Shown here: positions 1 to 64,000 of the stretch, piece after piece
Layout of the letters: every line of letters starts with the position of its first letter
How positions within the stretch are numbered: the first letter of the stretch is position 1
Assembly (NCBI GenBank): GCA_035510465.1
Contig: DATKHC010000021.1
Coordinates: 2,876-66,875 of the forward strand
Direction of reading: 5' to 3'
DNA length: 64,000 nucleotides
Source: Candidatus Saccharimonadales bacterium
Lineage (GTDB): Bacteria; Patescibacteriota; Saccharimonadia; Saccharimonadales; DATKHC01
The notes under the pieces: model-generated
What the model saw: the letters and a program-made list of their open reading frames with translations, nothing else
What the model was told of the DNA's origin: nothing
Databases searched by the model: none
Made by a program: the position numbers and the translations under genes

Positions 1-587
1 TACTCCGCCTGTTCTTCTGATAATGTATTGCCAACACAGGTGACTCCGTAATGTTTAGCTGCATAGTGAACGAAACTGCCCCAGCCACAACCTATGTCTA
101 AAACCCGCATGCCTCGCTTCAGTTTTAGCTTTTTACAGATCAAATCCAACTTGGCAGTTTGAGCCTCATCAAGCGTTTTTGCATTAGCCCAATAGGCACA
201 GCTATAAGTCATTGTGCTACCGAGCATCGTTTCATATAAATCATTCCCTAAATCGTAATGATGATGAACGTTTTTGAAGGATCTGGTAATTGATTGTGAG
301 TTAGCTAGTTTCGCGAGAGCCACGTTCTTGAGTATATGTACCTTGTTCATGCTGGTTAGGTCGGTGTGAAGGTTAAGTCTAAGAGCCCGCTTAAACAACT
401 CCTCGAGATCTGTGGCGTCCCACCATTTATCCATATAGGCTTCACCAACACCCAGGGAGCCGTGAGCCAGGGCCCGGCGGTATAGTTTCTCGTTATGGAC
501 CTGGATATCCCAATCATTTTTACCATTAATTTTTATCCCAGCTTTTTTTAGTAAACCCCGCACCTGTGTCTTATAGGTATCATTCAT
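1..587 (-). CDS. cfa: Cyclopropane-fatty-acyl-phospholipid synthase family SAM methyltransferase (N-terminal ~195 aa; gene runs off left edge)
   Basis: Own reverse translation from ATG at 587: MNDTYKTQVRGLL...WDIQVHNEKLYRRALAHGSLGVGEAYMDKWWD...VLDIGCGWGSFVHYAAKHYGV. This matches the Cfa N-terminal region and the SAM-binding VLDIGCGWG motif. Absent from the ORF track because it is truncated. Confidence 0.8.
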   Translation of the reverse strand, partial: MNDTYKTQVRGLLKKAGIKINGKNDWDIQVHNEKLYRRALAHGSLGVGEAYMDKWWDATDLEELFKRALRLNLHTDLTSMNKVHILKNVALAKLANSQSITRSFKNVHHHYDLGNDLYETMLGSTMTYSCAYWANAKTLDEAQTAKLDLICKKLKLKRGMRVLDIGCGWGSFVHYAAKHYGVTCVGNTLSEEQAE

Positions 588-704
588 ATTTGTATGTTAT
601 CACGCATTATCCCTATATCGAATCTAGAAGTGACTGGTAGAGTTTATGTTTTTTTAAAGACATCCTACTGATAATGATAAGCTAGTGCGGGTGGAATAAT
701 TCTT

Positions 705-1412
705 ATGTTCAGTAGATACCGAGGTAGTATTGGTTGTTTTTCGCCAGCAGCAATGATTGCTACATGCGTGATAGAGCTCTCTTTTCTTATATATATTTTG
801 TTGCGCTATAAATTTAACAAATTATCCAGGCTAGTCTCACTATTACTGCTACTGCTAGCATCATTCCAGCTTGCAGAATACCGGGTTTGCAGAGGCTCTT
901 CTGCTTTGGTTCAATGGTCACACATAGGATACGTGGCAATCACTCTCCTGCCTCCCCTTGGTATTCACATCATTAACACAATAGTGGGTAAGAAAAATAG
1001 CTTGCTTGTATATTTGGGTTACCTTAGTGCGGCGGCCTTTGTCTTATACTTCGCTTTATCGGCCAACTCATTAACAGGAAATGCTTGCCTAGGCAATTAT
1101 GTAATCTTTCAAGTAAATACCAGCCTAACATGGCTTTATGCGCTCTATTACTATGGCTGGGTAATTATAGGTATGCTAATGAGTCTAGTTTTTGCTAAGC
1201 GCTCGACCGAGAGGAAACAAAAAGAAGCGCTTTATGGATTTGCTTTGGGCTACGCCGCCTTTTTGATACCTACAACAACCGTTAATCTAATAGATAGAGC
1301 GACCTTAAACGGAATACCTTCGATAATGTGTGGTTTTGCAGTGCTTCTAGCACTTATTGTGACTGTCTGGGTTATGCCGAGAGTAAGTGTTTACCGTCAG
1401 AAGAAAGACTAG
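705..1412 (+). CDS. Polytopic membrane protein, unknown function
   Basis: 235-aa ORF with an ATG start and about 7 hydrophobic segments. No catalytic motif recognised. Confidence 0.55.
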   Translation: MFSRYRGSIGCFSPAAMIATCVIELSFLIYILLRYKFNKLSRLVSLLLLLLASFQLAEYRVCRGSSALVQWSHIGYVAITLLPPLGIHIINTIVGKKNSLLVYLGYLSAAAFVLYFALSANSLTGNACLGNYVIFQVNTSLTWLYALYYYGWVIIGMLMSLVFAKRSTERKQKEALYGFALGYAAFLIPTTTVNLIDRATLNGIPSIMCGFAVLLALIVTVWVMPRVSVYRQKKD

Positions 1413-1891
1413 CTTCTTGGAATTTGGGCATGCGGAGCATGGGAAATCCTGAAAAAAGGATGTTCTCCGCCGAATTCATCTGCTAATTGTGAGTTTTCGA
1501 GATTGACCAGGACTCCAACACAGTCCGCGCCAATCGCTTCTTCGATGTGCTGTCTTTCCCAGCCACGGCTACCAGTCAATTCGGCTGTCGGGGGTCTGCT
1601 AATGTCTACCACCGGTCTTATTGGTAAATCTGAGTCGGCAATTTCTTTAAAATCAACTACAGAATTAGGAATAGCGAGATAAAAGATATGTTCATGGTTA
1701 TTTAAATAGCGCGCTGTATCGGTTAAAGCTTGGGTTAACCCGTATACCCGAAGGCGAGCAAAAACATCTTTACCGCCGGGCAACGATTTGCTTTTGTAAT
1801 AGTCTTGCAAATCAAGAACCGCAAATCTATCAGCTGTTCGAAAAGCATGAGTTCGTGCGTTATATACTTCTAACCTGCTCACAATATGCAA
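1409..1891 (-). CDS. Hypothetical cytoplasmic protein
   Basis: 160-aa ORF with no TM segment or signal peptide and no motif I recognise. Confidence 0.45.
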   Translation of the reverse strand: MHIVSRLEVYNARTHAFRTADRFAVLDLQDYYKSKSLPGGKDVFARLRVYGLTQALTDTARYLNNHEHIFYLAIPNSVVDFKEIADSDLPIRPVVDISRPPTAELTGSRGWERQHIEEAIGADCVGVLVNLENSQLADEFGGEHPFFRISHAPHAQIPRS

Positions 1892-1898
1892 TACTCTA

Positions 1899-2597
1899 TC
1901 ATATTTTAGACTTCAGTAAAGAATTCTTACGGGAATGGGCTCTAAGATGTTTGAGGATATGGTTTTTTGACATATATATACCAAAAACTATCAACCAAAT
2001 AGTCTGCGGATAGGCTGTCAACCTTTCCATACCACCAATCCCCAGGCCAAGGTATCTGTGAGAAACAAAGAAAGCCAGTGCCACCAGTGAAAAAATTCCT
2101 GAAAACAAAGTGTAGTAGTTTAAGTTTTTAGAAACAAACAACTTGAGTCCTACTATAACCAATCCAATATTTCCAAATAAAAACGGCAGCGTGGCCCCAA
2201 TAATATGAAGTGTCGCGTCAGTATTCTCGGGGAATAAACCAACTATGATTGTGCCTACTCCAGCAATAGCCATCAAACTAAACCCTATCAATGTTCCTTC
2301 CCTTTCCCTGAATTCTTGATAAATAAGAAGTGAACCAAGGGCCATAAAGCTTCCAAGTATTATAAAAGACGCGTTCATCCAGCTATGAAGCGGCGAGCAG
2401 ACATAGTGTCCGGCGTAAATCCCACAAGATGTGTTACCGAGGTCACTGATTGTGTTTTGGAGCAAACTATACCCAGGGTGCCAAGCCCTAGCAACAAATA
2501 TTTGAGTAAGAAAGTACTGGACACTTAACATCCACATGATTGGGCCAATAAGCGGAAAACGATCCGTAAAAACCTTCACTGTTTTATACGCCTTCAT
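1899..2597 (-). CDS. DUF998-like integral membrane protein
   Basis: 232 aa with 6-7 TM helices. NTISDLGN resembles the ISxLG signature of DUF998. Confidence 0.6.
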   Translation of the reverse strand: MKAYKTVKVFTDRFPLIGPIMWMLSVQYFLTQIFVARAWHPGYSLLQNTISDLGNTSCGIYAGHYVCSPLHSWMNASFIILGSFMALGSLLIYQEFREREGTLIGFSLMAIAGVGTIIVGLFPENTDATLHIIGATLPFLFGNIGLVIVGLKLFVSKNLNYYTLFSGIFSLVALAFFVSHRYLGLGIGGMERLTAYPQTIWLIVFGIYMSKNHILKHLRAHSRKNSLLKSKI

Positions 2598-2686
2598 GAG
2601 CCCAGATTAGCATGACTACTTTTCGTGCACTAGGTTGATTGTGCTAGAAATAAGTAAAAAAGTCGGATTTTGATACTATAAGGTCT

Positions 2687-3163
2687 ATGAAAATAGACGA
2701 ATTGATTAATAACTACGTTAAAAATCAGTATATGATGCAGCTTGCAACATCCAGTAATGGTCAACCTTGGTGCTGCACCGTCTATTACGTTGCTGATAAC
2801 GAACTGAATCTATATTGGTTAAGTTTGCCTACTAGGAGGCACAGTAGGGAAATAGACGATAACAATAGGGTAGCTGTAGCTATCCCTGTTAAATTTGTTT
2901 TGGGAGAAAAAGTTGTTGGTGTACAAGCCGAAGGCAGCGCCGAGCATGTTCCTTCAAGCGAGAAGTCCAGAGACATTGCTAAGCTATACGCCAAAAAGTT
3001 TAATCGTGGCGATCAATGGGTCGATGATTATTGCTCCGGCAAGACAGATCACAAGTTATATAAATTTACACCTGAGAAATTTGTAATTTTTGATGATATA
3101 AATTACCCAAATCAACCACGACAGGAACACATAAGAAAAGGTAAAAATAGCCTAATCGATTAA
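2687..3163 (+). CDS. Pyridoxamine 5'-phosphate oxidase-like FMN-binding protein
   Basis: 158 aa. The N-terminal MQLATSSNGQPWCCTVYYVADNELNLYWLSLPTRRHSREI pattern is typical of the PNPOx-like split-barrel family. Confidence 0.7.
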   Translation: MKIDELINNYVKNQYMMQLATSSNGQPWCCTVYYVADNELNLYWLSLPTRRHSREIDDNNRVAVAIPVKFVLGEKVVGVQAEGSAEHVPSSEKSRDIAKLYAKKFNRGDQWVDDYCSGKTDHKLYKFTPEKFVIFDDINYPNQPRQEHIRKGKNSLID

Positions 3164-3203
3164 CTATTTTGTTTAAACTATCCTCTTAGAAAAATCTATA
3201 AGT

Positions 3204-3677
3204 ATGGAAGCAGCACCAGATGAAGCCGAAGAAGACAGCCAACCAAGGACGGTTTGTGCTGTCACCTTTTCTTTCGAAGACATCAGGGTTTTGGATCTTC
3301 AGCAATACTGTATGACTAGAAACCTTTCACACACAATTATTGGTAGACCGCCTAGGCTTATCGAAGGCTTGGGGCCACGTCTCGATCACAGACACGAAGG
3401 CGATAAAACATTCACTGAAATTGGATTACTTTGGGTAGGGCCACCCCATATTCTCACTGGCGAGTTCGTACTCGAGCAAGCAACCGTCAGGGTCCTTGGA
3501 TGGCTTAGAGATAATGGACTACCCGATATAAGCTTTGCTACTGCCGAGATAAAAACTGGCATCCTTGGAGTTGATTGTCCTACCGATATGGAACGCAGGG
3601 ATATGACCATCGAGGCGCACGTTATTGAATCTCGTCTGCTGGCACTGGATCAAATTCAGCCCTCGGACTTTATATAA
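3204..3677 (+). CDS. Hypothetical acidic cytoplasmic protein
   Basis: 157-aa ORF, somewhat GC-richer than its flanks. No recognisable domain. Confidence 0.45.
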   Translation: MEAAPDEAEEDSQPRTVCAVTFSFEDIRVLDLQQYCMTRNLSHTIIGRPPRLIEGLGPRLDHRHEGDKTFTEIGLLWVGPPHILTGEFVLEQATVRVLGWLRDNGLPDISFATAEIKTGILGVDCPTDMERRDMTIEAHVIESRLLALDQIQPSDFI

Positions 3678-3789
3678 ACGAGTGTAATAGCAAAAGCGCT
3701 TGATGTGCCGTAGAGACTTGTTTGTTAGGCCGTCTTCGATTAATATTTAGTTTAACAAAATAAACTTAACTGTTAAACAAAAAATTAAA

Positions 3790-5031
3790 ATGAAATATAG
3801 AAAATTGGATGAAAAAGGCTGGGCTCACTGGATCCTACCGGTTATAGTTATCGGACTCTTAACAGCTACAGCCATCCACGTGATCTACAATAGTCATGCC
3901 GCTACTCCCGAGTATATTGCTGTAAACGATCTAGATATTGGTAGGGCAGACTTTCAGACTAACCCCGCAGCTAATCAGCCGTCCACAGCCGTACCGCAAG
4001 TCGCAGAGTCCGCCCAGCAAGCAACTGGAGGGATTCTACCTCCCGACAACCCGTCCGAGAGTTTACCGCCTAATCCGAATTTTAATGGTGATGGAGATTG
4101 TCCTTACTATATCTACAGCAACACTTCGACATGTAACAACAACGTCTTGAGTGCCACCGACAATACCCTAAATGTTCTGGAATCACTACCTCCACTATCT
4201 TTTAATTTAAACGCCTTCCAAAGTCTGACCCCGGAAGAACAAATATTTGTAACTATCAATATAGAGAGGGTGGACAGAGGGTTAACGCCAATAACAGCCC
4301 TAACAACTCAACTTAACGGCGTCGCTCAAACAGGAGCTAGTGATAACACAGACCCAATACTTAGTAGCAACCTAACTGGTAACGTACAAGTTGTGGCTTG
4401 GGCTTCAATTTTTGCCGGAGGGACCAATAACCCACTAGGTTCAGACTATTACTGGATGTACGACGACGGCCCGGGAGGCATTAATGGTGATTGTACCTAC
4501 GCCGGAGAAGCCGGTTGCTGGGGTCACCGCGATGTCATACTTGGAAGTTCCCTATATAGTCAGAATTGCACGAATAACCCAAGTACATATATGGGGACAG
4601 GCTATACGTCTGGCTCTGCTTCTTCGTCAATACTTTCGACGTATGCAGCAATACTTGTTGGGGCATGTGGCGGCACACCCTCCGACGTTGTCTTTACTTG
4701 GCAGCAAGCCCTACAACTCTTAAACGGCACAATAACCCCGCCAGGGGCACCGCAACAAGTTACGGCTACACCCGACAAAAAATCTGTCATTACACTTAAT
4801 TGGCATGCACCAAATAGCGATGGAGGAGCGTCAGTCACTTCCTATAAAATTTATCGTGGCACTAAGCCAGGCAAAGAAAAACTTATCAAGACCGTTAACT
4901 GTACCTTAGCATCGTGTTCATTCAAAAACAGCACGGACCACAAAGATACCACTTACTACTACGTTATAGCAGCAGTTAATTCGGCTGGTGCGGGCCCTAT
5001 TTCGGCTGAAGTTTCGGTAACCTCTTCCTGA
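3790..5031 (+). CDS. Membrane-anchored/secreted protein with a CAP/YkwD-like middle region and a C-terminal fibronectin type III domain
   Basis: N-terminal TM (WAHWILPVIVIGLLTATAIHVIY). The C-terminus PGAPQQVTATPDKKSVITLNWHAPNSDGGASVTSYKIYRG...YYYVIAAVNSAGAGPIS is a typical FN3 pattern. CWGHRDVILG resembles CAP/SCP. Confidence 0.7.
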   Translation: MKYRKLDEKGWAHWILPVIVIGLLTATAIHVIYNSHAATPEYIAVNDLDIGRADFQTNPAANQPSTAVPQVAESAQQATGGILPPDNPSESLPPNPNFNGDGDCPYYIYSNTSTCNNNVLSATDNTLNVLESLPPLSFNLNAFQSLTPEEQIFVTINIERVDRGLTPITALTTQLNGVAQTGASDNTDPILSSNLTGNVQVVAWASIFAGGTNNPLGSDYYWMYDDGPGGINGDCTYAGEAGCWGHRDVILGSSLYSQNCTNNPSTYMGTGYTSGSASSSILSTYAAILVGACGGTPSDVVFTWQQALQLLNGTITPPGAPQQVTATPDKKSVITLNWHAPNSDGGASVTSYKIYRGTKPGKEKLIKTVNCTLASCSFKNSTDHKDTTYYYVIAAVNSAGAGPISAEVSVTSS

Positions 5032-5100
5032 AATCAGACAGACCAAGTAATTTACGAGCACGCACTGAACTTGCTTCTTTTGGGTTTCGTATCATAGTAT

Positions 5101-6099
5101 ATGTTTATGTCAGATCATGAGACAGGTTCAGGTCAGACGCCACCAGAGCGCTTAGCTCAATTAATCGATGGCGTAACACTCCGCCCCGGCATGAGTGCCG
5201 TAGACTACGCGAGGGTCGTAACATCTCATCAAGATAATTGGGTAGATTGGCAGGGCCTTGAGAACGGCCCAGGCGCCTTTACCGATGCTGTTAATCAAAG
5301 TTTTTCTATACTTTTTGCCAACCAACCCCCGGAAGATATTAAAGCGGCTAAGGCCGCTATTCTCGACTATTCTGAGAGAATTAGCGACCGATCACGTGGA
5401 GATTTTCACCAAGGGAGGTTTTTTTCATGGATAGTCCGACTTAAAGGATTAACCAAGAACTCAGCTGGCGCTTCGCAAGGCTTAAGAGTTTATGATGAAG
5501 AGGCTCCACAAGAAGAAACATTCTGGGCAGATATTTACTCTTATTGCGTGAATAAACCTCATCCCATGGAGGCTCTTGGTACATATGTGCTTGGTCCTGA
5601 GATTGAACAAAAAAACCCCACCCTGCTCGCTTCGGTGCTTGAACGACTTGAGATAGAGCTACCTTCTTCAGTCTTTGGTGATAAGGCACTATCGGTGAAA
5701 ACACCCGAAACGCTTGTTCGCTTAGCTTATGACTGTTTCAACAGACTCGTTGTAGAAGCAAGCGATGCTGGCTGGAGAAATGCAGCTATCGTTCAAGCTC
5801 TAAGAGGAAAGTTAGCTGCACAGAATCATCAGTTCCAGTATATGATTAACAAACTCGGAAATCAGGTGACAACCCTTATAAATCGTTTTGCTGTTGAAGA
5901 AGATGGAAGACAACTAGAGTTTTTCGACCTAACTGATCGATATACCACAACTGCCGCAATTGATCGTTGTATGTACTTAATATTCGACCTTGGCAGCACC
6001 CCTGAAGGCCATGATCCTCTTAATTTCCGACTGACCGCCCAAATCATTGTCAGTCTAATAGATGAATCTAACAGACTCTTAGACGAAGCGCAGATGTAA
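5101..6099 (+). CDS. Hypothetical protein
   Basis: 332-aa ORF, soluble, no motif recognised. Confidence 0.5.
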   Translation: MFMSDHETGSGQTPPERLAQLIDGVTLRPGMSAVDYARVVTSHQDNWVDWQGLENGPGAFTDAVNQSFSILFANQPPEDIKAAKAAILDYSERISDRSRGDFHQGRFFSWIVRLKGLTKNSAGASQGLRVYDEEAPQEETFWADIYSYCVNKPHPMEALGTYVLGPEIEQKNPTLLASVLERLEIELPSSVFGDKALSVKTPETLVRLAYDCFNRLVVEASDAGWRNAAIVQALRGKLAAQNHQFQYMINKLGNQVTTLINRFAVEEDGRQLEFFDLTDRYTTTAAIDRCMYLIFDLGSTPEGHDPLNFRLTAQIIVSLIDESNRLLDEAQM

Positions 6100-6122
6100 A
6101 CTTTCCGGTGATAGATTGGTGT

Positions 6123-6563
6123 CTATAGTTTTCTAGCATTATTGTTAGCGACAGAGTTTGTTATTGCTGAACCCCAAGCAGTATTACCGAGTATCCTTCT
6201 CAGCCTACCAACAAGTTTGGCGTCAATAGGTCTAGCTCCTTCGCTTACGACAGTAACGGCGTTGGGTGTTATCTCAAACGACGTCATAGCATGACCTGCG
6301 CCGCCAGCATAGCATTGCAGCACCACTAGCGTTCCGCTAACCCTTTGCCAGATCTCCGCTCGCCTTCTGTATTCATCAGCGAATAAACCCTCTCCCCTTT
6401 TTACCAGTCCTGCTATAAGAACTGCTGTTTCCTGTCTAGGATCTGAATCCTCAGGCAGCACTCTACAAATGTCCGCTTTTTCAGCAAGGATTGTTGTGAT
6501 GTCGTCTCTGAGCCCTTTTTCTTGAGAAGGGTCAGTATCAACTAATCCATCTTCTGTCGCCAT
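6123..6563 (-). CDS. Hypothetical protein
   Basis: 146-aa ORF, acidic N-terminus, no motif recognised. Confidence 0.45.
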   Translation of the reverse strand: MATEDGLVDTDPSQEKGLRDDITTILAEKADICRVLPEDSDPRQETAVLIAGLVKRGEGLFADEYRRRAEIWQRVSGTLVVLQCYAGGAGHAMTSFEITPNAVTVVSEGARPIDAKLVGRLRRILGNTAWGSAITNSVANNNARKL

Positions 6564-6665
6564 AACTCAATTATAGGATAAAGGTATTGGACAGAGTAGT
6601 GTTTGGCCCCTAATTGCAAGGTTTATAACTTGCAAAAATTAGGATATAATTTCCTAAATAACATT

Positions 6666-7052
6666 ATGACAGAGCAATTTGCTAATCAAGCCCCGATGGC
6701 AGACGGTGGGACCTCTCCCAATCAACCGAGTGATTCTGCGGAGAATAGCTCTTCGTCTAATCCTTCGCCTAAGGGTGTAGGTTGGAGAGAACTAAGAATA
6801 CAGATAGTTGGAGGTAGCTTTGCTGAAGGTGGCTGGAGAAGCGATGCTGCTTGCCGTGATATAGATCCTGAAGTTTTTTTCCAAAAAGATGACATTGCTA
6901 TTGAATCTGCCAAAAGAATATGCGGACAATGTGCGGTTCAAATGGAATGTCTAGACTTCGCTATAGCCAACAGAGAAGAGCACGGAATCTGGGGAGGCAC
7001 AAGTGAAAAAGAAAGAAGACAAATTTGGAAAAGACTAAGAACCCGCTGTTAA
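6666..7052 (+). CDS. WhiB-like (Wbl) Fe-S transcription factor
   Basis: Four Cys in the AAC...C-x2-C-x5-C arrangement (CRDID...RICGQCAVQMEC), the GIWGG turn and a basic tail KERRQIWKRLRTR. I prefer the ATG at 6666 over the track's TTG at 6603. A TATAAT lies 18 nt upstream. Confidence 0.8.
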   Translation: MTEQFANQAPMADGGTSPNQPSDSAENSSSSNPSPKGVGWRELRIQIVGGSFAEGGWRSDAACRDIDPEVFFQKDDIAIESAKRICGQCAVQMECLDFAIANREEHGIWGGTSEKERRQIWKRLRTRC

Positions 7053-7124
7053 AAACAAGTTTAGGGCTTAGAACTACATAAATTTGTAAGGACTACTCAA
7101 AAACCGATATAGTAGGTAGACCAA

Positions 7125-9383
7125 ATGTTCAAAAAAATTGCAGAATTTTCAGTAAGGTTTAGGTGGATAATCATCGTTGTTTGGGTTATTGGCATTCCTG
7201 TTGCTGTCAAAGTCTTACCCTCTTTGAGCAGTGTTACTACGTCAAACAATTCCGCTTTTTTACCAGCTTCAAGTCCAAGTGAAAACGCTTCTAAACTCAC
7301 AACGCCATTTCAGGGTAATAATACCTCTGTAACATCCATAATTGTTGCTTCAAATTCTTCCGGACCCTTGACTTCCCAAGACAATCTAGCTATTTCTCGG
7401 TTAGAAGCCAAAGTTAAAGTGCTACCCAATGTTAGTCTAGTGAAAGAGGAAGCAACGTCAAAAGACGGTGAAGTACAGGAGATTTTGGTCGGCTCATCCA
7501 GTTCCGGTTTTGGCGCTGGTAGTCAAAACATGGTTAGTGGGATTCGGAACCTGTTCCCCTCAGCCCAAGCCCCAGCCGATCTGAGCTTTCATTTAACCGG
7601 ATCTTTGGCCGAAGACGTAGATTCGAATAACACGAACAACTCCACCAGAAATAATACGCAAATTTTCATACTCTTATTCATTGTCATCTTGCTATTTTTG
7701 GTTTACAAGTCAGTGCTTGCACCTCTAATAACCCTGATACCTGCCGGTTTATCCCTTGTTCTGGCCAGCCCTATCATCGCAGAATCAACTAAAATTGGTG
7801 TTCAAGTCTCACCAATAACTCAACTACTGCTGATAGTTTTATTGCTTGGTGCGGGAACGGATTATGGAATATTCCTGGTCTTTAGAGTACGAGAAGAATT
7901 AAGGAAAGGTTATGAGCCCAAAGAAGCTGTTGTCCAAGCCTTATCTCGGGTTGGTAAAGTTATAACCTTCTCAGCTTTGACGGTTTCGGCAGCTCTACTT
8001 AGTTTGCTGCTGGCCTCTTTTGGCTTTTACAAGGGCCTTGGACCGGCGCTAGCTATTGGCATTGGAGTCCTGCTCCTAGCTGGCCTTACTCTACTACCAG
8101 CCCTTCTTACGGTTTTTGGCAGAGCGGCTTTCTGGCCAGTAAAGAATCGACCAGTTAAGCAACAGAAGGTAGGGCTCTGGGGACGAGTAGCTGAGAGAGT
8201 AATCACACATCCGGTAATAACATTATTTGTAGGTATCTTAATACTAGGCTCTTTGATGTTTGGCCTGATTGGTTATAAGACAGGCGGTTTTAACAATAGC
8301 GGACCACCAGCAAAAAGTGACTCTGCTATCGGTTCCCAAATAATTGCTGAGCATTTCCCGGCTGCAAACAATAACCCCTCAGAATTGGTCTTAAAGTTTG
8401 CCCAGCCTGTTTGGAATAATTTTAGTGAAGTCGCAAGCGCACAACAAAAGCTATCCTCATCACCAGTTTTTGAATCCATTGAGGGGCCCGTAGACGTTGG
8501 GGGAGCAAAATTGAGCGCAACAGAGATTCCTGGTCTGTACAAAGAGCTTGGCCCACCAGGCTTGTTGCCCCCCATACAACCCGCTACTCTATCCGTCTCA
8601 CCCGCTCTGTACCAAGCCTACCGTTCCACAGCCCAATTTATTAGCCCTGACGGGAAAACTGTACTGTTCTACGCCCTGTTAACTGCTGGTCCATCAGGCT
8701 CTACGGCTGCTGCCTCAGCCACCCCATCTGTTCGAAATGAACTTAGTAGTGTAGCTAGTAGCGTAAGATCAGAAGACAACGGCGTAGTTAGCCAAGATAC
8801 CTTCATCTATGATATTAGCCACATATCAGCAGACGATTTGTATAAAATAGTCCCGGTTGTACTAATAATTATTGCCATCATCCTAGCAATATTGCTTAAA
8901 AGTTTGGTTGCGCCTTGGTACCTCATATTAACCGTTGGGTTCTCATATTTAGCGACCCTTGGCTTCGCGAACCTAGTTTTCGTACATCTAACTAAGAATA
9001 GTACTGGACTAAGCTTTATACTTCCCTTCCTACTATTCATTTTCTGCATGGCCTTAGGTGAAGACTACAATATACTTGTCATGAGCCGAATCCGGGAAGA
9101 AGCTCACGGTAAAGTTCATCTTCGAGATGCCATAACTAAAGCTATAGGCGTGACGGGCACGACAGTTACATCTGCTGGATTAATCCTGGCTGGTACCTTT
9201 GGCGTTTTAGGAATTGTTGGAGGTGGTGGCGCTGGCGGTTCGGAAGTACAGCAAATTGGCTTTTCGATAGCTTTTGGGATATTGCTTGATACTTTCTTTG
9301 TCCGTACTTTGTTTGTGCCTTCTATAGCAGTTCTACTCGGAAAGTGGAACTGGTGGCCGTCTGGTTTAGCGAAAAAAACTTAA
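7125..9383 (+). CDS. MMPL-family (RND superfamily) membrane transporter
   Basis: 752 aa with two 6-TM bundles, each followed by an MMPL signature (GTDYGIFLVFRVREEL and LGEDYNILVMSRIREE). Confidence 0.85.
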   Translation: MFKKIAEFSVRFRWIIIVVWVIGIPVAVKVLPSLSSVTTSNNSAFLPASSPSENASKLTTPFQGNNTSVTSIIVASNSSGPLTSQDNLAISRLEAKVKVLPNVSLVKEEATSKDGEVQEILVGSSSSGFGAGSQNMVSGIRNLFPSAQAPADLSFHLTGSLAEDVDSNNTNNSTRNNTQIFILLFIVILLFLVYKSVLAPLITLIPAGLSLVLASPIIAESTKIGVQVSPITQLLLIVLLLGAGTDYGIFLVFRVREELRKGYEPKEAVVQALSRVGKVITFSALTVSAALLSLLLASFGFYKGLGPALAIGIGVLLLAGLTLLPALLTVFGRAAFWPVKNRPVKQQKVGLWGRVAERVITHPVITLFVGILILGSLMFGLIGYKTGGFNNSGPPAKSDSAIGSQIIAEHFPAANNNPSELVLKFAQPVWNNFSEVASAQQKLSSSPVFESIEGPVDVGGAKLSATEIPGLYKELGPPGLLPPIQPATLSVSPALYQAYRSTAQFISPDGKTVLFYALLTAGPSGSTAAASATPSVRNELSSVASSVRSEDNGVVSQDTFIYDISHISADDLYKIVPVVLIIIAIILAILLKSLVAPWYLILTVGFSYLATLGFANLVFVHLTKNSTGLSFILPFLLFIFCMALGEDYNILVMSRIREEAHGKVHLRDAITKAIGVTGTTVTSAGLILAGTFGVLGIVGGGGAGGSEVQQIGFSIAFGILLDTFFVRTLFVPSIAVLLGKWNWWPSGLAKKT

Positions 9384-9408
9384 GGTTTGTAACTAAGAAG
9401 GGGGACAT

Positions 9409-9708
9409 ATGAAAGTAGTTTGGAACGATATAGTTATCGCAGAAGCAGATAAAGACCAACTTATATACATCGAAGGAAATTGGTACTTCCCTCCTGACTC
9501 AGTTAAAAGTGAGTTTTTGGAAAAAAGCGATACACCCTACACCTGTCCATGGAAGGGCGTCTGTCAATATTTCAACCTGGTTAGTGGTGATATGAAAAGT
9601 GAGGATAACGCTTGGAGTTACCCTCACCCCAAGCCAAGCGCAATTGATACAGTCAAAAAAGACTTCTCAAATTACGTTGCTTTCTGGCGTGACGCTAAGG
9701 TTGCTTAA
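9409..9708 (+). CDS. DUF427 domain protein
   Basis: 99 aa with the YFPPDSV...CPWKGVCQYFNL...NAWSYPHP pattern typical of DUF427. SD-like AAGGGGG upstream. Confidence 0.7.
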   Translation: MKVVWNDIVIAEADKDQLIYIEGNWYFPPDSVKSEFLEKSDTPYTCPWKGVCQYFNLVSGDMKSEDNAWSYPHPKPSAIDTVKKDFSNYVAFWRDAKVA

Positions 9709-9738
9709 AAATAAACGATAAGCCTATAATGGTTAAGC

Positions 9739-10041
9739 ATGAACTTAAGAGATCAAAAGGGTAGCAGTCTAGTTGTCATTTTACTGGCAGTACTAGTAGT
9801 AGGCTTCGTCGCAGCGGACGCTTATCTGCTCGTCAAAGGCAAGCCTAAGCCAGTTGCTTCAGCCCCTAAAACAGTTACTACCCAACCTATCAAGAGCACC
9901 ACGCAAACAGCACAAGCTGCTACCTCGGATGAGCAACTTGATAGCATCAATCAATCCCTGAACACAGAAAATTCCGATCAAACTGCAACCAATCAAGCGA
10001 TTAATGATCAACAAAATGAGATAACGGTTCCTACAAATTAA
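9739..10041 (+). CDS. Small membrane-anchored T/Q-rich protein
   Basis: 100 aa. N-terminal TM (SSLVVILLAVLVVGFVAADAYLLV) followed by a low-complexity T/Q/S tail. Confidence 0.5.
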   Translation: MNLRDQKGSSLVVILLAVLVVGFVAADAYLLVKGKPKPVASAPKTVTTQPIKSTTQTAQAATSDEQLDSINQSLNTENSDQTATNQAINDQQNEITVPTN

Positions 10042-10092
10042 TTAGGCCATAATCTTAAGGAAATATAAAGGAAAAGATATTAAGATTTCTCT

Positions 10093-10893
10093 ATGATAAA
10101 AAATTATCTACGAAGAATAAATCGACGTTACCAATTGGCTCCAGCCGCAATCATCATTACGGTTGCAAGCCTACTAACTCTAGGTTTAGATTTGGGGATT
10201 AGTAGTGCCCTAACAAGCACCACGACAAACAGCACCAGCACATCCGGCAGTACTACCACCACTACCCTAACTGCCACTCAGCAGGCCCAACACCTTACAA
10301 ATATCATAAGCAAAGGTAATCAAGAGATTACACGCCGACTTACGACACTAGGTACTTTGAGTAGAAAAATTAGCTCATCAACCAAAATATCAGCAACCGA
10401 TAAAACAACTTTGTCAGCAGAAGTTAATACTGAAATTACAGGTTTAACCAGCTTAAAGACTCAGTTAGATGCCGATACAACTCTAACTGCTGCTGGAACC
10501 GATGCTACAAGTATTTTTACGGAATACCGAGTTTACGCACTGGTTGTGCCTAAAGTTGAACTGACCAAAACAGCTGACGACCAACAGATAACTGAGGCAA
10601 AATTATCGAGTCTTGCTCAATCGTTAACAATTGAGATAAATACCGAGAAAACTAACGGTAAGGATACTACTAGTGTCACAGCAACCTTGACTGACATGAC
10701 AACCCAGATAGCAAATGCTCAAGCCATTTCGAGTGCTATGGAAACAAAAGTACTACCACTGCAACCCTCTGATTACGATACTGATCAAACTATTCTATCC
10801 GGTGACGCGGCTCAACTAAAGATGGCTCACTCAGAGAACGAAGCAGCCTACGCAGACGCAAAAAGCATCGTGGCAACCTTGAAAACCCTGTAG
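10093..10893 (+). CDS. Membrane-anchored T/S-rich helical surface protein
   Basis: 266 aa. N-terminal TM, a poly-T/S linker, then heptad-like helical repeats. Confidence 0.55.
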   Translation: MIKNYLRRINRRYQLAPAAIIITVASLLTLGLDLGISSALTSTTTNSTSTSGSTTTTTLTATQQAQHLTNIISKGNQEITRRLTTLGTLSRKISSSTKISATDKTTLSAEVNTEITGLTSLKTQLDADTTLTAAGTDATSIFTEYRVYALVVPKVELTKTADDQQITEAKLSSLAQSLTIEINTEKTNGKDTTSVTATLTDMTTQIANAQAISSAMETKVLPLQPSDYDTDQTILSGDAAQLKMAHSENEAAYADAKSIVATLKTL

Positions 10894-10914
10894 GAAGACT
10901 CTTCTTAAGACTTT

Positions 10915-11940
10915 TTATACCGGAAACTCATCTACTAAATATCTGTATTTCTTGTCAGTCAACTTGGAAGTAGACCAATTCATATAAAATCTTGGTAAGT
11001 TTGCTAGTGCATCAACCGAAGCAGATTTTTTTAATTTTTTAAGTCTCCCCTCAGCCGACACGCAATACTGCTTGATAAGCGCAATCGTCGAGCCAAAACC
11101 ACCCAGTTTTATAATTTGATTAACCACTTCGCCTGCATCAACTTCGCGCTTCTTGCTAAGAAGCGACCTCAGCAAATCACTTTCGGCGTTAGCTAAGCTA
11201 GCAATTACGGGATGATTATAGTTACCTTCAACCACATCTCTCATGACAGGTTTGCCAAGTAATTCCTGATTGGATATAAAGTCCTGTAAATCGTCTATTA
11301 ACTGGAACATTATTCCAAAGTCACGCCCGAACTCATTAAGTGCATCTACGACGTTTTCGTCTTTTTTTGAGCTAATTGCACCAATACTAACCGAGGCGCT
11401 AATTAAAGAAGCCGTTTTGCCGGTTATAGCCTTAAACAAAGAGGCCGTAGAACGACTCGTATTGTAAAGGTCTTTAAGTTCCCGGCTTTGGCCATCACAT
11501 AGCTCAATTATTGTTTTTGAAATCAACTCAACGGATTCAGGGTTAATCCCATTGGCTGCTCTGTATGCACAAGCCAGCAAAAAATCGCCAAATAATATTG
11601 CTTGGCTGTCTCCCTCTAGGGCATTGGCAGTGGGAATGCCTCGCCGAACCGATGAGCCGTCCATTATGTCGTCATGGACTAAACTACTTAAATGAACTAA
11701 CTCGATGGACGTGCCAGCTGCGATCACTTTATCATCAATATCCGCTCCCGTAACCCCAGCTGAAACCATAACAAGAGCAGATCTTAGTCGCTTGGACTTG
11801 GCCTTTGTATAATGGGTCCCTAGTTTTTTGAAAGTTGGGTTAGAGGTATCAAGCACTTGCAGAAACGCTGTCTCAACTTTTTTCTCGTCTTCAACCAAAT
11901 TAGGTAAATTTAGAACCGATGATAGGTCTAGTGTGTTCAC
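10915..11940 (-). CDS. Polyprenyl diphosphate synthase (trans-isoprenyl, IspB/GGPPS-like)
   Basis: Both Asp-rich motifs are present: LVHDDIMD...RRG and FQLIDDLQD. It is the last gene of the cyo cluster. Confidence 0.85.
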   Translation of the reverse strand: MNTLDLSSVLNLPNLVEDEKKVETAFLQVLDTSNPTFKKLGTHYTKAKSKRLRSALVMVSAGVTGADIDDKVIAAGTSIELVHLSSLVHDDIMDGSSVRRGIPTANALEGDSQAILFGDFLLACAYRAANGINPESVELISKTIIELCDGQSRELKDLYNTSRSTASLFKAITGKTASLISASVSIGAISSKKDENVVDALNEFGRDFGIMFQLIDDLQDFISNQELLGKPVMRDVVEGNYNHPVIASLANAESDLLRSLLSKKREVDAGEVVNQIIKLGGFGSTIALIKQYCVSAEGRLKKLKKSASVDALANLPRFYMNWSTSKLTDKKYRYLVDEFPV

Positions 11941-11999
11941 AATCCTACATACTATAGCTGATCATTGGACTAAAAGCATGCTCAGCAGACCCTAGTCAG

Positions 12000-12875
12000 T
12001 TACGATAGGTAGGCATTTAGAGACAGCATTACGGGCAGAGCTATGATCACTATGAGTGAGAAGAAGAACATTCTTCGTGCCCAGAGCTTATCGTTGCTAG
12101 TCCTAAAGCCCTTTAAGCCCAGCCAGAGCCAAACAAGAGCGAAAGCTAGAGTTACTACCAGGTAACTATATCCAGCATAGCCAAAGATGCTCAGGAGGCT
12201 GACCGCAACCGCGTAGGCAATAATATAGATGATAATTCGTAACTTAGTTGCGTACATGCCTTTCTTTACAGGCAGCACAGGAAGCCCAGCATTTTTGTAA
12301 TCATCGAAGCGGTACATAGCGATTGAGTAGAAATGAGGCATCTGCCATAAGACTAGAATCAGGAATAGTATGACAGCCGCGCCGTTGAACTGACCCGTCA
12401 CCGCACAGTAACCGGCAGTTATAGGCGCCGCTCCGGCAATACTACCAACAACCGTTCCGTGCACTGATCGTCTCTTGGAAATGCCATAAAAAACTACGTA
12501 CACCAAAAAGGCAATCAGACCGATACAAACGGTTAACCAGTTTGTGTAGACAGATAATATCAGTGTTCCTAGTATGCCAAGTACAGTCCCGTAAATTATG
12601 GCAGCCCGTGAACTTAAATCACCTATTACTAAAGCCCGCTTGCTTGTTCTGGACATCTTTTTATCAATACCTCGGTCAATATAATTATTAAAAACGCAGC
12701 CTGATCCAATAACTAAGCTGATACCAATTAAGGTTTCAAGCAGGAGCAGGAAATGTATATGACCTTTGGAAGCGAGCAAAAAACCGCCCGTTGCTGTGAT
12801 TAAATTGCCATATATAATACCCGGCTTAGTCAGTCGGTAATAGGTTTTTAAGGTACCAGTGTTAAAAGCCGCCAC
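12000..12875 (-). CDS. cyoE: Protoheme IX farnesyltransferase (heme O synthase)
   Basis: 291 aa, polytopic UbiA-family pattern (YYRLTKPGIIYGNL...NNYIDRGIDKKMSRT). Overlaps the cyoD end. Confidence 0.9.
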   Translation of the reverse strand: MAAFNTGTLKTYYRLTKPGIIYGNLITATGGFLLASKGHIHFLLLLETLIGISLVIGSGCVFNNYIDRGIDKKMSRTSKRALVIGDLSSRAAIIYGTVLGILGTLILSVYTNWLTVCIGLIAFLVYVVFYGISKRRSVHGTVVGSIAGAAPITAGYCAVTGQFNGAAVILFLILVLWQMPHFYSIAMYRFDDYKNAGLPVLPVKKGMYATKLRIIIYIIAYAVAVSLLSIFGYAGYSYLVVTLAFALVWLWLGLKGFRTSNDKLWARRMFFFSLIVIIALPVMLSLNAYLS

Positions 12876-13248
12876 CTTGATTGTTCAAATAAGTATTAAC
12901 CTGCTCTGGCGTATATTGCTGTCGATAATTAAGGTTATTCATTATCCAAAGTGAGCCGAAAACTAAAATTGAAATAACTCCTATCATAAAAATTAGCACA
13001 AACAACTTCCAGCGAGGTTTTGATTCTTTACCTAAATGTAAGAAAAATATTAACTGAACGATGAACTGGATCATGGCGAGCCCAACTATTAAAATTACTA
13101 TGTTCCTGGGCGACAGAGCATGATGAACTACGAGCAAATAGGCGGTGACAGTAAATACAACCGAGAGGATATACCCCGTGAAATATGATCTAAACGACCC
13201 GTGCTCTGCGTTGTGGTGAGATACGACCGATGACGTTTTAGCGCTCAT
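12862..13248 (-). CDS. cyoD: Cytochrome o quinol oxidase subunit IV
   Basis: Three TM helices, GSFRSYFTGYILS motif and operon position. The ATG at 13248 gives an ATGA overlap with the cyoC stop. The track start at 13296 is probably too long. Confidence 0.75.
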   Translation of the reverse strand: MSAKTSSVVSHHNAEHGSFRSYFTGYILSVVFTVTAYLLVVHHALSPRNIVILIVGLAMIQFIVQLIFFLHLGKESKPRWKLFVLIFMIGVISILVFGSLWIMNNLNYRQQYTPEQVNTYLNNQGGGF

Positions 13249-13859
13249 CCCTGCACCGCTCCTCTCAGATAAACAATTGTGAATATGAATATCCAAATGA
13301 TATCCAGAAAATGCCAGAACAGGCTAAGCATAGTTAGTCTTCTGATGGTTGACGACTTAAGACCAGATTTAGCTACCCTTACAATTAGAACAAGCATCCA
13401 AAGCAAGCCAACGCTAATGTGAAGTCCATGTGTCCCAACTAGAGCAAAGTATGAAGACAAGAAACCACTCCGTGTCCAACTATTACCAGTGTGGGCAAGG
13501 TGCGTAAATTCTACAAGTTCCATAATCAAAAATGCCAGCCCTAGCAAAAATGTAATCGTAAACCAACCAACCACTTTGGTTTTATGGTTGTGTCGCGCCG
13601 CCAGAATTGCTAGCCCGCACGTAAAGCTACTGGTAAGTAGGATAATCGTTTCGGTCAGTATGTAGGGAAGACTAAATAGCTGCCTGCCATCTGGGCCGCC
13701 ATTAGTATTGTTATTCAAAACTGCGTAGGTAGCAAAAAGACTTGCAAACAAGACACAGTCCGTCATTATGTATACCCAAAAACCAAAAAGGTTTTTATCG
13801 AATTTTTTTTGCACAAATGTACTATTTGTAACCGGGTGGGTTGACGCAACTTCACTCAT
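13245..13859 (-). CDS. cyoC: Cytochrome o quinol oxidase subunit III
   Basis: 204 aa, 5 TM, C-terminal WHFLDIIWIFIFTIVY motif of the subunit III family. Confidence 0.85.
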   Translation of the reverse strand: MSEVASTHPVTNSTFVQKKFDKNLFGFWVYIMTDCVLFASLFATYAVLNNNTNGGPDGRQLFSLPYILTETIILLTSSFTCGLAILAARHNHKTKVVGWFTITFLLGLAFLIMELVEFTHLAHTGNSWTRSGFLSSYFALVGTHGLHISVGLLWMLVLIVRVAKSGLKSSTIRRLTMLSLFWHFLDIIWIFIFTIVYLRGAVQG

Positions 13860-15856
13860 GCGTAGCCCCTCCCCGGGGATAATTCAACCTCGATCTTCTC
13901 GACTTCATCCGCTGTTATTACTTGTTCGGTATTATCACTAGTTGTGTAAATAATTATGGTTAAGATCACGCCCAGAAGTCCAACTATTGCCAGCCACCAA
14001 ATATGCCAGACTGCACTAAACCCAAGTATCAAACTGAAGCCAGCGATAATTATGCTAGCGCCCGTGTGTTTTGGCATAATTATATCTTCGTATTCTGATT
14101 TCTTCTGCTTAACTCCCTTGGCTCGGGCTTGTTTCATTTCCCAGAACGGATCTCGGCTATTTACCTCGGGCTCAATCGCAAAATTGTAGAATGGAGCCGG
14201 GGAACTAGTTGACCACTCAAGCGTCCTGCCATTCCACGGGTCTCCGGTTGTATCCAGGTTTTGTTTTCTTTGAAAAATACTGACGACGATCTGCAAGAAA
14301 AGCATTGCTGCTCCCAGCGCAATGATGCTTGCGCCAATCCCGGCTACTATAAACAGCGGGTGCCATCCCGTGGCAACGCTATAGTGATCGATTCGTCTAG
14401 TAGCTCCCATCAAACCTAGTATGTACAGCGGCACAAAGGCAAGCAGGAACCCAATGAACCAAAGCCAAAAAGAGTATCTTCCAAGTTTTTCGTTTAACTT
14501 AAACCCAAAGATCTTTGGAAACCAGTAATTTAGACCTGCAAAATACCCGAACAAGGCTCCCCCGACTATCATGGTATGAAAATGGGCTACAAGAAATAGA
14601 CTATTATGAAGCTGAAAGTCAGCCGGCGGCACAGCCATAACTACACCAGCTACTCCGCCCACCGTAAACAACCCGACAAACCCAAGAAACCAATACATTG
14701 GTGTTTTAAAGCTAATCTTTCCTCTAAACATGGTCGCAATCCAATTGAATATTTTTACGCCTGTAGGAATCGCGATAATCATAGTCATAATACCGAAGAA
14801 GCCATTGACGTCAGCACCCGCGCCCATCGTAAAGAAGTGGTGTAACCAAACGCTGAAAGACAAGACTACGATAGCTCCAATTGCCCAGACCATGGTTGTA
14901 TAACCAAATAGTCTCTTTCTTGAAAAAGTTGCCACGACTTCAGAATAGATACCGAACGCAGGCAAGATCAAAATATATACTTCGGGATGACCCCAGGCCC
15001 AAATCAAATTAACGTACATCATTAAATTACCCCCTCCAGCCGCCGTGAAGAAGTGCGTTCCAATCGTTCGATCCATATATAGCAGCGTCAGGGTTACTGT
15101 TAGGATTGGGAAAGCAAATATAACTAGAAACATGGTCCCTAAAACGCTCCAACTAAACATAGGCATTTTCATCATTGTCATGCCTTTGCAGCGCATCTTA
15201 ATAATTGTTACGAAGAAATTAACTCCCGATAGCAAGCTTCCAATCCCCGCTATCTGTAGGCTCCATATCCAATAGTCAACACCAACGCTGGGACTATACT
15301 GAAGTTCAGAAAGTGGTGGATAAGCTAACCAACCAGCTGCCGAAAAATCGCCGATAATTAGCGATAGATTGACAAGTATCATGCCAGAAGCAAACAACCA
15401 AAAACTGGTGAGGTTTAGAAACGGAAAGGCGACATCACGTGAACCAAGTTGTATCGGAAGAATCAGATTTATTAGCCCAAACATTAAACCCATGGCAACA
15501 AAAAAGATCATTATTGTGCCATGAGAGGAAAATATTTGTTGGAAAGTATTGGCTGATACTATTCCGTGAGATGCCCCAACAGAAGTAGCTTGTTGAGCCC
15601 GCAGTAGTAGCGCATCAGATCCTCCGCGAACCAGCATGATGAGCGCGACAACGATGTACATAACACCAATTTTTTTAGGATCCGGATTTGTTAACCACTC
15701 CCGCCAAAGCCAACGCCACCTTTTTTTGTAGGTTAGAAAGGCAGCTAGGCCCACTACTAGTAATACCATTGAGACTGCCGCCCCTGCAGTTATTGGGGCG
15801 GTCGGGAACTGATTGAAGGACAATTTGCCGAGTAAATTAGCGAACAGATTCATCAT
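13856..15856 (-). CDS. cyoB: Cytochrome o quinol oxidase subunit I (heme-copper oxidase)
   Basis: 666 aa with classical heme-copper motifs (WAWGHPEVYILILPAFG, HHFFTMG, VAHFH). Confidence 0.95.
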   Translation of the reverse strand: MMNLFANLLGKLSFNQFPTAPITAGAAVSMVLLVVGLAAFLTYKKRWRWLWREWLTNPDPKKIGVMYIVVALIMLVRGGSDALLLRAQQATSVGASHGIVSANTFQQIFSSHGTIMIFFVAMGLMFGLINLILPIQLGSRDVAFPFLNLTSFWLFASGMILVNLSLIIGDFSAAGWLAYPPLSELQYSPSVGVDYWIWSLQIAGIGSLLSGVNFFVTIIKMRCKGMTMMKMPMFSWSVLGTMFLVIFAFPILTVTLTLLYMDRTIGTHFFTAAGGGNLMMYVNLIWAWGHPEVYILILPAFGIYSEVVATFSRKRLFGYTTMVWAIGAIVVLSFSVWLHHFFTMGAGADVNGFFGIMTMIIAIPTGVKIFNWIATMFRGKISFKTPMYWFLGFVGLFTVGGVAGVVMAVPPADFQLHNSLFLVAHFHTMIVGGALFGYFAGLNYWFPKIFGFKLNEKLGRYSFWLWFIGFLLAFVPLYILGLMGATRRIDHYSVATGWHPLFIVAGIGASIIALGAAMLFLQIVVSIFQRKQNLDTTGDPWNGRTLEWSTSSPAPFYNFAIEPEVNSRDPFWEMKQARAKGVKQKKSEYEDIIMPKHTGASIIIAGFSLILGFSAVWHIWWLAIVGLLGVILTIIIYTTSDNTEQVITADEVEKIEVELSPGRGYA

Positions 15857-16746
15857 TCGCTCATCCCCGCCATACCCATCATTTGCCCTCCAGGAGCCAA
15901 ATACTTATCGATTATCGTATTATACAGACCTGTTTGAGCTGATGCGTAATACGAAGGTGGGTTGTACTCACTTGGCTGGAGCAATTTATTGTACTGCGCC
16001 ATGCTAAGTTTGCTAGAAGAATCCTTAATATTTTTTACCCAGGAGTTGAAAGCAGCATTTGAGCTAGACTTGGCAGTAAAGGTCATCCCAGCAAAGCCTT
16101 GGCCACTTATATTAGCGGATGAGCCACTAAAGCTGCCGTACTGACTTGCCATCAAATGTAACTGAGTCGACATACCCGGCATGACATACATTTGACCACC
16201 AAGCTGGGGAATCCAGAATGAATTCATAACAGAGTCTGAGGTTAGCTCAAAACTCAGTGGTGTATTTTTCGGGAACTGGAAAAGGTTGACTGAGGCAATG
16301 TTCTGCTGAGGATAGATAAATAACCATTTCCAATCAAGCGACACTACCTGAATTGTAAGTGGGGGAGTTGTTGAACTGAGCGGTTTATACGGATCGAGTT
16401 GATGCGAAGAATCCCACGCAATCACAGCAAGAACAGTAATAATAATCGACGGTATCAACCACCAGATAGTTTCTGCGATTTTGTTACCATCAAGCTCAGG
16501 GCTATATTTTGCCTTCGTATTCGTTTCCCTATATCTCCATGCGAAAAGAATCGTAAGTGTGTAGACAGGGATAACAACTATCAGCGCTAGAGCCAGAGCA
16601 ATAAAAATGAGCTTTCGCTCTTTGTAGGCGACTGGACCTTTCGGATTTAAGACAGCTATACTGGAGTGATGCAGATAATTAGCCGCAACTGCCAAGAAGC
16701 CTAATACTATAACTGCGATTAGGATTTTTTTGTATGTCTTTCTCAT
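15853..16746 (-). CDS. cyoA: Cytochrome o quinol oxidase subunit II
   Basis: 297 aa, two N-terminal TM plus a cupredoxin domain. DSVMNSFWIPQLGGQMYVMPGMSTQLHL resembles CyoA. The CuA ligands (CxExC) are absent, so this is a quinol oxidase, not a cytochrome c oxidase. Confidence 0.9.
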   Translation of the reverse strand: MRKTYKKILIAVIVLGFLAVAANYLHHSSIAVLNPKGPVAYKERKLIFIALALALIVVIPVYTLTILFAWRYRETNTKAKYSPELDGNKIAETIWWLIPSIIITVLAVIAWDSSHQLDPYKPLSSTTPPLTIQVVSLDWKWLFIYPQQNIASVNLFQFPKNTPLSFELTSDSVMNSFWIPQLGGQMYVMPGMSTQLHLMASQYGSFSGSSANISGQGFAGMTFTAKSSSNAAFNSWVKNIKDSSSKLSMAQYNKLLQPSEYNPPSYYASAQTGLYNTIIDKYLAPGGQMMGMAGMSE

Positions 16747-16915
16747 TTAGTCATCGTTTAGAACTAAGCAATTTTTTTGGTATTAGCTCTTTATACATTC
16801 CAAAAAGGAACTATGTGTTTTTCCCTCCGGACATAAGCACAACCACTGCCTCTACTATAGCTCTAATGTGAACTTCTTAGAAGTCTAAATTTTTCTGGAG
16901 TTTGGTATACAGCTA

Positions 16916-17938
16916 TCAAGTTAAGAAACTCTCAATGCTTTGCATACCCTTTGAGTATATTTTTTCAAATTTAAATTCTAAACTACCGAGGATAGCTACC
17001 CCCAGAAGTATAAAAAGCGGTCCGGTGCTTGGGTCTGTAGCTAATCCAGTGAAAATCCCACCCAAACTTTGTCCAATAAACCAGAAGATAAGCGCAAGAA
17101 ACATTCCAGCGGCGACAGCGAGCTTGCGAGCTAAACCCGGTATAAATACCGCAAGACCTATGCAAATCTGGATTATTGCCATCAGGAGTATGAACCAATA
17201 ACCTGAGCCAGGTTGAGTTTGCATTTGAGCCATCTGTGCCATACTCATATGAATTCCTGTCATCGAAGCTGTTGGCGTGCCGAGCCCGTTAACCCAACTG
17301 GCGACATGTATATCTAGTGATCCCAACCAACCGAGAACGCTACTGGCGTTAGCTGAAATCATCGAGCTGATATCTGATACAGAATTTTGGCCACGCAGCA
17401 GTATATATACTGCTCCCATTATCCATAAGAAAGCCCAGACAGCAGCTAACCAGTAAGCGGGACGTTTAGCGTCATCGCCGTTTGCCTGCTTTGTCTTAGA
17501 CGGCATAACTCCCAGCGCTAATATGGCATATATAAGAGCAGCCCCCGGAGCTCCCATCAGTAGTAATGTATGTCCGCTCGCAAGTCCCCCTAAACCCTCA
17601 CCCACGTACCAAACAAACAGTCCCCAGCCAATAGATAAAATAAGCCCAAGTTTCACGGACCGCTTCCATAAGATCAATACCCCTAGTCCAAGTTGCGTTA
17701 TGGCAATAAACGAATTAAATATCGCTGGGTGTAGTAGGAAAACACGTATGGCGAAGTGCATAACTCCGCTTACCAGACGCGGCTGACCCTGAGCAGCTGG
17801 AGCAATAACTTGAGTTGCAAAGTTACTTGTAAACATTTGGGGTTGCAGCTGAAGAGCGCCGTCCAATAGCCATAACACGCCTAAAGCTATCTGTATAGTT
17901 CTCTTGGTGATTCTGACCTTCCCTCTGCCAAGTACCAT
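16916..17938 (-). CDS. Polytopic membrane protein upstream of and co-oriented with the cyo operon
   Basis: 340 aa with about 9 TM helices. No motif assigned. Overlapping track ORFs 16902..17201 and 16983..17198 are treated as spurious. Confidence 0.55.
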   Translation of the reverse strand: MVLGRGKVRITKRTIQIALGVLWLLDGALQLQPQMFTSNFATQVIAPAAQGQPRLVSGVMHFAIRVFLLHPAIFNSFIAITQLGLGVLILWKRSVKLGLILSIGWGLFVWYVGEGLGGLASGHTLLLMGAPGAALIYAILALGVMPSKTKQANGDDAKRPAYWLAAVWAFLWIMGAVYILLRGQNSVSDISSMISANASSVLGWLGSLDIHVASWVNGLGTPTASMTGIHMSMAQMAQMQTQPGSGYWFILLMAIIQICIGLAVFIPGLARKLAVAAGMFLALIFWFIGQSLGGIFTGLATDPSTGPLFILLGVAILGSLEFKFEKIYSKGMQSIESFLT

Positions 17939-18047
17939 TTAAGTTTAAGTTTAGCCCAATAAACAAGTAAACCGCAAGCATTTCCAACTGAGATCAACCT
18001 GACATAAACCGGATATCATTTGATTATATTTGTATAAAAAGGCAATA

Positions 18048-18851
18048 ATGTTAACGATGACTGATTCAGTAACCAGTGTCTCGGGTAAGCTTAAGCTATC
18101 AGATGACGCCAAAATCCCCTATTTTGGTTTGGGGGTTTGGCAAATACCAATGGGTGAAGCCACGGAAAACGCAGTTACCTGGGCACTTGAGGCAGGTTAC
18201 CGTCATATCGATACAGCCACTATCTACCGCAATGAGCGGTCAGTTGGTAAAGCTATATTGAACAGCAAAATTCCTAGAGAAAAAGTCTGGATCACTACCA
18301 AACTTTGGCCTACTGGCATAGCTAACGCATCGAGGGAGCTTGATGAAAGTCTAGCTAAGTTGGGTTTGGATTACGTTGATCTTTATCTAATTCACTTCCC
18401 TATACCTGGGCTTGAAAAAAAAGTCTGGAAAATTATGGAGAAACTTCACGACAGTGGGAAATGTAAGTCGATTGGGGTTAGTAATTTTTCACCCAATCAA
18501 CTATCAAAGGTACTGCTCATAGCTAATACACTTCCAGCAGTAAACCAAATAAAATTATCTCCTTTTAACTATGACCGCGAGGTACATGACTTTCATGAAA
18601 AAGCCGGGATTGCAATTGAAGCATATAGCCCCCTAACTGTTGGTAAGATGCTCGGAGACAGTAGGTTACAGAAATTAGCTATACAGTACAAGAAAACTAG
18701 CCCACAGATATTGATCAGGTGGGCTCTCCAAAAAGGCTTTATTGTAATACCACGTTCACAAAACAGGGAACACATAATCGAGAACTCTGAAGTATTTGAT
18801 TTCAATCTGACTGATGCCCATATGAACTATTTGGACTCACTGTCTAATTAG
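18048..18851 (+). CDS. Aldo/keto reductase (2,5-diketo-D-gluconate reductase-like)
   Basis: GLGVWQ...GYRHIDTATIYRNE...TTKLW...DLYLIHFP...IGVSNF motifs. I prefer the ATG at 18048 to the TTG at 18030. Confidence 0.85.
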   Translation: MLTMTDSVTSVSGKLKLSDDAKIPYFGLGVWQIPMGEATENAVTWALEAGYRHIDTATIYRNERSVGKAILNSKIPREKVWITTKLWPTGIANASRELDESLAKLGLDYVDLYLIHFPIPGLEKKVWKIMEKLHDSGKCKSIGVSNFSPNQLSKVLLIANTLPAVNQIKLSPFNYDREVHDFHEKAGIAIEAYSPLTVGKMLGDSRLQKLAIQYKKTSPQILIRWALQKGFIVIPRSQNREHIIENSEVFDFNLTDAHMNYLDSLSN

Positions 18852-19154
18852 GTCTCTGTCCATTGTAACCAAACATACTGCCGTAACTCGCTACTTACTT
18901 TAAGCTCTGTAGTTACTGGAAAAATTAAAGAGAAAGTATGTCTAGAAGAAGTACGCCAAGAGATAAGCACTTAAAAAAGCCCGGTTTCATTTACCGCAAA
19001 CCGGCGCGCACGAACAGCTCAAGCTATTTTCTAACAAACTATTCAGGAGTCCCTGAGTTAAGACCTAAACAAAGATACATTTTCTCAAGAGCAGCCTATC
19101 AGAATATATACAAAGTACTGAGAAATTACACTTAGATATAAGTTTGAAAAATAT

Positions 19155-19592
19155 CTAAACAAACTCAGACAAGCGGTTCAGCCAGTACATTTGAGCTTGC
19201 TCGGTAAGGTCGCTAAGCACGGGTGCAGTTTCACCGGCACCGTTGATCGCTATAACCCGTACTGGCATGAGCTCTTGGTTTCGTGATATTGCTGCGCAGT
19301 TGAAGACCGTCCCAACAACCTCCATCATCCACCTATCTAAATCTCTGCTGACATCTGGGTTAAATCTGACTATTGCAAATCCACTCGGCATATCAGGGTC
19401 AACTTCTTCGTCGCCTATGAACAGGTCGAACTCATCTTGTTCGCCGTCTCTGCGGTCGCTTTGCAAACAAGCTGGAAGATGTATTTCAGTCATGTGTAAA
19501 AATTCCGCAGCACCTGGACCATCAAATTGAAACCCAACTTTAACAAAAGGGACATCCACTAAACCATTTTCTGGACTTTTACCAGTATTCAT
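19155..19592 (-). CDS. Hypothetical acidic protein
   Basis: 145-aa ORF with no recognisable domain. Confidence 0.45.
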   Translation of the reverse strand: MNTGKSPENGLVDVPFVKVGFQFDGPGAAEFLHMTEIHLPACLQSDRRDGEQDEFDLFIGDEEVDPDMPSGFAIVRFNPDVSRDLDRWMMEVVGTVFNCAAISRNQELMPVRVIAINGAGETAPVLSDLTEQAQMYWLNRLSEFV

Positions 19593-19652
19593 GTCCTTAT
19601 TATATTACACAATCCGGAGTGTGTCACCAGATAATAGGAGCCAGCGAAAATA

Positions 19653-19976
19653 TTAACTGAGTTCGCCCTCACCGACTAGGTGATTAAAAATTGTAACTCC
19701 CATCAAGGATGCATGAGCGTCAATACATGTTCCGACATCAGGAGGGATCTCATCAATACTCATCAATTCTGGTACAGCAGAGACTTCAGAGGCTAAATTG
19801 TCAGCTTCTATTTCATGAACTTGGTTTGGATCTACTTGGGCAAACATATGTACTCCTCTGATTAGCACTTTCACGATCGAGTCAGTTCTTGAAGGTTCAC
19901 GAGGGCAATAAGGGCTACTTCGGTCCGCACACCCGGTAAAGCAGTAAACAAATTTCATTTCTGTACCACGAGCCAT
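19653..19976 (-). CDS. Hypothetical protein
   Basis: 107-aa ORF with no recognisable domain. Confidence 0.4.
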   Translation of the reverse strand: MARGTEMKFVYCFTGCADRSSPYCPREPSRTDSIVKVLIRGVHMFAQVDPNQVHEIEADNLASEVSAVPELMSIDEIPPDVGTCIDAHASLMGVTIFNHLVGEGELS

Positions 19977-20098
19977 AATAATGCCTTTTTTATTTTCAGC
20001 TTTATACTACACCCAATAAAACTTAGGTAAAAGAAAATTTATAGCTGAAGCGTAAGTTCAATGCTAAAATGGCAAAGATAAGTTAAATTTGGTAATTA

Positions 20099-20572
20099 AT
20101 GGAACCTCAGTCAACAAACCCCAGCTTAAATCAACCAACCGCCGGAGCATCCGGTCTACCTGATGAGCAAATAACAGTTCTCAAAAACAAGACCATCCAC
20201 GACTTTCAGGAGCTAGCAAAAACCGGAGTAAAAACACGTCGAGTTCCAAAGCCCGGTGATCCAGGCGAAAAAAGCTCGTACGATTGGTACGACAAACTGG
20301 CGACCTACGAAGGGGACAACTGGTCTATATCCTACTCGAACTTTGATTCTGGTCTTTGGGAATTACAGATGACACGGGTCACCGGATTGCCAAATGGTCA
20401 CAGTCAAACAACTTCCTTTTCTATCAACCCAGATAATTACGGCCATTTTCCAGGCTTTCAAGTCTACAAAGAGGGCATTGATCAGAGCTACCGACCAGCC
20501 AAGCTTGAAGAACTAGTCTATCTCAGTAGAGTAAGCGAAGGGATCAGAAACCAGGTTTCCTCAGTAGGGTAG
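20099..20572 (+). CDS. Hypothetical protein
   Basis: 157-aa ORF with no recognisable domain. Confidence 0.45.
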   Translation: MEPQSTNPSLNQPTAGASGLPDEQITVLKNKTIHDFQELAKTGVKTRRVPKPGDPGEKSSYDWYDKLATYEGDNWSISYSNFDSGLWELQMTRVTGLPNGHSQTTSFSINPDNYGHFPGFQVYKEGIDQSYRPAKLEELVYLSRVSEGIRNQVSSVG

Positions 20573-20576
20573 GGAT

Positions 20577-21137
20577 TTAGCCAGCAAGCCTTGCTTGCTT
20601 TAGAGCTTTCGCCATCCAGATTAACTCATCATAGGCTTTTTTAATTGAAGCTCTGTATTTTTCGTCTTGTAATTTTCCTTGATCATCAAACAAATTCTGG
20701 ACCCTTGGAAAATAGATGCTAAAAGATGTCACTACTAGCCCCATCTCTCTGACGGAAGGCACCAATGATTCAACTGCGCGAACACCTCCCCAACCTCCGC
20801 TAGATGCTCCCGCCAATGCGACGGGCTTATGGCTATAGTTTTCTAATTCACTATCGAGTAGACGCTTCAAGCTACCAGGAAAACTATGGTTATATTCAGG
20901 TGTAACAACAAAGAAACCATCTGCGGCCTTTGTTATTTCACTATAACGTGGGTCCTTGCCTTCTGGGTCATTACCGTCACCAGGAAGTTTAAAATCAACT
21001 GGATCAACAAACACTATTTTAATTCCGGCTATTCCCTGGCCAACTTCCGCGACTAACTTAGCAGCATGGATCGATTCACGCTTGACTCTGGTTGTGCCGG
21101 CAACCACTACAATATTTAAGAGATCTTCCATAACCAA
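20577..21137 (-). CDS. NADPH-dependent FMN reductase family protein
   Basis: Flavodoxin-like fold: IVVVAGTTRVKRES...FFVVTPEYNHSFPGSLKRLLD. Confidence 0.8.
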   Translation of the reverse strand: MVMEDLLNIVVVAGTTRVKRESIHAAKLVAEVGQGIAGIKIVFVDPVDFKLPGDGNDPEGKDPRYSEITKAADGFFVVTPEYNHSFPGSLKRLLDSELENYSHKPVALAGASSGGWGGVRAVESLVPSVREMGLVVTSFSIYFPRVQNLFDDQGKLQDEKYRASIKKAYDELIWMAKALKQARLAG

Positions 21138-21162
21138 ATATTATCACCTTTAGGTTTAGCGA

Positions 21163-22818
21163 CTAAAATTTCTCGCGTATGTGTTTTGAGCTAAATGCCC
21201 AATCAGCATCGGTTTTTTTATGAGGGTTGAATACATTATCGGGGTCAAAAATGTGTTTGGCTTGTCTGAATAGATCGAGTATTTTTTCACCGTACATTTG
21301 TCCAAGCCACGGCCCCCGGACCAAACCATCGTTATGTTCCCCAGACAAAGAACCGCCAAAGCTTAGTACAAGTGAATTCACTTCCTTCATGGCTGGCTCC
21401 AATTTAGCCCGTTCTTTTGGCTCTTCAATTTTCATAAGTGGAATAACGTGAAAATTGCCATCCCCAACATGTCCAGCAATTGTCGCCAGTAAACTATACT
21501 TGTTGATAATCGCTCGGAGCTTGGGCAAGAACTCAACCAAGTACTCTGGGGGAACGACAAGGTCATCAATAAATGCTGCTGTGTGTTTATCTTTTACTTT
21601 ACTTCTTAGTATATTAAAGCTCTCTCTTCGCATTATGCGAAACTTCCAGGCCTTCTCGGGCGTATTATCGTCTTCGGTTGCTTCAAGCTTAAAATGTTGC
21701 TTGAGATCAAACTTCATTGATAGAAGTTTCTTGTCAACTTCTGCTTGGCTATCGCCGCTAAACTCGATCAGGAGAATCATCTTCGGTATTCCTTTAAGTA
21801 AGATCAAACCATCCGGGATTAAACTGAAAGCTAGTTTGGCCAGCCCCTTCCATCCAATAGTTTTTCTGAAAAATGGCATGAATTTAATTGAAAACCAAAG
21901 TGTGTAGTTATCGAACGATTCGAAGCTATCAGGGTGATGAGTGTTAACAAGGTTAATAATCTCGCCGAGCGGATCGATTTTTTTCATAAAACAGACCAGG
22001 ACACCAGAAAATGGTTCTTTTTTAACAAGTTTGATTTTAATGTCAGTCACAAACCCAAGCGTTCCTTGGGACCCTACGAATAACTTAGTAAGGTCAAATA
22101 TCCCCTTTTCTCTATCCCAAACATCCCAAAGGTTGTAACCGGTTGAATTTTTACTAACATGGGGCTTTGCTTCTTTTATCTCATCGTAGTGTTTGTCAAC
22201 GAGTTCATACATCTTCTTGTAAATTCTTCCCTCAAAATTAGGTTGAGCGATTTTTGCATGAAGTTGGGTTTTATTGAGTGGCCCAATCTTGTACGGTTTG
22301 CCGTCAGCAAGAACAACATTTAGTTCTTCGACGAAGTTTTCTGTCTTACCGTACCTCAGGCTAAGTTCACCACCAGAGTTGTTAACAACCATGCCTCCAA
22401 TTGTGCAAAGTTCTCTCGAAGCTGGAAAACTAGGCATTAGCGCATTCTTAGTGAGGGTTGCTTTCTCAAAATCTCTATAAAAAACGCCCGGCTGAGTTTG
22501 AGCAGATGTAGAGCTAACGTTTTCAATATTTGTAAAATAACGATTAAAATCGACTATTACGGAATCGTTAATTGCTCCACCGGACATATCCGTTCCTGCG
22601 CTTCTGGCGGTTAGAGATACTGACTTACCGGCAGAACGGCAGGCCTGGGCTGCCTCAACTATTAGCTGAACGTCTTTTGAATTTTTCGGATAAACTACTA
22701 CTTCAGGTTTGAGTTCGAATAAAGAGGCATCGTGACTATACTTGTCGCGAGTTTCTTGGCTATCGTCGGTTTCTCCTTCAAAGCCTTTTTGTTTTAGAGT
22801 AGCTAAAAATAGCTCCAT
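21163..22818 (-). CDS. FAD-linked oxidase (GlcD / D-lactate dehydrogenase-like)
   Basis: 551 aa. FAD_binding_4-type N-terminus (VVYPKNSKDVQLIV...ARSAGTDMSGG) and a C-terminal GHVGDGNFH...GGSLSGEHNDG motif. Confidence 0.85.
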   Translation of the reverse strand: MELFLATLKQKGFEGETDDSQETRDKYSHDASLFELKPEVVVYPKNSKDVQLIVEAAQACRSAGKSVSLTARSAGTDMSGGAINDSVIVDFNRYFTNIENVSSTSAQTQPGVFYRDFEKATLTKNALMPSFPASRELCTIGGMVVNNSGGELSLRYGKTENFVEELNVVLADGKPYKIGPLNKTQLHAKIAQPNFEGRIYKKMYELVDKHYDEIKEAKPHVSKNSTGYNLWDVWDREKGIFDLTKLFVGSQGTLGFVTDIKIKLVKKEPFSGVLVCFMKKIDPLGEIINLVNTHHPDSFESFDNYTLWFSIKFMPFFRKTIGWKGLAKLAFSLIPDGLILLKGIPKMILLIEFSGDSQAEVDKKLLSMKFDLKQHFKLEATEDDNTPEKAWKFRIMRRESFNILRSKVKDKHTAAFIDDLVVPPEYLVEFLPKLRAIINKYSLLATIAGHVGDGNFHVIPLMKIEEPKERAKLEPAMKEVNSLVLSFGGSLSGEHNDGLVRGPWLGQMYGEKILDLFRQAKHIFDPDNVFNPHKKTDADWAFSSKHIREKF

Positions 22819-22873
22819 ACAAACATAAGCTTACTAGCTTAGATATTGAGGTGCAAGCTTAGCGCCGCAACAG

Positions 22874-24109
22874 TTGATATGTTACCATGAGCGTAATGTA
22901 AACATTTTAACCAGGTATTTAACTAAGTTGGCCAGTCATAATATAGTCATTGTTGGGGGTGGTTTCGCAGGCGTAAAGGCAGCTCTGGAACTCGCCAAGG
23001 ATCACAGATTTTCGGTTAGTCTGATATCTGACCACCCAGATTTTAGATATTATCCAACTCTTTATCACACAGCCACTGGCGGCAAAAAAGCTATTTCTTC
23101 AATCCCGCTAAAGCAAGTCTTTGAACGTCTCCCGATCCATATTGAGATTGACAGCGTTGATGACATTGACAGGCATCAACAACTTGTTAAAACGGCTGGC
23201 GGGAAGAGCTTTCATTATGACGGGCTCATTTTAGCCTTAGGCGTTAAAACGAATTATTTCAATATAGCGGGCCTCCAGGAGCACGCTTTTGGTATCAAAA
23301 CCACCGAGGATGCGGTAGCCTTAAAAAACCATTTACATAAACAACTGGTTGACGATAACCACGTGGACTTTAATTATATAGTTATCGGTGGTGGCCCGAC
23401 TGGTGTCGAGCTAGCTGGATCCATGGTCGGATACGTTAACAAAATCGCAGAAGGTCACAATCTATCAAACAAAAAAGTTCATATTGACTTGGTTGAGGCA
23501 TCGCCCAGGCTACTACCAAGGGCGCCAAAAAAAACGTCGAAGAAAGTAGCCAAGCATCTGCATAAGCTTGGTATAAGACTCTTTCTAAAAACGACCGTCC
23601 AAGCACAAACCGCCGATCAATTAACAATTAATGGTAAAGCCCTATTCAGCCATACTGTTATCTGGACTGCTGGAGTAGCTAATCCGCCCTTCTTCACAAA
23701 AAATAATTTTCAGTTATCTGGTAATGGTAGAGTCAGGGTCAATCAATTCCTTCAAAGCGAACCTGGAATCTACGTACTTGGAGACAATGCAGACACTCCT
23801 TACGCAGGGCTTGCTCAAACTGCGGTGCTAGATGGAAAGTTTGTAGCAGAAAATTTAAAACGTTTGGCGGCCGGCGAAGACCCAAAACCGTATATTGCCA
23901 AAAGGCCTATTTACGTATTCCCTGCTGGACCAAAATGGGCAGCTGTAATTTGGGGGCAGCTTCAATTTTATGGCAGAGTAGGTTCTTGGCTAAGGAAGAT
24001 CGCCGATCTGGTTGGTTATCATGACTATGAACCTTGGAAATATGCGACTGAGCTTTTGATGTCAGAAAGCGAAACTGAAGAGTCGTGCCCAATCTGTTCC
24101 AAAGACTAA
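22874..24109 (+). CDS. ndh: Type II NADH:quinone oxidoreductase (NDH-2)
   Basis: Two Rossmann motifs, IVIVGGGFAGV and YIVIGGGPTGVELAG, plus GDNA near the C-terminus. The true start may be the TTG at 22928. Confidence 0.85.
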   Translation: MICYHERNVNILTRYLTKLASHNIVIVGGGFAGVKAALELAKDHRFSVSLISDHPDFRYYPTLYHTATGGKKAISSIPLKQVFERLPIHIEIDSVDDIDRHQQLVKTAGGKSFHYDGLILALGVKTNYFNIAGLQEHAFGIKTTEDAVALKNHLHKQLVDDNHVDFNYIVIGGGPTGVELAGSMVGYVNKIAEGHNLSNKKVHIDLVEASPRLLPRAPKKTSKKVAKHLHKLGIRLFLKTTVQAQTADQLTINGKALFSHTVIWTAGVANPPFFTKNNFQLSGNGRVRVNQFLQSEPGIYVLGDNADTPYAGLAQTAVLDGKFVAENLKRLAAGEDPKPYIAKRPIYVFPAGPKWAAVIWGQLQFYGRVGSWLRKIADLVGYHDYEPWKYATELLMSESETEESCPICSKD

Positions 24110-24399
24110 GACTTTGGCCTCGGCCATATTACAACCCCAAGAATCGCGTTCACATCAACCCAACCAAGGCTACGACTATCAGTACTTTCGTTTGGGTTAT
24201 CTCCAAGTAGGTATACTTTCTTATCTTTAATTTCGCTAACGCGTTTAATAATTTCACGGGATTTAACGTTTGCTATTACTAACATCCCCTTATCGATACT
24301 AGCAAATTTCTGAGTAGCTATAACTAACCTCCCGGTTCTTAGAGTAGGCTCCATACTCCTGCCCTCAACCCTCCGAACTATTATCGGAAGCTTAACCAT
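24106..24399 (-). CDS. sodX: Ni-SOD maturation protease (S26 signal-peptidase-like)
   Basis: 97 aa with GRSMEPTL (catalytic Ser) and GDNPNESTDSR motifs. Lies immediately downstream of sodN. Confidence 0.8.
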   Translation of the reverse strand: MVKLPIIVRRVEGRSMEPTLRTGRLVIATQKFASIDKGMLVIANVKSREIIKRVSEIKDKKVYLLGDNPNESTDSRSLGWVDVNAILGVVIWPRPKS

Positions 24400-24413
24400 C
24401 GTTCAAAGTTTTC

Positions 24414-24809
24414 TCAAGCTTTCTTGGTTTCCCAAAAAATTTTAGAGATTTGCTCGATTTGTTCCAGTAATTTTTCACCTACTTGTGGATCCACACTCCT
24501 TTTGGTGTCTGAAGCAGCTTTCGTAGCATGCCAAAACAAATCGTGTAGATTGGGATATTTCTCAAGATGTTCCGGTTTAAAGTAATCGCTCCAGAGAACC
24601 CAAAGATGATGTTTAACTAGTTCAGCCCGCTCCTCTTTGATGAAAATTGCTCTAGTTTTATCTTGTTCGCTCAGGCCATCATATTTTTTCATTATGCCGA
24701 CTACCGACTCTGCCTCAATCTTAGCCTGGGCTGGATCGTATACACCGCAAGGCAAGTCGCAGTGAGCATAGACCGGTTTAATAAACTCGTTTAATATTCT
24801 TAGTTTCAT
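24414..24809 (-). CDS. sodN: Nickel superoxide dismutase precursor
   Basis: Ni-hook HCDLPCGVYDP after a 15-aa propeptide. The rest (AELVKHHLWVLWSDYFKP...IFWETKKA) closely follows Streptomyces SodN as I remember it. Confidence 0.95.
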   Translation of the reverse strand: MKLRILNEFIKPVYAHCDLPCGVYDPAQAKIEAESVVGIMKKYDGLSEQDKTRAIFIKEERAELVKHHLWVLWSDYFKPEHLEKYPNLHDLFWHATKAASDTKRSVDPQVGEKLLEQIEQISKIFWETKKA

Positions 24810-24856
24810 TAACTTTTTGCCCCCTTCTAATATTTTATGGTAGCCCAGTGAGCTGG

Positions 24857-25504
24857 CTATTGCAATTTTGTGTGTTTTTTTCTCCAGGACTCAATCTCTG
24901 CGTGATTACCGCTCAATAGAACCTCCGGTACACTAAGACCATTGAAATTCTCCGGACGCGTGTACTGCGGGTACTCAATTAATTTGTCATCATTGAAAGA
25001 CTCCATAAGAAGCGAATTCTCTCCGCCCAACACTCCGGGGATCAGCCTAACCACACTGTCAATAACAATCATGGCTGGCAGTTCCCCGCCAGTAAGTACG
25101 TAATTGCCGATGCAGACTTGTCTATCAGCTAGCTCAGTAATTCGCTCGTCATAACCCTCATAACGTGGACAGATAATAATCAGCCCCCTGCCCTCTGCAG
25201 CTAATGATTTTGCAGTAGACTGTTTATACTTCTCGCCTCGTGGCGTGGGTAAGATTACTTGAGCATCTTTGTCGGCGTTTTTAGCAAACTCAACTGCTGC
25301 GTACATTGGTTCGGGACGAAGCAGCATACCATCACCTCCTCCGTAGAGTAAACCATCAACTGTCCTCCTTTTACCAATACCGAAATCCCTAAGATTGATT
25401 AACTTGAATTCAACAAGTTGCTGATCTTGGGCTTTTTTTATCATGCTCGTGCCGATTAAACCTTCGAACATGTCCGGGAATAGACTGATTATTTGAATCT
25501 TCAT
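24857..25504 (-). CDS. trmD: tRNA (guanine37-N1)-methyltransferase
   Basis: 215 aa with the IQIISLFPDMF...YGGGDGMLL...CPRYEGYDERI...IGNYVLTGGELPA motifs. Confidence 0.95.
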   Translation of the reverse strand: MKIQIISLFPDMFEGLIGTSMIKKAQDQQLVEFKLINLRDFGIGKRRTVDGLLYGGGDGMLLRPEPMYAAVEFAKNADKDAQVILPTPRGEKYKQSTAKSLAAEGRGLIIICPRYEGYDERITELADRQVCIGNYVLTGGELPAMIVIDSVVRLIPGVLGGENSLLMESFNDDKLIEYPQYTRPENFNGLSVPEVLLSGNHAEIESWRKKHTKLQ

Positions 25505-25524
25505 AATTTATAAGTCCTTAAAAC

Positions 25525-25556
25525 ACAATGACCCGAAATTTCAATCGGGTCATTGT
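25525..25556 (-). terminator. 12-bp perfect hairpin between the KH-protein gene and trmD (possible attenuator/terminator)
   Basis: ACAATGACCCGA-aatttcaa-TCGGGTCATTGT. On the minus strand it is followed only by a weak U tract (GTGTTTTAAGG). Confidence 0.3.
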
Positions 25557-25665
25557 TACACATAAAGCTCCCACTCGTTTTTAACGAAATGGCTCGCAGT
25601 GAGCTTCTCATTAACTGATTTAATTCTCTTAAATATACGAGTCCTTGTGAAAAAACTAGCATGTA

Positions 25666-26232
25666 CTATACATCAAGATCGTCAAGGTCTGCAAGCTCTT
25701 TTCTAGCCTTTGCAATCCTGTCGCTATGGGCGTCTTCCTCTTCAGTTGAAGAAGCTTCCGGGCTGGCTTCTTCAGCCTCTTCCTTAGGTGTGCTTACTTC
25801 CGCTTCAGGTTCCGCGACCTCATTTTCGGGTGCGCTATCTTTTGTTGGTTCTGGCGATTCAGTCTGCTCAGTTGGTTCTTCGCTGGCGTAGTCATCAGAA
25901 GAGCCCGAGCTGACACCGTTGGAGTCGTCCGTGCTGGAGCTTGTTGGGGCGCTACTGTTTCGGCTACCGCCTTGGTAATCGCTACCTGTGTCAACAATTT
26001 TCAGGTTATATCGGGCTTCCTGCTTAGTGCCAAGTGCTCTAAGCAAAGTTCTAAGACTCTGAGCAGTAGCTCCTCGCTTACCAATAACTCTGCCTAAATC
26101 CTCAGGATCTACAGTGAGTTCAAGCAAAACCCCCTTCTCGTCGATTCTACGCTCAACTTTAACTTCGTCGGGTTTGCTGACTAAGGACTTTACTATATAT
26201 TCAATGAATTGCTGGTCAATAGTGATACTCAT
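25666..26232 (-). CDS. KH-domain RNA-binding protein (YlqC-like) with a long acidic C-terminal tail
   Basis: The N-terminal ~80 aa contain VIGKRGATAQSLRTLL (GxxG KH motif). The C-terminal ~100 aa are S/E/D-rich low complexity. Confidence 0.8.
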   Translation of the reverse strand: MSITIDQQFIEYIVKSLVSKPDEVKVERRIDEKGVLLELTVDPEDLGRVIGKRGATAQSLRTLLRALGTKQEARYNLKIVDTGSDYQGGSRNSSAPTSSSTDDSNGVSSGSSDDYASEEPTEQTESPEPTKDSAPENEVAEPEAEVSTPKEEAEEASPEASSTEEEDAHSDRIAKARKELADLDDLDV

Positions 26233-26314
26233 ATTAATGGCCTCTCTATAATTAGGGTAATTTGATACTTATATATTGTAGCGGAGTTTAAAGATTGTTA
26301 CAAAATAAGCCGGG

Positions 26315-26896
26315 CTATTTTTCAGCTGACTCTGCAGGTTTTGCTTCTTCGGCTGGATCTTCTGTTGTCTCACCAGCCTCTGCTTCGGCTGATTCCTCAA
26401 CTTTTTCCTCGGCCTTTTCAGGCTCGCTTGGCTCATCAACTTTGTTCTCAGCTTCCTCGGTTGATTCTTCAACTTCACTGGTAGCTTCTGAGCTTTCCTC
26501 TTTAGGAGCTTCAGAAACTTCGGCCACTTCTTCGTTTGTTTCTTCTGTCTTAGGCTCTGGCTTTTCGGCTACAACTGCCTCGGCTGGTCGATTTTTACGT
26601 AGTTTATCTACATTTTTGATCGATCGTTTCTTTGGCTCTGGGATGACCACCCACTTCGGAAGTTTAACTCCTTCGTTTTTAAGTAAAACAGCAGTTCTGG
26701 TTGAAGGTTGGGCACCGTTTTTCAAATAGAACTCAGCCTTTTCCTTATCAATATTGCCAACTTTGCTGTGAGGATCATAAGATCCCAAAAAAGCCACGAC
26801 CTTACCGCTCGTAGGCGTGCGACGAGAATCTTGTACGATCATTCGAAACTGAGCATGCCCGCTTCGGCCTGTTCGCTGCAATCTTATAGCTAACAT
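26315..26896 (-). CDS. rpsP: 30S ribosomal protein S16 with an acidic C-terminal extension
   Basis: MLAIRLQRTGRSGHAQFRMIVQDSR is the S16 N-terminus. About 110 aa of E/K/A-rich tail follow. Confidence 0.9.
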   Translation of the reverse strand: MLAIRLQRTGRSGHAQFRMIVQDSRRTPTSGKVVAFLGSYDPHSKVGNIDKEKAEFYLKNGAQPSTRTAVLLKNEGVKLPKWVVIPEPKKRSIKNVDKLRKNRPAEAVVAEKPEPKTEETNEEVAEVSEAPKEESSEATSEVEESTEEAENKVDEPSEPEKAEEKVEESAEAEAGETTEDPAEEAKPAESAEK

Positions 26897-26988
26897 TTCG
26901 TGTAATTCATAAATTATTTACTAAAACTGTTTCAATGTAATGTAGACCAGGTTATTCTACAGGTGTGTCTATCTGTTGTCAAAGCTAT

Positions 26989-27732
26989 TTAAGAAGACGC
27001 TTTGGTACCAATAGACGAATTTTTAATCTCTAATTCCTTTTCGTAAGTATCAAGAGCGGCTTGTGCGGCTTCAATTTGTCCAGCTTGCTTACTGGGACCA
27101 CTACCCTGGCCTTTTAATTTACCGCCAACAAAAGCACCAATCGTGAAGGCTTTTTCGTGATCTGGGCCTTCTTCACTTAGAACTCTGTAAATGGGTGTCA
27201 TACCATCGACGCTTTGGACAAGTTCTTGGAGGTGAGATTTTGGATCCATCCACGAACCGCTTGCCAAAATTTCATCAAACGTAATAATCAGACTCTTTTC
27301 TACGAATTTCTTTGTTGCCTCATAGCCCTGATCAAGATAAATAGCGCCTAAAACCGCTTCATAACAATTGGCAAGAATCTGTGAACGAGCCCGCGCTGTT
27401 CCTTGTTTCTCGCCCTTACTGAGTCGAAGTAGCGGTTCAAAGCCAAAGTTTGACGCAGCCGCACTTATACTCTCGGTTCTCACTAGGGCACTTCTCCAGT
27501 TAGTTAGTACGCCCTCTTGTTCGTCAAAATTATTGTAGAGATACTCCGTTACAATCAACTCAAGCACCGCGTCGCCTAAAAACTCTAATCGTTCGTTATG
27601 AGATTTGACTGATTTCCGATGTTCGTTCAAATAAGAACGGTGAGTAAAGGCTGTGGCTAGGAGATCAATGTTCTTGAATGTGGTCCCCAGAACGTTCTGG
27701 GCAAATTTTAAATAAGCTTGTCTATTGTACAT
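26989..27732 (-). CDS. rnc: Ribonuclease III
   Basis: ERLEFLGDAVLELIV signature plus a C-terminal dsRBD. Confidence 0.95.
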   Translation of the reverse strand: MYNRQAYLKFAQNVLGTTFKNIDLLATAFTHRSYLNEHRKSVKSHNERLEFLGDAVLELIVTEYLYNNFDEQEGVLTNWRSALVRTESISAAASNFGFEPLLRLSKGEKQGTARARSQILANCYEAVLGAIYLDQGYEATKKFVEKSLIITFDEILASGSWMDPKSHLQELVQSVDGMTPIYRVLSEEGPDHEKAFTIGAFVGGKLKGQGSGPSKQAGQIEAAQAALDTYEKELEIKNSSIGTKASS

Positions 27733-28210
27733 TTCGAATCTTTCTCATTGCAAGTAGCATTAGTTTTCCGATGTCATCGTACTCGATTTTATCAAGTGCT
27801 TCGCTAGTGGGTAGCCACCTGGCATCATTCATCCAATCTTCAGGCTTAAGTTTATCAGTGTCGCCTTTTGCCTCAACTAAAAAAATCTCAGTTGTCATTA
27901 AGATTAAGCTGGAAGCCCTGCGGTAGCGAAAATGTATCTTGCCCAGCCAATTCATTACCCGCATCTCTTTTAATCCTGTTTCTTCTCGGATTTCACGCTC
28001 GGTTGTTTCTTTAGGGGTTTCTCCGGGTTCTATGTGACCTTTGGGTATTGTCCAGCGGTCTTTGGCGTCTTGGACTAGCAGAAACTCAACCCTACCATTA
28101 TTACGTCGAAAAATTATTCCACCCGCAGTTGGCTCCCTCACAACTTCGTTGATAGCCGGCTTTCTACTGACTAGGCGTTTTACCCTTTTGATCGGTTTTG
28201 GTCTCTTCAT
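27722..28210 (-). CDS. NUDIX hydrolase
   Basis: Nudix box [22 protein letters not shown]. Confidence 0.85.
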
Positions 28211-28707
28211 TTGGCTGCTTTCTTGGTTGTTGACTTACCTTTCGAAGCTTTCGGTTCGGCCGGTTTATTTTTTATGATTTCTGCTTCGTGCTCGCGGTAG
28301 AGCGTGCCAAGCACACCGTTAATAAATTTGCTTGAATTATCTCCGCCAAATGCTTTGGCGAGTTCGACTGCTTCGTTGATAACAACTCTTGGTGGTACAT
28401 TCTTGTCATTAAGTAGCTCCCAGGATGCAATTCTTAGGATAATTCGGTCAATTCGTGCGATTTGCTCAATCGGCCAATCGGGTGCGACCGGCTGGAGCAG
28501 GGCATCTAATTTCTCCTGTTCTTTACTAACGCCGTTTACCAGTTTACGAATAAATTCTCGGTCATCGACCATATTCGAATACCGATCAATGTTACGAGAC
28601 ATAACTTGAGATAGGCTGAAGCTTTTATCGTTGCACTCCATCCGGAATTCCTGCTCGTAAAGAGTTTGTAGAGCTATGATCCGACCTAAATGTCTATTAG
28701 ATGCCAT
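28207..28707 (-). CDS. nusB: Transcription antitermination factor NusB
   Basis: [13 protein letters not shown]...[24 protein letters not shown] pattern. Basic C-terminal tail. Confidence 0.9.
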
Positions 28708-28753
28708 ATTGTTAAACCTTCTTGGCAGTAACTATTCTGCCGTGAGATAGCGA

Positions 28754-28900
28754 CTATTCGCTTTTCTTACCAGTTTCGCGGCGGGTAGTATGGACCTTTA
28801 CAGGCGACTTCGCATTTACGCGGCGGGCCAGTTTGAGCACCAAATGGCTACGTCTTGTTCCCGTGCGGCGTGGCGATGTACGTTTCTTAGGTTTACCCAT
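28754..28900 (-). CDS. rpmF: 50S ribosomal protein L32
   Basis: Own translation of a 48-aa ORF below the track cutoff: MGKPKKRTSPRRTGTRRSHLVLKLARRVNAKSPVKVHTTRRETGKKSE. It matches the L32 N-terminal PK[KR]RTSxxRxxxRRSH motif. Confidence 0.7.
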   Translation of the reverse strand: MGKPKKRTSPRRTGTRRSHLVLKLARRVNAKSPVKVHTTRRETGKKSE

Positions 28901-29009
28901 GCTATTAAAAAGTTTTTAACTCCTATTTATTTATAAAATTGGCTAATGCCTCATTAATAAGGTTAGCTTATTTTTAAGCTTAACTCAAGCCGTTTATCCC
29001 TGTTCAGGG

Positions 29010-31619
29010 CTAAGCTTTACTGACAAAGTTAACTAGCCTACCTTGGACATAAATAGTTTTAACTATTTTTTTATCTTTAAAGTGTCGTTTAACCTTTTCT
29101 GACTTCTTAACTGAGGATATTACCTCTTCTTCACTAGTTTTTGCGTCTACCTCAATTACGTCAACAAGTTTTGATCCATCCTGGACGGCTATTTTGATTG
29201 TGGCTGATATCAAAACGTCATTATCAAGTTCTGGCCAAGTACTTTTTAGAACGTGACCTGAAAAGCCAAATTGTTCCCAAAGTTCCTCGGCCAGATGAGG
29301 CATAAAAGGAGCGTTCAATTGGATAAGCTGTGCGGTGGCAGCCAACCACTCACCCGGTGCAGAAGATATGGCTAACTCCTCTTTTAGTTTATATAGCTTA
29401 TTGATCGTTTCCATTAGCGCAGCAACAGCTGTATTGAAACTCATCTTGAGGATATCGCGACTAATTCGCAGATTTGCTTCTGCAATAATTTTCTTCAGTT
29501 GTTTGTTTTTCAAAGTTTTTGGCTCTTTGGAGTCTGATTTGTCTTCTGCTTCAAATACCTCCTGAGCAAGAGCCCAGAACCTCTCTATGTAACGCCTACA
29601 ACCGGCTACGCCATTAACACTCCAGGTAACAGTTTGTTCGAAAGGACCCATAAAGCATATATAAAGACGAAGTGTATCTGCTCCGTAATCTCGAATTATA
29701 TCTAATGGGTCTACTACATTACCTAGGCTTTTGCTCATCTTTCGTCCATCGCTAGCTAATACAACGCCGTGACTTGTGCGCTTGTGATATGGTTCCGAGG
29801 TATTGACTAGCCCCAGGTCAAACAAAAACTTATGCCAAAAACGGCTGTAGAGGAGGTGAAGGGTAGTATGTTCCAGTCCTCCGTTATACCAATTGACCGG
29901 CATCCAGGTTTTAATCTTATCCATGCTCGCAAACGCTTTATCGTTGTGCGGATCGAGATATCTTAAAAAGTACCAGCTTGAGCCCGCCCAGTTGGGCATT
30001 GTATCTGTTTCTCTTGTCCCTTTAACCCATTTATCACTGGTCGATTTTGGTTTAGCGACAGAGACCGTTTCACCGGTTTCGACGTTATACCAAACTTCAC
30101 ACCAATCAGTAGCAAGAGCCAGTGGCCCCTTACCTAGCCCTTGGGGTTTAAAGTCGGGTACTTCAGGCAAAACTACCGGCAAATATTCGGCCAAAATGGG
30201 TAAAGCATACAAACTTTTGGACCCATCAGGCTTTGTCACAGCCTGCTTAGGCAATAATTTAGTGACCTCACCACTAGCCTTTTTATAATCAGATTCACTG
30301 ACCCAGACTATCGGTATTGGTTCGCCCCAATAGCGTTGTCTGCTAAATACCCAATCTCGAAGTTTAAAATTTACTTTTTCTCGGGCATCACCACTAGAAC
30401 TTAGCCATTTAGTTATTTTTTCTCTAGCTTCTTCGCTGCGCATCCCACTGAACTTCCCGGAATCGATTAATATACCCTCTGATGTATATGGGTATTCTTT
30501 GTTTTTTACCCTTTTAGCTTCTTTTGGATCTTCTGGTATAACTGTCACCCTAGCTGGTATTTTGAATTTATTAACGAATTCAAAGTCGCGTTCATCATGT
30601 ATGTCCCCAAAGACGGCTCCCGTACCGTATCCAGCAAGTACAAAGTCACTAATCCAGATCGGTATTTTCTCATCATTCGCGGGATTAACTGTGTAAGCGC
30701 CGCTGAATACACCTGTTTTTTGCTCATCTACTTCCTGTCTCTCTACATCACTTTTCTTAGATGTTTCGTCTAGGTACTTCTCTACAGCTTTTTTTTGCTC
30801 AGAAGTAGTGATTTCTGAGATTAAGTTATTTTCGGGAGCCAAAACGATGAATGCGGCACTAAAAATAGTATCTACTCTGGTTGTGAAAACAGTGATTGTT
30901 TTTTTACTACCTACTATTTTAAAGACTACTTCGGCTCCTTTACTTGGACCAATCCAGTTGCGCTGCTGAATTTTAACTGGTTCGATGTAATCTACATCGT
31001 CAAGGTCGTCATATAAGCGCTGGGCATATTTAGTAATAGCTAACATCCATTGTCGAAGTGGCCGCCGCTCACACGGATAATCTCCCCGCTCAGATCGTCC
31101 GTTAGTAACTTCTTCGTCCGCTAACACGCTCTTTAAGTCCTCGCACCACCAGACAAGTGACTCGGCTTGATAAGCTAATCCATGACTAAATAGATTGACA
31201 AAAATCCACTGAGTCCACCTATATATCTTAGGATCAGCGGTTGAGAATTCTCTTGACCAATCAAAACTTAACCCTAATCGTTTTTCTTGTTTACGGAAAG
31301 TGTTGATGTTTGCTTCTGTCGTTTTTGCTGGATGGACACCTGTTTTCAGGGCATATTGCTCAGCTGGGAGCCCAAAACTATCCCAGCCCATTGGAAAGAG
31401 AACATTTTCTCCATTCATACGCCTAAAACGGCTCATTACATCGAAAGGCACGAAAGGACGGGTGTGGCCAACATGAAGTCCTTCGCCGGACGGATAAGGG
31501 AATTCAACTAGATGATAAAACTTTGGTCTCGGATCGTTATCGTCGACAATATAGGCTTTTTTGTCGTTCCAATATTTCTGCCACTTTGTCTCAATTACCT
31601 CTGGATTATAGCGTTTCAT
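29010..31619 (-). CDS. leuS: Leucyl-tRNA synthetase
   Basis: 869 aa with the HVGH (HIGH-type) and KMSKS motifs and class Ia LeuS architecture. Confidence 0.97.
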   Translation of the reverse strand: MKRYNPEVIETKWQKYWNDKKAYIVDDNDPRPKFYHLVEFPYPSGEGLHVGHTRPFVPFDVMSRFRRMNGENVLFPMGWDSFGLPAEQYALKTGVHPAKTTEANINTFRKQEKRLGLSFDWSREFSTADPKIYRWTQWIFVNLFSHGLAYQAESLVWWCEDLKSVLADEEVTNGRSERGDYPCERRPLRQWMLAITKYAQRLYDDLDDVDYIEPVKIQQRNWIGPSKGAEVVFKIVGSKKTITVFTTRVDTIFSAAFIVLAPENNLISEITTSEQKKAVEKYLDETSKKSDVERQEVDEQKTGVFSGAYTVNPANDEKIPIWISDFVLAGYGTGAVFGDIHDERDFEFVNKFKIPARVTVIPEDPKEAKRVKNKEYPYTSEGILIDSGKFSGMRSEEAREKITKWLSSSGDAREKVNFKLRDWVFSRQRYWGEPIPIVWVSESDYKKASGEVTKLLPKQAVTKPDGSKSLYALPILAEYLPVVLPEVPDFKPQGLGKGPLALATDWCEVWYNVETGETVSVAKPKSTSDKWVKGTRETDTMPNWAGSSWYFLRYLDPHNDKAFASMDKIKTWMPVNWYNGGLEHTTLHLLYSRFWHKFLFDLGLVNTSEPYHKRTSHGVVLASDGRKMSKSLGNVVDPLDIIRDYGADTLRLYICFMGPFEQTVTWSVNGVAGCRRYIERFWALAQEVFEAEDKSDSKEPKTLKNKQLKKIIAEANLRISRDILKMSFNTAVAALMETINKLYKLKEELAISSAPGEWLAATAQLIQLNAPFMPHLAEELWEQFGFSGHVLKSTWPELDNDVLISATIKIAVQDGSKLVDVIEVDAKTSEEEVISSVKKSEKVKRHFKDKKIVKTIYVQGRLVNFVSKA

Positions 31620-31640
31620 AATGATTATTTTAACAAAGTG

Positions 31641-32807
31641 CTAAAACTGCTTTAAAAAGTTAGTTGAAAACGTGGTGTTCTTGTCGCTTTGTTCTTTGAA
31701 TCGTTGCTCAGCAAATTCCACTAACTTTTCTACCAGTTGGACATTTGATATACTCACACTTCGCCAGTTATGAGCGTACAGACTACCGGGAAGGGGATTA
31801 ACCTCGTTAAAATACGGCTTTTTGGCTTTACTATCAACAAGTAAGTCTACCCTCGCTATTCCGCTAGCTCCAATAGAGCTATAGACAGTTTTAGCTATCT
31901 CTAAGCATTCTTGTCTCAATGACTCCTCTAAACGAGCTGGGATATGACTATACCCCTGAGCACCCTGTTTTGCTCCGCTTGCTTGGGCTTTTTGGGTTTT
32001 ATTCCCACCTTTCATATATTTGGTTTCGAAATCAAAGAAACCGTCGCCCTGGTTTGGTTCTTCTGTATTACCAGTAATCAGCTCGTGATTACCCATAACA
32101 GGCACGGTCACTTCAACTAAGTTGGGTACGGCTTCCTCAATTATCACCTTATTGTCATAAAAAAGAGCCACTTCTATAGCATTATCAAGCTCAGACTTAC
32201 TTTCTACTTTGGTTATGGCAATACTAGATCCAAGATGGGTTGGTTTTACGAAAAGGGGGAATTCAAGCCTGCTTATCCGCTCAAAAATTTTCTTTTGATT
32301 GTCCTTAAAGTCATCGGCACTAAACCAAACATACTTATTTTGGTCGACTCCAGCTTCTGCAGCCACCGTTCGCGCTAATACTTTATCCATAGCGATAGCA
32401 CTTGAAGCTACGTTACAGCCAACGTAAGCAACATTTGCCATTTCGAAAACGCCCATCAGTGATCCATCTTCGCCATACGTTCCATGAGTGGCCGGAAAAG
32501 CTACATCTACTTTCACTGATTTGTTCCTCAGACCCGGATGAAGCAATGTGAGTCCTCCGTTAAATTGAACTGTCAGAGGAGTAAGTTTCTCTAAAAAAGT
32601 CTCAATTTTTGCCAAAGAGTATATTTCGACTTGGGCAAGCTTGGAATCTGAGAACCACCGACCTTTTTTATCAATGTAAACAGGTACTACTTCATATTTA
32701 CCACTGAGTTGAAGCGGTTTGATAATGGTGGAGATAGCCGTAATTATCGAGACATCATGTTCGGTTGAACGAGAACCGAAAAAAACAGCAACTGTGGGTT
32801 TTTTCAT
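31641..32807 (-). CDS. ddl: D-alanine--D-alanine ligase
   Basis: FGSRSTEHDVS...HGTYGEDGSLMG...ATP-grasp pattern, ending in NEVNPLPG. Confidence 0.93.
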   Translation of the reverse strand: MKKPTVAVFFGSRSTEHDVSIITAISTIIKPLQLSGKYEVVPVYIDKKGRWFSDSKLAQVEIYSLAKIETFLEKLTPLTVQFNGGLTLLHPGLRNKSVKVDVAFPATHGTYGEDGSLMGVFEMANVAYVGCNVASSAIAMDKVLARTVAAEAGVDQNKYVWFSADDFKDNQKKIFERISRLEFPLFVKPTHLGSSIAITKVESKSELDNAIEVALFYDNKVIIEEAVPNLVEVTVPVMGNHELITGNTEEPNQGDGFFDFETKYMKGGNKTQKAQASGAKQGAQGYSHIPARLEESLRQECLEIAKTVYSSIGASGIARVDLLVDSKAKKPYFNEVNPLPGSLYAHNWRSVSISNVQLVEKLVEFAEQRFKEQSDKNTTFSTNFLKQF

Positions 32808-32831
32808 CTGATTAAAAGTATACCAAGCTTT

Positions 32832-34271
32832 TTAATAATAGTTATCCGGCCAATCGTTCTGCATAAGCACAAGATCACCTGACGCCACAAACTGTTCTAA
32901 ATTGGTATAAAAACTCAGGGGGTCGTCCTCTATTCTTAGCTCGCCCTTGAAACCCACTTCTTTTAGTCCGGCAGAGATCAGACTGGTAACTGAATTTCTC
33001 ATCAGAACCACAACGTCGGGATTAGCCTTGGCTATTAATCGTCCCACCTCGTGGTGAACTGATTTCGTTTCAACCCCTTGATCGACTAGCCCTGGCGTAA
33101 CGTAAATCTTCCTTCTGGCTGATAGTTCCTCTAGAAGCTCCAAGCCAGCCCTGATGCCTTCGATATTCCCGTTATACGTATCATCAATAACAAACGCTCC
33201 AGCCAGCTCACGAGGTTCCATTCTGTGTTCAAAAGCCGAGGTCTTAGAAATTCCAGCCTCAACCTGATATTTGGTCAGTCCTAAACCGAGTGCAATGACC
33301 GCAACTGAGGAAAGGGGGCCTATCTGGTGTCTGCCCAGTAGATTACTTTTTAGATCAAGCTCCTGCTTGCCTTTTTTTAGCTTAAAACTAATCCCCTCAA
33401 AATCTACTTTTATATTCTGAGCTTTCCACTCGCCTACACCAGATTCCGAATAGACAAAGTCTCCCGCGGTAATAAATGGTTTGAGCGAGCTAGACTCTCC
33501 GTTGACGTAGCTATCTTTGTGTTTTAGATATTCAGTCAAATAGAAAATATCAGTGCCTGCAGCCTCTAGAGTTGGGTAATGATTAAGGTGGGCGGGGGCT
33601 AAACCGGTGATTACTCCCACATTTGGATAAGTTTTCTCACAAAAAGATTTTATATCGCCAGGTCGTTCTTCGCCGTACTCTATTATCAGTACTTGCTCAT
33701 CACCACTCAATTTTGCGGCGAATTCAGCGTGAGAGACAGAAACGTTCTTATTGGCAGGCGTGGCCGCAACCTTTTTAGCCTCAGCTAGAACAACGGCTAA
33801 AAGTTCCTTCATTGTTGTCTTACCGTAACTTCCAGCTACTGCGATTTTCACGGCTGGATGATTTTTGAATATGGCTTTGGATTTGGAGATTAATTGTCTC
33901 TGCATTGGTAAAACTACCAACCAGCGTGACAACGCCACGGGTATTACAAGTACGTAAGCCCAAATTAGGGGGTAGGCAATTAAGATACTAACCCCAATCT
34001 CTGTATAGCCTACAATGTGATCAAACGTTCCTAGATAGACAAAATAAAATCCAACGATAAGTTCAACTAATATGCCTATATTCAGTAGTAAAAGCAGGGA
34101 TCTGGCCCGCATTGTTTTGTCCAATTTGCCCCTCACGGCAATTTTTCGAAAATTACTCGTCCGCCAATACCATTTAAGATAAGGTACGGCCTGATATTCG
34201 CACCTTTGCATCATGTATACCAAAGCTTTGGGGTAGCTAGGCGAATAGAAACTGAGTATCCCTTTAAGCAT
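32832..34271 (-). CDS. murF: UDP-MurNAc-tripeptide--D-Ala-D-Ala ligase (MurF) with an N-terminal membrane domain
   Basis: Mur ligase P-loop AVAGSYGKTTMKE and C-terminal Mur domains. The first ~130 aa contain about 3 hydrophobic helices. Confidence 0.85.
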   Translation of the reverse strand: MLKGILSFYSPSYPKALVYMMQRCEYQAVPYLKWYWRTSNFRKIAVRGKLDKTMRARSLLLLLNIGILVELIVGFYFVYLGTFDHIVGYTEIGVSILIAYPLIWAYVLVIPVALSRWLVVLPMQRQLISKSKAIFKNHPAVKIAVAGSYGKTTMKELLAVVLAEAKKVAATPANKNVSVSHAEFAAKLSGDEQVLIIEYGEERPGDIKSFCEKTYPNVGVITGLAPAHLNHYPTLEAAGTDIFYLTEYLKHKDSYVNGESSSLKPFITAGDFVYSESGVGEWKAQNIKVDFEGISFKLKKGKQELDLKSNLLGRHQIGPLSSVAVIALGLGLTKYQVEAGISKTSAFEHRMEPRELAGAFVIDDTYNGNIEGIRAGLELLEELSARRKIYVTPGLVDQGVETKSVHHEVGRLIAKANPDVVVLMRNSVTSLISAGLKEVGFKGELRIEDDPLSFYTNLEQFVASGDLVLMQNDWPDNYY

Positions 34272-35016
34272 TTAAAAAGCCTTTGATTATTTTTTCGACT
34301 TGAATTGGTTGATCATGGTGAACAAAATGCCCAGCGCTATCTAGAATTTTAAGCTCACTCTGGTCAATTAACTGGTGGAATTTCTCGCCATCCCCGCTCG
34401 GTGTATCATGGTCATCCTGTCCATAAATAAGAAGTGTCTTAACTTTCAAATTTCTGGCATCAGCTTGGACATCGGTTTTAATAATATTGGCGTATGTTGC
34501 TTGCATCTCTGGGACCACTAACATATCTGACCCAATTGCATTGTAAAAGCGGTTTCTGATAGATTTTTTTGCCCGCTTGGGCAAAACAGCCGTTAGCACT
34601 TTACCTGACTTTGCTGAGACTTTTAGGACTTTTTTCTTTAGTTTATGGTCATCTCGTATTCCTGCTGAGGCTAGTAGGACTAATTTTTGAGCAGAAAGTT
34701 TTCCTTGAGCTAGTCCACGAATTAATATAGATCCACCATTTGAATGGCCAATATAACTAAAGACTTTCAGGTTCAGTTTGCTCGAGAAGTCTGAGAGCGT
34801 TTTTACATAATCATCTAGTGTGAATGTGGACTTGGACATAGTAGACTGACCAAAACCGGGTAGATCAAGAGAGATTACCTCATAATCTCGACTCAGAGAC
34901 CTTTGAAGATCATAAAAGCTAGCTAAGCTGTTACCCCAACCGTGTACCAAGACTACGGTCTGACCCCGGCCAACTTTTTCATAGTGAATCGCCTGACCAT
35001 CTACCAGAACTTGCAT
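34264..35016 (-). CDS. Alpha/beta hydrolase
   Basis: HGWG oxyanion motif, nucleophile elbow GHSNGG and a C-terminal GHFVHHD. Confidence 0.8.
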   Translation of the reverse strand: MQVLVDGQAIHYEKVGRGQTVVLVHGWGNSLASFYDLQRSLSRDYEVISLDLPGFGQSTMSKSTFTLDDYVKTLSDFSSKLNLKVFSYIGHSNGGSILIRGLAQGKLSAQKLVLLASAGIRDDHKLKKKVLKVSAKSGKVLTAVLPKRAKKSIRNRFYNAIGSDMLVVPEMQATYANIIKTDVQADARNLKVKTLLIYGQDDHDTPSGDGEKFHQLIDQSELKILDSAGHFVHHDQPIQVEKIIKGFLNA

Positions 35017-35042
35017 GACATAAAGTATAGATGTATTTATGC

Positions 35043-35921
35043 TTATTGAATAGTTTGTAGCTGACTCTCTAGCTGTGTTATTGGGATTGATTTGGTCGGA
35101 AGGGAGATAGGTATCTGTGTGCCATATCCAGAAAAGGTTTCTCGTCTTGAGGTGCCAACTTGGGTATCAGAGACTAGCTGTCTTGAGATTACGTCAACAG
35201 TGACGTGGAATTCAGACACGTTTGCCGAGAAAGAGCCGGCGTTAATACTACTGAGTTGGTTTAGTCCGATATCTTCGCCAAATTGTTTGATCATCTCAAT
35301 AAATTGTCTTGTGTTAACGTTTACGTTATACGTAATCTGAGGTCTGCCAGAAGTGGAGATCTTTTTAGGTTTTCCGACGATTTGATAAACATCGTTTGCG
35401 GTAATAAAATGCATCAGACTTTGCCTTTGAGCGATACTTAAGTTGGCCATTGGGACCACCGTTAATATAGATTCATTGAAGAGTTGACCATCCGTAACCT
35501 GATCTCCAGCAGGGGAGCTTTTACCCCAGACTCCAATAACAGAACTAAAGTTCGCGGTTTGTCCTTTAGAATTTTTTTGAGGTGTTTTTACTTCGGTATA
35601 ACGAGCGTAATCTGTGGTTGGAGTACCTATACTCTCTGTTTTAACGATGCTGTTGGGGCCCAGATCCACGCTTATGACCGATTCCGCATCATTAGATGAA
35701 CCTGTTTCAACCGTTACATATTGCTTTGTTTGGCTAGAAGAAGGCTGAACTATCTCTTTTGAGAAGCTACTTGTTGACAGGCTTCTCTCAAGCATCCCAT
35801 AAAATACTTTAGTGGGGTTATCGTAAATCTTGACCCAGAACAAACAAACACCGACGATCATGAGAATAACTATCAGCACAAGAGCGTATCGAATTGATAA
35901 TTTCTGTTTAACGGAACTCAT
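35043..35921 (-). CDS. Membrane-anchored hypothetical protein
   Basis: 292 aa, single N-terminal TM (YALVLIVILMIVGVCLFWV), extracytoplasmic remainder. Confidence 0.55.
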   Translation of the reverse strand: MSSVKQKLSIRYALVLIVILMIVGVCLFWVKIYDNPTKVFYGMLERSLSTSSFSKEIVQPSSSQTKQYVTVETGSSNDAESVISVDLGPNSIVKTESIGTPTTDYARYTEVKTPQKNSKGQTANFSSVIGVWGKSSPAGDQVTDGQLFNESILTVVPMANLSIAQRQSLMHFITANDVYQIVGKPKKISTSGRPQITYNVNVNTRQFIEMIKQFGEDIGLNQLSSINAGSFSANVSEFHVTVDVISRQLVSDTQVGTSRRETFSGYGTQIPISLPTKSIPITQLESQLQTIQ

Positions 35922-35991
35922 TTAACCGGCCCTTTAGCATTGGACTTAATTGTAGCAGGTTGGCAAGTATAAATTATAATTAGGTTATCTT

Positions 35992-36067
35992 GGGGATGTA
36001 GCTCAGTTGGTAGAGCGCAGCATTCGCATTGCTGAGGCCCGGGGTTCGATTCCCCGCATCTCCACCA
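35992..36067 (+). tRNA. tRNA-Ala (anticodon CGC)
   Basis: Manual cloverleaf: GGGGATG acceptor with G3:U70, anticodon loop TTCGCAT, T-loop TTCGATT, encoded CCA. Confidence 0.9.
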
Positions 36068-36086
36068 GATAATGTTTTATTATTAC

Positions 36087-36560
36087 TTATTTTTCAAGCA
36101 GTCTAGCAAGCTTATCGATGCTTTGAGTCCATCCCATCTTCATGCCAGCAAGTGGCCCTTCAGCTTCTGGAGTTACTTTTGTTACGACTATGTGAAGCGT
36201 CATTTTTGTCCCAGCGTCATCTTCTTCAAATGTCACAGTGTTTAGACAATCTAATATTGGTTTACCCTCCATGATCGCACTTGATGAGTAGACAAGTTTT
36301 TCCGGTGAGGTAACTTCCTGGAAGACTCCTTTCATTGGCCACTTACTCCCCTGTAAATCACCGAGTTCTTCCCCGGCCAGCATGACCACGTCAATTGCTC
36401 CACCTGGCTGGGCATCCCATTCACAGGTTGGGTTTGTAACACCTTCGGGGCCCCACCACTTTGCAACTAAACTTGGATCGGTCCAAGCTTTAAAAACTTT
36501 TTCTCTCGGCGCGTTAAATACTCTTGTAATAGTTAATTCTCTGTTGTCGTCGTCTGACAT
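36087..36560 (-). CDS. SRPBCC/AHSA1-family protein
   Basis: LTITRVFNAPREKVFKAWTDPSLVAKWWGP is the AHSA1-like N-terminal signature. Confidence 0.8.
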   Translation of the reverse strand: MSDDDNRELTITRVFNAPREKVFKAWTDPSLVAKWWGPEGVTNPTCEWDAQPGGAIDVVMLAGEELGDLQGSKWPMKGVFQEVTSPEKLVYSSSAIMEGKPILDCLNTVTFEEDDAGTKMTLHIVVTKVTPEAEGPLAGMKMGWTQSIDKLARLLEK

Positions 36561-36573
36561 ACTATTCTCCTTA

Positions 36574-37031
36574 TTAATTAGTTAATGCAGTCTCAAGCGC
36601 TTTTAGTAGCTCCTTCGAACCTTGTTCACGGTTCTCGGGTTTATCATAACCATCTAAAAACACCCCGTATTCATGCAAATCTAATTCAGTGCCATCACCA
36701 CTAACAGCAAACTCTATAGTCGTTACTGAAACCGAAATACGAATATCGTCTAAGTACATTTCGTAGCAGTAGACAATCCTCTGCTCTGGGACAATGTCAT
36801 AATATTGAGCTTTAAAAACATGGACTACACCATCATGAAACTTTCCGCTGTTGAATTCTGTTCCACCAACCCTAAAATCCATAGAATGCTTGGTGCTGCC
36901 ATCATCACTAAGGCCCTTAAACGACTTTTCTTTAGACCCCTTGTCTGCAAACATTTGATAAACCTTGCTTAAGGAGCCTTAAATTCTCTACTAACACTAA
37001 ACTCTGCGTGGATGACACTACTTTGTTTCAT
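36574..37031 (-). pseudogene. SRPBCC/AHSA1-family gene with an apparent 1-nt deletion (frameshift) near codon 20
   Basis: The ATG at 37031 gives MKQSSVIHAEFSVSREFKAP then TAA (36969-36971). The -1 frame continues LSKVYQMFADKG into track ORF 36574..36954. Joined, REFKAPLSKVYQMF fits the family N-terminus. Confidence 0.6.
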
Positions 37032-37361
37032 CTAATTCCCCTCCTCTTTTAATAATTCTTCTAACGCATCAAACCTAACGTTCCAAAGTTTTTCATACTG
37101 ATCCAAGTAATCCCGGACGCTCTTAAGAGCTGCTGGTTCGGCTGTAACAAATTGCTTTCGTCCGCTTCGTCGTTTGCTTATGAGTTTAGCTTTTTCAAGA
37201 ATTTGTAAATGTTTCGAGACAGCAGCAAAACTCATTTTATAGTGCTCGGCAATTTCTCCAACTGTTTGCCCACGGCCAGATAACCTTTGCAAAATATCCC
37301 GTCTTGTAGAGTTAGCAAGTGAATTTAAGACCAAATCTAGCTGTATAGCATATTCAACCAT
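37032..37361 (-). CDS. ArsR-family winged-helix transcriptional regulator
   Basis: 109 aa with LANSTRRDILQRL...TVGEIAEHYKMSFAAVSKHLQILEKAKLI (HTH). Its stop abuts the next ATG (TAGATG). Confidence 0.85.
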   Translation of the reverse strand: MVEYAIQLDLVLNSLANSTRRDILQRLSGRGQTVGEIAEHYKMSFAAVSKHLQILEKAKLISKRRSGRKQFVTAEPAALKSVRDYLDQYEKLWNVRFDALEELLKEEGN

Positions 37362-37369
37362 TTCGTTGA

Positions 37370-37398
37370 ATGTTACTATCTAATCTTTTTCGTGTCAA
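37370..37398 (-). promoter_or_regulatory. Sigma70-like promoter of the arsR-SRPBCC operon
   Basis: On the minus strand: TTGACA, 17 nt, TAACAT, 8 nt, ATG. Confidence 0.5.
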
Positions 37399-37414
37399 GC
37401 AATTTTTTTATTAA

Positions 37415-38056
37415 TTGGTTATGGTTGCTATCTACTTAGTTTGGTATCATTATTTGTCTATGACGGAAATGGGGACCCCAGTAGGTGATCTAAGTAAATC
37501 ACCTGCATCGGTGGTAGTTGAAATCCAACAAGCAATCCTGACATCTCTGGATCTTGAGGTAGATAATTTCGAAGGCATTAAGGAACATTTAGTAGAAGTT
37601 AAAATTAAGCCAAACTCAATTATATTTTTGCCTTCTGCGTTAGGTGGATTTGTCAGCCAATACCGAGAAGAGTACGGCCCCAAGGGTAATGTCATGCACT
37701 GGAGTGATATACCCGCAGATTGTGATAGTTTCCGTGCTTTTATATTATGTGCATCAACAATTTTAGGCGACCCCGGTCCCCCTATTCTTCATTTGAGTTT
37801 GTTTATAAATGATGTCGACGCCGGCTCAATCGGCATAAGACTGACTGACGTAGAAGAAATATCTATTTATCCGGATAACGCCGCAGAGATGTTGAATATG
37901 TATCAAGAGGCTGAAATGGATGGAGATACACTCGCTTATAACGAGATACATGGGCTTAACGGAGCTCCCGTGTGGAAGAGGGAAGAGATTCAGCCTTATT
38001 TAACAGATCTGTGGCCAGATCCTGATATGATTTTTCAAAAATCAGATTTCGTATAA
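37415..38056 (+). CDS. Hypothetical acidic protein
   Basis: 213-aa ORF. A more likely start is the ATG at 37460 (MTEMGTPV...). No domain recognised. Confidence 0.45.
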   Translation: MVMVAIYLVWYHYLSMTEMGTPVGDLSKSPASVVVEIQQAILTSLDLEVDNFEGIKEHLVEVKIKPNSIIFLPSALGGFVSQYREEYGPKGNVMHWSDIPADCDSFRAFILCASTILGDPGPPILHLSLFINDVDAGSIGIRLTDVEEISIYPDNAAEMLNMYQEAEMDGDTLAYNEIHGLNGAPVWKREEIQPYLTDLWPDPDMIFQKSDFV

Positions 38057-38072
38057 TCAGTCACTTATCAGA

Positions 38073-38149
38073 TGGTGGAGCTAGAGGGACTCAAACCCTC
38101 GACCTCATCTATGCCATAGATGCGCTCTAATCAACTGAGCTATAGCCCC
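38073..38149 (-). tRNA. tRNA-Ala (anticodon GGC) with non-canonical D/T loops
   Basis: Manual cloverleaf: GGGGCTA acceptor with G3:U70, anticodon loop ATGGCAT. D-loop AGTTGATTA (no GG) and T-loop TTTGAGT (U instead of C56). Confidence 0.85.
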
Positions 38150-38156
38150 AAATAAA

Positions 38157-38453
38157 ATGGTGGACCTTGTGGGACAGCTTTCAAACCCTTTGTCAACCCT
38201 GTTATCCCTGGTGGCAGGGTCAGAAAGAGTCGAAAAAGTCCTCAGGTCTACGAAAAATTGTAACCGGTTGCAGTTGAAACACCAAACACAGGTTCGTCTT
38301 GGGACCAAAGCTGTTGCTGAGCTGATCCAGGCCTACCAAGCTGGTGAGCCGATCAATTCCCTAGCTGAGCGCTTCTTCATTCACCGCACCACTGTCATCG
38401 AGCATGTCAGGAGATCCGGGGTGAAAATAAGGTGGGAGTCCAGGAGGAAGTGA
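38157..38453 (+). CDS. Truncated HTH protein, paralog of 55802..56230
   Basis: AVAELIQAYQAGEPINSLAERFFIHRTTVIEHVRR aligns with RVEDLIRGYIEGVPVDDLATQFGVDQSTVQKHARR. It lacks the second HTH. Its 3' end overlaps an opposite-strand ORF. Confidence 0.5.
   Translation: MVDLVGQLSNPLSTLLSLVAGSERVEKVLRSTKNCNRLQLKHQTQVRLGTKAVAELIQAYQAGEPINSLAERFFIHRTTVIEHVRRSGVKIRWESRRK
38158..38189 (+). repeat. Partial degenerate duplicate of the tRNA-Ala(GGC) 3' end (att-like)
   Basis: TGGTGGACCTTGTGGGAC-agctt-TCAAACCCT versus the tRNA strand TGGTGGAGCTAGAGGGAC-TCAAACCCT. That is 15/18, a 5-nt insertion, then 9/9. It lies 8 nt from the tRNA 5' end. Confidence 0.65.
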
Positions 38454-38600
38454 GGTCTTTGATCTCTTCTTGACACCTTCAATCTGTTCTGAGGTTAGTT
38501 CCTTGGCTAGCTCCATATAGGTCCTGGCTAGTTTTCTTAGATCCGGGTTTTCCTTGCGAATTCCTCGAACTCTGATAATCCTTCTCGGTTGCTTTGACTT

Positions 38601-38630
38601 CATTGACGCGATCTATTGTCGCGCTGATAG
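38601..38630 (+). repeat. 30-nt intergenic motif, copy 1
   Basis: CATTGACGCGATCTATTGTCGCGCTGATAG. The 20-nt core GACGCGATCTATTGTCGCGC is identical in all 3 copies and contains a CGCGA/TCGCG stem with a 7-nt loop. Confidence 0.7.
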
Positions 38631-38654
38631 GAAAAAATTACAAAGTTTGCTTAA

Positions 38655-39206
38655 TTACTGTCGTGTAAGCCACTTCTTTCTTATATCTCTTGAGATAGAG
38701 AAATATAAGATCCAAAAAACTGATGGGTAAAATAGTCGTGCATTGGAAATGAACACGTCATATAAAATACCCGGTGTGTGGACAGCGTCTTTAACAATAT
38801 TTTGATAAATAGCTTCAGCAATGAAGAACCACAATACATAGGCACTGAAATAGCTTATGCTCAAAACAATTGAAATCCTTTTCTTCAGGTTTACAAAGAA
38901 TCCAATCAATAGAGCACCAAGGATCTTTAAGACGTGTGCAACCTGAACTGCAACGTAATAGCCATGCAAGCTTGGATAAGCTGTATTTATTTGGGGCGTA
39001 AGTTTTGAGAACAAACCCTGATACTGGTGTAAATAATAGAGGTTATATACAACTACGTAACCAAGATAAATTAAAAATAGAATTAAAAAGATATTGTACT
39101 TATATGCCTGGAATATTTGACTACTTTCTTTGATCGGTTGTTCTCCAACTCTTGATGCAATGTTCTTCGGTGACGTGTTTTTTCTTGACCGTATATCCTG
39201 TTCCAT
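38655..39206 (-). CDS. Polytopic membrane protein
   Basis: 183 aa with about 5 TM helices. TGCTACAAT (extended -10) lies 7 nt upstream of the ATG. Confidence 0.55.
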   Translation of the reverse strand: MEQDIRSRKNTSPKNIASRVGEQPIKESSQIFQAYKYNIFLILFLIYLGYVVVYNLYYLHQYQGLFSKLTPQINTAYPSLHGYYVAVQVAHVLKILGALLIGFFVNLKKRISIVLSISYFSAYVLWFFIAEAIYQNIVKDAVHTPGILYDVFISNARLFYPSVFWILYFSISRDIRKKWLTRQ

Positions 39207-39240
39207 TGAAATTATTGTAGCACCCCCACATATAACGGTA

Positions 39241-39270
39241 TTTAGACGCGATCTATTGTCGCGCCGATAC
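39241..39270 (+). repeat. 30-nt intergenic motif, copy 2
   Basis: TTTAGACGCGATCTATTGTCGCGCCGATAC, with the same 20-nt core. Confidence 0.7.
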
Positions 39271-39287
39271 GAATTAATTAATAGTAG

Positions 39288-39893
39288 TTATTGAGCAAGC
39301 TGTATTTGAGAAGCACTTGAGATAATCATTTCGGGTTCACCTTTGTAGTTAGTGATAGTTCCTGTGACATCTACGGACTGACCTGAGTATTGACTCAGGA
39401 CACTAGGGCCAAATGAAGTTCCGGCCGGGATATATGCAGAGAAGCCATACGGAGCCGATAAATACTGATCCAGATACATCTCTCCCCTTGAGGAGGTATA
39501 AGCATAGCCAGTAAAGTTAATGCAACCACTTGTACCCTCCATACTGGCTGCATCAGAAACCGGTGAACAAGATGGCGTCGTGCTAGCTGGAGGAGAAGTG
39601 GTTTGCGATGGAGCGGTACTAGCAGGGCTTGTCGAAGTCGTTTGAGGAGTTGTTGTCGTTGCGGGCGCAGGAGAAGTTATTGTCAAATTAGGACTTTTGC
39701 TAGTCGCCGAAGTACTCTTCTGACTGGTTTGTTGCACGTCTATTGGAGTAGAGGTGTTTTTGTGCGAACCAACGGCACCTAGAACTATCAGGAACGCCAC
39801 CACTCCAATTGCTATGCCCGCTTTCTTGTTACTTGATAGCTTTTTCTTTTTGTTAGAGTTCTTTTTTACTTCGTCCTGACCTTGTGTATCCAT
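39288..39893 (-). CDS. Membrane-anchored S/T/P-rich protein with a C-terminal OB-fold-like domain
   Basis: 201 aa: N-terminal TM, a TSxP-rich linker and a C-terminal QSVDVTGTITNYKGEPEMIISSASQIQL that resembles OB-fold termini (weak). Confidence 0.5.
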   Translation of the reverse strand: MDTQGQDEVKKNSNKKKKLSSNKKAGIAIGVVAFLIVLGAVGSHKNTSTPIDVQQTSQKSTSATSKSPNLTITSPAPATTTTPQTTSTSPASTAPSQTTSPPASTTPSCSPVSDAASMEGTSGCINFTGYAYTSSRGEMYLDQYLSAPYGFSAYIPAGTSFGPSVLSQYSGQSVDVTGTITNYKGEPEMIISSASQIQLAQ

Positions 39894-39969
39894 ATGAAGC
39901 CTCTACTTAAGAATTATTAGTTTAAGTATAGCTCGGCCTACATAATATATGTACTTAATATTTGAGTTT

Positions 39970-39999
39970 CATTGACGCGATCTATTGTCGCGCCAATAG
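39970..39999 (+). repeat. 30-nt intergenic motif, copy 3
   Basis: CATTGACGCGATCTATTGTCGCGCCAATAG, with the same 20-nt core. Confidence 0.7.
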
Positions 40000-40071
40000 T
40001 TTCAACAAATAATCTAGTGATACTTGAAGATATTATTTTACGTCGTACAATAAAGTGTGTAAGGAGTTAAT

Positions 40072-40251
40072 ATGGCCAAATCAAATCAAACTAAAAGAAG
40101 CACTCAATCATTAAAAGTTACAAAACAGGAACTTTCGGGAGCCGGACACGTTTTAGGTGACAAGAAGGCAACGAAAGCGGAGAAAACAGATGCTGCTCTA
40201 CTATTAAGAGCTTCGCAAAAATCCGCAAAGTCCAAACCCCAAAAGAACTAG
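40072..40251 (+). CDS. Small basic protein (59 aa) upstream of the protease
   Basis: Own translation: MAKSNQTKRSTQSLKVTKQELSGAGHVLGDKKATKAEKTDAALLLRASQKSAKSKPQKN. AAGGAG SD 5 nt upstream. The stop is 3 nt before the protease ATG. One residue below the track cutoff. Confidence 0.45.
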   Translation: MAKSNQTKRSTQSLKVTKQELSGAGHVLGDKKATKAEKTDAALLLRASQKSAKSKPQKN

Positions 40252-40254
40252 TCT

Positions 40255-41028
40255 ATGCCATTGACCATCACGGCTTTCAATCAATCCGTTGGCGCTCCTA
40301 GCCCAGTTTCTGGTGGGCCTGACCGAGCAGTTGCTGCCATATTTACCGCTGATAAGAATGAGCGCGAAACTAATCCGTTAACTGTCCGCAACTGTTTAGG
40401 TACAGGATTTCTGGTCAATGGTTATGATATCCACTTTGTTACGGCTAGACACGTAGTAGCGGCTCCTCTAGCGCAAGACGAGGAGCTAGTTCTTGCATTT
40501 AACTTGGACTCTGGCTTTTTAAGCATACCTGTTAATTCACTTAGCTTATCAGACTCAACAGATTTAGCATTTGGAACTCTGCTTCCGGAGAACGACGTTA
40601 CAATTCCTGGTTTTCAAATAGCAAGAACTGTACCAATCAACACCGATTGCTCTACGTTGGAACATAGTGGGACAGGACGCAACGTTAGTGCCGGAGGGAT
40701 GCTATATAACGTGAGGTATAGACGAGGAAATATTGTCTCAAGTGGTAAATATGAATATGAGGGGATCTTATCTGAGTCTACGGTCTTTGAAATGTCATAC
40801 CCTTGCTTGTGGGGAGCCAGTGGCTCGCCGGTATTTAACTCAGCCACCCTGGAGTTGGTGGGGATGATGGTTCAGAACGTTGATCACGAACTCGCTCCCA
40901 GCCAGTTAATAAAAGCTGTGGATGACGAGGGACAACTAATCGAAGAAATTAAGTACACAATACCTCAGGGGATCGCGCTAAGTGCGGTAACTATAAACAG
41001 TGAGCTTGACGTCCACGTACTGCATTAA
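40255..41028 (+). CDS. Cytoplasmic trypsin-like (chymotrypsin-fold, Trypsin_2-type) serine protease
   Basis: The catalytic triad can be read off: GTGFLV...FVTARHVV (His), STDLAF (Asp), WGASGSPVF (Ser). No signal peptide or TM. Confidence 0.8.
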   Translation: MPLTITAFNQSVGAPSPVSGGPDRAVAAIFTADKNERETNPLTVRNCLGTGFLVNGYDIHFVTARHVVAAPLAQDEELVLAFNLDSGFLSIPVNSLSLSDSTDLAFGTLLPENDVTIPGFQIARTVPINTDCSTLEHSGTGRNVSAGGMLYNVRYRRGNIVSSGKYEYEGILSESTVFEMSYPCLWGASGSPVFNSATLELVGMMVQNVDHELAPSQLIKAVDDEGQLIEEIKYTIPQGIALSAVTINSELDVHVLH

Positions 41029-41058
41029 ATAAAAAAGGACCATTGGAAATAGAGCTTA

Positions 41059-41766
41059 TTACCTATTCTGAACGTGAGTCACTAAATCATCCAGTAGAGC
41101 TTTAGTGTTAGGGACTAAACCCTTATCTAGAAATACATCAGCTTTATCCGAACTCCTCATCGCTTTTACTACAGGCCCATTATTCTTGGAGTATCCAAAA
41201 GAATTCATCAATACCCCGGAGTCAGAATCCTCAGGATGCTCCAATAGTTTATTTCTCACATTTCTTACAGGGGCAGAGTCAAGCTTCTTTAGGCCCGGAA
41301 GCTTTTGTAGAGTCTTTAATAATCTCGCAGCTCCATAGTAATAATCTGAAACCTTATCTACTAGGTAGTATATGATCTCACGCTCAGCTTCTGGAATATT
41401 CTTTTCGTCTTGTTCATCATAATCAAGTATCGTTGCGCTGACGGACTCAGAATGAACTTCTCTCGGGTTGGGCCCTAAGTGCTTAAGTAACTGTGCAACT
41501 TCAGGGTTAGTCTTGGCGTTTTTCTCTAGGAGTTGAATCATTTCACTGGAAGAAGGAAGTTTCCCGGAGGCCTTTCCGAGTTCCAGGAGTTGAGTAGTCT
41601 TCTCGACTATGTCCTTATATGACCGCTTCAACCTCCGTAGACGTGCCAAACATTCTGACGCCAGTTGCTCTTGTGTATTATCCAGTGAACTACCTATTTG
41701 ACTGAGGTACACTTTCAAGCTCTCAATTACTTCATCGAATTGTGTATCTAAGTCTGGATAGCTCAT
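41059..41766 (-). CDS. Hypothetical helical protein (convergent with the protease)
   Basis: 235-aa ORF, predicted helical, no motif recognised. Confidence 0.5.
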   Translation of the reverse strand: MSYPDLDTQFDEVIESLKVYLSQIGSSLDNTQEQLASECLARLRRLKRSYKDIVEKTTQLLELGKASGKLPSSSEMIQLLEKNAKTNPEVAQLLKHLGPNPREVHSESVSATILDYDEQDEKNIPEAEREIIYYLVDKVSDYYYGAARLLKTLQKLPGLKKLDSAPVRNVRNKLLEHPEDSDSGVLMNSFGYSKNNGPVVKAMRSSDKADVFLDKGLVPNTKALLDDLVTHVQNR

Positions 41767-41838
41767 AAGGTGGTATTCAGTTTAACTAACTTGCAAATCA
41801 AAATTCAATAGCTACTTAATCTATAAACATAAGCGTAA

Positions 41839-41915
41839 TGGTGGGTGATGAGGGGCTCGAACCCCCGACCTCCTCGGTGTAAACGAGGCGCTCTAGCCAA
41901 CTGAGCTAATCACCC
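41839..41915 (-). tRNA. tRNA-Val (anticodon TAC)
   Basis: Manual cloverleaf: GGGTGAT acceptor, anticodon loop TTTACAC, T-loop TTCGAGC, encoded CCA. Confidence 0.9.
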
Positions 41916-42075
41916 GCATATAAAGTCATTGGTAAACGAAAAGTTTACCATATTCCTCAAAAAAGCATTATAAAGTAAAACTATACTTGGGGTAAGTATT
42001 TATAGTTCTGATCATATCCAGAGTATTTATTTTTACCCCTTGACTAATCGTAATTCTTGTGCTTAAATATATATC

Positions 42076-42960
42076 ATGAAAAAGTGGTTCAATCTGGATA
42101 GAATTACTAGAGTTTTCAGAGGGTTTTTAGTACTCAGTTTACTTGGATTTTTTCTTTTAACGTCCCCTGGCTATGCCCTTTCCCCTAACTCCTCAGGCAG
42201 CCCTACGCACATGCTTAATCTTAGCCCCGCTGTTGGCAGCTTAGCCGACGGTTCTTCTGGCCCAATTACGGGTTCTAGTCAAGGGGTATGTGAGGGTAGT
42301 TTCTGTTGGTATTATTCCGGAGCAGAAGAAAATTACATTAATGCAAAGGGTGCATCGGTTTCGATGACACAAGCCGATCCAGTTGTTAGTACCACCGACT
42401 ACCACTCCCTAACTGAAATAGCTCTTAAGTCTCAAAACGGACAACAAATCGTAGAATTTGGTTGGATAGTTGCGCCTGAAATGTTTGGTGATTCTCTACC
42501 TCATCTGTTTGTATACCACTGGGTGAACGGTAACTCAACTTGCTATGACACTTGTGGTTACATTTCTTTAGCTTCCCCCAACCCCGTTGGAAGTCCTGTC
42601 ACGGTCGGTCAAACTGGCAAATACGAAATCAAGTACTCGGGCAATAAATGGGAAATTATCTATAACGGTCAGTATATAGGCTACTTCCCTGAGTCAATTT
42701 GGGGTGGTAGCTTTAAAAAAGCATTTACGGTAGAGATTTACGGAGAAGTTTCTGCACCGAACGGAGTAGCCCCAACAACCCAAATGGGTAACGCTATTCT
42801 TGGTAACGAACCTGGTGCTGCACAAGTTTCAAATTACGATCTTATAAACTCACCTGTTAAAGAAAAGTTGTATCCTTTCGTTTTCGGTGACCCAAGATCA
42901 TACGCCATAGGCAACGTCACAAAAACCAGCTTTAGCTACGGCGGCCCAGGCGGTTATTAA
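42076..42960 (+). CDS. Secreted neprosin/DUF239-like protein
   Basis: Signal/TM at the N-terminus. HSLTEIALKSQNGQQIVEFGWIV...LFVYHWVNG...CYDTCGYISL...NKWEIIYNGQYIGYFPESIW follows the neprosin-domain pattern as I recall it. Confidence 0.6.
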   Translation: MKKWFNLDRITRVFRGFLVLSLLGFFLLTSPGYALSPNSSGSPTHMLNLSPAVGSLADGSSGPITGSSQGVCEGSFCWYYSGAEENYINAKGASVSMTQADPVVSTTDYHSLTEIALKSQNGQQIVEFGWIVAPEMFGDSLPHLFVYHWVNGNSTCYDTCGYISLASPNPVGSPVTVGQTGKYEIKYSGNKWEIIYNGQYIGYFPESIWGGSFKKAFTVEIYGEVSAPNGVAPTTQMGNAILGNEPGAAQVSNYDLINSPVKEKLYPFVFGDPRSYAIGNVTKTSFSYGGPGGY

Positions 42961-42975
42961 GCTTTTGTCGATGGC

Positions 42976-44574
42976 TTAGCTGTCTAACTCTCTCTTTACA
43001 ATCAACGAACCGGCCCCGACATGTATTTGTCTAGCTCTTCTCGCACCATGTTCGAGCATTGCCCTAAACTGGTCATTGGTCATTTGTTCTCTGTCAATTA
43101 AATCGGAGAAATCTTTATCATTTTGCATCATCCCTTGCCTGAACTCAGCTCCATAATCTTTAGGGAAAGCGAAGGTAACCCTTACGCCTAGACTCTGGAG
43201 ATATTGTTGCTCTGCTAACAGTTTAGGGTAAGGACTGTTCGGAATTTCGCTAAGACGAACGTAACCATCTCCGCGCCTAACTAGGGGATCAATATATCTA
43301 TTTTTTAACGGACCCACCAAATAACTCAAAGCATCCGAGTTATCAAGTCGAGGTATTTTTACTTGATCCAGTACAGCTCGCTCCTCATCAGTTAACTCAA
43401 CTACTTCAGTATGAACAGTTGAAGATTTTGGCCCAAACTCAACACGTTTCGGTCCAAGATAATCAGATGGATAGTTTTCAGCCTTATCGTCCAGAATAAA
43501 TCTAGCGTACTCGGCTAAGCGATAGTTGGTAAACTTTTTTCGCTCTTCCATGCCACTAGAGTTCAGCTCGTTAGAAATTAAATAGATAAATGTATCTGTT
43601 GAGCCCGGACCCGTTACTAGTGCGTCATTAAAATCCTGGTCGATTGCATGAAAATAGGATATGGGGGTTCGGGTTTGACCCTTATCCACTTCGTCCATCC
43701 AGCTAAGTCTACGACTCATAATTGAATGTTGGACTGCGTGGATACCTAAGTGAAGATGTGTCCGATTTAGGGGATCGTTATAGTGTTCAGCAGCAAAAAG
43801 TAGAAGTAGCTTGGACAATACCAAAGCCGCCTCCTCATCCATAATTGCCAGTTGACCATCTGGGGTAAGTTCATAATTGGATAGATCTACAGCTTTTTTA
43901 ACCTTCTCTCTCACTTGAGGATCGACGTATTCATGATCAAACCAGAGCAAAGCTTCGGCGGCAATATATTGCAATCGATCAACATCAATGTCTCGTCTGT
44001 CTTTTGCTTTAGCCCATTCAGGAACCTCAATACCCGGAACTCTTATCTTTTCGTCATAAGGTATTCCATACCGATCTAACACCCCTGTAAAACCACCTAG
44101 GTTTGCAATCCTGGGCCAAATAACTTCATGCCAATCTTCAGGACCACCCCAGTTCTGAACTGCTTGTTCAAGTTGATGAGAAAAAGCTGGGTGGGCCTGG
44201 TCATCTCCTTCAACGTCAATGTGTATAGCTTGGATACGTTCAGGTGATAAGCCTTGCATATGTCCAAACCGCTCAACAAGTTCATGTTGAGCTATAAGAC
44301 CCCAGCCCCTATTAAAGCTAGCAAGGTTAGGGATAGTGCTACTTTCTCGGCTTTTGCATAGTTGTGATACACCCAATGACCTGAAAAAACTGGTGGTAGT
44401 AAACAGATCGTAGCTTACAGGATCCGTTATAACGAAATCCCCAAGCCAAGGATCTTCCACCATTATGAAACCTTCGTTGACGGTCAATCTCATAACATCA
44501 TGCCCCGTACTGAAGCAAGTAATCTCAGGGTCTCTCTCCACGTGCAGACCATATCCTGAAGAAATTTCATTCAT
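42976..44574 (-). CDS. HD-domain (SAMHD1/dGTPase-like) family protein with substituted metal-binding residues
   Basis: DPWLGDFVI...FFRSLGVSQL...ASFNRGWGL...VEGDDQAHPAFSHQLE...WHE parallels DPvhG / FQRLrxIkQLG / tRfeHSlGV / LLHDiGHxPFSHxxE. The first His and the His of HD are replaced. I prefer the ATG at 44574 to the track start at 44610. Confidence 0.55.
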   Translation of the reverse strand: MNEISSGYGLHVERDPEITCFSTGHDVMRLTVNEGFIMVEDPWLGDFVITDPVSYDLFTTTSFFRSLGVSQLCKSRESSTIPNLASFNRGWGLIAQHELVERFGHMQGLSPERIQAIHIDVEGDDQAHPAFSHQLEQAVQNWGGPEDWHEVIWPRIANLGGFTGVLDRYGIPYDEKIRVPGIEVPEWAKAKDRRDIDVDRLQYIAAEALLWFDHEYVDPQVREKVKKAVDLSNYELTPDGQLAIMDEEAALVLSKLLLLFAAEHYNDPLNRTHLHLGIHAVQHSIMSRRLSWMDEVDKGQTRTPISYFHAIDQDFNDALVTGPGSTDTFIYLISNELNSSGMEERKKFTNYRLAEYARFILDDKAENYPSDYLGPKRVEFGPKSSTVHTEVVELTDEERAVLDQVKIPRLDNSDALSYLVGPLKNRYIDPLVRRGDGYVRLSEIPNSPYPKLLAEQQYLQSLGVRVTFAFPKDYGAEFRQGMMQNDKDFSDLIDREQMTNDQFRAMLEHGARRARQIHVGAGSLIVKRELDS

Positions 44575-44674
44575 TGGTCCGAGTCTAACTCCTGTACTGC
44601 TCAGACGCAAGCACTAGCATTTTCAGATCAAATAAAGCAATGGTACCGCCAGCTTCAGCTCTTGCTAATTTGTC

Positions 44675-45361
44675 TTAGCTACCAAGAGGGAAAGACGGGA
44701 CGTCAGATCCTTCATAATAAAGCCTTGGGTTCAGCTCTGGGTTAGCAATAGCTTCTTCAACAAACCCTAGACACATCTCAGCAGTATTAACTGCGTACTC
44801 AACGTCCGCCAATAAAGCCACTCTCCCTAACCTCGAAGTGGATGATAGAACAGCTCTTTGTCTTTTATCGGTTATGCCTTGGGTAGAAACGGTCTCTACG
44901 ACAGGCCAGATTCTTGGTTTCCAACGATATGGATTTTCCACTTCTTGGGGGTGTTGTATGTAAAGCCCAACTGTTTGTCTTGGAACAACTCCAAAGACAA
45001 ATTCCGCGGTTGCACCCCAATCTACGTACAAATGGCCATCGCCTGGCCGATTATTGATATAACTGACTCTACAGATTGCTACGTGATCAGGCGTTCGTTC
45101 AGTCTGCTCGTGTCTGCCCATAACCACGGTAAGTCGCTTTCTAAGAGAGCCACGATAGTTTACTTCTTTGAAAGGTTTAGTCAGTCCCGTTACGCCGTTA
45201 ACAACTGCTGTGTTGCGGACTTCAAGCTCATGAAAAAGATTCTCAAACTTTGCCCTGATTTCTGCTCTTTTAGAGGTTATATCAGCTGGTTCCCGAGTTA
45301 GCTGTTCGCTTCTTGCGATAGCTGTGTCAACTGCTCCACCCAAAAGCCAATCTTTTTCCAT
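44675..45361 (-). CDS. Hypothetical protein, first gene of the operon with the HD-like protein
   Basis: 228-aa ORF, co-oriented, about 100 nt upstream of 42976..44574. No motif recognised. Confidence 0.5.
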   Translation of the reverse strand: MEKDWLLGGAVDTAIARSEQLTREPADITSKRAEIRAKFENLFHELEVRNTAVVNGVTGLTKPFKEVNYRGSLRKRLTVVMGRHEQTERTPDHVAICRVSYINNRPGDGHLYVDWGATAEFVFGVVPRQTVGLYIQHPQEVENPYRWKPRIWPVVETVSTQGITDKRQRAVLSSTSRLGRVALLADVEYAVNTAEMCLGFVEEAIANPELNPRLYYEGSDVPSFPLGS

Positions 45362-45423
45362 ACCACATGCAATTATACTTACTCTTGCTCTATTTCAAAC
45401 CAGTAGCACATACAAAGAACACC

Positions 45424-45507
45424 TGGTGCGCGAGAGAGGATTCGAACCTCCAAGCCTTGCGGCGCTAGCCCCTCAGACTAGTGTGTATACCGTTCCACCA
45501 CTCGCGC
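45424..45507 (-). tRNA. tRNA-Leu (anticodon GAG)
   Basis: Manual fold: GCGCGAG acceptor, anticodon loop CTGAGGG, long variable arm, T-loop TTCGAAT, encoded CCA. Confidence 0.85.
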
Positions 45508-45591
45508 GTTTTTTTGGATCAAAATTAATCCCCAAGCCTTGTTATCTTAACGGATTGTGCGTCAAAAACTCAAGGAACACTAAGTCAAGCC

Positions 45592-47229
45592 CTAGATGTT
45601 CGGTAAATGATCGTAAAGATGTCCCAATTTATACTCATCTCGAATCATACGCTTAAGCGTTTCTACGTTTTGTCCAATTTTTACGCCTGGGTTCATGGTT
45701 CTGTAAGGATCAAAGATCAGTTTTACCTTCATGAGAAGGTCATACACTTCATTTCCCCAAACCAGCGGCAAGAATGGGGCCCGCAGACGCCCATCCCCAT
45801 GTTGAGCCGTGATACTTCCGCCTAAACTGACAACCAATTTGTAGTATTCTTCCATTATCTTAAAGATCTTTTGACGATCACCTACCTGCGCAAGATCTAG
45901 TAGTGGCTGAAGATGTAGGTGTCCATCTCCCGCATGTCCATATATTGCAATCGGAGTTCGGTTCTTAGCAAACAGCTCATAAACAGCAGTTATATATTTA
46001 CTCAATTTATCTGGTGGCACTATTCCATCTTCAATTATAGGCACCGCTTTTGAGTTGCCGTCTCCTTGGGTGTAAACGGCCACTGAGGAATATCTTATTT
46101 TCCAAAGTTCTTCTTTACGATTTTGATCGGTTTCTAATTGATGCGGTATCTGATTGTCTTTCAGAAGCTTAGCGACTTTTTTGCTAAGTCTTTTTTGGAC
46201 ATGCTCACTATCAGTATCAAATTCGACCATTAGTACAAACTTCGGAAACGGTTGTTTAATTACGTTTTTTAAGAGATTTGGATTTAATTTGTTAACCGCT
46301 TCGAGTAAATTCTTGTCGACGATTTCGATCGCACTAGGTAGCTCAGGAAGCAATCTGAGTTCCAGTATGATTTCTTCCATAATCTTCAAGTTATCAAAAA
46401 GAGCGGCTATTAGCGTCGAATTCGGCCTGCGTTGTTCTGTTCGAAGTGTAGCCTCAGTGATTATGCCCAGCGTCCCTTGTGAGCCTATAAAGAGTGGTGT
46501 TAGGTCAAACGAACCGTCTTTTCTTTTGATTAACCCGAGGTTGTATCCAGAGGTATTCTTGGTGGTGCCAAGCCGCATTTTTTCAATAAGATCTTTATCC
46601 TCTTCTATTAAGATATCAAGGCTTCGGTAAATCTCACCTTCCATATTGGATTGACCCAGTTTCTTACTGAGTTCGCGTTTTGTTAGACGCCGCGTTTCGA
46701 TGATTTCGCCGTTTGCCAGAACTACCCTTAGCTCTTTAACGTAATCTATGGTCATGCCGTACTTTAAACTTTTTTCTCCACCCGCATTATTGCCCATCGC
46801 CCCACCAATTGTGCTGTAATCAGCGGAGGCGGGATAAGGAGGCAAGAAGCGATCATGCGTAAATAGTGCTTGTTGAAGCTGTGCGTAGTTGGTCCCAGGT
46901 TCAACCACCACCACTCCGGTTTTGCTATCCAGTTCCAAAACTCTATTCAAATGAGCTGGAAAAACTAAAATTATGCCACTTCCAATCGCTGCACCTGTTT
47001 GATCCGTTCCGGATCCCCTAGGGGTGATTGGGAATACCCTACCACGTTCAGCCAGTTGCCAAGTAAAACGAGCAATTTTCCTAACGTCATTCTCGTTCAT
47101 TGGATAGACCACGACTGCGGGTATCATTATGAAGATACTGGAGTCTGTCGAAAAATATCGTCTGGCATCGTTGCTGGCGATAACTTCGCCAGATATGTGT
47201 TCCTGCAAATAATGAGCAATTTTATTCAT
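45592..47229 (-). CDS. FAD-linked oxidase (GlcD/D-lactate dehydrogenase-like), paralog of 21163..22818
   Basis: 545 aa with the same architecture: VVVYPMNENDVRKI...PRGSGTDQTG...GHAGDGHLH...GGSITAQHGDG. Confidence 0.85.
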   Translation of the reverse strand: MNKIAHYLQEHISGEVIASNDARRYFSTDSSIFIMIPAVVVYPMNENDVRKIARFTWQLAERGRVFPITPRGSGTDQTGAAIGSGIILVFPAHLNRVLELDSKTGVVVVEPGTNYAQLQQALFTHDRFLPPYPASADYSTIGGAMGNNAGGEKSLKYGMTIDYVKELRVVLANGEIIETRRLTKRELSKKLGQSNMEGEIYRSLDILIEEDKDLIEKMRLGTTKNTSGYNLGLIKRKDGSFDLTPLFIGSQGTLGIITEATLRTEQRRPNSTLIAALFDNLKIMEEIILELRLLPELPSAIEIVDKNLLEAVNKLNPNLLKNVIKQPFPKFVLMVEFDTDSEHVQKRLSKKVAKLLKDNQIPHQLETDQNRKEELWKIRYSSVAVYTQGDGNSKAVPIIEDGIVPPDKLSKYITAVYELFAKNRTPIAIYGHAGDGHLHLQPLLDLAQVGDRQKIFKIMEEYYKLVVSLGGSITAQHGDGRLRAPFLPLVWGNEVYDLLMKVKLIFDPYRTMNPGVKIGQNVETLKRMIRDEYKLGHLYDHLPNI

Positions 47230-47461
47230 GGAATAGGCAAAAAATGAGTCCCTAACTTAAGCAGTAATCTGCTGATTATAATACCATATCAAACTATCTT
47301 ATATCTGTAACCGCGCTGAAGCTTACCAATTAAAAATACCCAGGGATTAGCCGGGTACTTTTACTTCGTGCGCGCCCACCCGCGGGCGGGTATTTTTGTA
47401 TTTGAAGTTTTTGTTTTACTCGCCGCGCAATTGCGCACGAATACACTATAAAGATAACCGT

Positions 47462-49498
47462 TTACACAGATTTGTCAATTAATTTCAGGAACTCGGTTTC
47501 GTTTAACTCCTTGGTCCGGAATTTATTTGCTTCGACTCGTTTGCTGTCTCCTGGATTCTCTCCTACCACCAGATAGTCGGTAGCCTTACCTACACTTGAG
47601 GAAAACGTCCCCCCAAGTGATCTTATTGCTTCCCCTGCCTCATCGCGTGACATATTACCAAGCGTCCCAGTTATCACAAATTTCTTAGCCTGAAGGGGTC
47701 CATTGGACAGCGACTTAAAGACCGGTTTTACGCCAACACGCTCAAATTTTTCAAGCAGTTTACGGTTATCTTGATCAGTAAACCAGCCAAAAATTGACTC
47801 TGCCACTATATCTCCAACGCCTTCCACCACCATCAACTCTTCTAAATCAGCATCAGCAATTTTGTCGATAGATTTAAAATGCGCAACTAAATCAATTGCC
47901 GTTTGAGCTCCAACATGTCTTATGCCAAGCCCATAAATAAATCTAGGCAGAGTCGGGTGTTTGGAATTAGCAACCCCGTCAATTAAATTGGAAGCAGATA
48001 ACTTGGCAAATCTGTCCAGTTTCTCAACTTCCTTTGGTTTTAGAAGATAAATATCCGCTAAATCATCGACTAATCCAGCGTCAACTAAAGCAGCCACGTT
48101 TTTCTCACCCAAGCCTTCTATATCAAGCGCACCCCGACTCGCAAAATGCTCTAAACTTTTTTTGAGCAGCAACTTGCCGCTCATTCCGGTTAAGCGATAA
48201 ACAGCCTCGCCTTCAGGACGATTAAATTTAAGGTCTGGGTACTGCCATTTCAGATGAGATTCCATGTCAAATGACACGGTTTTTTTAGGCCTGAGCTCTT
48301 CTAGGACTCGATCAACTTGGGGAATAATATCACCTGCTTTAAAGACTACGACAGTGTCACCTATTCTGATGTCTTTCCTGGCTATCTCATCCGAATTATG
48401 AAGCGAAGCATGTTTAACGAGTGTTCCGGCGAGGACTACTGGGTTCAAAACCGCCACTGGCGTGGCTGCTCCTGTTCGGCCAATACTAATTACTATTTCC
48501 TTTACTATCGATACTGATTCTTCTGCAGGGTATTTATAGGCAACTGCGCCTCTTGGGGCCTTCCCAACCACACCCAAACTTGAAGACAGTGCCCGGTCGT
48601 TTATCTTTACCACTAAACCGTCTGTATTAAATGGTAGTTCGTGACGTTTCTCTTCCCATTGTTTGATGAATTTCATAACTCCGGCTACATCCTTAAAAAC
48701 TGTGGCCTGATTGTTTGCAGCAATACCAAGTCTTCGTATTGCTTCATACGTATATAAATTGGTTGATAGATCGGTAGATTCATCTCTAATCATGTCGTAG
48801 GCTCTAAATAGTAAGGGGCGAGCAGCCGTTAAGCTTGTATCTAATTGCCTAACCGTTCCAGCGGCCAAATTTCTGGGGTTAGCATAAACAGGCTTGCCTT
48901 CCCTCTCCCTTTCTTTGTTTAGATTTTCGAAGTCTTTTTTGTACATTATTATTTCGCCGCGTATTTCAGTCCTTCCACGTAGAAACTTTTCATAGCCTTT
49001 TTCTGACCTAAGAAACAAGGGGATGTTTTTGACAGTCTTGATATTCGCTGTCACGTCTTCACCGACAAAACCGTCTCCCCGCGTTATCCCCTGAATTAGT
49101 TTCCCGTCTTGGTAGATTAGCGCACAAGCAAGGCCATCCATCTTAATATCTACGAAAAATTCTAGGTTTCGATCAGGTGTTAATTTTTCGATTCGCTTAA
49201 CCCAGGCTTCAACTTCTTCTTTATTGAAGACATCGTTCAAGCTAAGCATTCGGCTGGAGTGTTGAACTTTATCGAATTTTAACAAGACTTGGCCGCCTAC
49301 GGTTTGAGTCGGCGAGTCTGGGGTGATTAGCTTTGGATAGGCTTCTTCTAGTTGGCTCAGCTCGTGCTTAAGCGAATCAGCTGCTGCTTCGCTCATCGTT
49401 GATTTATCAAGCACGTGATAGTTGTAACGATAATCCTTAATGATTTCACGGAGTTTGTTTATTCTATCGGCGGCTTTGGACTTAGCTATCTTATTCAT
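47462..49498 (-). CDS. ligA: NAD-dependent DNA ligase
   Basis: Adenylation motif VDIKMDGLA plus OB, HhH and C-terminal BRCT (FVITGTL...). 678 aa. Confidence 0.97.
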   Translation of the reverse strand: MNKIAKSKAADRINKLREIIKDYRYNYHVLDKSTMSEAAADSLKHELSQLEEAYPKLITPDSPTQTVGGQVLLKFDKVQHSSRMLSLNDVFNKEEVEAWVKRIEKLTPDRNLEFFVDIKMDGLACALIYQDGKLIQGITRGDGFVGEDVTANIKTVKNIPLFLRSEKGYEKFLRGRTEIRGEIIMYKKDFENLNKEREREGKPVYANPRNLAAGTVRQLDTSLTAARPLLFRAYDMIRDESTDLSTNLYTYEAIRRLGIAANNQATVFKDVAGVMKFIKQWEEKRHELPFNTDGLVVKINDRALSSSLGVVGKAPRGAVAYKYPAEESVSIVKEIVISIGRTGAATPVAVLNPVVLAGTLVKHASLHNSDEIARKDIRIGDTVVVFKAGDIIPQVDRVLEELRPKKTVSFDMESHLKWQYPDLKFNRPEGEAVYRLTGMSGKLLLKKSLEHFASRGALDIEGLGEKNVAALVDAGLVDDLADIYLLKPKEVEKLDRFAKLSASNLIDGVANSKHPTLPRFIYGLGIRHVGAQTAIDLVAHFKSIDKIADADLEELMVVEGVGDIVAESIFGWFTDQDNRKLLEKFERVGVKPVFKSLSNGPLQAKKFVITGTLGNMSRDEAGEAIRSLGGTFSSSVGKATDYLVVGENPGDSKRVEANKFRTKELNETEFLKLIDKSV

Positions 49499-50363
49499 TT
49501 AGAAGTTCTCTATATAGCATGTATAAATAGCCATTTGCTATAGCAACAGCAATGGATATCTGCAGATATAATAACCAACCAGCAAGTGATGGGACTATAA
49601 GGGCAAATACGATTGTTATTGCCACTACCAAAATAGTCAAAGCAACTGGCAGAAAAATAACTCTTCTGATTACCACCGAACGTCGACCTTTAATCAATTG
49701 TTTAGCGGATTTTAACGCCTGAATTGGCCGAGTATCCGGAACGGTAACTATGTATAGCGCTACCAAAGAACTGCTGAGCCAATATGCCGTTAGGCTTATT
49801 AGAAGCAGACATGCCCCGATCCAAATTATTTTTTCATATAAATGAGGAGCTATCCCACCACCAAAGACCGAGTTAAATAGATAGACCCCAATCAGCGCTG
49901 GTAAAAGTTCAAGTGCAATCAAAAAACCAATAAGTAAGAATGGTATTAGGGGGTAGCTACTACTGTAAAAAACATCACGCAGCTTTGGTTTGGCTTTGGT
50001 CAGAAGTTGTCTAAACAACCAGATGAAAAACAGACTGAATAAAATAAGTAGGACTGTTTCATAGACTCCCGAACCGGGATTACTACTTGGGTTAGTTACT
50101 GAACCGTATAAACTTAGGTTATTAAGCGCGGATGAATTCGACTCGTGGAGAAAACTTTTTACCTGGGAGGTACTTAGAGGATCGTTGAAGCCCTTTACTA
50201 GCATTAGAGAAAGAACGTAGTACAGGATTAAAACCGGTCCAAACAGCTTCCAGTTGCTAAAAGTAATTTTAAAGCTCTTGCCAAGAAGTTTAATCGAATT
50301 TAAAGTTTTTGGTTTTTTAGCACTTTGTTTTGATTTTTTTTGTCTGGTTTGTTTGCTAGGCAT
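49491..50363 (-). CDS. Polytopic membrane protein
   Basis: 290 aa, basic N-terminus and about 6 TM helices. Overlaps neighbouring genes, so it is operonic. Confidence 0.55.
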   Translation of the reverse strand: MPSKQTRQKKSKQSAKKPKTLNSIKLLGKSFKITFSNWKLFGPVLILYYVLSLMLVKGFNDPLSTSQVKSFLHESNSSALNNLSLYGSVTNPSSNPGSGVYETVLLILFSLFFIWLFRQLLTKAKPKLRDVFYSSSYPLIPFLLIGFLIALELLPALIGVYLFNSVFGGGIAPHLYEKIIWIGACLLLISLTAYWLSSSLVALYIVTVPDTRPIQALKSAKQLIKGRRSVVIRRVIFLPVALTILVVAITIVFALIVPSLAGWLLYLQISIAVAIANGYLYMLYRELLNE

Positions 50364-51237
50364 GGGTTTCCATATCTTTCAAGCGGGCAATTCTTTGATC
50401 AATTGGTGGGTGAGTGCTAAAAAGATTGGTAACGGAATGGGCTTTAAGGGGATTGGCGAAAAAGAAATGAGCTGTTGAAGTATTTTGTTTTTTTAGTACG
50501 CTACCAGTCCGTTCGATCTTTTGGAGTGCGCTTATCAAACCTTCTGGGTAACGAGTAGTTAGCGCGCCGGTGGCATCAGCCAAATACTCTCTCTTTCGTG
50601 ATACTGCTAGTTGAATCAGTGTCGCAATTATCGGTGCTAAAATTGCCGCTACAATACCTACAATGAAGAATATCTGATTATTGTTGCCTTCATTATCTCG
50701 GCCCCTGAAAAAACTCATTCTGATCATAATGTCTGCGATGATACTGACAACCGCAACCAGAGCAAAAACTACCATTGAGACTCTAATGTCATAGTTTTTT
50801 ATATGGCCTAGTTCGTGAGCAAAAACGCCCTGCAGTTCATCATCGTCCATAATGGCCAGGAGCCCAGTGGTTGCGCAGACCGCTGCTTTGTCCGGTTTAC
50901 GACCGGTTGCAAAAGCGTTAGGTGAGGGATCGTCCATTATAAAAACACGGGGCATCGGTAGCCCATCAGTAATTGATAAGTTCTCAATTATTCGCCAGAG
51001 CCGTGGATTATCACTTTTTTGAATTTCTTTTGCGCCATTTACTGCTAGCGCCAACCTTGAACCAGCAAAGTAGGTGATAAGCGCGTAAACCGCTGCCCCA
51101 ATCAAAACGAAGGGCAAGATTGCAAGATCGTCATTATTGTAAAGCGCAAATACGTAGCCAATACCAACTATAAGAGCCAGGAATATAATTATGATTAAGT
51201 AGGTTTTACGTTTATTAGAGGCTATCTGTGAGTACAC
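50356..51237 (-). CDS. htpX: M48 zinc metalloprotease HtpX
   Basis: HELGHIKN zinc motif, 4 TM topology, C-terminal STHPPIDQRI. Confidence 0.9.
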   Translation of the reverse strand: MYSQIASNKRKTYLIIIIFLALIVGIGYVFALYNNDDLAILPFVLIGAAVYALITYFAGSRLALAVNGAKEIQKSDNPRLWRIIENLSITDGLPMPRVFIMDDPSPNAFATGRKPDKAAVCATTGLLAIMDDDELQGVFAHELGHIKNYDIRVSMVVFALVAVVSIIADIMIRMSFFRGRDNEGNNNQIFFIVGIVAAILAPIIATLIQLAVSRKREYLADATGALTTRYPEGLISALQKIERTGSVLKKQNTSTAHFFFANPLKAHSVTNLFSTHPPIDQRIARLKDMETHA

Positions 51238-51286
51238 TGGGGGATTTCCTTTTTGGTTGCAACTTTAATGAAGTTGATAGACGTGT

Positions 51287-51853
51287 TTAGAATTTTACAT
51301 TAACAGGTTGTTCGACTTGAGCTTGTTCGGCTTCGCCAATTTCAAAGAATTCTTTATCAATATGAAAACCGAGAATATTTGCGAAGATCTTGGTTGGGAA
51401 AACTTTCCTTTTGGTATTGAAGTCCCTGACTACCCCATTATAAAAGCGACGGGCCGCTTGAATTTTGTCTTCTGTGTCTGTAAGTTGAGCTTGTAAGTCT
51501 AGGAAATTCTCATTTGCCTTTAACTGCGGGTAGTTCTCAGCAACCGCAAACAGGCTTTTCAGTGTTTGACTGAATTGATTCTCAGCCTTAGCAGTTTCTG
51601 CTACTCCATTGGCATTAAGCGCTTGGGAACGCGTTTCAGCAACTTTTTCGAAAACGGTTTTCTCATGAGCTGCATAACCCTGGACTGTATTTACCAAATT
51701 CGGGATTAGGTCATAACGTCTTTTGAGCTGAACTGTTATGTCACTCCAGGCCTCATCAGCTCGTACATTTAAACGGACCAAACCGTTATACATCGCAGCA
51801 GATATAATGCCGAGTACAACCAAAATAGCAATTATTACATAAACAACATCCAT
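51287..51853 (-). CDS. lemA: LemA family protein
   Basis: N-terminal TM plus the YNGLVRL...RRYDLIPNLV...AENYPQLKA...ARRFYN pattern. Confidence 0.85.
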   Translation of the reverse strand: MDVVYVIIAILVVLGIISAAMYNGLVRLNVRADEAWSDITVQLKRRYDLIPNLVNTVQGYAAHEKTVFEKVAETRSQALNANGVAETAKAENQFSQTLKSLFAVAENYPQLKANENFLDLQAQLTDTEDKIQAARRFYNGVVRDFNTKRKVFPTKIFANILGFHIDKEFFEIGEAEQAQVEQPVNVKF

Positions 51854-52020
51854 AATTTAACTCCTGAAATTTACCCTTTGATTATACATTAGCTTCACTT
51901 AAAAAACGAGGTCCGATATGGCGGTTTCTTAGAGTGCCCATTGGACCGGTTTAATCAGCTAATTAATTATGTAAGTGCTTTTGCTTGCATTTAAACCTAC
52001 CCCATATATTCTATTAGTTA

Positions 52021-52239
52021 ATGGACATCGATAACTTACGGGAGCAAGTCCCAAGCGCAGAACGAGAATTAGGTGATAACCATGGATTTGTAGCAGAGGT
52101 TTTCAGGCTTCAGGCATTAAGAGAGCAACTTGCGCCAAGGTTTCAACTGCTCGTAGAATTTCTCAGTGGCACTTACGATAGGTTACGGCCCTTAACCGAG
52201 ACTCCACCGCTAAAGATTGTTTTAGAGGAGGTCCCCTGA
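52021..52239 (+). CDS. Hypothetical protein (possibly the 5' part of a frameshifted gene)
   Basis: 72-aa ORF ending at a TGA inside GTCCCCTGA. The +1 frame is open from 52223 into the next ORF. Confidence 0.35.
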   Translation: MDIDNLREQVPSAERELGDNHGFVAEVFRLQALREQLAPRFQLLVEFLSGTYDRLRPLTETPPLKIVLEEVP

Positions 52240-52267
52240 CGAGGATGGCGTTTTAGCTGTAGCAATA

Positions 52268-52672
52268 GTGCCTCTTAAGCTCAGAAGTGACGGAGAAGAC
52301 TGGAATGAGACATTCGACCGCTATTTTAATTTCACAAAAGCTGTGCCACCGATTGGATTTGGGTTGGAATTTTATTTCGTTCCCTCTAATCCCGGTGTAG
52401 GCGAAAAAGATGTTGTGATTGGGCAAGAGAGCACCTTATGGCAATCTACGTCCGGGCAACTCAGTTTTGACATGATCCCAGGGCTGTTAGCTTGGCCACC
52501 TGCACCCACCTCTGCCACTCAGGAAAAACTTAGGGAACTTAAAGCCTACGAGGATATTTATTGGGGGGGCAGGAAAGAACAGATCGAGGATTTAGAAAAA
52601 TCTGTTGCGAGGATCAGACTTGCTCTAGATGATCCTGTGCTGAATCCAACGATACACCGAATGAGAGCTTAA
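52268..52672 (+). CDS. Hypothetical protein (possibly the 3' part of the same gene)
   Basis: 134-aa ORF with a GTG start in the track. Its frame is open upstream to 52223. Confidence 0.4.
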   Translation: MPLKLRSDGEDWNETFDRYFNFTKAVPPIGFGLEFYFVPSNPGVGEKDVVIGQESTLWQSTSGQLSFDMIPGLLAWPPAPTSATQEKLRELKAYEDIYWGGRKEQIEDLEKSVARIRLALDDPVLNPTIHRMRA

Positions 52673-52675
52673 AGA

Positions 52676-52876
52676 TCAGGTCTCTTCTTTCGCTTGATCA
52701 GAGTTGCCAATTTTGACACCTTCGAATACATGACTTCTCGGTCCTACCACACCAATCCTTATCCCGTCTTCCCTCTCAACTATGACAAGAGTAGCGTTTT
52801 CACCTACATCAGCTACCTCATAAGTTGTGGTCTGAGCCGAAGTGTCTTCTGCTCCCGATATTTTTTCAGCTGACAT
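52676..52876 (-). CDS. Small hypothetical protein
   Basis: 66 aa. On the minus strand TTAGAA, 17 nt, TATAAT, 6 nt, ATG supports expression as a leaderless mRNA. Confidence 0.45.
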   Translation of the reverse strand: MSAEKISGAEDTSAQTTTYEVADVGENATLVIVEREDGIRIGVVGPRSHVFEGVKIGNSDQAKEET

Positions 52877-52922
52877 ATCCTAATTATACTATCAATCAGT
52901 TATGGTTCTAATAAGCGGGTCA

Positions 52923-52980
52923 TGGTGGACTTGAAGCAATTTCTTTCGAACACCTTTTAGGTTGGTTAGATCATCTTATT
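52923..52980 (+). repeat. R1 repeat, copy A
   Basis: TGGTGGACTTGAAGCAATTTCTTTCGAACACCTTTTAGGTTGGTTAGATCATCTTATT. One mismatch to copies B and C in the first 32 nt. Confidence 0.8.
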
Positions 52981-53038
52981 ATAAGCTTTCGACAGCCGTG
53001 AAATAAAATCGATCGAACAATTAGGTATAACAACTGTT

Positions 53039-53100
53039 GGATGGAAGGCGTGGACGAGTCAAGTTGCTCATTTAGCCCATAGCATCCATCTTTTTTATTT
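53039..53100 (+). repeat. R2 element, copy A (hairpin plus T tract)
   Basis: GGATGGAAGGCGTGGACGAGTCAAGTTGCTCATTTAGCCCATAGCATCCATCTTTTTTATTT. About 80% identical to copy B. Confidence 0.7.
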
Positions 53101-53122
53101 GGCATTCAGTTACCAAAAAGTC

Positions 53123-53151
53123 TTGACAAGTTAATTATATGTGCGTACAAT
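53123..53151 (+). promoter_or_regulatory. Consensus sigma70-type promoter of the mazEF-like pair (leaderless)
   Basis: TTGACA (53123-53128), 17 nt, TACAAT (53146-53151), 6 nt, ATG (53158). The inverted repeat CGTACA/TGTACG spans the -10 and is a possible operator. Confidence 0.65.
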
Positions 53152-53157
53152 GTACGT

Positions 53158-53475
53158 ATGAATACAATAGACACAAATCTTACAACTTCCGGCAATAGCG
53201 TTGCAGTGCGCTTACCTAAAGAGCTACTTAAAATGAGTGGCCTAGGTAATAAGGTAACCCTACAGGCAAAAAAAGGTAAAATAATTATTAGTAAGCCTTC
53301 TAACCCCCGTGCCGACTGGAGTCAGAATATTAAAGCAATGGTAGAGAAGTATGGAGATCCTTCTGAAGAGTTTACCGAAATGAATGATTCCTTAGTCGGG
53401 GATGGGTTAGATAACTTGCCGTGGGACGGGATTACTTACGAAGAATGGCTGAAAGATAATGATAGAGTTTCCTAG
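53158..53475 (+). CDS. AbrB/SpoVT-fold antitoxin (MazE-like)
   Basis: NSVAVRLPKELLKMSGLGNKVTLQAKKGKIIISK is a swapped-hairpin AbrB-type motif. Overlaps the toxin gene by 17 nt. Confidence 0.8.
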   Translation: MNTIDTNLTTSGNSVAVRLPKELLKMSGLGNKVTLQAKKGKIIISKPSNPRADWSQNIKAMVEKYGDPSEEFTEMNDSLVGDGLDNLPWDGITYEEWLKDNDRVS

Positions 53476-53785
53476 ACAGGGGTCTATCTATTGGTTTAAC
53501 CCCGAGCCTTCTAAGGGAGCTGAATTACGTAAGATTCGTCCTGGAGTTATAGTTTCTCCTGATGAAATGAATAGCAATATAAAAACCGTAATTATTGTTC
53601 CGCTTACTTCTGCTGTTAGGCCATGGGACTTTCGTTTGAAGATATTGGTTGCTGGACATAGTTCAAGTTTAGCCTGCGACCAAATACGTTCTATAGATAA
53701 AACTAGGCTAAAGTACCAAATGGGTAGCCTAAAAAAATCTGATTTAGAAAAACTGTTCGTATTATTGCAGTCAATTTTCTCCTAA
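53459..53785 (+). CDS. MazF/PemK-family endoribonuclease toxin
   Basis: GSIYWFNPEPSKGAELRKIRPGVIVS...VIIVPLTS...CDQIRSIDKTRL follows the PemK/MazF pattern. Confidence 0.85.
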   Translation: MIEFPRQGSIYWFNPEPSKGAELRKIRPGVIVSPDEMNSNIKTVIIVPLTSAVRPWDFRLKILVAGHSSSLACDQIRSIDKTRLKYQMGSLKKSDLEKLFVLLQSIFS

Positions 53786-53793
53786 TTGAAAAA

Positions 53794-53850
53794 TGGTGGA
53801 CTTGAAGCACTTTCTTTCGAACACCTTTTACGCTGGTTAGACAATTTATT
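53794..53850 (+). repeat. R1 repeat, copy B
   Basis: TGGTGGACTTGAAGCACTTTCTTTCGAACACCTTTTACGCTGGTTAGACAATTTATT. Confidence 0.8.
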
Positions 53851-53918
53851 ACAAGTTTCTGAGAATTATTAAATAATGTGACTTGGCCTAGACAAAAGTC
53901 GTACGTACAATAATAGGT

Positions 53919-53980
53919 GGATGGAATGCGTGGACGAGCCAAGTTGCTCAATAAGTCCAAAGCACCCGTCCTTTTTATTT
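53919..53980 (+). repeat. R2 element, copy B
   Basis: GGATGGAATGCGTGGACGAGCCAAGTTGCTCAATAAGTCCAAAGCACCCGTCCTTTTTATTT. Preceded by TTGGCC, 17 nt, TACAAT. Confidence 0.7.
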
Positions 53981-54959
53981 ATACTTCACTAATAACGTCA
54001 AAGCCCTTGAAGCTTCCTGTGATCGAAAGGCCAATTATCTTTCCCTTGCACAGCCCTCTTTGTCCTATTTTCTTGGCAGTCTCATTTAATGTTGACCCCG
54101 AGCCAACCGCATCATCAATAAGAAGAATGTTATTATACTTCCTCGTATCATCCACGCTAATAGTTTCTCGAGCGTTAATTATTCTATCTTCAATCTTGTT
54201 TAGAGTCTTCTGGGGTACTGCAATGGGAGTTTTTACCTTAAAGATAGGAATGGTTCTCACGTTTAAGTTAAGCCTGCTTTGAAGCTGTTTTACTAGCTGT
54301 AGCTCCCTTCTAACTGTTGGCGGTATAAAGCCAACCCCATCTACTTCGTATTTATCTATCAGACGAAGAACGATTGGCTTAATAATGTCACTGAGCTCAT
54401 TTATAAGTTTCCGGTTTTGGCTTTGTTTGGCAAATAGTAACAATTGCCCTAGTTTTGTTTTGCCAAATATTTCTACACTATAGAAATCAATATAAAACAC
54501 TTTATCGAGAGCAACTTCATCAAATGACGTTTTCAGCTTGTACATTCCGTCTATGAGTCCGGCTTTCTTATAATTGCTATACTTGAGCATAGTCTGTTTA
54601 TAACGCTCAGCAGTTTTGGCAAGGTCAAGACTTCTTTCGTTACACCAATATATAAAACCCTCCGTGCCTTCCTGGATGGTTCCCCGGGGAGTAATATACA
54701 GAAACTCCTTTTCGATTATTCTCTTTGCGGCTGCATTGATGATTGAAGAATCACGAGCTTCAGAAGATATTGGTTTGTCTGCTATTGAATAATAAACCCT
54801 TGGTGGCTTGCCAGTCCGCTTAACTTGGTCGTTATCCAAAAGGGCTTTAAGCTGTTTCCTAACAGCTCTGTCCGTGATACCTAGGTAATCAATAAGCTCG
54901 TTGCCTGTCACTTGACCAGTGTTTCTCAGATACTCAACAATTTTTTTTGAAGTTTTCAT
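53979..54959 (-). CDS. Winged-HTH fused to a ComF-like phosphoribosyltransferase
   Basis: N-terminal DeoR-like wHTH (VTGNELIDYLGITDRAVRKQLKAL). C-terminal PRPP-binding loop ILLIDDAVGSGSTLNE, with a ComF-like central region. Confidence 0.7.
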   Translation of the reverse strand: MKTSKKIVEYLRNTGQVTGNELIDYLGITDRAVRKQLKALLDNDQVKRTGKPPRVYYSIADKPISSEARDSSIINAAAKRIIEKEFLYITPRGTIQEGTEGFIYWCNERSLDLAKTAERYKQTMLKYSNYKKAGLIDGMYKLKTSFDEVALDKVFYIDFYSVEIFGKTKLGQLLLFAKQSQNRKLINELSDIIKPIVLRLIDKYEVDGVGFIPPTVRRELQLVKQLQSRLNLNVRTIPIFKVKTPIAVPQKTLNKIEDRIINARETISVDDTRKYNNILLIDDAVGSGSTLNETAKKIGQRGLCKGKIIGLSITGSFKGFDVISEV

Positions 54960-54975
54960 ACTAACAGTATATCAC

Positions 54976-55010
54976 AAAAGTTCCTAGTTCCTAGTGTATT
55001 AGGAACTTTT
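54976..55010. terminator. 11-bp perfect inverted repeat flanked by A and T tracts (bidirectional terminator or operator)
   Basis: AAAAGTTCCTA-13 nt-TAGGAACTTTT followed by TTT. The loop holds a tandem GTTCCTAG repeat. It sits between relE and the PRTase -10 (TGATATACT, 6 nt before the ATG). Confidence 0.45.
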
Positions 55011-55058
55011 TTTAATATCCCTTCGGAGAATTAATAGATCCCTATTAAGAGTCCGCTC

Positions 55059-55115
55059 TGGTGGACTTGAAGCACTTTCTTTCGAACACCTCTTAAGCTG
55101 GCAAGATCATCTCCT
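55059..55115 (+). repeat. R1 repeat, copy C
   Basis: TGGTGGACTTGAAGCACTTTCTTTCGAACACCTCTTAAGCTGGCAAGATCATCTCCT. The left flank GTCCGCTC is shared with the copy at 55800. Confidence 0.8.
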
Positions 55116-55148
55116 GAAGGCCTTTGATCTCAATAACACTAAATCAGA

Positions 55149-55409
55149 TTATTTGTACAGTTGAGGATGGGTTCCTATAGCTACAAATAGCGCCGAACTT
55201 TCGCCCTGCGGTAGATAGTGTGCTCGCCAATAGCCACCAAATGCTATCGAACGATGACCTTTCCACCTACCTGTTAGAGGATGATTATAAAGATCTGGGT
55301 GGTAAGGTTCGGATTCGAACAAAGCAATTACTTTTTCGAAACGTTTTTTCTGTGCTTCAGGTAACTTCTTATATTGTTTATCAAACGATTTGTGGAAAAC
55401 GCTTCTCAT
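55149..55409 (-). CDS. RelE/StbE (YafQ-like) mRNA interferase toxin
   Basis: 86 aa with the FDKQYKKLPEAQKKRFEKVIALFESEPYHPDLYNHPLTGRWKGHRS pattern of RelE/ParE-superfamily toxins. Confidence 0.8.
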   Translation of the reverse strand: MRSVFHKSFDKQYKKLPEAQKKRFEKVIALFESEPYHPDLYNHPLTGRWKGHRSIAFGGYWRAHYLPQGESSALFVAIGTHPQLYK

Positions 55410-55681
55410 AACGATCTAAGGTGGGCGATGGTCTCTTCTGTTGAATTTGTACGAGTAATGTTACGGCCAGCTTTATAGTCGGCTTCAGCCTCTTTAATGA
55501 TTTTTTGCAAATAGGGCGTTGGCTCAAGAGTAGTACTAAACTCAACCCTACCATTACGGAGCATTTCTTTAATTTGAGCATTCAATAACGCAGACACAGG
55601 CAACCCAACCTGAGCGGCGAAATCCTTAAGTTGTTCCTTTGTTTCGGGGTCTGTTTTAATATTGAGTATTGCTGTGTTCAT
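55406..55681 (-). CDS. RelB/DinJ-family antitoxin
   Basis: NIKTDPETKEQLKDFAAQVGLPVSALLNAQIKEM is an RHH DinJ-type N-terminus. 4-nt overlap with the toxin. Confidence 0.8.
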   Translation of the reverse strand: MNTAILNIKTDPETKEQLKDFAAQVGLPVSALLNAQIKEMLRNGRVEFSTTLEPTPYLQKIIKEAEADYKAGRNITRTNSTEETIAHLRSL

Positions 55682-55687
55682 AAAGAC

Positions 55688-55717
55688 ATTATATGACTAT
55701 TATATACACATTGTCAA
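55688..55717 (-). promoter_or_regulatory. Consensus promoter of the relBE-like pair (leaderless)
   Basis: On the minus strand: TTGACA, 18 nt, TATAAT, 6 nt, ATG (55681). Confidence 0.6.
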
Positions 55718-55799
55718 TACGATATTTCATTATTTTTCGAACACAAAATTGGATTACTCTACCCCTGTTTACATATCAAGCTAATCTTCAAGTCCGCTC

Positions 55800-55829
55800 T
55801 GGTGGAGGTAATGGGACGTTACTTGAACC
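55800..55829 (+). repeat. Diverged R1/att-like copy at the left border of the GC-rich island
   Basis: TGGTGGAGGTAATGGGAC-gttac-TTGAACC versus the tRNA-Leu(CAG) 3' end strand TGGTGGGGATGAGAGGAC-TCGAACC. That is 13/18, a 5-nt insertion, then 6/7. Confidence 0.6.
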
Positions 55830-56230
55830 ATTCTGACCAGGGAGAATGCCTCCGGAACCTCCTCGAAATGCTCCCATCTGGGTCCAAAACGGCGAAAGTT
55901 CGAACCCCAAGGCGGGTCTGCCGGCGTCTCGACCCATCCCGCGTGGAGGACCTAATCCGGGGCTACATAGAGGGAGTGCCGGTCGATGATCTCGCCACCC
56001 AGTTCGGGGTTGATCAGAGCACCGTCCAGAAGCACGCTCGCCGACATGACTTGCCCCGCCGGTCACCCCGATTAGGTCCTAACCAGACCGAGGAGGCAGT
56101 TCGGCTCTATCTCGCTGGTCAGTCCTTGGCCAAACTGTCCGATCACTTCGGTGTTGCGACTGACACCGTCGCTCTTGCTTTGCGTAGAACCGGGGTCACC
56201 TTGCGACCACGGCGGGGGTGGTCGAAGTAG
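55802..56230 (+). CDS. Tandem helix-turn-helix DNA-binding protein
   Basis: Two HTH units: VPVDDLATQFGVDQSTVQKHARR and QSLAKLSDHFGVATDTVALALRR. GTG start inside the att-like repeat. Confidence 0.6.
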   Translation: MEVMGRYLNHSDQGECLRNLLEMLPSGSKTAKVRTPRRVCRRLDPSRVEDLIRGYIEGVPVDDLATQFGVDQSTVQKHARRHDLPRRSPRLGPNQTEEAVRLYLAGQSLAKLSDHFGVATDTVALALRRTGVTLRPRRGWSK

Positions 56231-56447
56231 CTCGTTTTCAGGTTCCCGTAGAGGGATCAGACCGTCGATGCGACGCCAGTCAATCTATCCGTTTCAGCGT
56301 TGTCAGCCGTCGGCCTCTGATCGCAGATCACTCTTTGGCTCACTCTTCAAGAGGTCAGATTTAGATTGTCGGGTTGTTGTCGTACAATAGAAACACTATG
56401 AAGAGGGGATGTGACGTGGAGACTGAGTTGCGGGTGGACGGTACGTC

Positions 56448-57323
56448 ATGACGATGGCTGAGGTACCGAATAAATTTGAAGATAAGATTCTTCGGAGAGA
56501 TGAGTTCGCCGCACACTACGAAGTCGTTACGGATCTCCCAGATATCAGCGAAGGCCGTCAATCGAGGGTCTCGGTATTGCGGTTCAAAATCGGCGGTGAA
56601 TCAGAAGAGCTGGTTGTATGGAAACGGATGGGCGTTGGCAAACACCTAACCAAACGAGAAGCTCAGTTTCTGCATTCTCGCTTACGGACGTATCGTCGTA
56701 GCCTGCGAACCTCTGGTTGGAACATTCCGAAGCTTTTTCATACTCATGTGGCCAAGGTCGACATGGAATGGCAGGTATTGAGTTATGAACAGTTCATCCC
56801 AGGTGGGGATGCCGACCACATGTTCAAGAAAGCAAATATTCCGAACTATCGGAAGTGGTTCTTAATTCGAACTGCTCTTGAGACGCTAGCAGAATATGAC
56901 CAGCATCTAATTGGTCCGACCACCATTGAGGGTCAACAAGTGACGTTACTCCCTCACGGTATTGATCTGAAGCTTGCAAATCTCGTCAACGACGAAGGCC
57001 AGGTGTGGTTCGTGGATCTGTTCGGGCCGAAGGAACTCGAGGATGGAGAGTGGGTGAGCTACAACTCAAAACTCGATCATCTATCGGAAGAACGTTTGAA
57101 GGCGGTGACGGCCACAAGAGAAGGAAGTGTATTGCGCCTATTCCGACTCGCAGAAGAGAGTTGGCTGGAAAGTGGGTCAATCCAGAGGGAGACTCTTCAA
57201 GACAACTTCGAGGACGTCCTCGAACAATCAGGTATTCCAGAGCGCGAGGCTACGTTCATCATGGATCAGATCCGATCCGACTACCCGTGGCTCGACAAGC
57301 TCTACTCGGAGGAGCTTGTCTAG
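56448..57323 (+). CDS. Protein-kinase-like fold protein
   Basis: LVVWKR (VAIK-like Lys), HGIDLKLANLV (HxDxxxxN catalytic loop) and WFVDLFGP (DFG-like) occur in the correct order and spacing. Confidence 0.55.
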   Translation: MTMAEVPNKFEDKILRRDEFAAHYEVVTDLPDISEGRQSRVSVLRFKIGGESEELVVWKRMGVGKHLTKREAQFLHSRLRTYRRSLRTSGWNIPKLFHTHVAKVDMEWQVLSYEQFIPGGDADHMFKKANIPNYRKWFLIRTALETLAEYDQHLIGPTTIEGQQVTLLPHGIDLKLANLVNDEGQVWFVDLFGPKELEDGEWVSYNSKLDHLSEERLKAVTATREGSVLRLFRLAEESWLESGSIQRETLQDNFEDVLEQSGIPEREATFIMDQIRSDYPWLDKLYSEELV

Positions 57324-57566
57324 CTGACAAGTAAGGTTCCTTGAGGATATTCAGCGTACCGACCGACGGTGGATCGGACATCGGAGATGCGCAACTCTCA
57401 GCGGTCGCGCACCCACCGGTCAGCCTGACTACGGGGCCATTTCACTCCTCCCACGCCGCCCTGGCCAATGCCTCACTGAGGTCACGCCGTTTAGGCACTT
57501 CTACGGAGTCTCGGGATCCTTAGAAAGCCCCCGGGCATGCCCAAAGTCTGTACGAACGGATGAACC

Positions 57567-57668
57567 ATGGAGCAGCGCAGACTGATGAATCAGGCAATCT
57601 TCGGCAAGCTGTACGTCAACGAAGGTGGAAATATCCGGAGTCCTAAGCTGCGTGTTCGAGAGATGTGA
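57567..57668 (+). pseudogene. Possible C-terminal remnant of a large serine recombinase
   Basis: The 33-codon ORF MEQRRLMNQAIFGKLYVNEGGNIRSPKLRVREM resembles the RRxLNQAxFxKxYV segment I recall near the C-terminus of actinobacterial serine recombinases. Upstream frames are broken. Confidence 0.25.
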
Positions 57669-57873
57669 TCCGGACGCCGTGATCATCAAGCACTCGGTTG
57701 TGGTCAGTTACAGCAGCCTTAATCGCTTTGATGTCGTCCTCAATCTTAGAAATATGAGCTACAGACTTCTTGATTTCACGGCTGTCAGCCTGAAGAAGAG
57801 ACATGCCCTCAGCTAATGCTTGCATCTTGCCGTCTATGTCTTCAAGTAGTACTTCGAGGTGATCTTTTTTCAC
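57643..57873 (-). CDS. Small coiled-coil protein, last gene of the minus-strand operon
   Basis: 76 aa, heptad-like, low GC (23/60 in one line) within the GC-rich island. Confidence 0.4.
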   Translation of the reverse strand: MKKDHLEVLLEDIDGKMQALAEGMSLLQADSREIKKSVAHISKIEDDIKAIKAAVTDHNRVLDDHGVRITSLEHAA

Positions 57874-57954
57874 GATAGATCAATTCTAACATGCGCAACC
57901 AAAATGCGGACACGCACATCTTGATCCTCGAAGATGCGTATTGCTCTATCTACC

Positions 57955-59161
57955 CTAAGTCACACGCCCTTCTACAAAGTTGTTGACTAATTCTGCTAGA
58001 ACAGTATCCGGAACATCGAAGAACTCAAATACCATAAAGAGGGGCTCCACTAGACTGCGAACCAAGTCGACAAGATTTGTTTGGAGCTCTGCGAGCGTGC
58101 AGTCAATCGTTGAACTAACGGCTTCTTCTTGCGTGGTCCGAGCTTGATGCATAAGCCGGTTGCCGGCTGATCGGAGATCCCTTCCTCTGAGTCCACCGTG
58201 TACCACTTCGATATGTAGCTGCGTGGAATCAGGCGCCTCCAATCGAGTGTAACAGCGAGCCAAAAACAACAGGAGCTCGGTGATTCGAATAATTCGTGTG
58301 TCAAAGAAAATCGACCCAGGCAGCCTTTCATCTTCAAATAGACTGCTGAGGAGGTAGAAGTCACCAGTTCGACGCACATACCAATAGTCGTAAGTGCCGT
58401 GTTCTCGAAAACCATCACCAGCAGGTAGAGATACTTCGGCGCGAACTCCATCTGCAGTTGGTTGTGGTCTCATATTATCGCGACTTAGTACTATTCCTAT
58501 TGGCCAGCCGAAGGTCTTGACTTGAGACTCCTCGACCGACGAAAGCAGCACAGACTGACGCCATGTACCCTTCGGTAACAGTGAAACGGACGCCTCCATG
58601 TAACCCTCGAGGTGTACTACTGCGAGACCAGATAAAGCCCTTTCACGTTGCTCATCTATCCATTCTGTGTCGACCGCAGGTTGCGGCTGAATCGGAGTTT
58701 TGTCAGGTTCACCGGGCAGTGGCGGCTCGATGATTGCCAAACGTCGCTTTATCCGCTTCTCCAGCTCTTCTCGGAACTCCGCCGGTTTCTTACTATCCCA
58801 AAGCAACCGGTCATATCCTTCTAGGTCAAAATGAACATGGGGACCATCATGTTTGTAGTTTGGGCTGCTGTGATGATGGTCCTCACGAACCGTAAGGATG
58901 AGATTGCGTTTCTTGCCAAGACCCATTGCATATCCGACTTCCAAGTAACAATTCGGTCGCTCGTTTGTTAGATCGGCGACAATAATCTGCGAGCTTTCAA
59001 GGAACGCCACGATCTCAGACTTAAGGAGCTCTCCGGAATTGTCCCGATCGACTCTCTTGGGGGGCGAGCCCACACGCTTCGATCGCAGGAACAATAACGC
59101 TGTCACAGATGCGATCCATTTCGGCATCGCCTATCTGCATGATGATGAATGCATCATCCAT
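57955..59161 (-). pseudogene. Nucleoside 2-deoxyribosyltransferase/TIR-like N-terminal domain fused to an unknown ~260-aa domain; frameshifted in a G6 run
   Basis: The ATG at 59161 gives MDDAFIIMQIGDAEMDRICDSVIVPAIEACGLAP. After the run 59059-59064 the frame shifts to KRVDRDNSGELLKSEIVAFLESSQIIVADLTNERPNCYLEVGYAMGLGK (track ORF 57955..59127). Removing one G restores a ~401-aa ORF. Confidence 0.6.
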
Positions 59162-59176
59162 TCTTACAAATCCTTG

Positions 59177-59614
59177 TCATCCCGCCTCTTTACCGTTGGC
59201 TCGCCGCTCGGCGTCCCTCTGGATGGCGACCTCGAGAAGGAGCTGCGCCAACTTGTCCACCTTGATATCCGACCTGGCCAGTGAGTGGATACGGATTCTA
59301 CCCCTCTGACCTCGTGGAGCTTTCGTCTGGGTTGGCTCACGGTCACTCGGCCCGGGGTCGCTCGGCTTGAGCGCTTGACGTATCCGGAGATAGAGCTTGC
59401 CCGCTCGATGAGGAAGAGACGGATGGTCAGCAGTAACGAGCTGGCGATGGAGGACGGCGTCCTTATCGTTGAGCTTCTTGGTCAGCGCGTAGAAACCATG
59501 AAGCTCTAGTTGCTGGGCGTAAGGCAAGATGGTGAAGACATTGCGGTTGCTGTTCCATACTTCGAGAAGGAACTGACGTTGCTCTAAGTAATCGTGATTC
59601 GTTAAACGTGGCAC
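59177..59614 (-). CDS. Hypothetical protein, first gene of the operon
   Basis: 145-aa ORF with a GTG start embedded in an inverted repeat. No motif recognised. Confidence 0.45.
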   Translation of the reverse strand: MPRLTNHDYLEQRQFLLEVWNSNRNVFTILPYAQQLELHGFYALTKKLNDKDAVLHRQLVTADHPSLPHRAGKLYLRIRQALKPSDPGPSDREPTQTKAPRGQRGRIRIHSLARSDIKVDKLAQLLLEVAIQRDAERRANGKEAG

Positions 59615-59662
59615 CGGTACATTGCTCTCTTACGCAATCAGTGTCTCATACATGTACCGGTG
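59612..59662. promoter_or_regulatory. 11-bp perfect inverted repeat overlapping the start codon of 59177..59614
   Basis: CACCGGTACAT, 29 nt, ATGTACCGGTG. A third CCGGTACAT lies at 59759-59767 inside the palindrome GGTACATCGTGTACC. Confidence 0.5.
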
Positions 59663-59816
59663 AGCAAAATACCTTGACGGACTTGAACCATTTAACAGCG
59701 GTCGCGATTTTGGGGTTGAGTGACAACCAGTGACGCGTAGCCACACGGTTTTGGTTGTCCGGTACATCGTGTACCTCTGTTATAGTGGGATCTATTCTAT
59801 ACTATTCCTATAGTTA

Positions 59817-59902
59817 TGGTGGGGATGAGAGGACTCGAACCTCCACGGGCTATGCCCACTAGTACCTGAAACTAGCGTGTATACCAATTTCACCACATCC
59901 CC
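59817..59902 (-). tRNA. tRNA-Leu (anticodon CAG)
   Basis: Manual fold: GGGGATG acceptor, anticodon loop TTCAGGT, long variable arm, T-loop TTCGAGT, encoded CCA. Confidence 0.85.
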
Positions 59903-59942
59903 AGTAACCCTGATTCTACATAAGTATGGACCAGCAGTAAAT

Positions 59943-61724
59943 TTAGTTTGTCTTATTTACCTCTCTAACCATCCAATTGGAGACGTTTGCATAGCGATCG
60001 GCTGCAGAATTGAACATAGTCGGCGAGAAATTAAATAAGTGTCCGCGGACGACATATAAGAATCTTGGCTGATATAGAGCAACTGCCGGTGCATCGTTCT
60101 GCCAATTTTGTAAGAACGGCTGGTATTTAACCGCCCTGAGAGCCGGGTCGACAGTGATACGCCCACCTTCTAATGACTCGTCTGATGCCGTTGATTTATA
60201 TTCTGAGAAATTAAGTCCCGGTATAGCCGATGGACTAGCCTGAGAACTATCCCAATAAACAAAAACGTCGGGATCTACGCCAATTGATATGCCGTAAAGT
60301 AGTGCGTCATAGTCACGGTTTTCCAATGTAGTCTGGAAATCAATCGACTGTTGACTAGCTAGTTGAGCATCAACTCCAATCGCTTTCCATTGCTTAACCA
60401 GAGCTTGACCGACATAGTTATACTCGCTGTCATCCTCAGTAAAGAGCTGAAATTGCAACGGACTTCCAGATTTTGTTCTAATGCCGTCTTTGCCCATAAT
60501 CCATCCATCTTGAGTAAGTAGTTGATTAGCCTGGGCAACATTGGTTGTCAGCTGGAGTGTTTTGGGAGCGTAGCCTATTTGGAAAGGCAGCAAAGGGCTT
60601 CTAGCTGGAATAACTGGATAGCCCAATCCAGCGATGATACTACTCTCGTTCGTACCTTCTACTAGAGCTTGGCGGACTTTTACGTCAGACAAAATTGGTC
60701 CGGAGTTATTGAAGAATGTCATAACTTCAGCCGTTAGTGGCACGTTATAACTAAACACATCGGAAGACTTGACTAAATTAGCCGGAAGATTATCAAGCCC
60801 GGCCATGGCATCAATGTCCTGATGATCAAAACCTGCAATCATTGAACCCTGGGTAGGATAGTCATTAATAATAAAACGGTCTAAATCTGGTTTGCCACCG
60901 TAATAATACGGGTTTGCAACCAATCCAATCTGTTGTTGCTGGGTGTTAGCACTAGTTTCCGCAACCTGCACAGTCTCCCACTTGAATGGTCCCGCCCCCA
61001 CAGGATCGACAGTATTGAAATTGACTGACTGAAAACCGCTAGGTTGAACATTACCGAGCAGATGCTCGGGAATGATGCCGGTAGTTAGATTTTCAGGAAA
61101 TGAGCTTAGCGAATCGGGTAGGCTGAAAAGGATAGTTCGAGAGTTTAACGCTTTTATATCTACTCCTTGCCAACTAGAAAAAAGAGGTGAATTCACGTCT
61201 GGATTTTGGATTGTCTTAAAGGTGAATACTACGTCATTAGCGGTTAGTGGGGTTCCGTCCTGCCATTTTAGATTGGGTTTCAAGACAACCGTATAATTCT
61301 GGCCTTTCGAATCAACAGACCAAGACTGCGCCAAGTCCGGCACTAACTGATTAGCTGAGTTGTATTTTAAAAGGCCAGCGAATATCAGTCTTGATACAGC
61401 GGCGTCAACATCGTTATTAACAAACAAAGGATCCGAAGTAGTGTAAGAACCTACAATCCCTTCCGAATATGATCCTCCGGGGACAGGTGTTAACTTCTGG
61501 TAATATCCGCTAAGTTCGTAAGCTTGTATGAGAGTAACCCCAATTAACAAAACAACTAACGTGATCCAACTGAGTAAAAACCTACGGACAGCCAGTAAAC
61601 GAGCAGTTCGTTTGAAAAAGTGACGCTCTAAATGGCTCTCTGCCTGTTGGGAGATATCGCCAACTTGCTGACGACTCCTACGGTACCTACGACGCCAACG
61701 AAGTTTCGTGGTCCGATTAATCAT
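59943..61724 (-). CDS. ABC transporter substrate-binding protein, family 5 (peptide/nickel type), membrane-anchored
   Basis: 593 aa. N-terminal TM, then an SBP_bac_5-like pattern (LVPDLAQSWSV...KWQDGTPLTANDVVFT). Confidence 0.8.
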   Translation of the reverse strand: MINRTTKLRWRRRYRRSRQQVGDISQQAESHLERHFFKRTARLLAVRRFLLSWITLVVLLIGVTLIQAYELSGYYQKLTPVPGGSYSEGIVGSYTTSDPLFVNNDVDAAVSRLIFAGLLKYNSANQLVPDLAQSWSVDSKGQNYTVVLKPNLKWQDGTPLTANDVVFTFKTIQNPDVNSPLFSSWQGVDIKALNSRTILFSLPDSLSSFPENLTTGIIPEHLLGNVQPSGFQSVNFNTVDPVGAGPFKWETVQVAETSANTQQQQIGLVANPYYYGGKPDLDRFIINDYPTQGSMIAGFDHQDIDAMAGLDNLPANLVKSSDVFSYNVPLTAEVMTFFNNSGPILSDVKVRQALVEGTNESSIIAGLGYPVIPARSPLLPFQIGYAPKTLQLTTNVAQANQLLTQDGWIMGKDGIRTKSGSPLQFQLFTEDDSEYNYVGQALVKQWKAIGVDAQLASQQSIDFQTTLENRDYDALLYGISIGVDPDVFVYWDSSQASPSAIPGLNFSEYKSTASDESLEGGRITVDPALRAVKYQPFLQNWQNDAPAVALYQPRFLYVVRGHLFNFSPTMFNSAADRYANVSNWMVREVNKTN

Positions 61725-61739
61725 CGATAAATACCGATC

Positions 61740-61952
61740 TTAAATAAGTACTCGGATAACTAAAGATATGCTAAAGGTGGTAGCCATTAAAATAGTTAGC
61801 AGGTATAGAGTCTTTTCGGAACCTCGTCTAACAATATTAATTTCTCCACTTGAACCAAGTCCTGCCCCAAGCGTTGCTCCTCTAGTTTGAATCAAAATAA
61901 GAAAAACCATAAGGATCATTGATATAACTGTTATGTAGTTTAAGGCCTTCAT
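61740..61952 (-). CDS. secG: Preprotein translocase subunit SecG
   Basis: 70 aa, two TM helices with a G-rich loop (QTRGATLGAGLGSSGE). Confidence 0.7.
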   Translation of the reverse strand: MKALNYITVISMILMVFLILIQTRGATLGAGLGSSGEINIVRRGSEKTLYLLTILMATTFSISLVIRVLI

Positions 61953-62311
61953 TCTCTCTCCAATATTGTTGACACTAAGTAGTTTACCAAGCCGATAACC
62001 ATACCGGCAAGTATAGCTGCTCCAAAGCCAGACACTTGTAGTGATGGATATATATAGCTAACGAGTAGCAGCATTAACCCATTGATGACTACTACGAATA
62101 GTCCAAGCGTAAAAAGGATAGCCGGTAGCGACAGGAGTACCACGAGAGGTTTAATTATTGCGTTTACAAGTGCCAGAATAAAGCCAGCAACGATTAAACT
62201 GAGTCGATCGTTATAGCTAATCCTCTGGTCTAGCAATCCCGATGCCACCCACAAACCAACGCCACAGATAAACCATGATATTACAAATCGGCCGATGGGT
62301 CCTCGTCTCAT
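61949..62311 (-). CDS. DUF360 / holin-superfamily-IV-like membrane protein
   Basis: 120 aa, 4 TM, with LALVNAIIKPLVVLLSLPAILFTLGLFVVVINGLML typical of DUF360. Confidence 0.65.
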   Translation of the reverse strand: MRRGPIGRFVISWFICGVGLWVASGLLDQRISYNDRLSLIVAGFILALVNAIIKPLVVLLSLPAILFTLGLFVVVINGLMLLLVSYIYPSLQVSGFGAAILAGMVIGLVNYLVSTILERE

Positions 62312-62327
62312 TGGATATAATTTTAGG

Positions 62328-63545
62328 TCAGCCTAACGACAACGGCAAGCTAGTGCTTAAATTAGTATGTCCTGTATCTGTTATTAATATGTCGTTTTCT
62401 AGCCTTACTCCAATTTCTTCCTCTGGAATATAAACCCCAGGTTCAACCGTTATTACCATTCCAGTTTTCAAAGGCTGTGAGTAATCACCCAGGTCATGGG
62501 ACTCTAACCCTAAAAAATGCGACGTTAGATGTGGAAAATATTTTCTAACGCTTTTGTCGTCAATTGTTTTTATAAGTCCCAGGACTCTTAGTTGCTCCCC
62601 CATAAAATCAGCGACTTGTTTCTCGTAATCCTTTAGTATCACTCCAGGTTTAAGAAGTGACGTAGCATATTCAGATACACTGACCACAGCCTGATAAACC
62701 TGTTTTTGACGCTTTTTTGGCAACCCGATAGAAAAAGTTCGTGTTATATCGGCAGCATAACGGTTTACTTCCGCGCCAACATCAATCACCACAAGTTGTT
62801 GATCCCCTAAGAGTTGGCTATTTTGGGTGTAGTGAATTGCGCAGGCGTTCTTACCGCTGGCTACAACCGTGTCAAAAGAAGGCCAAGCATTTTGGGATCT
62901 AAAACTGGATAGAATCATTGCTTCTATCTCGTTCTCGCTATTTAAGCTTTTAAGTCGCCTTTTAACTTGGGTAAGTGCTGTTTCTGTTATTTTGATGGCC
63001 GTTTTGATTGAATCAAGCTCAATGGCTTGTTTAATGGATCGTATCTTTATTACGTGCGGGGTTAGGTCCAAAAATTCAATTTCAGAATTAATTTCTTTTA
63101 TGCGAGCAAGTACTTTGGCTCTTCCTGGATTTGTGAAAAACCCAAGTTCCGCAATAAATCCTGGTGGCGCCGGTATGGTAGCTGCATGTTTAGCTCTCTT
63201 CAACCGGCCGCTGAGTTTTCTCCAACCCTCATCAGAGGTTAAGATTTCAGCTATGCCTGATCTCTGGGAAAGATCCTTATTCTCAATAACCCCGATTTCA
63301 ATATCCGTATATTTTGTTTTGGGTTCCAAGATTAAGTATTCCCTATCTTTATCAATCACAAGAACAGCCCCAGAGATATCTAGTCCGGTAAAGTAGAAGA
63401 AATTGGCATCTTGGCGAAAGCGATAGGTCATGTCTCCGCTTGATTGGATCAGCGAATTGGCCGATAAAACAATCGGGGCAGTACCACGAAATAGTTGTCT
63501 TAGCTTGGCGCGGTTATTTACGAAAAAGAGGGTAGGTAATTCCAT
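62328..63545 (-). CDS. pepP: Xaa-Pro aminopeptidase (M24B)
   Basis: Pita-bread metal ligands in context: VIDVGAEVNRYAADITRT, HFLGLESHD, VEPGVY, LENDILIT. Confidence 0.85.
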   Translation of the reverse strand: MELPTLFFVNNRAKLRQLFRGTAPIVLSANSLIQSSGDMTYRFRQDANFFYFTGLDISGAVLVIDKDREYLILEPKTKYTDIEIGVIENKDLSQRSGIAEILTSDEGWRKLSGRLKRAKHAATIPAPPGFIAELGFFTNPGRAKVLARIKEINSEIEFLDLTPHVIKIRSIKQAIELDSIKTAIKITETALTQVKRRLKSLNSENEIEAMILSSFRSQNAWPSFDTVVASGKNACAIHYTQNSQLLGDQQLVVIDVGAEVNRYAADITRTFSIGLPKKRQKQVYQAVVSVSEYATSLLKPGVILKDYEKQVADFMGEQLRVLGLIKTIDDKSVRKYFPHLTSHFLGLESHDLGDYSQPLKTGMVITVEPGVYIPEEEIGVRLENDILITDTGHTNLSTSLPLSLG

Positions 63546-63575
63546 GAGTATATTTTTAGTCTCCTATTATACCAA

Positions 63576-64000
63576 TCATCGATCTGAGCTAAGGTAGCCG
63601 TGGATCTGTTTGGCTTTTTTTGATCCAAGGATGGCAGCAATTTCGGCCTCAGTGGTTTGGGCTACAGCTGAAACACTGCCAAAGGCTCTTATTAATTTAC
63701 TCCTAGTTGATGGGCCAACTCCCGGAATACCATCTAGCAGGGAAGTGGTTTGGGCTTTGGTTTTTAAAACCGAATGATAACTAACAGCAAATCTGTGTGA
63801 CTCGTCTCTTATTCTTTGCAGTAATTTAACTACTGGGGAGTTTTTGGGGAGCAAAACTCGGTAGAATTCCTCGCTTGAAAAAACTACTCCCCTCTGCTTA
63901 GCGATTAAATCTAGCTTTAGGGCAACTCTTGACCCTTCGGAGCTAACTATAATTTCTTCTTCCCTTTTAGCGAGACCAATCATAGGCATATCAAGGCCGG
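63576..64000 (-). CDS. uvrC: Excinuclease ABC subunit C, C-terminal part (gene continues past the right edge)
   Basis: GLAKREEEI...LQRIRDESHRFA (endonuclease domain) and the (HhH)2 motif LDGIPGVGPSTRSKLIRAFGS. The frame stays open to position 64000. Confidence 0.85.
   Translation of the reverse strand, partial: GLDMPMIGLAKREEEIIVSSEGSRVALKLDLIAKQRGVVFSSEEFYRVLLPKNSPVVKLLQRIRDESHRFAVSYHSVLKTKAQTTSLLDGIPGVGPSTRSKLIRAFGSVSAVAQTTEAEIAAILGSKKAKQIHGYLSSDR

Follow-up and report, generated by a model that had tools for sequence, protein, structure and literature searches.

The window analyzed here, a 64,000-nucleotide stretch of a Candidatus Saccharimonadales (Patescibacteria/CPR) genome, encodes an intact WhiB-like (Wbl) gene directly upstream of an MMPL transporter gene. 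A new member is thereby added to a known family, from a host in which it was not expected. Wbl proteins are described, in reviews and in a structural and phylogenetic study of 2026, as exclusive to Actinobacteria and actinobacteriophages (PMC6282962; PMC13013590); the window contig falls outside this reported range, which is a statement of distribution and so does not exclude membership of the family. No title or abstract on Wbl in Saccharibacteria, Patescibacteria or the candidate phyla radiation was found in the literature searched. We consider that the gene was acquired horizontally and is probably functional, working in this CPR bacterium as Wbl proteins do elsewhere. Judged from sequence comparisons, Wbl looks to have been acquired alone and not as half of a transferred pair, and the transporter looks like an old, vertically inherited, native Saccharibacterial gene. 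The features considered are as follows.

6123..6563, minus strand: 146-aa ORF, a divergent neighbor with no link to the system shown (no Pfam or PHROG match; no homologue in the fetched loci)
6622..6650, plus strand: sigma-70-like promoter match TTTATA-17-TATAAT (10/12), ending 15 nt 5' of the Wbl ATG (sequence match)
6666..7052, plus strand: Wbl (WhiB-like) gene, 128 aa (Pfam PF02467, PDB sequence matches, AF2, Foldseek)
6831..7052, plus strand: Wbl core, residues 56-128 (alignments: C63, C86, C89, C95; W57, F71, F72, W109; G107-I-W-G-G111; basic tail)
7053..7124, plus strand: Wbl-MMPL spacer, 72 nt, no terminator-like hairpin predicted (sequence scan)
7125..9383, plus strand: MMPL-family RND transporter, 752 aa, two modules (Pfam PF03176, 343.6 bits, two stretches)

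An intact Wbl-family gene

The protein encoded at 6666..7052 matched the Pfam Whib model (PF02467) over its full length (positions 1-65 of 65) with 86.2 bits (E 2e-24; cutoff 23.6), and PHROG 472 with 82.5 bits; none of the NCBIfam models matched. This supports the earlier note, which had read a full Wbl signature here from four cysteines with C-x2-C-x5-C, a GIWGG turn and a basic tail. The four cysteines (C63, C86, C89 and C95) have C-Xn-C-X2-C-X5-C spacing, occupy invariant columns in an alignment of 36 Wbl sequences, and align with those of WhiB and WhiB1. Residues 107-111 form the GIWGG beta-turn, in agreement with the G(V/I)WGG criterion, and the basic C-terminal tail reads EKERRQIWKRLRTRC. 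W57, F71, F72 and W109 align to aromatic patch AP1-4 of WhiB1 (W3, F17, F18 and W60), which is responsible for binding sigma-A region 4 (PMC13013590).

Residues 1-55 are a low-complexity extension rich in S, P and N. In the AF2 model the core has pLDDT values of 70-89, and the N-terminus (about 50) is predicted to be disordered. Every significant Foldseek match of this model was a Wbl structure, the best 13 PDB matches being WhiB1, WhiB, WhiB3 or WhiB7 (probability 0.96-1.00; target-normalized TM-scores 0.55-0.69); the E-values were just about 1e-3 because the Wbl domain is small. By its sequence, 6666..7052 is thus an intact Wbl-family gene, with all sequence features predicted to serve [4Fe-4S] binding and docking to primary-sigma region 4 retained.

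The transporter is a native Saccharibacterial gene

The neighboring gene was correctly described earlier as a two-module MMPL transporter with both motifs, here G244-T-D246-Y247...R254-x-R-E257-E258 and G645-E-D647-Y648...R655-I-R657-E-E659; D246-Y247 and D647-Y648 are invariant in 12 MMPL homologues. It scored 84.7 bits against the MmpL3 equivalog NF052608 (cutoff 1400) and 387 against TIGR00833 of the actII subfamily (cutoff 874.7), and the nearest solved structures are MmpL4 and MmpL5 (about 185 bits). The transporter is a generic MMPL and in itself unremarkable. Hundreds of homologues with 55-79% identity are named Saccharimonadales or Saccharibacteria, and a neighbor-joining (NJ) tree places the window MMPL inside the Saccharibacterial clade; it therefore looks vertically inherited.

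Profiling of the genes upstream of MMPL in the relatives revealed either a MarR-family gene or unrelated genes, at the position that Wbl occupies in the window. MarR lies directly upstream in 5 of about 21 Saccharibacterial loci (L005, L007/L008, L014, L020 and L021), which span the sister clade and a second subclade. No MarR remnant was detected within the window. Given that MarR is found in just these five, replacement of MarR by Wbl is a parsimony argument and is not demonstrated. Comparison of window genes 705..18851 with the relatives' loci identified MMPL as the only shared gene, plus a weak polyprenyl synthase match.

Wbl has no close relatives and a host-like composition

A search of 1.84 billion representative proteins with Wbl returned 37,242 matches at E<=1e-3, and at E<=1e-30 none besides Wbl itself. 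Its best relatives share 40-55% core identity and none exceeds about 55%; no orthologue was found in sister genomes, and a scan of genome contigs with the single Wbl protein gave 82 pattern matches, none of them a relative. In the Wbl NJ tree no sister group was recovered in more than 33 of 200 bootstraps, and therefore the phylogeny cannot name the donor. Among the relatives examined, the nearest two are encoded on phage-like contigs, one (P0002) on contigs of 69-70% GC with DNA methylase and PG_binding genes, the other (P0128) on a contig of 71% GC with YqaJ, RusA and RNase_T genes. A total of 976 actinophage records match Wbl, the best with 52% identity.

The GC content (0.45) and GC3 (0.318) of the Wbl gene are within or below the range of its neighbors, and GC is 0.41-0.46 across the window except for a stretch of 0.51-0.52 at 56-60 kb. 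Given this host-like composition, we conclude that the gene is not chimeric and did not arrive recently from a high-GC donor. Chimeric assembly was ruled out by the neighbor-like GC3 together with the identical gene order around Wbl in an independent 19,286-bp Logan contig. Matches to repeats flanking the gene were short and at chance level. Since low-GC contigs (L091, L096 and viral ones among them) also carry Wbl genes, the transfer does not require a high-GC host as its source.

We propose that Wbl would have entered by horizontal transfer after this lineage split from its closest sequenced relatives, probably from a donor pool of Actinobacteria or actinophages. Saccharibacteria are episymbionts of Actinobacteria, which would provide a route for transfer; for cultured Saccharibacteria, the experimentally established hosts are Actinobacteria (PMC10746230). 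After arrival, the gene has probably been kept under selection, and its composition now resembles that of the host genome.

A second Saccharibacterial lineage encodes Wbl at an unrelated locus

In a second Saccharibacterial lineage, two related genomes carry Wbl genes between pilB and a malic enzyme gene (two in L092, one in L095), a site that has no Wbl in the syntenic loci L093 and L094. The PilB of L092 shares 74-76% identity with named Saccharibacteria proteins. As in the window, these insertions are on low-GC (0.45) Saccharibacterial contigs, encode long N-terminal extensions, and are lacking from the closest syntenic relatives. In contrast to the window gene, they lie at the unrelated pilB-malic enzyme locus, and with an identity of only 43-49% they are not its orthologues.

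Origin of the contig and of the gene pair

The Saccharimonadales assignment is based on the submitters' labels and the MMPL tree. A contig from a low-GC, genome-reduced actinobacterium (acI-like), in which Wbl would be native and unremarkable, is highly improbable. Wbl genes do occur on other low-GC contigs, e.g., L096 (GC 0.40, an 804-kb contig with an Lnt-like gene). However, all five window proteins looked up (Wbl, MMPL, LeuRS, CoxI and LigA) are identical to proteins on one 223,769-bp MAG contig labeled Candidatus Saccharimonadales, so the earlier proviso of a non-actinobacterial genome is supported. In addition, the MAGs among which MMPL nests are labeled Saccharibacteria, Saccharimonadales or Patescibacteria by several independent studies, some of their contigs being 0.8-1.1 Mb, and a native WhiB1/WhiB2-type gene should have close orthologues, none of which appeared in the protein search. 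As for joint arrival of Wbl and MMPL from an actinobacterial host, the two genes are adjacent and, exactly as the earlier note described the ORFs, co-oriented with a gap of 72 nt (7053..7124), no terminator is predicted between them, and MMPLs of Actinomycetes are 45-58% identical to that of the window. Yet the window MMPL is 75-79% identical to genes of relatives without a Wbl gene and sits inside the Saccharibacterial clade, and at the DNA level homology to relatives sets in exactly with the MMPL start codon. Moreover, a 150-sequence Wbl HMM was run on 80 GTDB species-representative loci, of which Actinomycetota, Chloroflexota and Dormibacterota contribute about 60, and detected no Wbl within 5 kb of the MMPL homologue, nor any near MMPL in L005, L007 and L008. 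Joint arrival is accordingly hardly tenable.

These results leave little of the earlier description of an actinobacterial-type gene pair, and the pair is not kept in relatives. Of the proposed inter-phylum transfer of the pair, the Wbl half is supported, as an orphan without a sister orthologue, whereas the MMPL half is not; in the phylogenies suggested as a check, MMPL nests in the Saccharibacterial clade and Wbl lacks a supported sister group.

Expression signals and a possible link to MMPL

In addition to the promoter match ahead of Wbl, a second promoter-like match (TTGTAA-18-TATAGT, 7084..7113) lies inside the Wbl-MMPL spacer. The promoter matches are weak evidence because such sites are no more numerous around Wbl than in shuffled sequences. 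Since Wbl stands where the five loci named above have MarR, it could have taken over local control of the MMPL gene or be co-transcribed with it, a possibility that we hold to be rather doubtful. The link suggested earlier, between a redox-sensing regulator and a lipid exporter, found no support in the comparisons between genomes.

Proposed function and its alternatives

If the protein works in the manner of other Wbl proteins, as is most likely, the cluster-bearing form would bind sigma region 4 via W57, F71, F72 and W109 and thereby alter promoter use, and oxidation or nitrosylation of the cluster would act as the switch. Such a redox-switched regulator would suit an aerobic Saccharibacterium; elsewhere in the window lie a haem-copper oxidase operon and genes for a Ni-superoxide dismutase and an NDH-2-like oxidoreductase. 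No sigma-70 region 4 was found in the window or the fetched loci with M. tuberculosis SigA and E. coli RpoD as queries, and no WhiA gene was seen within the window.

A neutral or decaying remnant of phage or host DNA, functionless in the Saccharibacterium, is an unlikely explanation of Wbl, even though the gene is a sporadically distributed singleton that lacks a visible Shine-Dalgarno sequence, its 55 N-terminal residues are predicted to be disordered, and Wbl partners are documented in Actinobacteria only (PMC6282962; PMC13013590). The reading frame is intact, and the four cysteines, the four aromatic-patch residues and the beta-turn are all kept, despite the host-like composition and an identity of at most 55% to all relatives; the two genomes of the second lineage also keep their Wbl genes. 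A protein delivered across the episymbiotic contact to bind sigma-A region 4 of the actinobacterial host is very unlikely. It would fit the phage-borne nearest relatives among those examined, the binding of sigma-A region 4 by phage Wbl proteins (PMC13013590), the experimentally established actinobacterial hosts of cultured Saccharibacteria (PMC10746230) and the unusual disordered extension. However, Wbl has no secretion signal and no adjoining secretion-system gene, and export is hardly to be expected of an oxygen-labile Fe-S protein. We regard as similarly far-fetched the broader idea that Saccharibacteria took Wbl from the actinobacterial/actinophage pool at least twice independently, as effectors that reprogram host transcription via sigma-A region 4. 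A regulator acting within the Saccharibacterium itself is thus the reading that we prefer.

Implications

The presence of an intact, compositionally native Wbl in at least two Saccharibacterial lineages suggests that the Wbl-sigma region 4 mechanism is transplantable to a quite different, minimal-genome bacterium, and makes testable the question of whether Wbl function depends on an actinobacterial sigma-A. The window gene may also testify to gene flow that links episymbionts to the actinobacterial/phage gene pool. As whiB serves as a marker for calling metagenomic phages 'actinophages' (bioRxiv 10.1101/2023.05.30.542503), Wbl genes in CPR bacteria slightly weaken this rule.

Comparison with known Wbl proteins and MarR-MmpL pairs

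The window Wbl shares with Streptomyces venezuelae WhiB (PDB 8DY7/8DY9) and M. tuberculosis WhiB1 (6ONO/5OAY) the four cysteines, G(I/V)WGG, the W/FF/W patch and the basic tail; its best PDB sequence matches include Streptomyces WhiB (8dy7_H, 67.5 bits) and WhiB1 (58 bits), and its predicted fold superposes on theirs with target-normalized TM-scores of 0.61-0.69. It differs from both in a core that is about 46% identical, in the additional 55-residue disordered N-terminal extension, and in a host labeled Candidatus Saccharimonadales, which is neither an actinobacterium nor an actinophage. Actinophage Wbl proteins (mycobacteriophage WhiB; PHROG 472 and 1333) have the best or equal-best core identity to it, 52-54% among the matches listed, whereas the window gene is chromosomal, with cellular flanks, no adjoining phage genes, and a composition like that of its host.

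MmpR5/Rv0678 with MmpS5-MmpL5 in mycobacteria is an example of a MarR-MmpL pair. As in such pairs, a small regulator gene in the window is directly upstream of and co-oriented with the MMPL gene, whose product is nearest to MmpL4 and MmpL5 among solved structures; in contrast to them, the regulator is a Wbl Fe-S protein without the MarR winged helix.

A WhiB-like protein in a Saccharimonadales genome

We analyzed the following two genes, which are co-oriented and separated by 72 nt, as the earlier note had described.

6666..7052 (+), WhiB-like (Wbl) regulator, 128 aa; Pfam Whib PF02467
7125..9383 (+), MMPL transporter, 752 aa; Pfam MMPL in two stretches, 343.6 bits

Both products show 100% identity to NCBI proteins from a Candidatus Saccharimonadales bacterium MAG, encoded on a 223,769-bp contig that also carries the LeuRS, cytochrome oxidase subunit I and LigA of the window under the same label. 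The assignment of the window to Saccharimonadales rests on this depositors' label and on the MMPL phylogeny described below, and together they support the premise that the genome is not actinobacterial. The window has a GC content of 0.41–0.46 and includes the bacterial core genes trmD, rpsP, rnc, nusB, leuS, ddl, a Mur ligase gene, ligA and uvrC.

PF02467 covers the Wbl product end to end (86.2 bits, against a cutoff of 23.6), and four cysteines (Cys63, Cys86, Cys89 and Cys95; spacing C-x2-C-x5-C), a G107-I-W-G-G111 turn and a basic tail (EKERRQIWKRLRTRC) are present, confirming the Wbl signature noted previously. Alignment to WhiB1 and Streptomyces WhiB indicated that W57, F71, F72 and W109 match W3, F17, F18 and W60 of WhiB1, thus the aromatic patch that docks Wbl proteins onto sigma-A region 4 (PMC13013590) is kept. 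In the AlphaFold2 model the core (residues 56–128) was confident (pLDDT 70–89) and the N-terminal 55 residues were disordered, and Foldseek gave meaningful PDB matches only to WhiB1, Streptomyces WhiB, WhiB3 and WhiB7. By every sequence and fold criterion, the predicted protein belongs to the Wbl family, and the NCBI pipeline had already labelled it WhiB.

Relatives and origin of the Wbl gene

HMMER, run exhaustively against 1.84 billion representatives, retrieved 37,242 Wbl proteins at E ≤ 1e-3, and the query alone at E ≤ 1e-30. The best identities over 74 core columns (50–55%) were to unnamed metagenomic and mycobacteriophage-type Wbl proteins, with Streptomyces WhiB and Mtb WhiB1 each at 46%. 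A total of 976 actinophage records matched the window Wbl (top identity 52%), as did PHROG 472 (WhiB; 82.5 bits). No sister was supported above 33/200 bootstraps in the neighbor-joining (NJ) analysis, which thus singles out no donor. Five of the nearest relatives were inspected for gene context, which was phage-like in two cases, i.e., the contigs of P0002 (69–70% GC; DNA methylase and PG_binding genes, many small ORFs) and P0128 (71% GC; YqaJ, RusA and RNase_T genes), and cellular in three, i.e., contigs L090 (GC 0.69), L091 (GC 0.41) and the Saccharibacterial L092. Two Wbl domains were observed in P0128, and also in a 177-aa protein of L091 (5001..5534; GCA_039738615.1), where they are in tandem and the gene adjoins a type I restriction-modification system.

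No Wbl orthologue was found in the sister genomes (MMPL 78–79% identical), though these were present in the searched protein collection, and therefore the gene arose in, or survives in, the window lineage only. Judged from sequence, it is an orphan of foreign type. A chimeric assembly is ruled out because the composition of the gene is host-like (GC 0.45; GC3 0.318 versus 0.35–0.46 in neighboring genes) and the same gene order occurs on an independent 19,286-bp Logan contig. The host-like composition likewise rules out that the gene came in recently from a donor of 70% GC.

Wbl genes in other Saccharibacteria

P0135, which ranked among the ten best Wbl matches, is encoded on L092, a 45% GC contig where dnaE is followed in turn by a CAP-domain gene, spoU, pilB, two Wbl genes and the malic enzyme gene. 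The PilB of this contig shares 74–76% identity with proteins named Candidatus Saccharibacteria or Saccharimonadales. A single Wbl gene occupies the same spot in the related contig L095 (PilB 82% identical).

L092 4526..5450, Wbl insertion between pilB and malic enzyme gene
L095 6663..7067, Wbl insertion between pilB and malic enzyme gene

No Wbl gene was found in the syntenic contigs L093 and L094 (PilB 82% and 76%), in both of which pilB abuts the malic enzyme gene. The L092 and L095 proteins are only 43–49% identical to the window Wbl, and have N-terminal extensions of ~55–75 residues that are partly in common between the first L092 copy and L095 (FEDYATTQGDWE and FEDFATTKSDWD). Given the syntenic relatives without Wbl and the low identity between lineages, at least two independent, lineage-specific Wbl insertions are present in Saccharibacteria. 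The low-GC Wbl contigs L091 and L096 (GC 0.40, 804 kb) were counted apart from these.

The MMPL gene and its neighborhood

The description of the transporter as a two-module MMPL holds, as both GxDY...RxREE motifs are present, with D246-Y247 and D647-Y648 invariant among homologues. By word-index search, 5,950 homologues were obtained, and identity was 55–79% for the best 120; the named proteins among these 120 were mostly from Saccharimonadales or Saccharibacteria, some on contigs of 0.9–1.1 Mb. We also took the closest 80 loci from GTDB contigs (one genome per species), which ranged from Patescibacteria and Saccharimonadales MAGs at the near end (MMPL identity 52–75%) to Actinomycetes, Acidimicrobiia, Chloroflexota and Dormibacterota at the far end (45–58%). 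In the NJ tree of 82 sequences the window was placed as ((window,(L005,L007)),L009), then L010 and L011, within a clade of almost wholly Saccharibacterial loci, and the high-GC phyla fell outside. The nearest solved structures were MmpL4 and MmpL5 (~185 bits), not MmpL3, and no NCBIfam subfamily cutoff was reached by the protein. Given the identities, the tree and the lack of a subfamily match, the gene encodes a generic MMPL transporter inherited vertically within Saccharibacteria, and an ancient exchange with other Terrabacteria is possible. Two Actinomycetes MAGs (L012 and L013, GC 0.62; MMPL 57–58% identical) were placed inside the Saccharibacterial clade; transfer from Saccharibacteria to Actinomycetes, mis-binning or an artefact of the tree could account for this.

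The earlier note had described Wbl and MMPL as an actinobacterial-type pair and a candidate for inter-phylum transfer, and had suggested a check of its synteny in relatives. In none of the 80 species-representative loci, ~60 of which are high-GC, did a 150-sequence Wbl HMM applied to six-frame translations reveal a Wbl within 5 kb of the MMPL homologue; the adjacency is thus unique to the window among the loci compared. A MarR-family gene (148–149 aa) is instead directly upstream of MMPL in the sister loci L005 and L007/L008, related MarR genes hold this place in L014, L020 and L021, and other Saccharibacterial loci have unrelated genes there (FMN reductase, Fic, TauE, histidine kinase or function-unknown ORFs). 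At the nucleotide level, the window and its relatives are homologous from the MMPL start codon onward. These observations, along with the Saccharibacterial MMPL tree, contradict both an actinobacterial-type and a transferred pair. Since MarR precedes MMPL in two distinct Saccharibacterial subclades, the most parsimonious account is that MarR-MMPL was the ancestral arrangement and that Wbl now holds the regulator position in the window lineage; no MarR remnant was detectable in the window, and no repeats were detectable flanking the Wbl gene.

The product of 3790..5031 (413 aa) has a hydrophobic segment at its N-terminus and an fn3 domain at its C-terminus. Its unannotated middle (residues 73–312) is 41–46% identical to ORFs located 0.85–2.8 kb upstream of MMPL in three related Actinomycetes loci (L044, L056 and L058); the similarity could stem from a second exchange between phyla, or the gene could be an MMPL-linked accessory.

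Predicted function and genomic setting

The Wbl gene is intact, and its product retains all classes of residue required to bind the cluster and dock onto sigma. By analogy with the family (PMC6282962; PMC13013590), the holo-protein would bind region 4 of the primary sigma factor and alter promoter use, with attack of O2 or NO on the cluster acting as the switch. No sigma gene was found in the window or the fetched loci. Between a promoter-like TTTATA-17-TATAAT element and the Wbl ATG lie 15 nt, with no visible Shine-Dalgarno sequence, which hints that the leader is very short. Another promoter-like site lies ahead of MMPL; matches of either kind are no commoner than in shuffled sequence. No terminator was found between the genes, and we consider it rather doubtful that Wbl controls, or is co-transcribed with, MMPL.

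A redox-switched Wbl would fit an aerobic soil-type Saccharibacterium. The aerobic gene set of the window comprises an NDH-2-like oxidoreductase, FAD-linked oxidases and the following, the first of which sits 1.5 kb downstream of MMPL and points to an aerobic lifestyle.

10915..16746 (-), haem-copper oxidase operon: COX2 with COX_ARM, COX1, COX3, COX4; then UbiA-family prenyltransferase and polyprenyl synthase
24414..24809 (-), nickel-containing superoxide dismutase; Pfam Sod_Ni, E 1.7e-45

The polyprenyl synthase and UbiA genes are retained near MMPL in L007. Ni-superoxide dismutase is best known from Streptomyces and cyanobacteria, making Sod_Ni another gene of actinobacterial flavor in this Saccharibacterial window. 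An ORF at 61949..62311 (-), flanked by aminopeptidase P and SBP_bac_5 solute-binding protein genes, matched PF04020 ('Mycobacterial 4 TMS phage holin, superfamily IV'; E 5e-25). A higher-GC block (55800..59900; 0.51–0.52 versus 0.41–0.45 elsewhere) resembles a genomic island that integrated next to a tRNA gene.

55802..56230, transposase/resolvase-type HTH ORF
56448..57323, 57955..59127 and 59177..59614, ORFs with no Pfam match
59817..59902, tRNA-Leu(cag), at the end of the block

Comparison with known Wbl proteins

The MMPL gene and its pairing with Wbl are ordinary; the unusual point is the host of the Wbl protein, a CPR episymbiont, which is a real, moderately surprising range extension and raises a testable mechanistic question. 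The family has been described as exclusive to Actinobacteria and actinophages (PMC6282962; PMC13013590). Among titles and abstracts retrieved for WhiB together with Saccharibacteria, Patescibacteria or the candidate phyla radiation, none concerned Wbl in these bacteria, and the WhiB of one preprint (bioRxiv 10.1101/2023.05.30.542503) refers to actinophages. The experimentally established hosts of cultured Saccharibacteria are Actinobacteria (PMC10746230), which offer a plausible route of transfer. Among known proteins, the window Wbl is nearest in type to WhiB/WhiB2, WhiB1 and the phage Wbl proteins.

Follow-up and report, generated by a model that had tools for sequence, protein, structure and literature searches.

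An intact tRNA-Ala(GGC) gene, recognized both by ARAGORN and by Rfam (62.4 bits), occupies positions 38073..38149 on the minus strand of the window, the 64,000-nt stretch of DNA that was analyzed here. Its 5′ end faces a block at 38158..38189 (+) that resembles the 3′ end of a tRNA-Ala gene and follows the pattern GTGGA..TGGGAC-N5-TCAAACC, as seen in the sequence itself and in an alignment of the gene family to which it belongs. Between the two lies an AT-rich spacer (38150..38156) that extends from the tRNA 5′ end to an ATG at 38157 and measures 8 nt (38150–38157) if the A of this ATG is counted in. Specifically, the block reads TGGTGGACCTTGTGGGAC-agctt-TCAAACCCT, and the tRNA at 38073–38099 reads TGGTGGAGCTAGAGGGAC-TCAAACCCT. 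Upon recomputing coordinates and counts, we recovered the match described in the first-pass annotation, namely 15/18 positions, a 5-nt gap and 9/9 positions, as well as the placement of the block on the 5′ side of the tRNA gene in direct orientation. The block also opens an ORF at 38157–38453 (+), as had been observed, and this ORF overlaps another at 38361–38603 (−).

In terms of statistical weight, the local-alignment score of the block against tRNA-Ala(GGC) is 26, compared with a mean of 12.3 (sd 2.4) for 6394 60-nt tiles covering both strands of the window. This score is reached in the window only by real tRNA genes and by one unrelated tile (57041, score 28). When the block was aligned with 125 tRNAs, drawn from the window and from 80 related loci of Saccharibacteria, its neighbor tRNA-Ala(GGC) came out on top (26; mean 13.7, sd 3.1, runner-up 24). 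Together, the tile and tRNA scores place the likeness above chance for a site specified in advance but do not make it unique within the window. The T-loop of this tRNA (TTTGAGT), which had been called unusual, is in fact normal in a Saccharibacteria subclade: it is present in 13 of 28 tRNA-Ala(GGC) genes, always paired with the D-loop TTGA. Beyond 27 tRNA bases the alignment stops, with no continuation into the anticodon or D arms, and neither Rfam (at the gathering threshold, and at E ≤ 10 around the site) nor ARAGORN gave a match at 38158–38240. These two results argue against a former tandem tRNA-Ala copy, which had been offered as one origin of the block. A promoter and terminator scan likewise revealed no tRNA-Ala promoter inside it.

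With respect to coding content, the block supplies the last two start-codon bases and codons 2–11 (V D L V G Q L S N P) of a truncated double-HTH gene (38157..38453, +; 98 aa, GC 0.51), which was identified by protein homology, tblastn, alignment and weak Pfam matches (HTH_28, HTH_23 and HTH_7). Its product matches P0104 with an E value of 5.8e-14 and 43% identity (N-termini MVDLVEQVSNPLSTL vs MVDLVGQLSNPLSTL), L073 with an E value of 1e-10, and a paralogue at 55.8 kb with a BLASTP E value of 3e-9; in two alignments it is in register with the double-HTH family, and its leader is ungapped. In tblastn searches, only P0104 residues 1–95 were matched at 38 kb. The gene retains its first HTH and has lost the second, which no frame encodes, and is thereby a truncated family member. 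The remnant stands out as a GC-rich patch of ~350 bp (GC 0.51 vs 0.43), as would be expected of foreign DNA that has decayed to a scar. This patch and the homology to the paralogue bear out the earlier proposal that the segment starts a truncated HTH ORF of the same family as the gene in the 55.8-kb island. The overlapping minus-strand ORF (38361..38603), taken from the ORF list, encodes 80 aa (51 aa in public assemblies); it has no homologue but itself among 5.8 billion proteins and no family match, is probably not a real gene, and was treated as spurious. No recombinase family was detected when the ORFs of 36–42 kb and 55–60 kb were scanned against Pfam and subsets of these ORFs against NCBIfam, PHROGs and PADLOC.

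Comparison with other loci indicates that the block travels with the HTH gene and not with the local tRNA. Homology to L005 begins exactly at the ATG at 38157 and passes ungapped through the supposed 5-nt insertion, with 28/32 identities over the block and 47/54 from the ATG; the corresponding alignment scores are 47 (32-nt query) and 73 (54-nt query), versus 26 for tRNA-Ala(GGC). In L073, the block matches at 27/32 positions, also ungapped, and GGGACAGCTTTCAAACCCT is identical. The five additional bases, which are common to both loci, are simply the codons for Gln-Leu. Neither L005 nor L073 has a tRNA beside its HTH gene, and each window-block base that matches the tRNA is also found in one or the other, such that none is specific to the window. 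A coding N-terminus kept in relatives with no tRNA nearby is the very outcome that the first-pass annotation had stated would count against it, and its description of the block as a duplicate of the tRNA's own 3′ end gives way on these grounds and on the lack of a recombinase.

The same picture emerged from a wider sample; metagenomes in which the family occurs include peat/permafrost ones such as Ga0182024, Ga0208357 and Ga0182018. GC-rich family members in two other Saccharibacteria genomes (L034 and L017) lie on contigs carrying no tRNA. In metagenome loci, which were rescanned with a closer homologue set because the first family alignment was too divergent, a tRNA was found within 6 kb of the HTH start in 6/63 cases and a credible adjacent tRNA in 0/63. 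A tRNA-His call overlapping the L113 HTH start was set aside as an apparent ARAGORN false positive triggered by the tRNA-like block. From the opposite direction, such a fragment precedes tRNA-Ala(GGC) in 0/27 related loci, all of them distant relatives (≤59% Mur ligase identity). In one of these relatives (L080), tRNA-Ala(GGC) is preceded at a distance of 12 nt by a real tRNA-Ala(CGC), to which the block bears no resemblance. Judged from sequence, then, block 38158–38189 opens an HTH gene that was acquired horizontally and has since decayed; it is no local duplicate. Of the integration scar that was originally proposed, what stands is a truncated gene belonging to the same family as that of the island; what falls is an att copy of the adjacent tRNA.

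The intact paralogue (55802..56230, +; 142/139 aa, GC 0.60) has 103 homologues with up to 88% identity, is predicted to adopt a bipartite HTH fold and forms the left end of a GC-rich island at 55.8–59.7 kb. Its own tRNA-like leader block (55800..55849, +) reads TGGTGGAGGTAATGGGAC-GTTAC-TTGAACC and is of a type that is nearly invariant over 60+ loci. DNA homology of this island to other contigs is confined to 55800..56248, meaning that the HTH gene is shared and the cargo is not. The right end adjoins a tRNA-Leu(CAG) gene (59817..59902, −), as judged from ARAGORN and the GC profile, with the GC-rich foreign DNA ending roughly 60–100 nt short of the tRNA, so that site-specific insertion there is at most putative. 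A sequence match within this island identified a T-arm-like remnant, GGACTTGAACC (59679..59693, +), which lies 124 nt short of the tRNA-Leu 3′ end and corresponds to the T-arm found in the tRNA-like sequences of L119 and L121. The host DNA also has an exact 16-nt repeat, at 55050 and 55791, whose last bases are TGGTGGA.

In all Saccharibacteria copies compared, the HTH gene is richer in GC than its host: 0.51/0.43 and 0.60/0.43 for the two window copies, 0.64/0.39 for L034 and 0.71/0.50 for L017. Donor-like contigs have a GC content of 58–68%, and the two examined (L003 and L004) carry mycothiol-related Pfam families. The window copies are thus GC-rich imports, probably from Actinobacteria, which we infer to be both the main home of the family and the source of its donors. 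This Saccharibacterium acquired such DNA at least twice.

All members of the family (P0001/P0104; double-HTH genes of ~140–150 aa) share an in-frame leader, GTGGA(G/C)..-GGGAC-N5-TYRAACC, that encodes V-x-x-x-G-[RQ]-x-[SL]-N and mimics the acceptor 3′ strand and T-arm of a tRNA-Ala 3′ end, with five extra T-loop bases. In L003b and L113 this leader reads GTGGAGGTGAGCGGAC-AACTC-TC(G/A)AACC. The 16-mer is identical to the 3′ end of tRNA-Ala(CGC) in L133/L126, and the second part matches TCGAACC of the same tRNA at 7/7 positions in L003b and 6/7 in L113. The resulting score for L003b is 37, a value reached by 0/5000 shuffles (maximum 26), and non-Ala tRNAs score ≤22. The main-family consensus block is a poorer match than this P0050-type block (13/16 + 6/7 to tRNA-Ala), and its mean score of 14.7 against tRNA-Ala genes is no better than background (15.1 for non-Ala tRNAs). 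The synonymous sites and rare codons of the leader are nonetheless conserved in contigs of 58–68% GC. We dropped an RNA-element reading of the leader because RNAalifold on 31 leader sequences returned only 3 pairs at −0.4 kcal/mol, with no covariation.

Turning to the surroundings of the leader in actinobacterial contigs, a flanking arm, U1, adjoins an intact tRNA-Ala(TGC) at L086:7633 and adjoins HTH genes in L003b, L004, L093, L094 and L102, with up to 93% identity over 74 nt. Similarly, a second arm, U2, adjoins a tRNA-Ala-like sequence at L132:11653 and HTH genes in L088 and L139 (as well as L117, read by eye), and in L133 a U2-like arm is present on both sides. One and the same junction, ..CGA|GTGGAG.., connects these arms with either a tRNA-Ala or an HTH gene. 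Orientation is also constrained: tRNA-Ala-like 3′ ends number 7 on the HTH strand and 0 on the opposite strand, the pseudo-tRNA, HTH block and tRNA of L086 all share one strand, and in L093 the units are arrayed in tandem. None of the units yielded a recombinase, and L134 alone has a large ORF for a serine recombinase, in frame and immediately upstream. ORF clustering over 67 loci returned nothing conserved beyond the HTH gene and its antisense ORF, the gene next to the HTH gene in L003 is unrelated to the window cargo, and a search of known plasmids and phages gave one weak Microbacterium plasmid match and zero phage matches. No empty site or circular junction was directly seen, and contigs in which a U arm meets an HTH gene could represent tandem arrays instead of excised circles. 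In principle, the arms could also be conserved native DNA downstream of tRNA-Ala genes and not element ends. Taken together, the shared arms, single junction, single orientation, tandem units and absence of a recombinase suggest that the block behaves like the att repeat of tRNA-Ala-targeting islands.

Such a repeat invites comparison with several known systems. The 3′ ends of tRNA genes are a common integration site for mobile elements of this kind (PMC5704250). In the attL/attR sites of tRNA-3′-end elements (tyrosine-integrase IMEs, ICEs and the AICEs of actinomycetes), a partial tRNA 3′ copy bounds the foreign genes in direct orientation with the tRNA gene, and identical arms are joined to tRNA or repeat, as seen here. 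The leader differs in being an inexact copy with a fixed 5-nt T-loop insertion, in doubling as ribosome-binding site, start codon and first ~12 codons of the HTH gene, and in having no integrase beside the tRNA. The window block, moreover, lies 5′ of its nearest tRNA-Ala, and as an att repeat of that gene it falls short of a near-exact ungapped copy, as 24/27 identities are attained only with the 5-nt gap. The units also resemble CIMEs in that they keep att-like ends without recombination genes and, together with remnants, are stacked one way beside a tRNA gene (L086, L093 and L133), as in CIME tandem accretion. A decay-and-accretion scenario has been put forward for CIMEs (PMC5704250). One arm joined both to the target gene and to the repeat would be expected of CIME-like units in a tRNA-anchored array, and U1 and U2 display this at ..CGA|GTGGAG in Actinobacteria. 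The units depart from CIMEs in carrying a conserved HTH gene at one end, in being very small (2.4–3.2 kb), and in having no intact parent element that we could find save the neighboring serine recombinase of L134; mobilization in trans is putative. By analogy only, small one-way tandem units with variable cargo, a conserved repeat and a recombinase elsewhere also recall integron cassette arrays; unlike integrons, they lack both an attC hairpin and IntI, their repeat is 5′ and coding, and the array is anchored at a tRNA gene.

The HTH protein itself offers a further point of comparison. An AlphaFold model (pLDDT 77) consists of two tandem three-helix HTH units, for which the best Foldseek matches were 2LVS (E 2.8e-4), the Tc3 bipartite domain 1U78, IstA and Mos1. 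The low strength of these fold matches (TM about 0.3) is attributable to two halves that are flexibly linked. The predicted tandem HTH pair is similar to the bipartite (paired-like) HTH domains of Tc1/mariner-IS630 and IS21 transposases and of the CRISPR-repeat-binding protein Cbp1. Unlike those transposases, the family has no catalytic domain and no downstream transposase, and homology ends at the stop codon. Bipartite HTH domains bind repeated or bipartite DNA sites, and we infer that the HTH protein may bind the repeated 16-mers.

Overall, we consider it likely that the window block is the start of a decayed, acquired HTH gene whose tRNA-Ala-like, att-type leader is a property of the whole family and was imported rather than copied locally. 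In Actinobacteria, the leader block lies at a precise junction where flanking arms meet either a tRNA-Ala or an HTH gene, and each unit comprises an HTH gene, variable cargo and an arm, arranged singly or in tandem beside tRNA-Ala genes. The block may act, or may once have acted, as the att repeat of small tRNA-Ala-targeting islands, with the junction presumably made by site-specific recombination. Since the units lack a recombinase of their own and their repeats share one orientation, the islands would be moved by a recombinase encoded elsewhere. The copy at 38 kb would then have shrunk to about 350 bp, consisting of the leader and first HTH, and its likeness to the neighboring tRNA-Ala(GGC) would follow from the tRNA-Ala ancestry of the family and not from local duplication. 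One feature against such an island is that the window block lies 5′ of tRNA-Ala, a position the model would not predict. We leave the top rank of the adjacent tRNA among 125 as a coincidence or an unexplained preference for tRNA flanks.

This last circumstance, with a separation of just 8 nt, speaks for a degenerate local duplicate of the tRNA-Ala(GGC) 3′ end, whether an att scar or a former tandem tRNA-Ala. The tandem pair in L080 and the perfect GTGGAGCT core within tRNA-Ala(GGC) point the same way. We nevertheless find this origin scarcely credible, as the block and its 5-nt "insertion" recur in L005 and L073 with no adjacent tRNA, no tRNA-matching base is unique to the window copy, an att repeat would belong on the other side of the tRNA, no recombinase is present, the similarity ends after 27 nt with no pseudogene call, and none of the 27 related loci has the fragment. 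Pure coincidence, in which the block would be a conserved coding N-terminus like any other, without tRNA ancestry, is favored by the chance tile at 57041, the background-level scores of the main-family consensus and the absence of conserved RNA structure in the leader. It is very improbable in light of the 16/16 + 7/7 match to tRNA-Ala(CGC) with an insertion at the same place, the shuffling result, the identical arms that join tRNA-Ala or HTH gene at one junction, the strand bias of 7 to 0, and the conserved synonymous sites and rare codons in GC-rich contigs.

Two further explanations accept foreign DNA at the locus and differ as to how it arrived or how far it extends. Actinobacterial DNA could have been taken up by natural transformation and inserted near tRNA genes by a microhomology-mediated (illegitimate) route requiring no site-specific recombinase, with the tRNA-like end pairing short matches such as TGGTGG/CCACCA. 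The AT-rich host/GC-rich foreign boundary does fall at (A/T)TGGTGG in both window copies, L034 and L017, the 16-nt host repeat at 55050 and 55791 ends in this motif, no Saccharibacteria copy has a recombinase, and the HTH gene, but not the cargo, is shared with donor-like contigs. Yet TGGTGG is part of the start codon plus GTG, where homology would stop in any event; no donor–recipient pair was identified, and the precise junctions in Actinobacteria are left unexplained. We regard this route as unlikely. The main account could alternatively be extended such that 38158–41838 is a single 3.7-kb island at the 3′ end of tRNA-Val(TAC) (41839..41915, −; called by ARAGORN, and a candidate integration target by its parallel layout), with the HTH block as far-end repeat. 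In favor of this, the layout (inward block and HTH, 2.4–4 kb of cargo, minus-strand tRNA 3′ end) is that of L086, L133 and the 55.8-kb island, the flanks of 80 related loci contain no homologues of the inner genes, a trypsin-like gene weakly matches defense-system models, and 38125–41868 is a separate contig in SRR8676597, ending at the tRNA-Ala 5′ side and the tRNA-Val 3′ end. Against it, GC is host-like past 38500 (0.30–0.49), no U-like arm lies beside tRNA-Val, the two ends share TGGTGG only, and the cargo (38.6–41.8 kb) has no homology to that of the 55.8-kb island (56.2–59.8 kb). The assembly breaks on both sides of tRNA-Val (Logan contig breaks are at 38154, 41868 and 41886) are expected of any tRNA shared between metagenome genomes and do not fit a simple deletion allele at the base level. 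The extension is therefore improbable, and a similarly low likelihood attaches to tRNA-Ala(GGC) being the original downstream neighbor of tRNA-Val, a Val–Ala tandem that occurs in no relative.

Returning to an imported gene with a family-wide leader as the preferred reading, an apparent tRNA duplication becomes the footprint of imported DNA, and at least two uptakes of GC-rich, apparently actinobacterial DNA bear on how epibionts gain genes from their hosts. The family provides a tRNA-derived, att-type repeat that is built into a protein-coding start and near-invariant at synonymous sites, and this repeat is found at a base-precise tRNA-Ala junction in units with no recombinase of their own. 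If site-specific recombination is indeed responsible, it would offer a compact model for how integrase-less islands persist and stack at tRNA genes, and the signature GTGGAG..GGGAC-N5-TYRAACC could be used to find such islands in metagenomes. A bolder version, doubtful but worth stating, envisions tRNA-anchored cassettes served by a recombinase in trans (the L134 serine type being one candidate), an HTH protein that binds the 16-mers GGACGTTACTYRAACC, and repeated crossing from Actinobacteria to epibiont Saccharibacteria. Small units would stack beside tRNA-Ala through site-specific recombination at a pseudo-tRNA-Ala repeat that also encodes the start of the HTH protein, and several crossings into Saccharibacteria epibionts would leave scars such as that at 38158. 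Such cassettes would represent a type of tRNA-anchored system not described so far. As a minor observation, L017, L034 and L073 all have HTH genes close to the Mur cluster, but a hotspot is not called for, since the number of such cases fits random placement given the sampling.

The tRNA-Ala(GGC) gene occupies 38073–38149 on the minus strand (ARAGORN; Rfam tRNA, 62.4 bits) and is separated by an 8-nt spacer (38150–38157) from the block at 38158–38189, whose plus strand reads TGGTGGACCTTGTGGGAC-agctt-TCAAACCCT. Its counterpart within the tRNA gene (38073–38099) is TGGTGGAGCTAGAGGGAC-TCAAACCCT, and the two agree at 15/18 positions, followed by a 5-nt gap and then 9/9. The block lies in direct orientation on the 5′ side of the tRNA gene and forms the opening of an ORF (38157–38453, plus strand) that overlaps a minus-strand ORF (38361–38603), for which a homologue search returned only itself. 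In these respects the first-pass annotation was correct, both in its coordinates and match counts (ARAGORN, Rfam and alignment) and in placing the copy on the tRNA 5′ side at the start of an HTH ORF, with overlapping ORFs on both strands. The block/tRNA-Ala(GGC) alignment scores 26, against a mean of 12.3 (sd 2.4) for 6394 tiles of the window, and the tiles scoring at least 26 are true tRNA genes and one unrelated tile (57041, score 28). When the block is compared with 125 tRNAs (those of the window plus those of 80 related loci), the adjacent tRNA-Ala(GGC) is the top match (26 vs a mean of 13.7, sd 3.1; next 24). The resemblance is above chance for that position, though not overwhelming.

With respect to identity, ORF 38157–38453 encodes a truncated member of a double-HTH protein family of ~140–150 aa. 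Its homologues include the GC-rich island's ORF 55802–56230 (BLASTP E 3e-9) and P0104, a 152-aa HTH protein encoded at comparison locus L005 (E 5.8e-14, 43% identity; N-termini MVDLVEQVSNPLSTL in P0104 vs MVDLVGQLSNPLSTL in the window), which upholds the earlier view of the feature as a scar, since truncated, that belongs to one family with the 55.8-kb island. The alignable part of P0104 is limited to residues 1–95, a second HTH is absent from the 38-kb copy in every frame checked, and the ~350-bp GC-rich patch at this site (GC 0.47–0.52 at 38100–38500, 0.34 beyond) contains the leader and first HTH only. The 38-kb feature is a decayed remnant.

The same annotation had offered two origins for the block, as a degenerate duplicate of the neighboring tRNA's own 3′ end or as a former tandem tRNA-Ala, and neither could be sustained. 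The block, agctt included, aligns ungapped to L005 (28/32) and to L073 (27/32), a Saccharibacteria genome with a third copy of the gene that is full length but for one in-frame stop. Under the same scoring the block reaches 47 against L005 (73 over 54 nt) vs 26 against tRNA-Ala(GGC). The first 54 nt of the window HTH gene match the P0104 gene at 47/54 positions, this DNA homology begins exactly at the ATG, and no tRNA is found in the 44 nt upstream of the L005 gene. The L073 copy, whose closest tRNA is 2.1 kb away, begins ATGGTGGAAAACATGGGACAGCTTTCAAACCCT and is identical to the window over 19 bases (GGGACAGCTTTCAAACCCT) that include agctt; these five "inserted" bases read as Gln–Leu codons. 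Since all bases of the window block that agree with the tRNA also occur in L005 or L073, there is no sign of local copying or gene conversion, and local duplication of tRNA-Ala(GGC) was rejected. With regard to a former tandem gene, Rfam and ARAGORN detected no RNA family or tRNA remnant at the block.

The T-loop of tRNA-Ala(GGC), previously singled out as unusual, is instead a lineage trait. Among 28 tRNA-Ala(GGC) genes (27 from related loci L009–L083 plus the window's own), T-loop TTT goes together with D-loop TTGA in 13 and TTC with GG in 14, the remaining gene combining TTC with a D-loop left unclassified; TTT occurs in 0/97 other tRNAs. The G19:C56 tertiary pair is near-universal in tRNA, and the near-perfect covariation of the two loops fits its replacement by A19:U56 in one Saccharibacteria subclade. 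A CCACCA-ending fragment upstream of tRNA-Ala(GGC) was found in none of the 27 related loci, and L080 is the sole relative with a genuine tRNA-Ala(CGC) there, 12 nt upstream. The CGC and GGC tRNA-Ala genes stand in tandem in some relatives (L080, L041). Within window positions 35992–38149, tRNA-Ala(CGC) (plus) and tRNA-Ala(GGC) (minus) are convergent, 3′ end to 3′ end and 2 kb apart, and enclose two AHSA1/SRPBCC genes, an ArsR gene and a 211-aa orphan; save one weak ArsR match, none of these genes recurs in the flanks of the 80 related loci, and this arrangement suggests rearrangement or insertion between the two genes. A Mur-ligase gene 4 kb off has its best relatives (51–59% identity) only in Saccharibacteria-, Saccharimonadales- or Patescibacteria-labelled genomes, in which the synteny of the LeuRS–Ddl–Mur–hydrolase–292aa cluster is kept. 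The stretch from 36.07 to 45.4 kb has almost no counterpart in the flanks of the 80 loci, the exceptions being single weak matches for ArsR and a 544-aa ORF, plus the HTH gene.

For the 55.8-kb paralogue, 103 homologues were found, many of them 80–88% identical. The 63 metagenome loci have a GC content of 58–68%, and ENA contigs L003 and L004 one of 62%; the mycothiol-related Pfam families in these two contigs (MDMPI_N; MST/DinB_2) are taken to indicate Actinobacteria. At DNA level the window's homology extends over the gene alone (55800/55802 to 56221/56248), surrounding genes vary between loci, and sequenced plasmids and phages contain essentially no members of the family. Structure prediction gives a bipartite HTH protein, whose top structural matches are a CRISPR-repeat-binding protein and the domains through which the Tc3, IS21 and Mos1 transposases bind DNA. 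The gene's initial ~48 nt (GTGGAGGTAATGGGACGTTACTTGAACCAYTCTGACCAGGGAGAAYGT) hardly vary even at 45–50% protein identity and include AT-ending codons, unusual for genomes of such GC; no conserved RNA fold was found in this leader. Synonymous leader sites are almost invariant in the 58–68% GC contigs (L004:7930–8050, L093:5820–5940, L003:1935–2030 and others). A second, diverged leader copy precedes the HTH leader, and the 16-mer GGACGYTACTYRAACC thus occurs twice, ~29 nt apart; together with motif CAGGGAGAACGT, which recurs upstream of and within the gene, it likely represents protein-binding sites. Family members also occur in the Saccharibacteria genomes L034, L017 and L073, with HTH gene vs host GC of 0.64 vs 0.39, 0.71 vs 0.50 and 0.46 vs 0.39, respectively; the window's 38-kb and 55.8-kb copies have 0.51 and 0.60 in a host of 0.43. 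In L034 (98–1291), an IS256-type transposase adjoins the GC-rich HTH insert, and the HTH gene starts 8 nt past a folA-like gene's stop codon.

The likeness to tRNA-Ala is genuine, but it is a property of this HTH family. A subfamily leader (L003b and L113; also L103 and L139) reads GTGGAGGTGAGCGGAC-AACTC-TC(G/A)AACC, and the reverse-complemented 3′ end of tRNA-Ala(CGC) in L133/L126 reads GTGGAGGTGAGCGGAC-TCGAACC, the 16-mer being identical throughout. L003b agrees at 16/16 positions, carries five extra bases exactly where the window block does, and agrees again at 7/7, with a score of 37 that 0/5000 shuffles reached (maximum 26); non-Ala tRNAs score at most 22. The likeness of the 38-kb block to tRNA-Ala(GGC) is accounted for by the tRNA-Ala ancestry of the family and by how strongly the 3′ ends of tRNA-Ala genes are conserved.

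Stronger evidence comes from the sequences abutting the block on its left, which are common to HTH genes and real tRNA-Ala genes. Arm U1 (...GGTGTACCTGGCCGGACGCTACTCAAACCGA) is found at an intact tRNA-Ala(TGC) (L086:7633) and at HTH genes in L003b, L004, L093, L094 and L102 (up to 93% over 74 nt), and its last 30 nt are a diverged block copy, GTGTACCTGGCCGGAC-GCTAC-TCAAACC. Arm U2 (...AACGTTGnAAnAAGGACCACGA) joins a tRNA-Ala(TGC)-like sequence (L132:11653) and HTH genes in L088 and L139; a U2-like arm joins tRNA-Ala(CGC) in L133 and an HTH gene 3.2 kb away, and inspection of L117 by eye showed a U2-type arm upstream of its HTH gene. The junction is invariably ..GA|GTGGAG, and we infer that it is made by site-specific recombination. 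In L093 two HTH genes stand in tandem (in the order HTH_1, 623-aa membrane protein, U1, HTH_2), L086 carries a pseudo-tRNA (2348), HTH block (5267) and tRNA (7633) on one strand, and tRNA-Ala-like 3′ ends in long loci number 7 on the HTH strand and 0 on the opposite. These loci share the pattern of att-type direct repeats at a tRNA gene, and the units resemble CIMEs (cis-mobilizable elements) and tandem islands, in which units that lost their recombination genes stack by accretion (PMC5704250). No recombinase was found in the examined units, and no empty site or circular junction was seen among the loci. The only recombinase adjoining any family member is a large serine recombinase ORF (L134:2878–4944) directly upstream of the HTH gene, in frame with no stop between, a candidate for the enzyme acting on the leader. 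At the family level, the novelty would be a variant of tRNA-anchored islands in which the beginning of a bipartite-HTH gene doubles as a pseudo-tRNA-Ala repeat. The repeat meets tRNA-Ala genes at a junction precise to the base, and the units, which have no recombinase, have reached Saccharibacteria; this merits follow-up. Independent HTH units at L133:6001–9264 (Pfam PMT_2/YkcB_C glycosyltransferase) and L093:3308–5890 carry similar cargo, a ~620–630-aa membrane protein on the opposite strand; cargo genes of the L086 unit differ.

The island at 55800–59760 (GC 0.48–0.52 vs 0.42) opens with the intact HTH gene, whose DNA is 82–84% identical to Actinobacteria-like contigs of 62–64% GC. The island also encodes a 390-aa protein in which a TIR-like domain is recognized (PADLOC effector TIR, E 1.4e-11), and no recombinase lies within it. 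It looks like a defence-type import that a Saccharibacterium received from its presumed host phylum. The direct repeat AGTCCGCTCTGGTGGA, 16 nt long and exact, at 55050–55065 and 55791–55806 encloses 741 bp with a RelB-like antitoxin ORF (55406–55681, minus), its second copy ending exactly at the HTH leader start; it could be an insertion footprint or microhomology.

In terms of the 38-kb copy, an island model predicts the 3′ side of a tRNA gene, whereas the repeat lies 8 nt from the tRNA-Ala 5′ end, and this model leaves its place beside tRNA-Ala(GGC) without explanation. An island that spans 38158–41838 and abuts the tRNA-Val(TAC) 3′ end, tRNA-Ala being the former downstream neighbor of tRNA-Val, strikes us as rather improbable: the layout is that of L086, L133 and the 55.8-kb island, and 38125–41868 forms a separate contig in a sister sample, but assembly breaks flank tRNA-Val on both sides, composition is host-like, a U-like arm is absent and the ends have only TGGTGG in common. 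Another option is that host DNA was taken up and then joined at TGGTGG by microhomology, in keeping with the exact AT-rich host/foreign boundary at (A/T)TGGTGG in both window copies, L034 and L017, and with the 16-nt repeat ending TGGTGGA at 55050 and 55791.

In the sister sample, Logan contigs SRR8676597_14496, _29058 and _1057618 correspond to window 27032–38154, 38125–41868 and 41886–43497. That assembly has no break across the tRNA-Ala 3′ side and breaks 5 nt past the tRNA-Ala 5′ end and at both tRNA-Val ends, with overlaps of 30 nt, a pattern that could reflect strain variation right of 38154.

Follow-up and report, generated by a model that had tools for sequence, protein, structure and literature searches.

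Islets and repeats along the locus

The window, the whole 64,000-nt stretch of DNA analysed here, carries an island (island 1, 55802..59816) with a GC content of 50–52% in a 42%-GC Saccharimonadales genome (0.50–0.52 across 56–60 kb vs ~0.42 elsewhere in the window), flanked by genes that belong to the Candidatus Saccharimonadales MAG. Its first gene encodes a 142-aa HTH protein (55802..56230, + strand), and its backbone further includes a 76-aa coiled-coil-like gene (57643..57873, − strand) and a 145-aa gene (59177..59614, − strand) whose product lacked a family match. This backbone, comprising the HTH, 76-aa and 145-aa genes and the 200-nt right end, is common to the Acidimicrobiaceae chromosome OY970155.1. 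The segment holding the 76-aa gene (57624-57893) is 91% identical in nucleotides to Acidimicrobiaceae locus L008 (6416-6685), and 59177-59822, which covers the 145-aa gene and 59615-59816, is 84% identical to the same locus (8889-9535). Island 1 is foreign to its host genome.

Two spacing classes hold at every site tabulated. GGAC occupies positions 10-13 in HTH starts and tRNA junctions alike, and TYRAAC(C) lies at positions 19-25 in HTH starts and R1 repeats and at 14-20 in tRNA junctions; HTH starts thus read GGAC-N5-TYRAACC and tRNA junctions GGAC-TYGAACC, a shift of exactly 5 bp. Likewise, element arms carry the 9-bp ACTYGAACC 5 bp farther out than tRNA arms do, and palindromes are ~52 bp long in the element type vs ~40 bp in the tRNA/host type.

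Both junctions of island 1 are exact. On the right, it abuts the 3' end of tRNA-Leu(cag) (59817..59902, − strand), a tRNA-side (attB-type) half-site reading TGGTG/GGGATGAGA GGAC TCGAACC; in L008 the same end abuts an HTH-like start, ATGGAGGTCCTGGAACGGTATTCGAACC. The right (P) arm carries a perfect 11-bp inverted repeat (CACCGGTACAT / ATGTACCGGTG, 59612..59662), followed by a further arm-motif copy (GGACTTGAACCA, 59679-59690), and no symmetric half-site was found in it. On the left lies site D (55786..55835, + strand), centred on TGGTG/GAG at 55804/55805. Its right arm (GGAC at 55814-17, GTTAC, TTGAACC at 55823-29) is an element-type (attP-type) half-site identical with HTH codons 1-10, and the HTH start codon falls exactly on the mobile-element boundary. 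The left arm consists of CTTCAAGTCC (55786-55795), in which GGACTTGAAG stands inverted and at tRNA-type (attB-type) spacing, so that the empty site, as reconstructed, is palindromic over ~40 bp.

Upstream of site D, R1 repeats separate a MazE/MazF toxin-antitoxin islet (53158..53785, + strand, R1-A to R1-B), an islet for a 326-aa winged-HTH and phosphoribosyltransferase-like protein (53979..54959, − strand, R1-B to R1-C) and a RelB/YafQ toxin-antitoxin islet (55149..55681, − strand, R1-C to site D). R1-A (52897..52970, + strand) is a full ~52-bp imperfect palindrome, with ATGGTTCTAATAAG at 52902-15, the centre TGGTG/GAC at 52927/52928 and then TCGAAC at element-type spacing. R1-B (53768..53841, + strand) matches the right half of R1-A except for one base and has a degenerate element-type arm as its left half. 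The 16-nt left flank of R1-C (55033..55106, + strand), AGTCCGCTCTGGTGGA at 55050-55065, recurs at site D (55791-55806).

A putative island 2 (38157..41838) lies in the interval from tRNA-Ala(ggc), whose 5' end is at 38149, to tRNA-Val(tac) (41839..41915, − strand), whose 3' end at 41839 forms a tRNA-type half-site, TGGTG/GGTGATGAG GGGC TCGAACC. It begins with a second-clade HTH gene (38157..38453, + strand; 98 aa, MVDLVGQLSNP...), truncated to one HTH domain, whose first 30 nt are the element-type half-site GACCTTGTG GGAC AGCTT TCAAACC. The layout is that of island 1 and of loci L031 and L047, which suggests a second island unit; its GC is not deviant, and the unit would therefore be old or native.

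The codon strings quoted in the earlier note are all present, at 38157 (ATGGTGGACCTTGTGGGACAGCTTTCAAACCCTTTG), in R1 at 52925, 53796 and 55061, and at 55799 (CTGGTGGAGGTAATGGGACGTTACTTGAACCATTCT). The pattern TGGTGGA-N16-TYRAAC occurs five times in the window, always on the + strand (R1-A/B/C, 55800 and 38158), against 0.01 expected, and the looser GTGGA-N16-TYRAAC five times against 0.14; the pattern was defined post hoc, and the enrichment figures are generous for that reason. The R1 repeats reported earlier are real, and their length had been understated: in all three copies conservation runs from ~25 nt before TGGTGGA to 40 nt beyond it, and between copies A and B it covers ~215 nt.

Constraint on the first codons of the HTH gene

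The 142-aa protein consists of a poorly modelled N-terminal stretch of 44 residues (AlphaFold pLDDT 41-60) followed by two three-helix HTH domains (80-93). The homology proposed between the two long ORFs was confirmed by BLASTP (E = 3e-9), the region upstream of the HTH included, and the N-terminus is retained in >100 homologues. Disappearance of the N-terminal similarity had been set beforehand as a refuting point; the similarity strengthens with 30 further homologues, G5 and N9 being invariant within V-E/D-V/L-x-G-R/Q-Y/L-L/S-N. The fraction of synonymous differences is 0.08 in codons 1-16, 0.18 in codons 17-40 and 0.44-0.56 in codons 41-140. Conservation of the N-terminus is thus mainly at the DNA level; it reaches ~codon 40, with a second TCGAACC motif near +100.

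It would be very improbable, on these data, that the motif is kept for a protein-level reason, as a targeting or interaction peptide, with R1 as chance or tRNA-fragment look-alikes. The invariant amino acids G5 and N9 fit such a role, and KVYLxGRYSNR, a duplicate located in frame upstream, looks like a repeated peptide; yet this 'peptide repeat' also lies directly against tRNA-Ala without a gene. Furthermore, synonymous sites of codons 1-16 are nearly frozen (0.08 vs ~0.5), residue 8/9 changes non-conservatively from L to S while the DNA stays TYR-AAC, the N-terminus is modelled poorly, and R1 retains the DNA spacing, not the Gly. The CTT/TTG and TCA/TCG differences that had been read as synonymous do exist, and the DNA motif TYRAAC explains them as well as coding does.

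The earlier note had further regarded R1-A/B/C as beheaded gene starts, a view that was not borne out. Their reading frames hit a stop after 12, 15 and 12 codons, a six-frame HMM search recovered no HTH coding remnant after any copy, GGAC is missing at positions 10-13 and with it the invariant Gly, and neither of the two conserved flanks is related to the HTH gene. The R1 copies are att-type, element-side half-sites of the same spacing class as HTH starts, from which the HTH gene may possibly have been lost.

Protein matches were found to the CRISPR-repeat-binding protein 2LVS, Tc3, IstA and paired domains, the best by sequence and fold being 2LVS (profile E 3e-8; Foldseek E 1e-4) and Tc3. Like the Cbp2, Tc3, IstA and paired-type proteins, which read extended repeated DNA sites, the HTH protein has a pair of three-helix HTH domains with a linker between them; unlike Cbp2, Tc3 and IstA, it has neither a transposase catalytic domain nor a CRISPR context, and its DNA binding is predicted. 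This architecture is that of a bipartite HTH of the repeat-binding type and would fit an accessory site-binding factor or regulator; the excisionase or directionality-factor role raised by the earlier note is a candidate function.

Recurrence of the junctions in other genomes

In 19 of 21 full-length Acidimicrobiales-type copies, upstream homology ends exactly at GTGGAGG, and in the other two (L006, L019:1165) it breaks at or within the first codons; the upstream flanks sort into a few recurrent types. An HTH start (+), cargo and the 3' end of a tRNA gene (−) follow one another in six cases, two of them in the window, so that HTH homologues do lie at element/tRNA junctions as the earlier note had expected. 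The host gene is tRNA-Ala tgc in L003 and L010 and tRNA-Val tac in L047, and in L031 an insert of 5.1 kb separates tRNA-Ile gat from tRNA-Ala tgc in the same layout. A tRNA lies within the 6-kb flank in only 2/16 Acidimicrobiales loci, and the tRNA of L033 is arranged differently. Same-strand tandem arrays occur in L004/L008, L019, L001 and L051, and cargo often consists of ordinary metabolic or regulatory genes.

These observations also bear on an operator interpretation, in which the start-codon palindrome is autoregulatory, the family a much-duplicated ordinary regulator and the likeness to tRNA and R1 incidental. Many sites are indeed 50-53-bp imperfect palindromes on the start codon (e.g. 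AGGGTTTGAAAG-N29-CTTTCAAACCCT in L040), the protein is a bipartite HTH of the DNA-binding type, no recombinase lies nearby, and metabolic or regulatory cargo is frequent. We nevertheless consider it unlikely, as it leaves unexplained the exact homology break between loci at the palindrome centre, the six cases in which the far end of a unit meets the 3' end of a tRNA, the Acidimicrobiales unit with these exact ends in a Saccharimonadales genome and the gene-less R1 sites between unrelated toxin-antitoxin islets. Operator function could coexist with att function.

The proposal of the earlier note that one sequence serves as both att site and HTH gene start is largely right. Across a large family, the start codon and ~10 codons coincide with the homology break. 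The same bases delimit on the left a foreign island that ends on the right at the 3' end of a tRNA, they resemble the 3' half of a tRNA (acceptor and T arm) in reverse complement with 5 extra bases, and synonymous sites are frozen in the first codons. With a probability of roughly 70%, the repeated ~35-nt sequence of R1 and the HTH starts is the element-side (P') att half of small islets that insert at tRNA 3' ends and accumulate in same-orientation tandem.

Proposed recombinase class and mechanism

Large serine integrases show a 5-bp shift of the ZD motif and a ~10-bp size difference between attP and attB, and the A118/LI integrase model has imperfect palindromes of ~50 bp in the element and ~40 bp in the host (PMC3783163). 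Here, too, the distal 9-bp motif lies 5 bp nearer the centre in the host-type half-site and the central GG is non-palindromic. This half-site geometry suggests a large serine recombinase. Unlike in A118/LI, the sites have no linked serine integrase: motif scans and Pfam searches detected no recombinase gene in the window, and a conserved recombinase near family members, a check raised by the earlier note, was not found in ~20 neighbourhoods. The one large serine recombinase seen, in L008, was rejected, as it belongs to an unrelated element always inside IS21 istB. Two further differences are that conservation on the gene side extends well beyond 25 bp and that complete attP-like palindromes, which many chromosomal sites are, persist in chromosomal arrays; the latter counts against the proposal because simple attP x attB integration leaves none. 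Also against it, the sequences analysed showed neither an empty site nor a circular junction or an excision product, the P arm of island 1 has no symmetric half-site, R1 lacks GGAC at positions 10-13, and a nearby tRNA was seen in few of the Acidimicrobiales loci.

Conservation to ~codon 40 and the second TCGAACC exceed the needs of a ~25-bp serine-integrase half-site and look more like tyrosine-integrase attP arm sites, or an operator. The same islets and att logic might be served by a tRNA-targeting tyrosine integrase, an alternative that we consider less likely, with either the short core TGGTGGR or the 16-nt AGTCCGCTCTGGTGGA as overlap region and ACTYGAACC as arm- or core-type binding sites. 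The 16-nt direct repeat on either side of the RelB/YafQ islet (55050-65 and 55791-806) would suit this enzyme, as would conservation and repeated motifs that reach ~100 nt inside the gene and ~135 nt along the other arm, a pattern typical of long attP arms; tandem accretion by re-use of a tRNA-adjacent site is also well known for tyrosine integrases. However, the outer motif is displaced by strictly 5 bp in two divergent clades and R1, which is unexpected for tyrosine-recombinase core sites and is the signature described for large serine integrases, and motif scans and Pfam searches found no tyrosine recombinase gene either.

For the preferred reading of element-side att halves, recombination would be site-specific and catalysed in trans. 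In intact members, crossover would take place at the start codon (GGTG/GA) of the bipartite HTH gene, and the first ~10 codons (loosely ~35-40) would thus be dictated by the DNA site, not by the protein. After integration, the HTH gene would stand at the junction away from the tRNA, parted from the element's other end, which probably carries its promoter region and would now lie against the tRNA. The HTH protein may bind the repeated GGAC-N5-TYGAACC in an accessory, directionality or regulatory role. In SSV1-type archaeal integrases, the int ORF itself contains attP, which matches the 3' end of a tRNA, and integration splits the integrase gene. The two cases are alike in that one DNA stretch is both a tRNA-like att site and coding sequence and that integration disrupts the ORF context; here, by contrast, the gene encodes a small HTH protein and crossover falls at the start codon, so that the ORF would stay intact and lose its upstream region.

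The ssrA-specific islands and cis-mobilizable elements of Dehalococcoides, formed by accretion, lie in tandem downstream of one small-RNA gene and are bounded by its 3'-end repeats; many lack an integration module and are read as att-flanked and mobilised in cis or trans, the integrase being a large serine recombinase (PMC3146451). The islets described here are likewise tandem, repeat-bounded and devoid of an integration module. Unlike those islands, they use several tRNAs (Leu, Val, Ala, Ile), no member was found with an integration module, and the distal repeat is a tRNA-end look-alike with 5 extra bases that encodes an HTH gene start. Tycheposons are described as small cargo elements at tRNA genes in streamlined genomes, in islands with element remnants and partial tRNA repeats (bioRxiv 10.1101/2020.12.28.424599); the gathering of small cargo elements at tRNA genes is similar, whereas the recombinase and hallmark genes defining tycheposons in that account are absent here.

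Altogether, the tRNA-Leu(cag) hotspot would comprise four units, namely three toxin-antitoxin/PRTase islets, each with an R1 site and no HTH gene at its head, and one 4-kb islet, probably a recent acquisition from Acidimicrobiales, and tRNA-Val(tac) would carry a second, older unit. The islets would thereby represent tRNA-targeted tandem islands without a recombinase gene, in which an att half also encodes the start of an HTH gene.

Shared sites and the HTH gene family

Both HTH gene starts and all three copies of the repeat R1 (~35 bases) were confirmed in the window sequence, with ATGGTGGACCTTGTGGGACAGCTTTCAAACCC at 38157, CTGGTGGAGGTAATGGGACGTTACTTGAACCATTCT at 55799 and GTGGACTTGAAGCAMTTTCTTTCGAACACC in R1-A, R1-B and R1-C (52925, 53796 and 55061). 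The pattern TGGTGGA-N16-TYRAAC, defined post hoc after the sites had been seen, has five matches in the window, all at these sites and all on the + strand, versus 0.01 expected. Even for a post hoc pattern, three independent groups of sequences where no more than 0.14 matches are expected lie well beyond chance. Rfam searches over the whole window (gathering threshold) and over 52.6-56 kb (E-value threshold) yielded five tRNAs plus noise and nothing else; R1 is therefore not a known RNA. In addition, the R1-to-D3 units showed no structure signal on folding (z-scores +0.24 and -0.19). Downstream of R1-A and R1-B, at a distance of ~100 nt, is a second repeat (53022-53100 and 53902-53980, 81% identity between copies) that terminates in a hairpin and T-run and folds with no sign of stability (z about 0); R1-A and R1-B thus belong to a ~215-nt repeated unit.

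The ORFs at 38157-38453 (98 aa) and 55802-56230 (142 aa) are homologous (E = 3e-9), and the 142-aa protein has 103 database homologues, mostly 75-88% identical. The N-terminal similarity on which the earlier note relied persists in a 32-sequence alignment that includes the 38157 ORF, in which Gly5 and Asn9 are invariant. Genome matches fall exclusively in Acidimicrobiales MAGs, often in multiple copies. A metagenome scan with ATGGTGGAC-N12-CTTTCRAACMC retrieved 32 loci, the majority of which form a second clade (MVDLxG(R/Q)LSNP...HTH) that also contains the 38157 ORF. Four scans of viral contigs, two with DNA patterns and two with proteins, found no relatives. Low-GC R1-like matches from the metagenome scan (loci L029/L038, L037/L052, L048 and L050) were isolated, lacked arrays, tRNAs and HTH genes, and were treated as chance. 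Second-clade genes such as those of L033, L026 and L046 have two copies of GRLSNP, one at the N-terminus and one (GRLSNPVQRRL) shortly ahead of HTH domain 1; the intervening ~150 nt are absent from L040 and L041, as if deleted by recombination between direct repeats.

Profile and fold place the 142-aa protein among bipartite HTH (HTH_23/HTH_7/paired-like) DNA-binding proteins. In Pfam, HTH_23 (32 bits), HTH_28 and Sigma70_r4_2 exceed their cut-offs, HTH_7 does not, and the excisionase-type HTH_17 is sub-threshold at 17.7 bits (cut-off 27). The top match in a PDB profile search is 2LVS, a CRISPR-repeat-binding two-HTH protein (E 3e-8). Furthermore, the AlphaFold model consists of two three-helix bundles, for which Foldseek matched 2LVS and the bipartite domains of Tc3, IstA, Mos1 and Pax, all of which read extended or repeated DNA sites. 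The protein might plausibly recognise GGAC-N5-TYGAACC repeats and so serve as an accessory factor, a directionality factor or an autoregulator.

The conservation of the N-terminus resides mainly in the DNA. When 12 intact copies were compared, codon pairs for one and the same amino acid showed synonymous differences at a fraction of 0.08 over codons 1-16, 0.18 over codons 17-40 and 0.44-0.56 over codons 41-140. In the AlphaFold2 model, residues 1-44 have pLDDT 41-60, against about 80-93 for residues 45-130, which form the two three-helix HTH domains. At the DNA level, the invariant Gly matches GGAC and the invariant Asn matches AAC, and position 8/9 changes from Leu to Ser between the clades, yet the DNA remains within TYR-AAC. 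The gene start is a clear natural case of codons fixed by a DNA site instead of by the protein.

The start codon as an island boundary

In 19 of 21 full-length Acidimicrobiales-type copies, upstream similarity is lost exactly at GTGGAGG, and in the remaining two (L006 and the copy at 1165 in L019) the break falls at or within the first codons. The upstream flanks of these copies sort into a few recurrent types, and downstream similarity stops no more than about 30 nt past the stop codon. Within the window, 57624-57893 and 59177-59822 are 91% and 84% identical, respectively, to L008, a segment of the Acidimicrobiaceae chromosome OY970155.1. In L008, the same right end meets a second HTH-like start, ATGGAGGTCCTGGAACGGTATTCGAACC (translation MEVLERYSNLLDQGE), which is then broken by an IS21 fragment; in the window, the homologous right end meets the tRNA-Leu(cag) 3' end, TGGTGGGGATGAGAGGACTCGAACC. 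This comparison therefore delimits island 1 as 55802-59816, running from the HTH start to the tRNA 3' end. An independent Logan contig (L023, from SRR8676596) also holds island 1 together with the left junction to the RelB/YafQ pair, and from its length this contig may reach the tRNA-Leu end as well.

The GC content of the window at 56-60 kb is 50-52%, versus 42% for the sequence, and the genes flanking island 1 are those of a Candidatus Saccharimonadales MAG. Foreign composition and phylogeny apply to island 1; putative island 2 (38157-41838, headed by the 98-aa HTH gene) and the R1 islets lack them and have no deviant GC. Island 1 is a recent cross-phylum transfer of a 4-kb islet from an Acidimicrobiales-like Actinomycetota into a Saccharimonadales genome. 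Saccharimonadales-type bacteria are epibionts living on Actinomycetota hosts, so the islet may represent host-to-epibiont gene flow. Elsewhere in the window, a host ORF at 13856-15856 (- strand) resembles, by eye, haem-copper oxidase subunit I, which would be atypical for a lineage with very reduced metabolism.

Site-specific excision would be predicted to leave the empty site ...CTTCAAGTCCGCTCTGGTGGGGATGAGAGGACTCGAACC and the circle junction ...TATTCCTATAGTTATGGTGGAGGTAATGGGACG. Integration would strip the HTH gene of its native upstream region, which would be moved to the opposite end of the islet. No strong promoter was predicted upstream of 55802. The 390-aa cargo protein of island 1 (57955-59127, - strand) has an N-terminal region weakly similar to nucleoside 2-deoxyribosyltransferase and weak PHROG matches; its role is probably anti-phage defence, because TIR, SIR2 and toxin-antitoxin genes are found in related islets.

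Site geometry and a proposed enzyme class

An arm table of about 60 sites, centred at GGTG|GA, separated two kinds of half-site. All HTH starts read 9 nt, GGAC, 5 nt and TYRAACC (at 19-25, as for TCGAAC in R1), whereas all tRNA junctions read 9 nt, GGAC (or GGGC) and TYGAACC (at 14-20). The outer motif ACTYGAACC therefore lies exactly 5 bp farther out in the element arms. Many sites also carry a left inverted arm at element-type spacing, giving imperfect palindromes of 50-53 bp centred on the start codon, for example R1-A, the 55-nt upstream module of Acidimicrobiales copies, and loci L034, L042, L040, L047 and L041. At site D, the left junction of island 1 (55786..55835), the left flank CTTCAAGTCC (55786-95) reads as GGACTTGAAG inverted, with the spacing of a tRNA arm. 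Site D thus looks like a hybrid of a host arm and an element arm, and the empty site, once reconstructed, forms a palindrome of ~40 bp.

These dimensions match those documented for large serine integrases, in which the motif for the zinc-ribbon domain lies at 16-24 in attP half-sites and 5 bp nearer the centre in attB, and attB (~40 bp) is about 10 bp shorter than attP (~50 bp) (PMC3783163). The 5-bp distal-motif shift is matched by the element and tRNA arms described here. By analogy, we infer that a large serine integrase would act at these sites, and take this as the best mechanistic lead. Two features suit the attP of a tyrosine integrase, or an additional role as operator, no less well: the DNA-level conservation that runs to about codon 40 with a second TCGAACC motif, and a further motif copy in the other arm, about 135 nt in (59679-90). 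An integron cassette array was rejected because the breakpoints fall at the palindrome centre and not at an end box; moreover, neither a GTTRRRY box nor intI was present. The arm table gives a rule, with GGAC-N5-TYRAACC versus GGAC-TYRAACC predicting element arm versus host arm, and this rule points to a testable enzyme class.

A conserved recombinase near family members, for which the earlier note proposed to check, did not appear. The islands and about 20 related neighbourhoods gave no Pfam match to Phage_integrase, Resolvase or Recombinase; island and cargo ORFs from the window and from about 20 related loci yielded no integrase when searched with Pfam and PHROG; and regex scans for tyrosine- and serine-recombinase motifs gave nothing relevant. 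Likewise, no complete element with its own integrase occurred among the loci examined. The units thus behave like att-flanked elements without recombination genes. One candidate, the only large serine recombinase close to a site, is encoded in L008 (10652-12418), 1.1 kb from an HTH-start fragment. It belongs to a 743-aa family (HTH_17, Resolvase, Recombinase and Zn ribbon; L008 and L061-L065) that is always inserted within IS21 istB, in unrelated places, and is therefore unrelated to the arrays. This family is very abundant in Acidimicrobiales and looks like a serine-recombinase element targeting another insertion sequence.

Tandem units at tRNA genes

Homologues do lie at tRNA junctions, a point that the earlier note proposed to check: one boundary coincides with a tRNA 3' end in four related loci and twice in the window. 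Island 1 is bounded by the tRNA-Leu(cag) 3' end at 59817; putative island 2 runs from the HTH start at 38157 to the tRNA-Val(tac) 3' end at 41839, with the tRNA-Ala(ggc) 5' end immediately to its left. Among the related loci, tRNA-Ala(tgc) lies 5.3 kb downstream of the HTH gene in L010 and directly against the 55-nt upstream module in L003, the HTH gene of L047 is followed by tRNA-Val(tac), and in L031 tRNA-Ile(gat) and tRNA-Ala(tgc) are separated by a 5.1-kb insert that carries the HTH gene. At the tRNA-distal boundary, TGGTGG(R) alone is identical to the tRNA end, the remainder being tRNA-like with a 5-nt insertion. One islet is flanked by a 16-nt direct repeat. Family, boundaries and spacing rule together support the dual-use idea that a tRNA-like att site is also a gene start.

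By tblastn on the related loci, same-strand HTH copies recur at intervals of 3.5-6 kb; some are frameshifted and others fragmentary. Such arrays occur in L004 (copies at 111, 6001 and 9440, running on into L008 at 6001 and 9532), L019 (1165, 7251 and 11249), L001 and L051. Upstream of the copies at 111 in L004 and 6001 in L012, a ~60-nt insert of repeated GTGGTCCATCAATTGGGGTCAAG-like units separates the 55-nt module from the HTH start and may be a small repeat element using the same junction. The cargo of the islets comprises toxin-antitoxin pairs, defence-like proteins (TIR, SIR2 and a nucleoside-deoxyribosyltransferase-like protein), regulators, enzymes of resistance type and some operons of ordinary metabolism. 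Neither the island 2 cargo nor that of the R1 islets had a homologue among the loci compared. Three copies of GACGCGATCTATTGTCGCGC..., a short palindrome, occupy intergenic gaps of putative island 2 (38605-38640, 39245-39280 and 39974-40009) and could be terminators or another repeated site.

In the window, four att-flanked units without recombination or transfer genes stand in tandem from 52923 to 59816, bounded by R1-A, R1-B, R1-C and site D. In order, this tRNA-Leu hotspot carries MazEF after R1-A, an HTH-PRTase protein after R1-B, RelB/YafQ after R1-C and the Acidimicrobiales islet after site D. R1 and the HTH starts have the same centre, the same orientation and TCGAAC at element-type spacing, so R1 is the same kind of att half-site; R1-C and site D also share 16 nt of left flank. 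For the earlier note's description of the R1 copies as beheaded gene starts, the sequence gives no trace of a gene: when all six frames of the window were searched with the family HMM, the two known ORFs alone matched, with no decayed HTH coding after R1, and R1 lacks the Gly codon and GGAC. Conserved flanks also reach both sides of R1. That R1 is a decapitated HTH gene is conceivable but somewhat doubtful.

The system is a variant of the recombinase-less tandem islands that target tRNA genes. Among described systems, its nearest parallel is found in Dehalococcoides, where fifteen of the tandem ssrA islands lack an integration module and were read as cis-mobilizable elements brought together by accretion; the integrase of these ssrA islands is a large serine recombinase resembling CcrB (PMC3146451). 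With a probability of roughly one in five, the units described here could form a platform for gene capture at tRNA genes, widespread among Acidimicrobiales and other high-GC lineages and able to cross into Saccharimonadales, served by an unlinked recombinase and with the HTH protein as a cassette-borne specificity or directionality subunit. Recombinase-less cassettes would then be shuffled by that enzyme, the attP-type half-site being written into the start of the bipartite HTH gene. If true, each cassette brings its own site-recognition factor and not the enzyme.

Altogether, the puzzling repeat is accounted for as half of a recombination site. It belongs to a large undescribed family of small islets, with more than 100 HTH homologues and a second clade found by DNA pattern, which bring toxin-antitoxin, defence and accessory genes beside tRNA genes.
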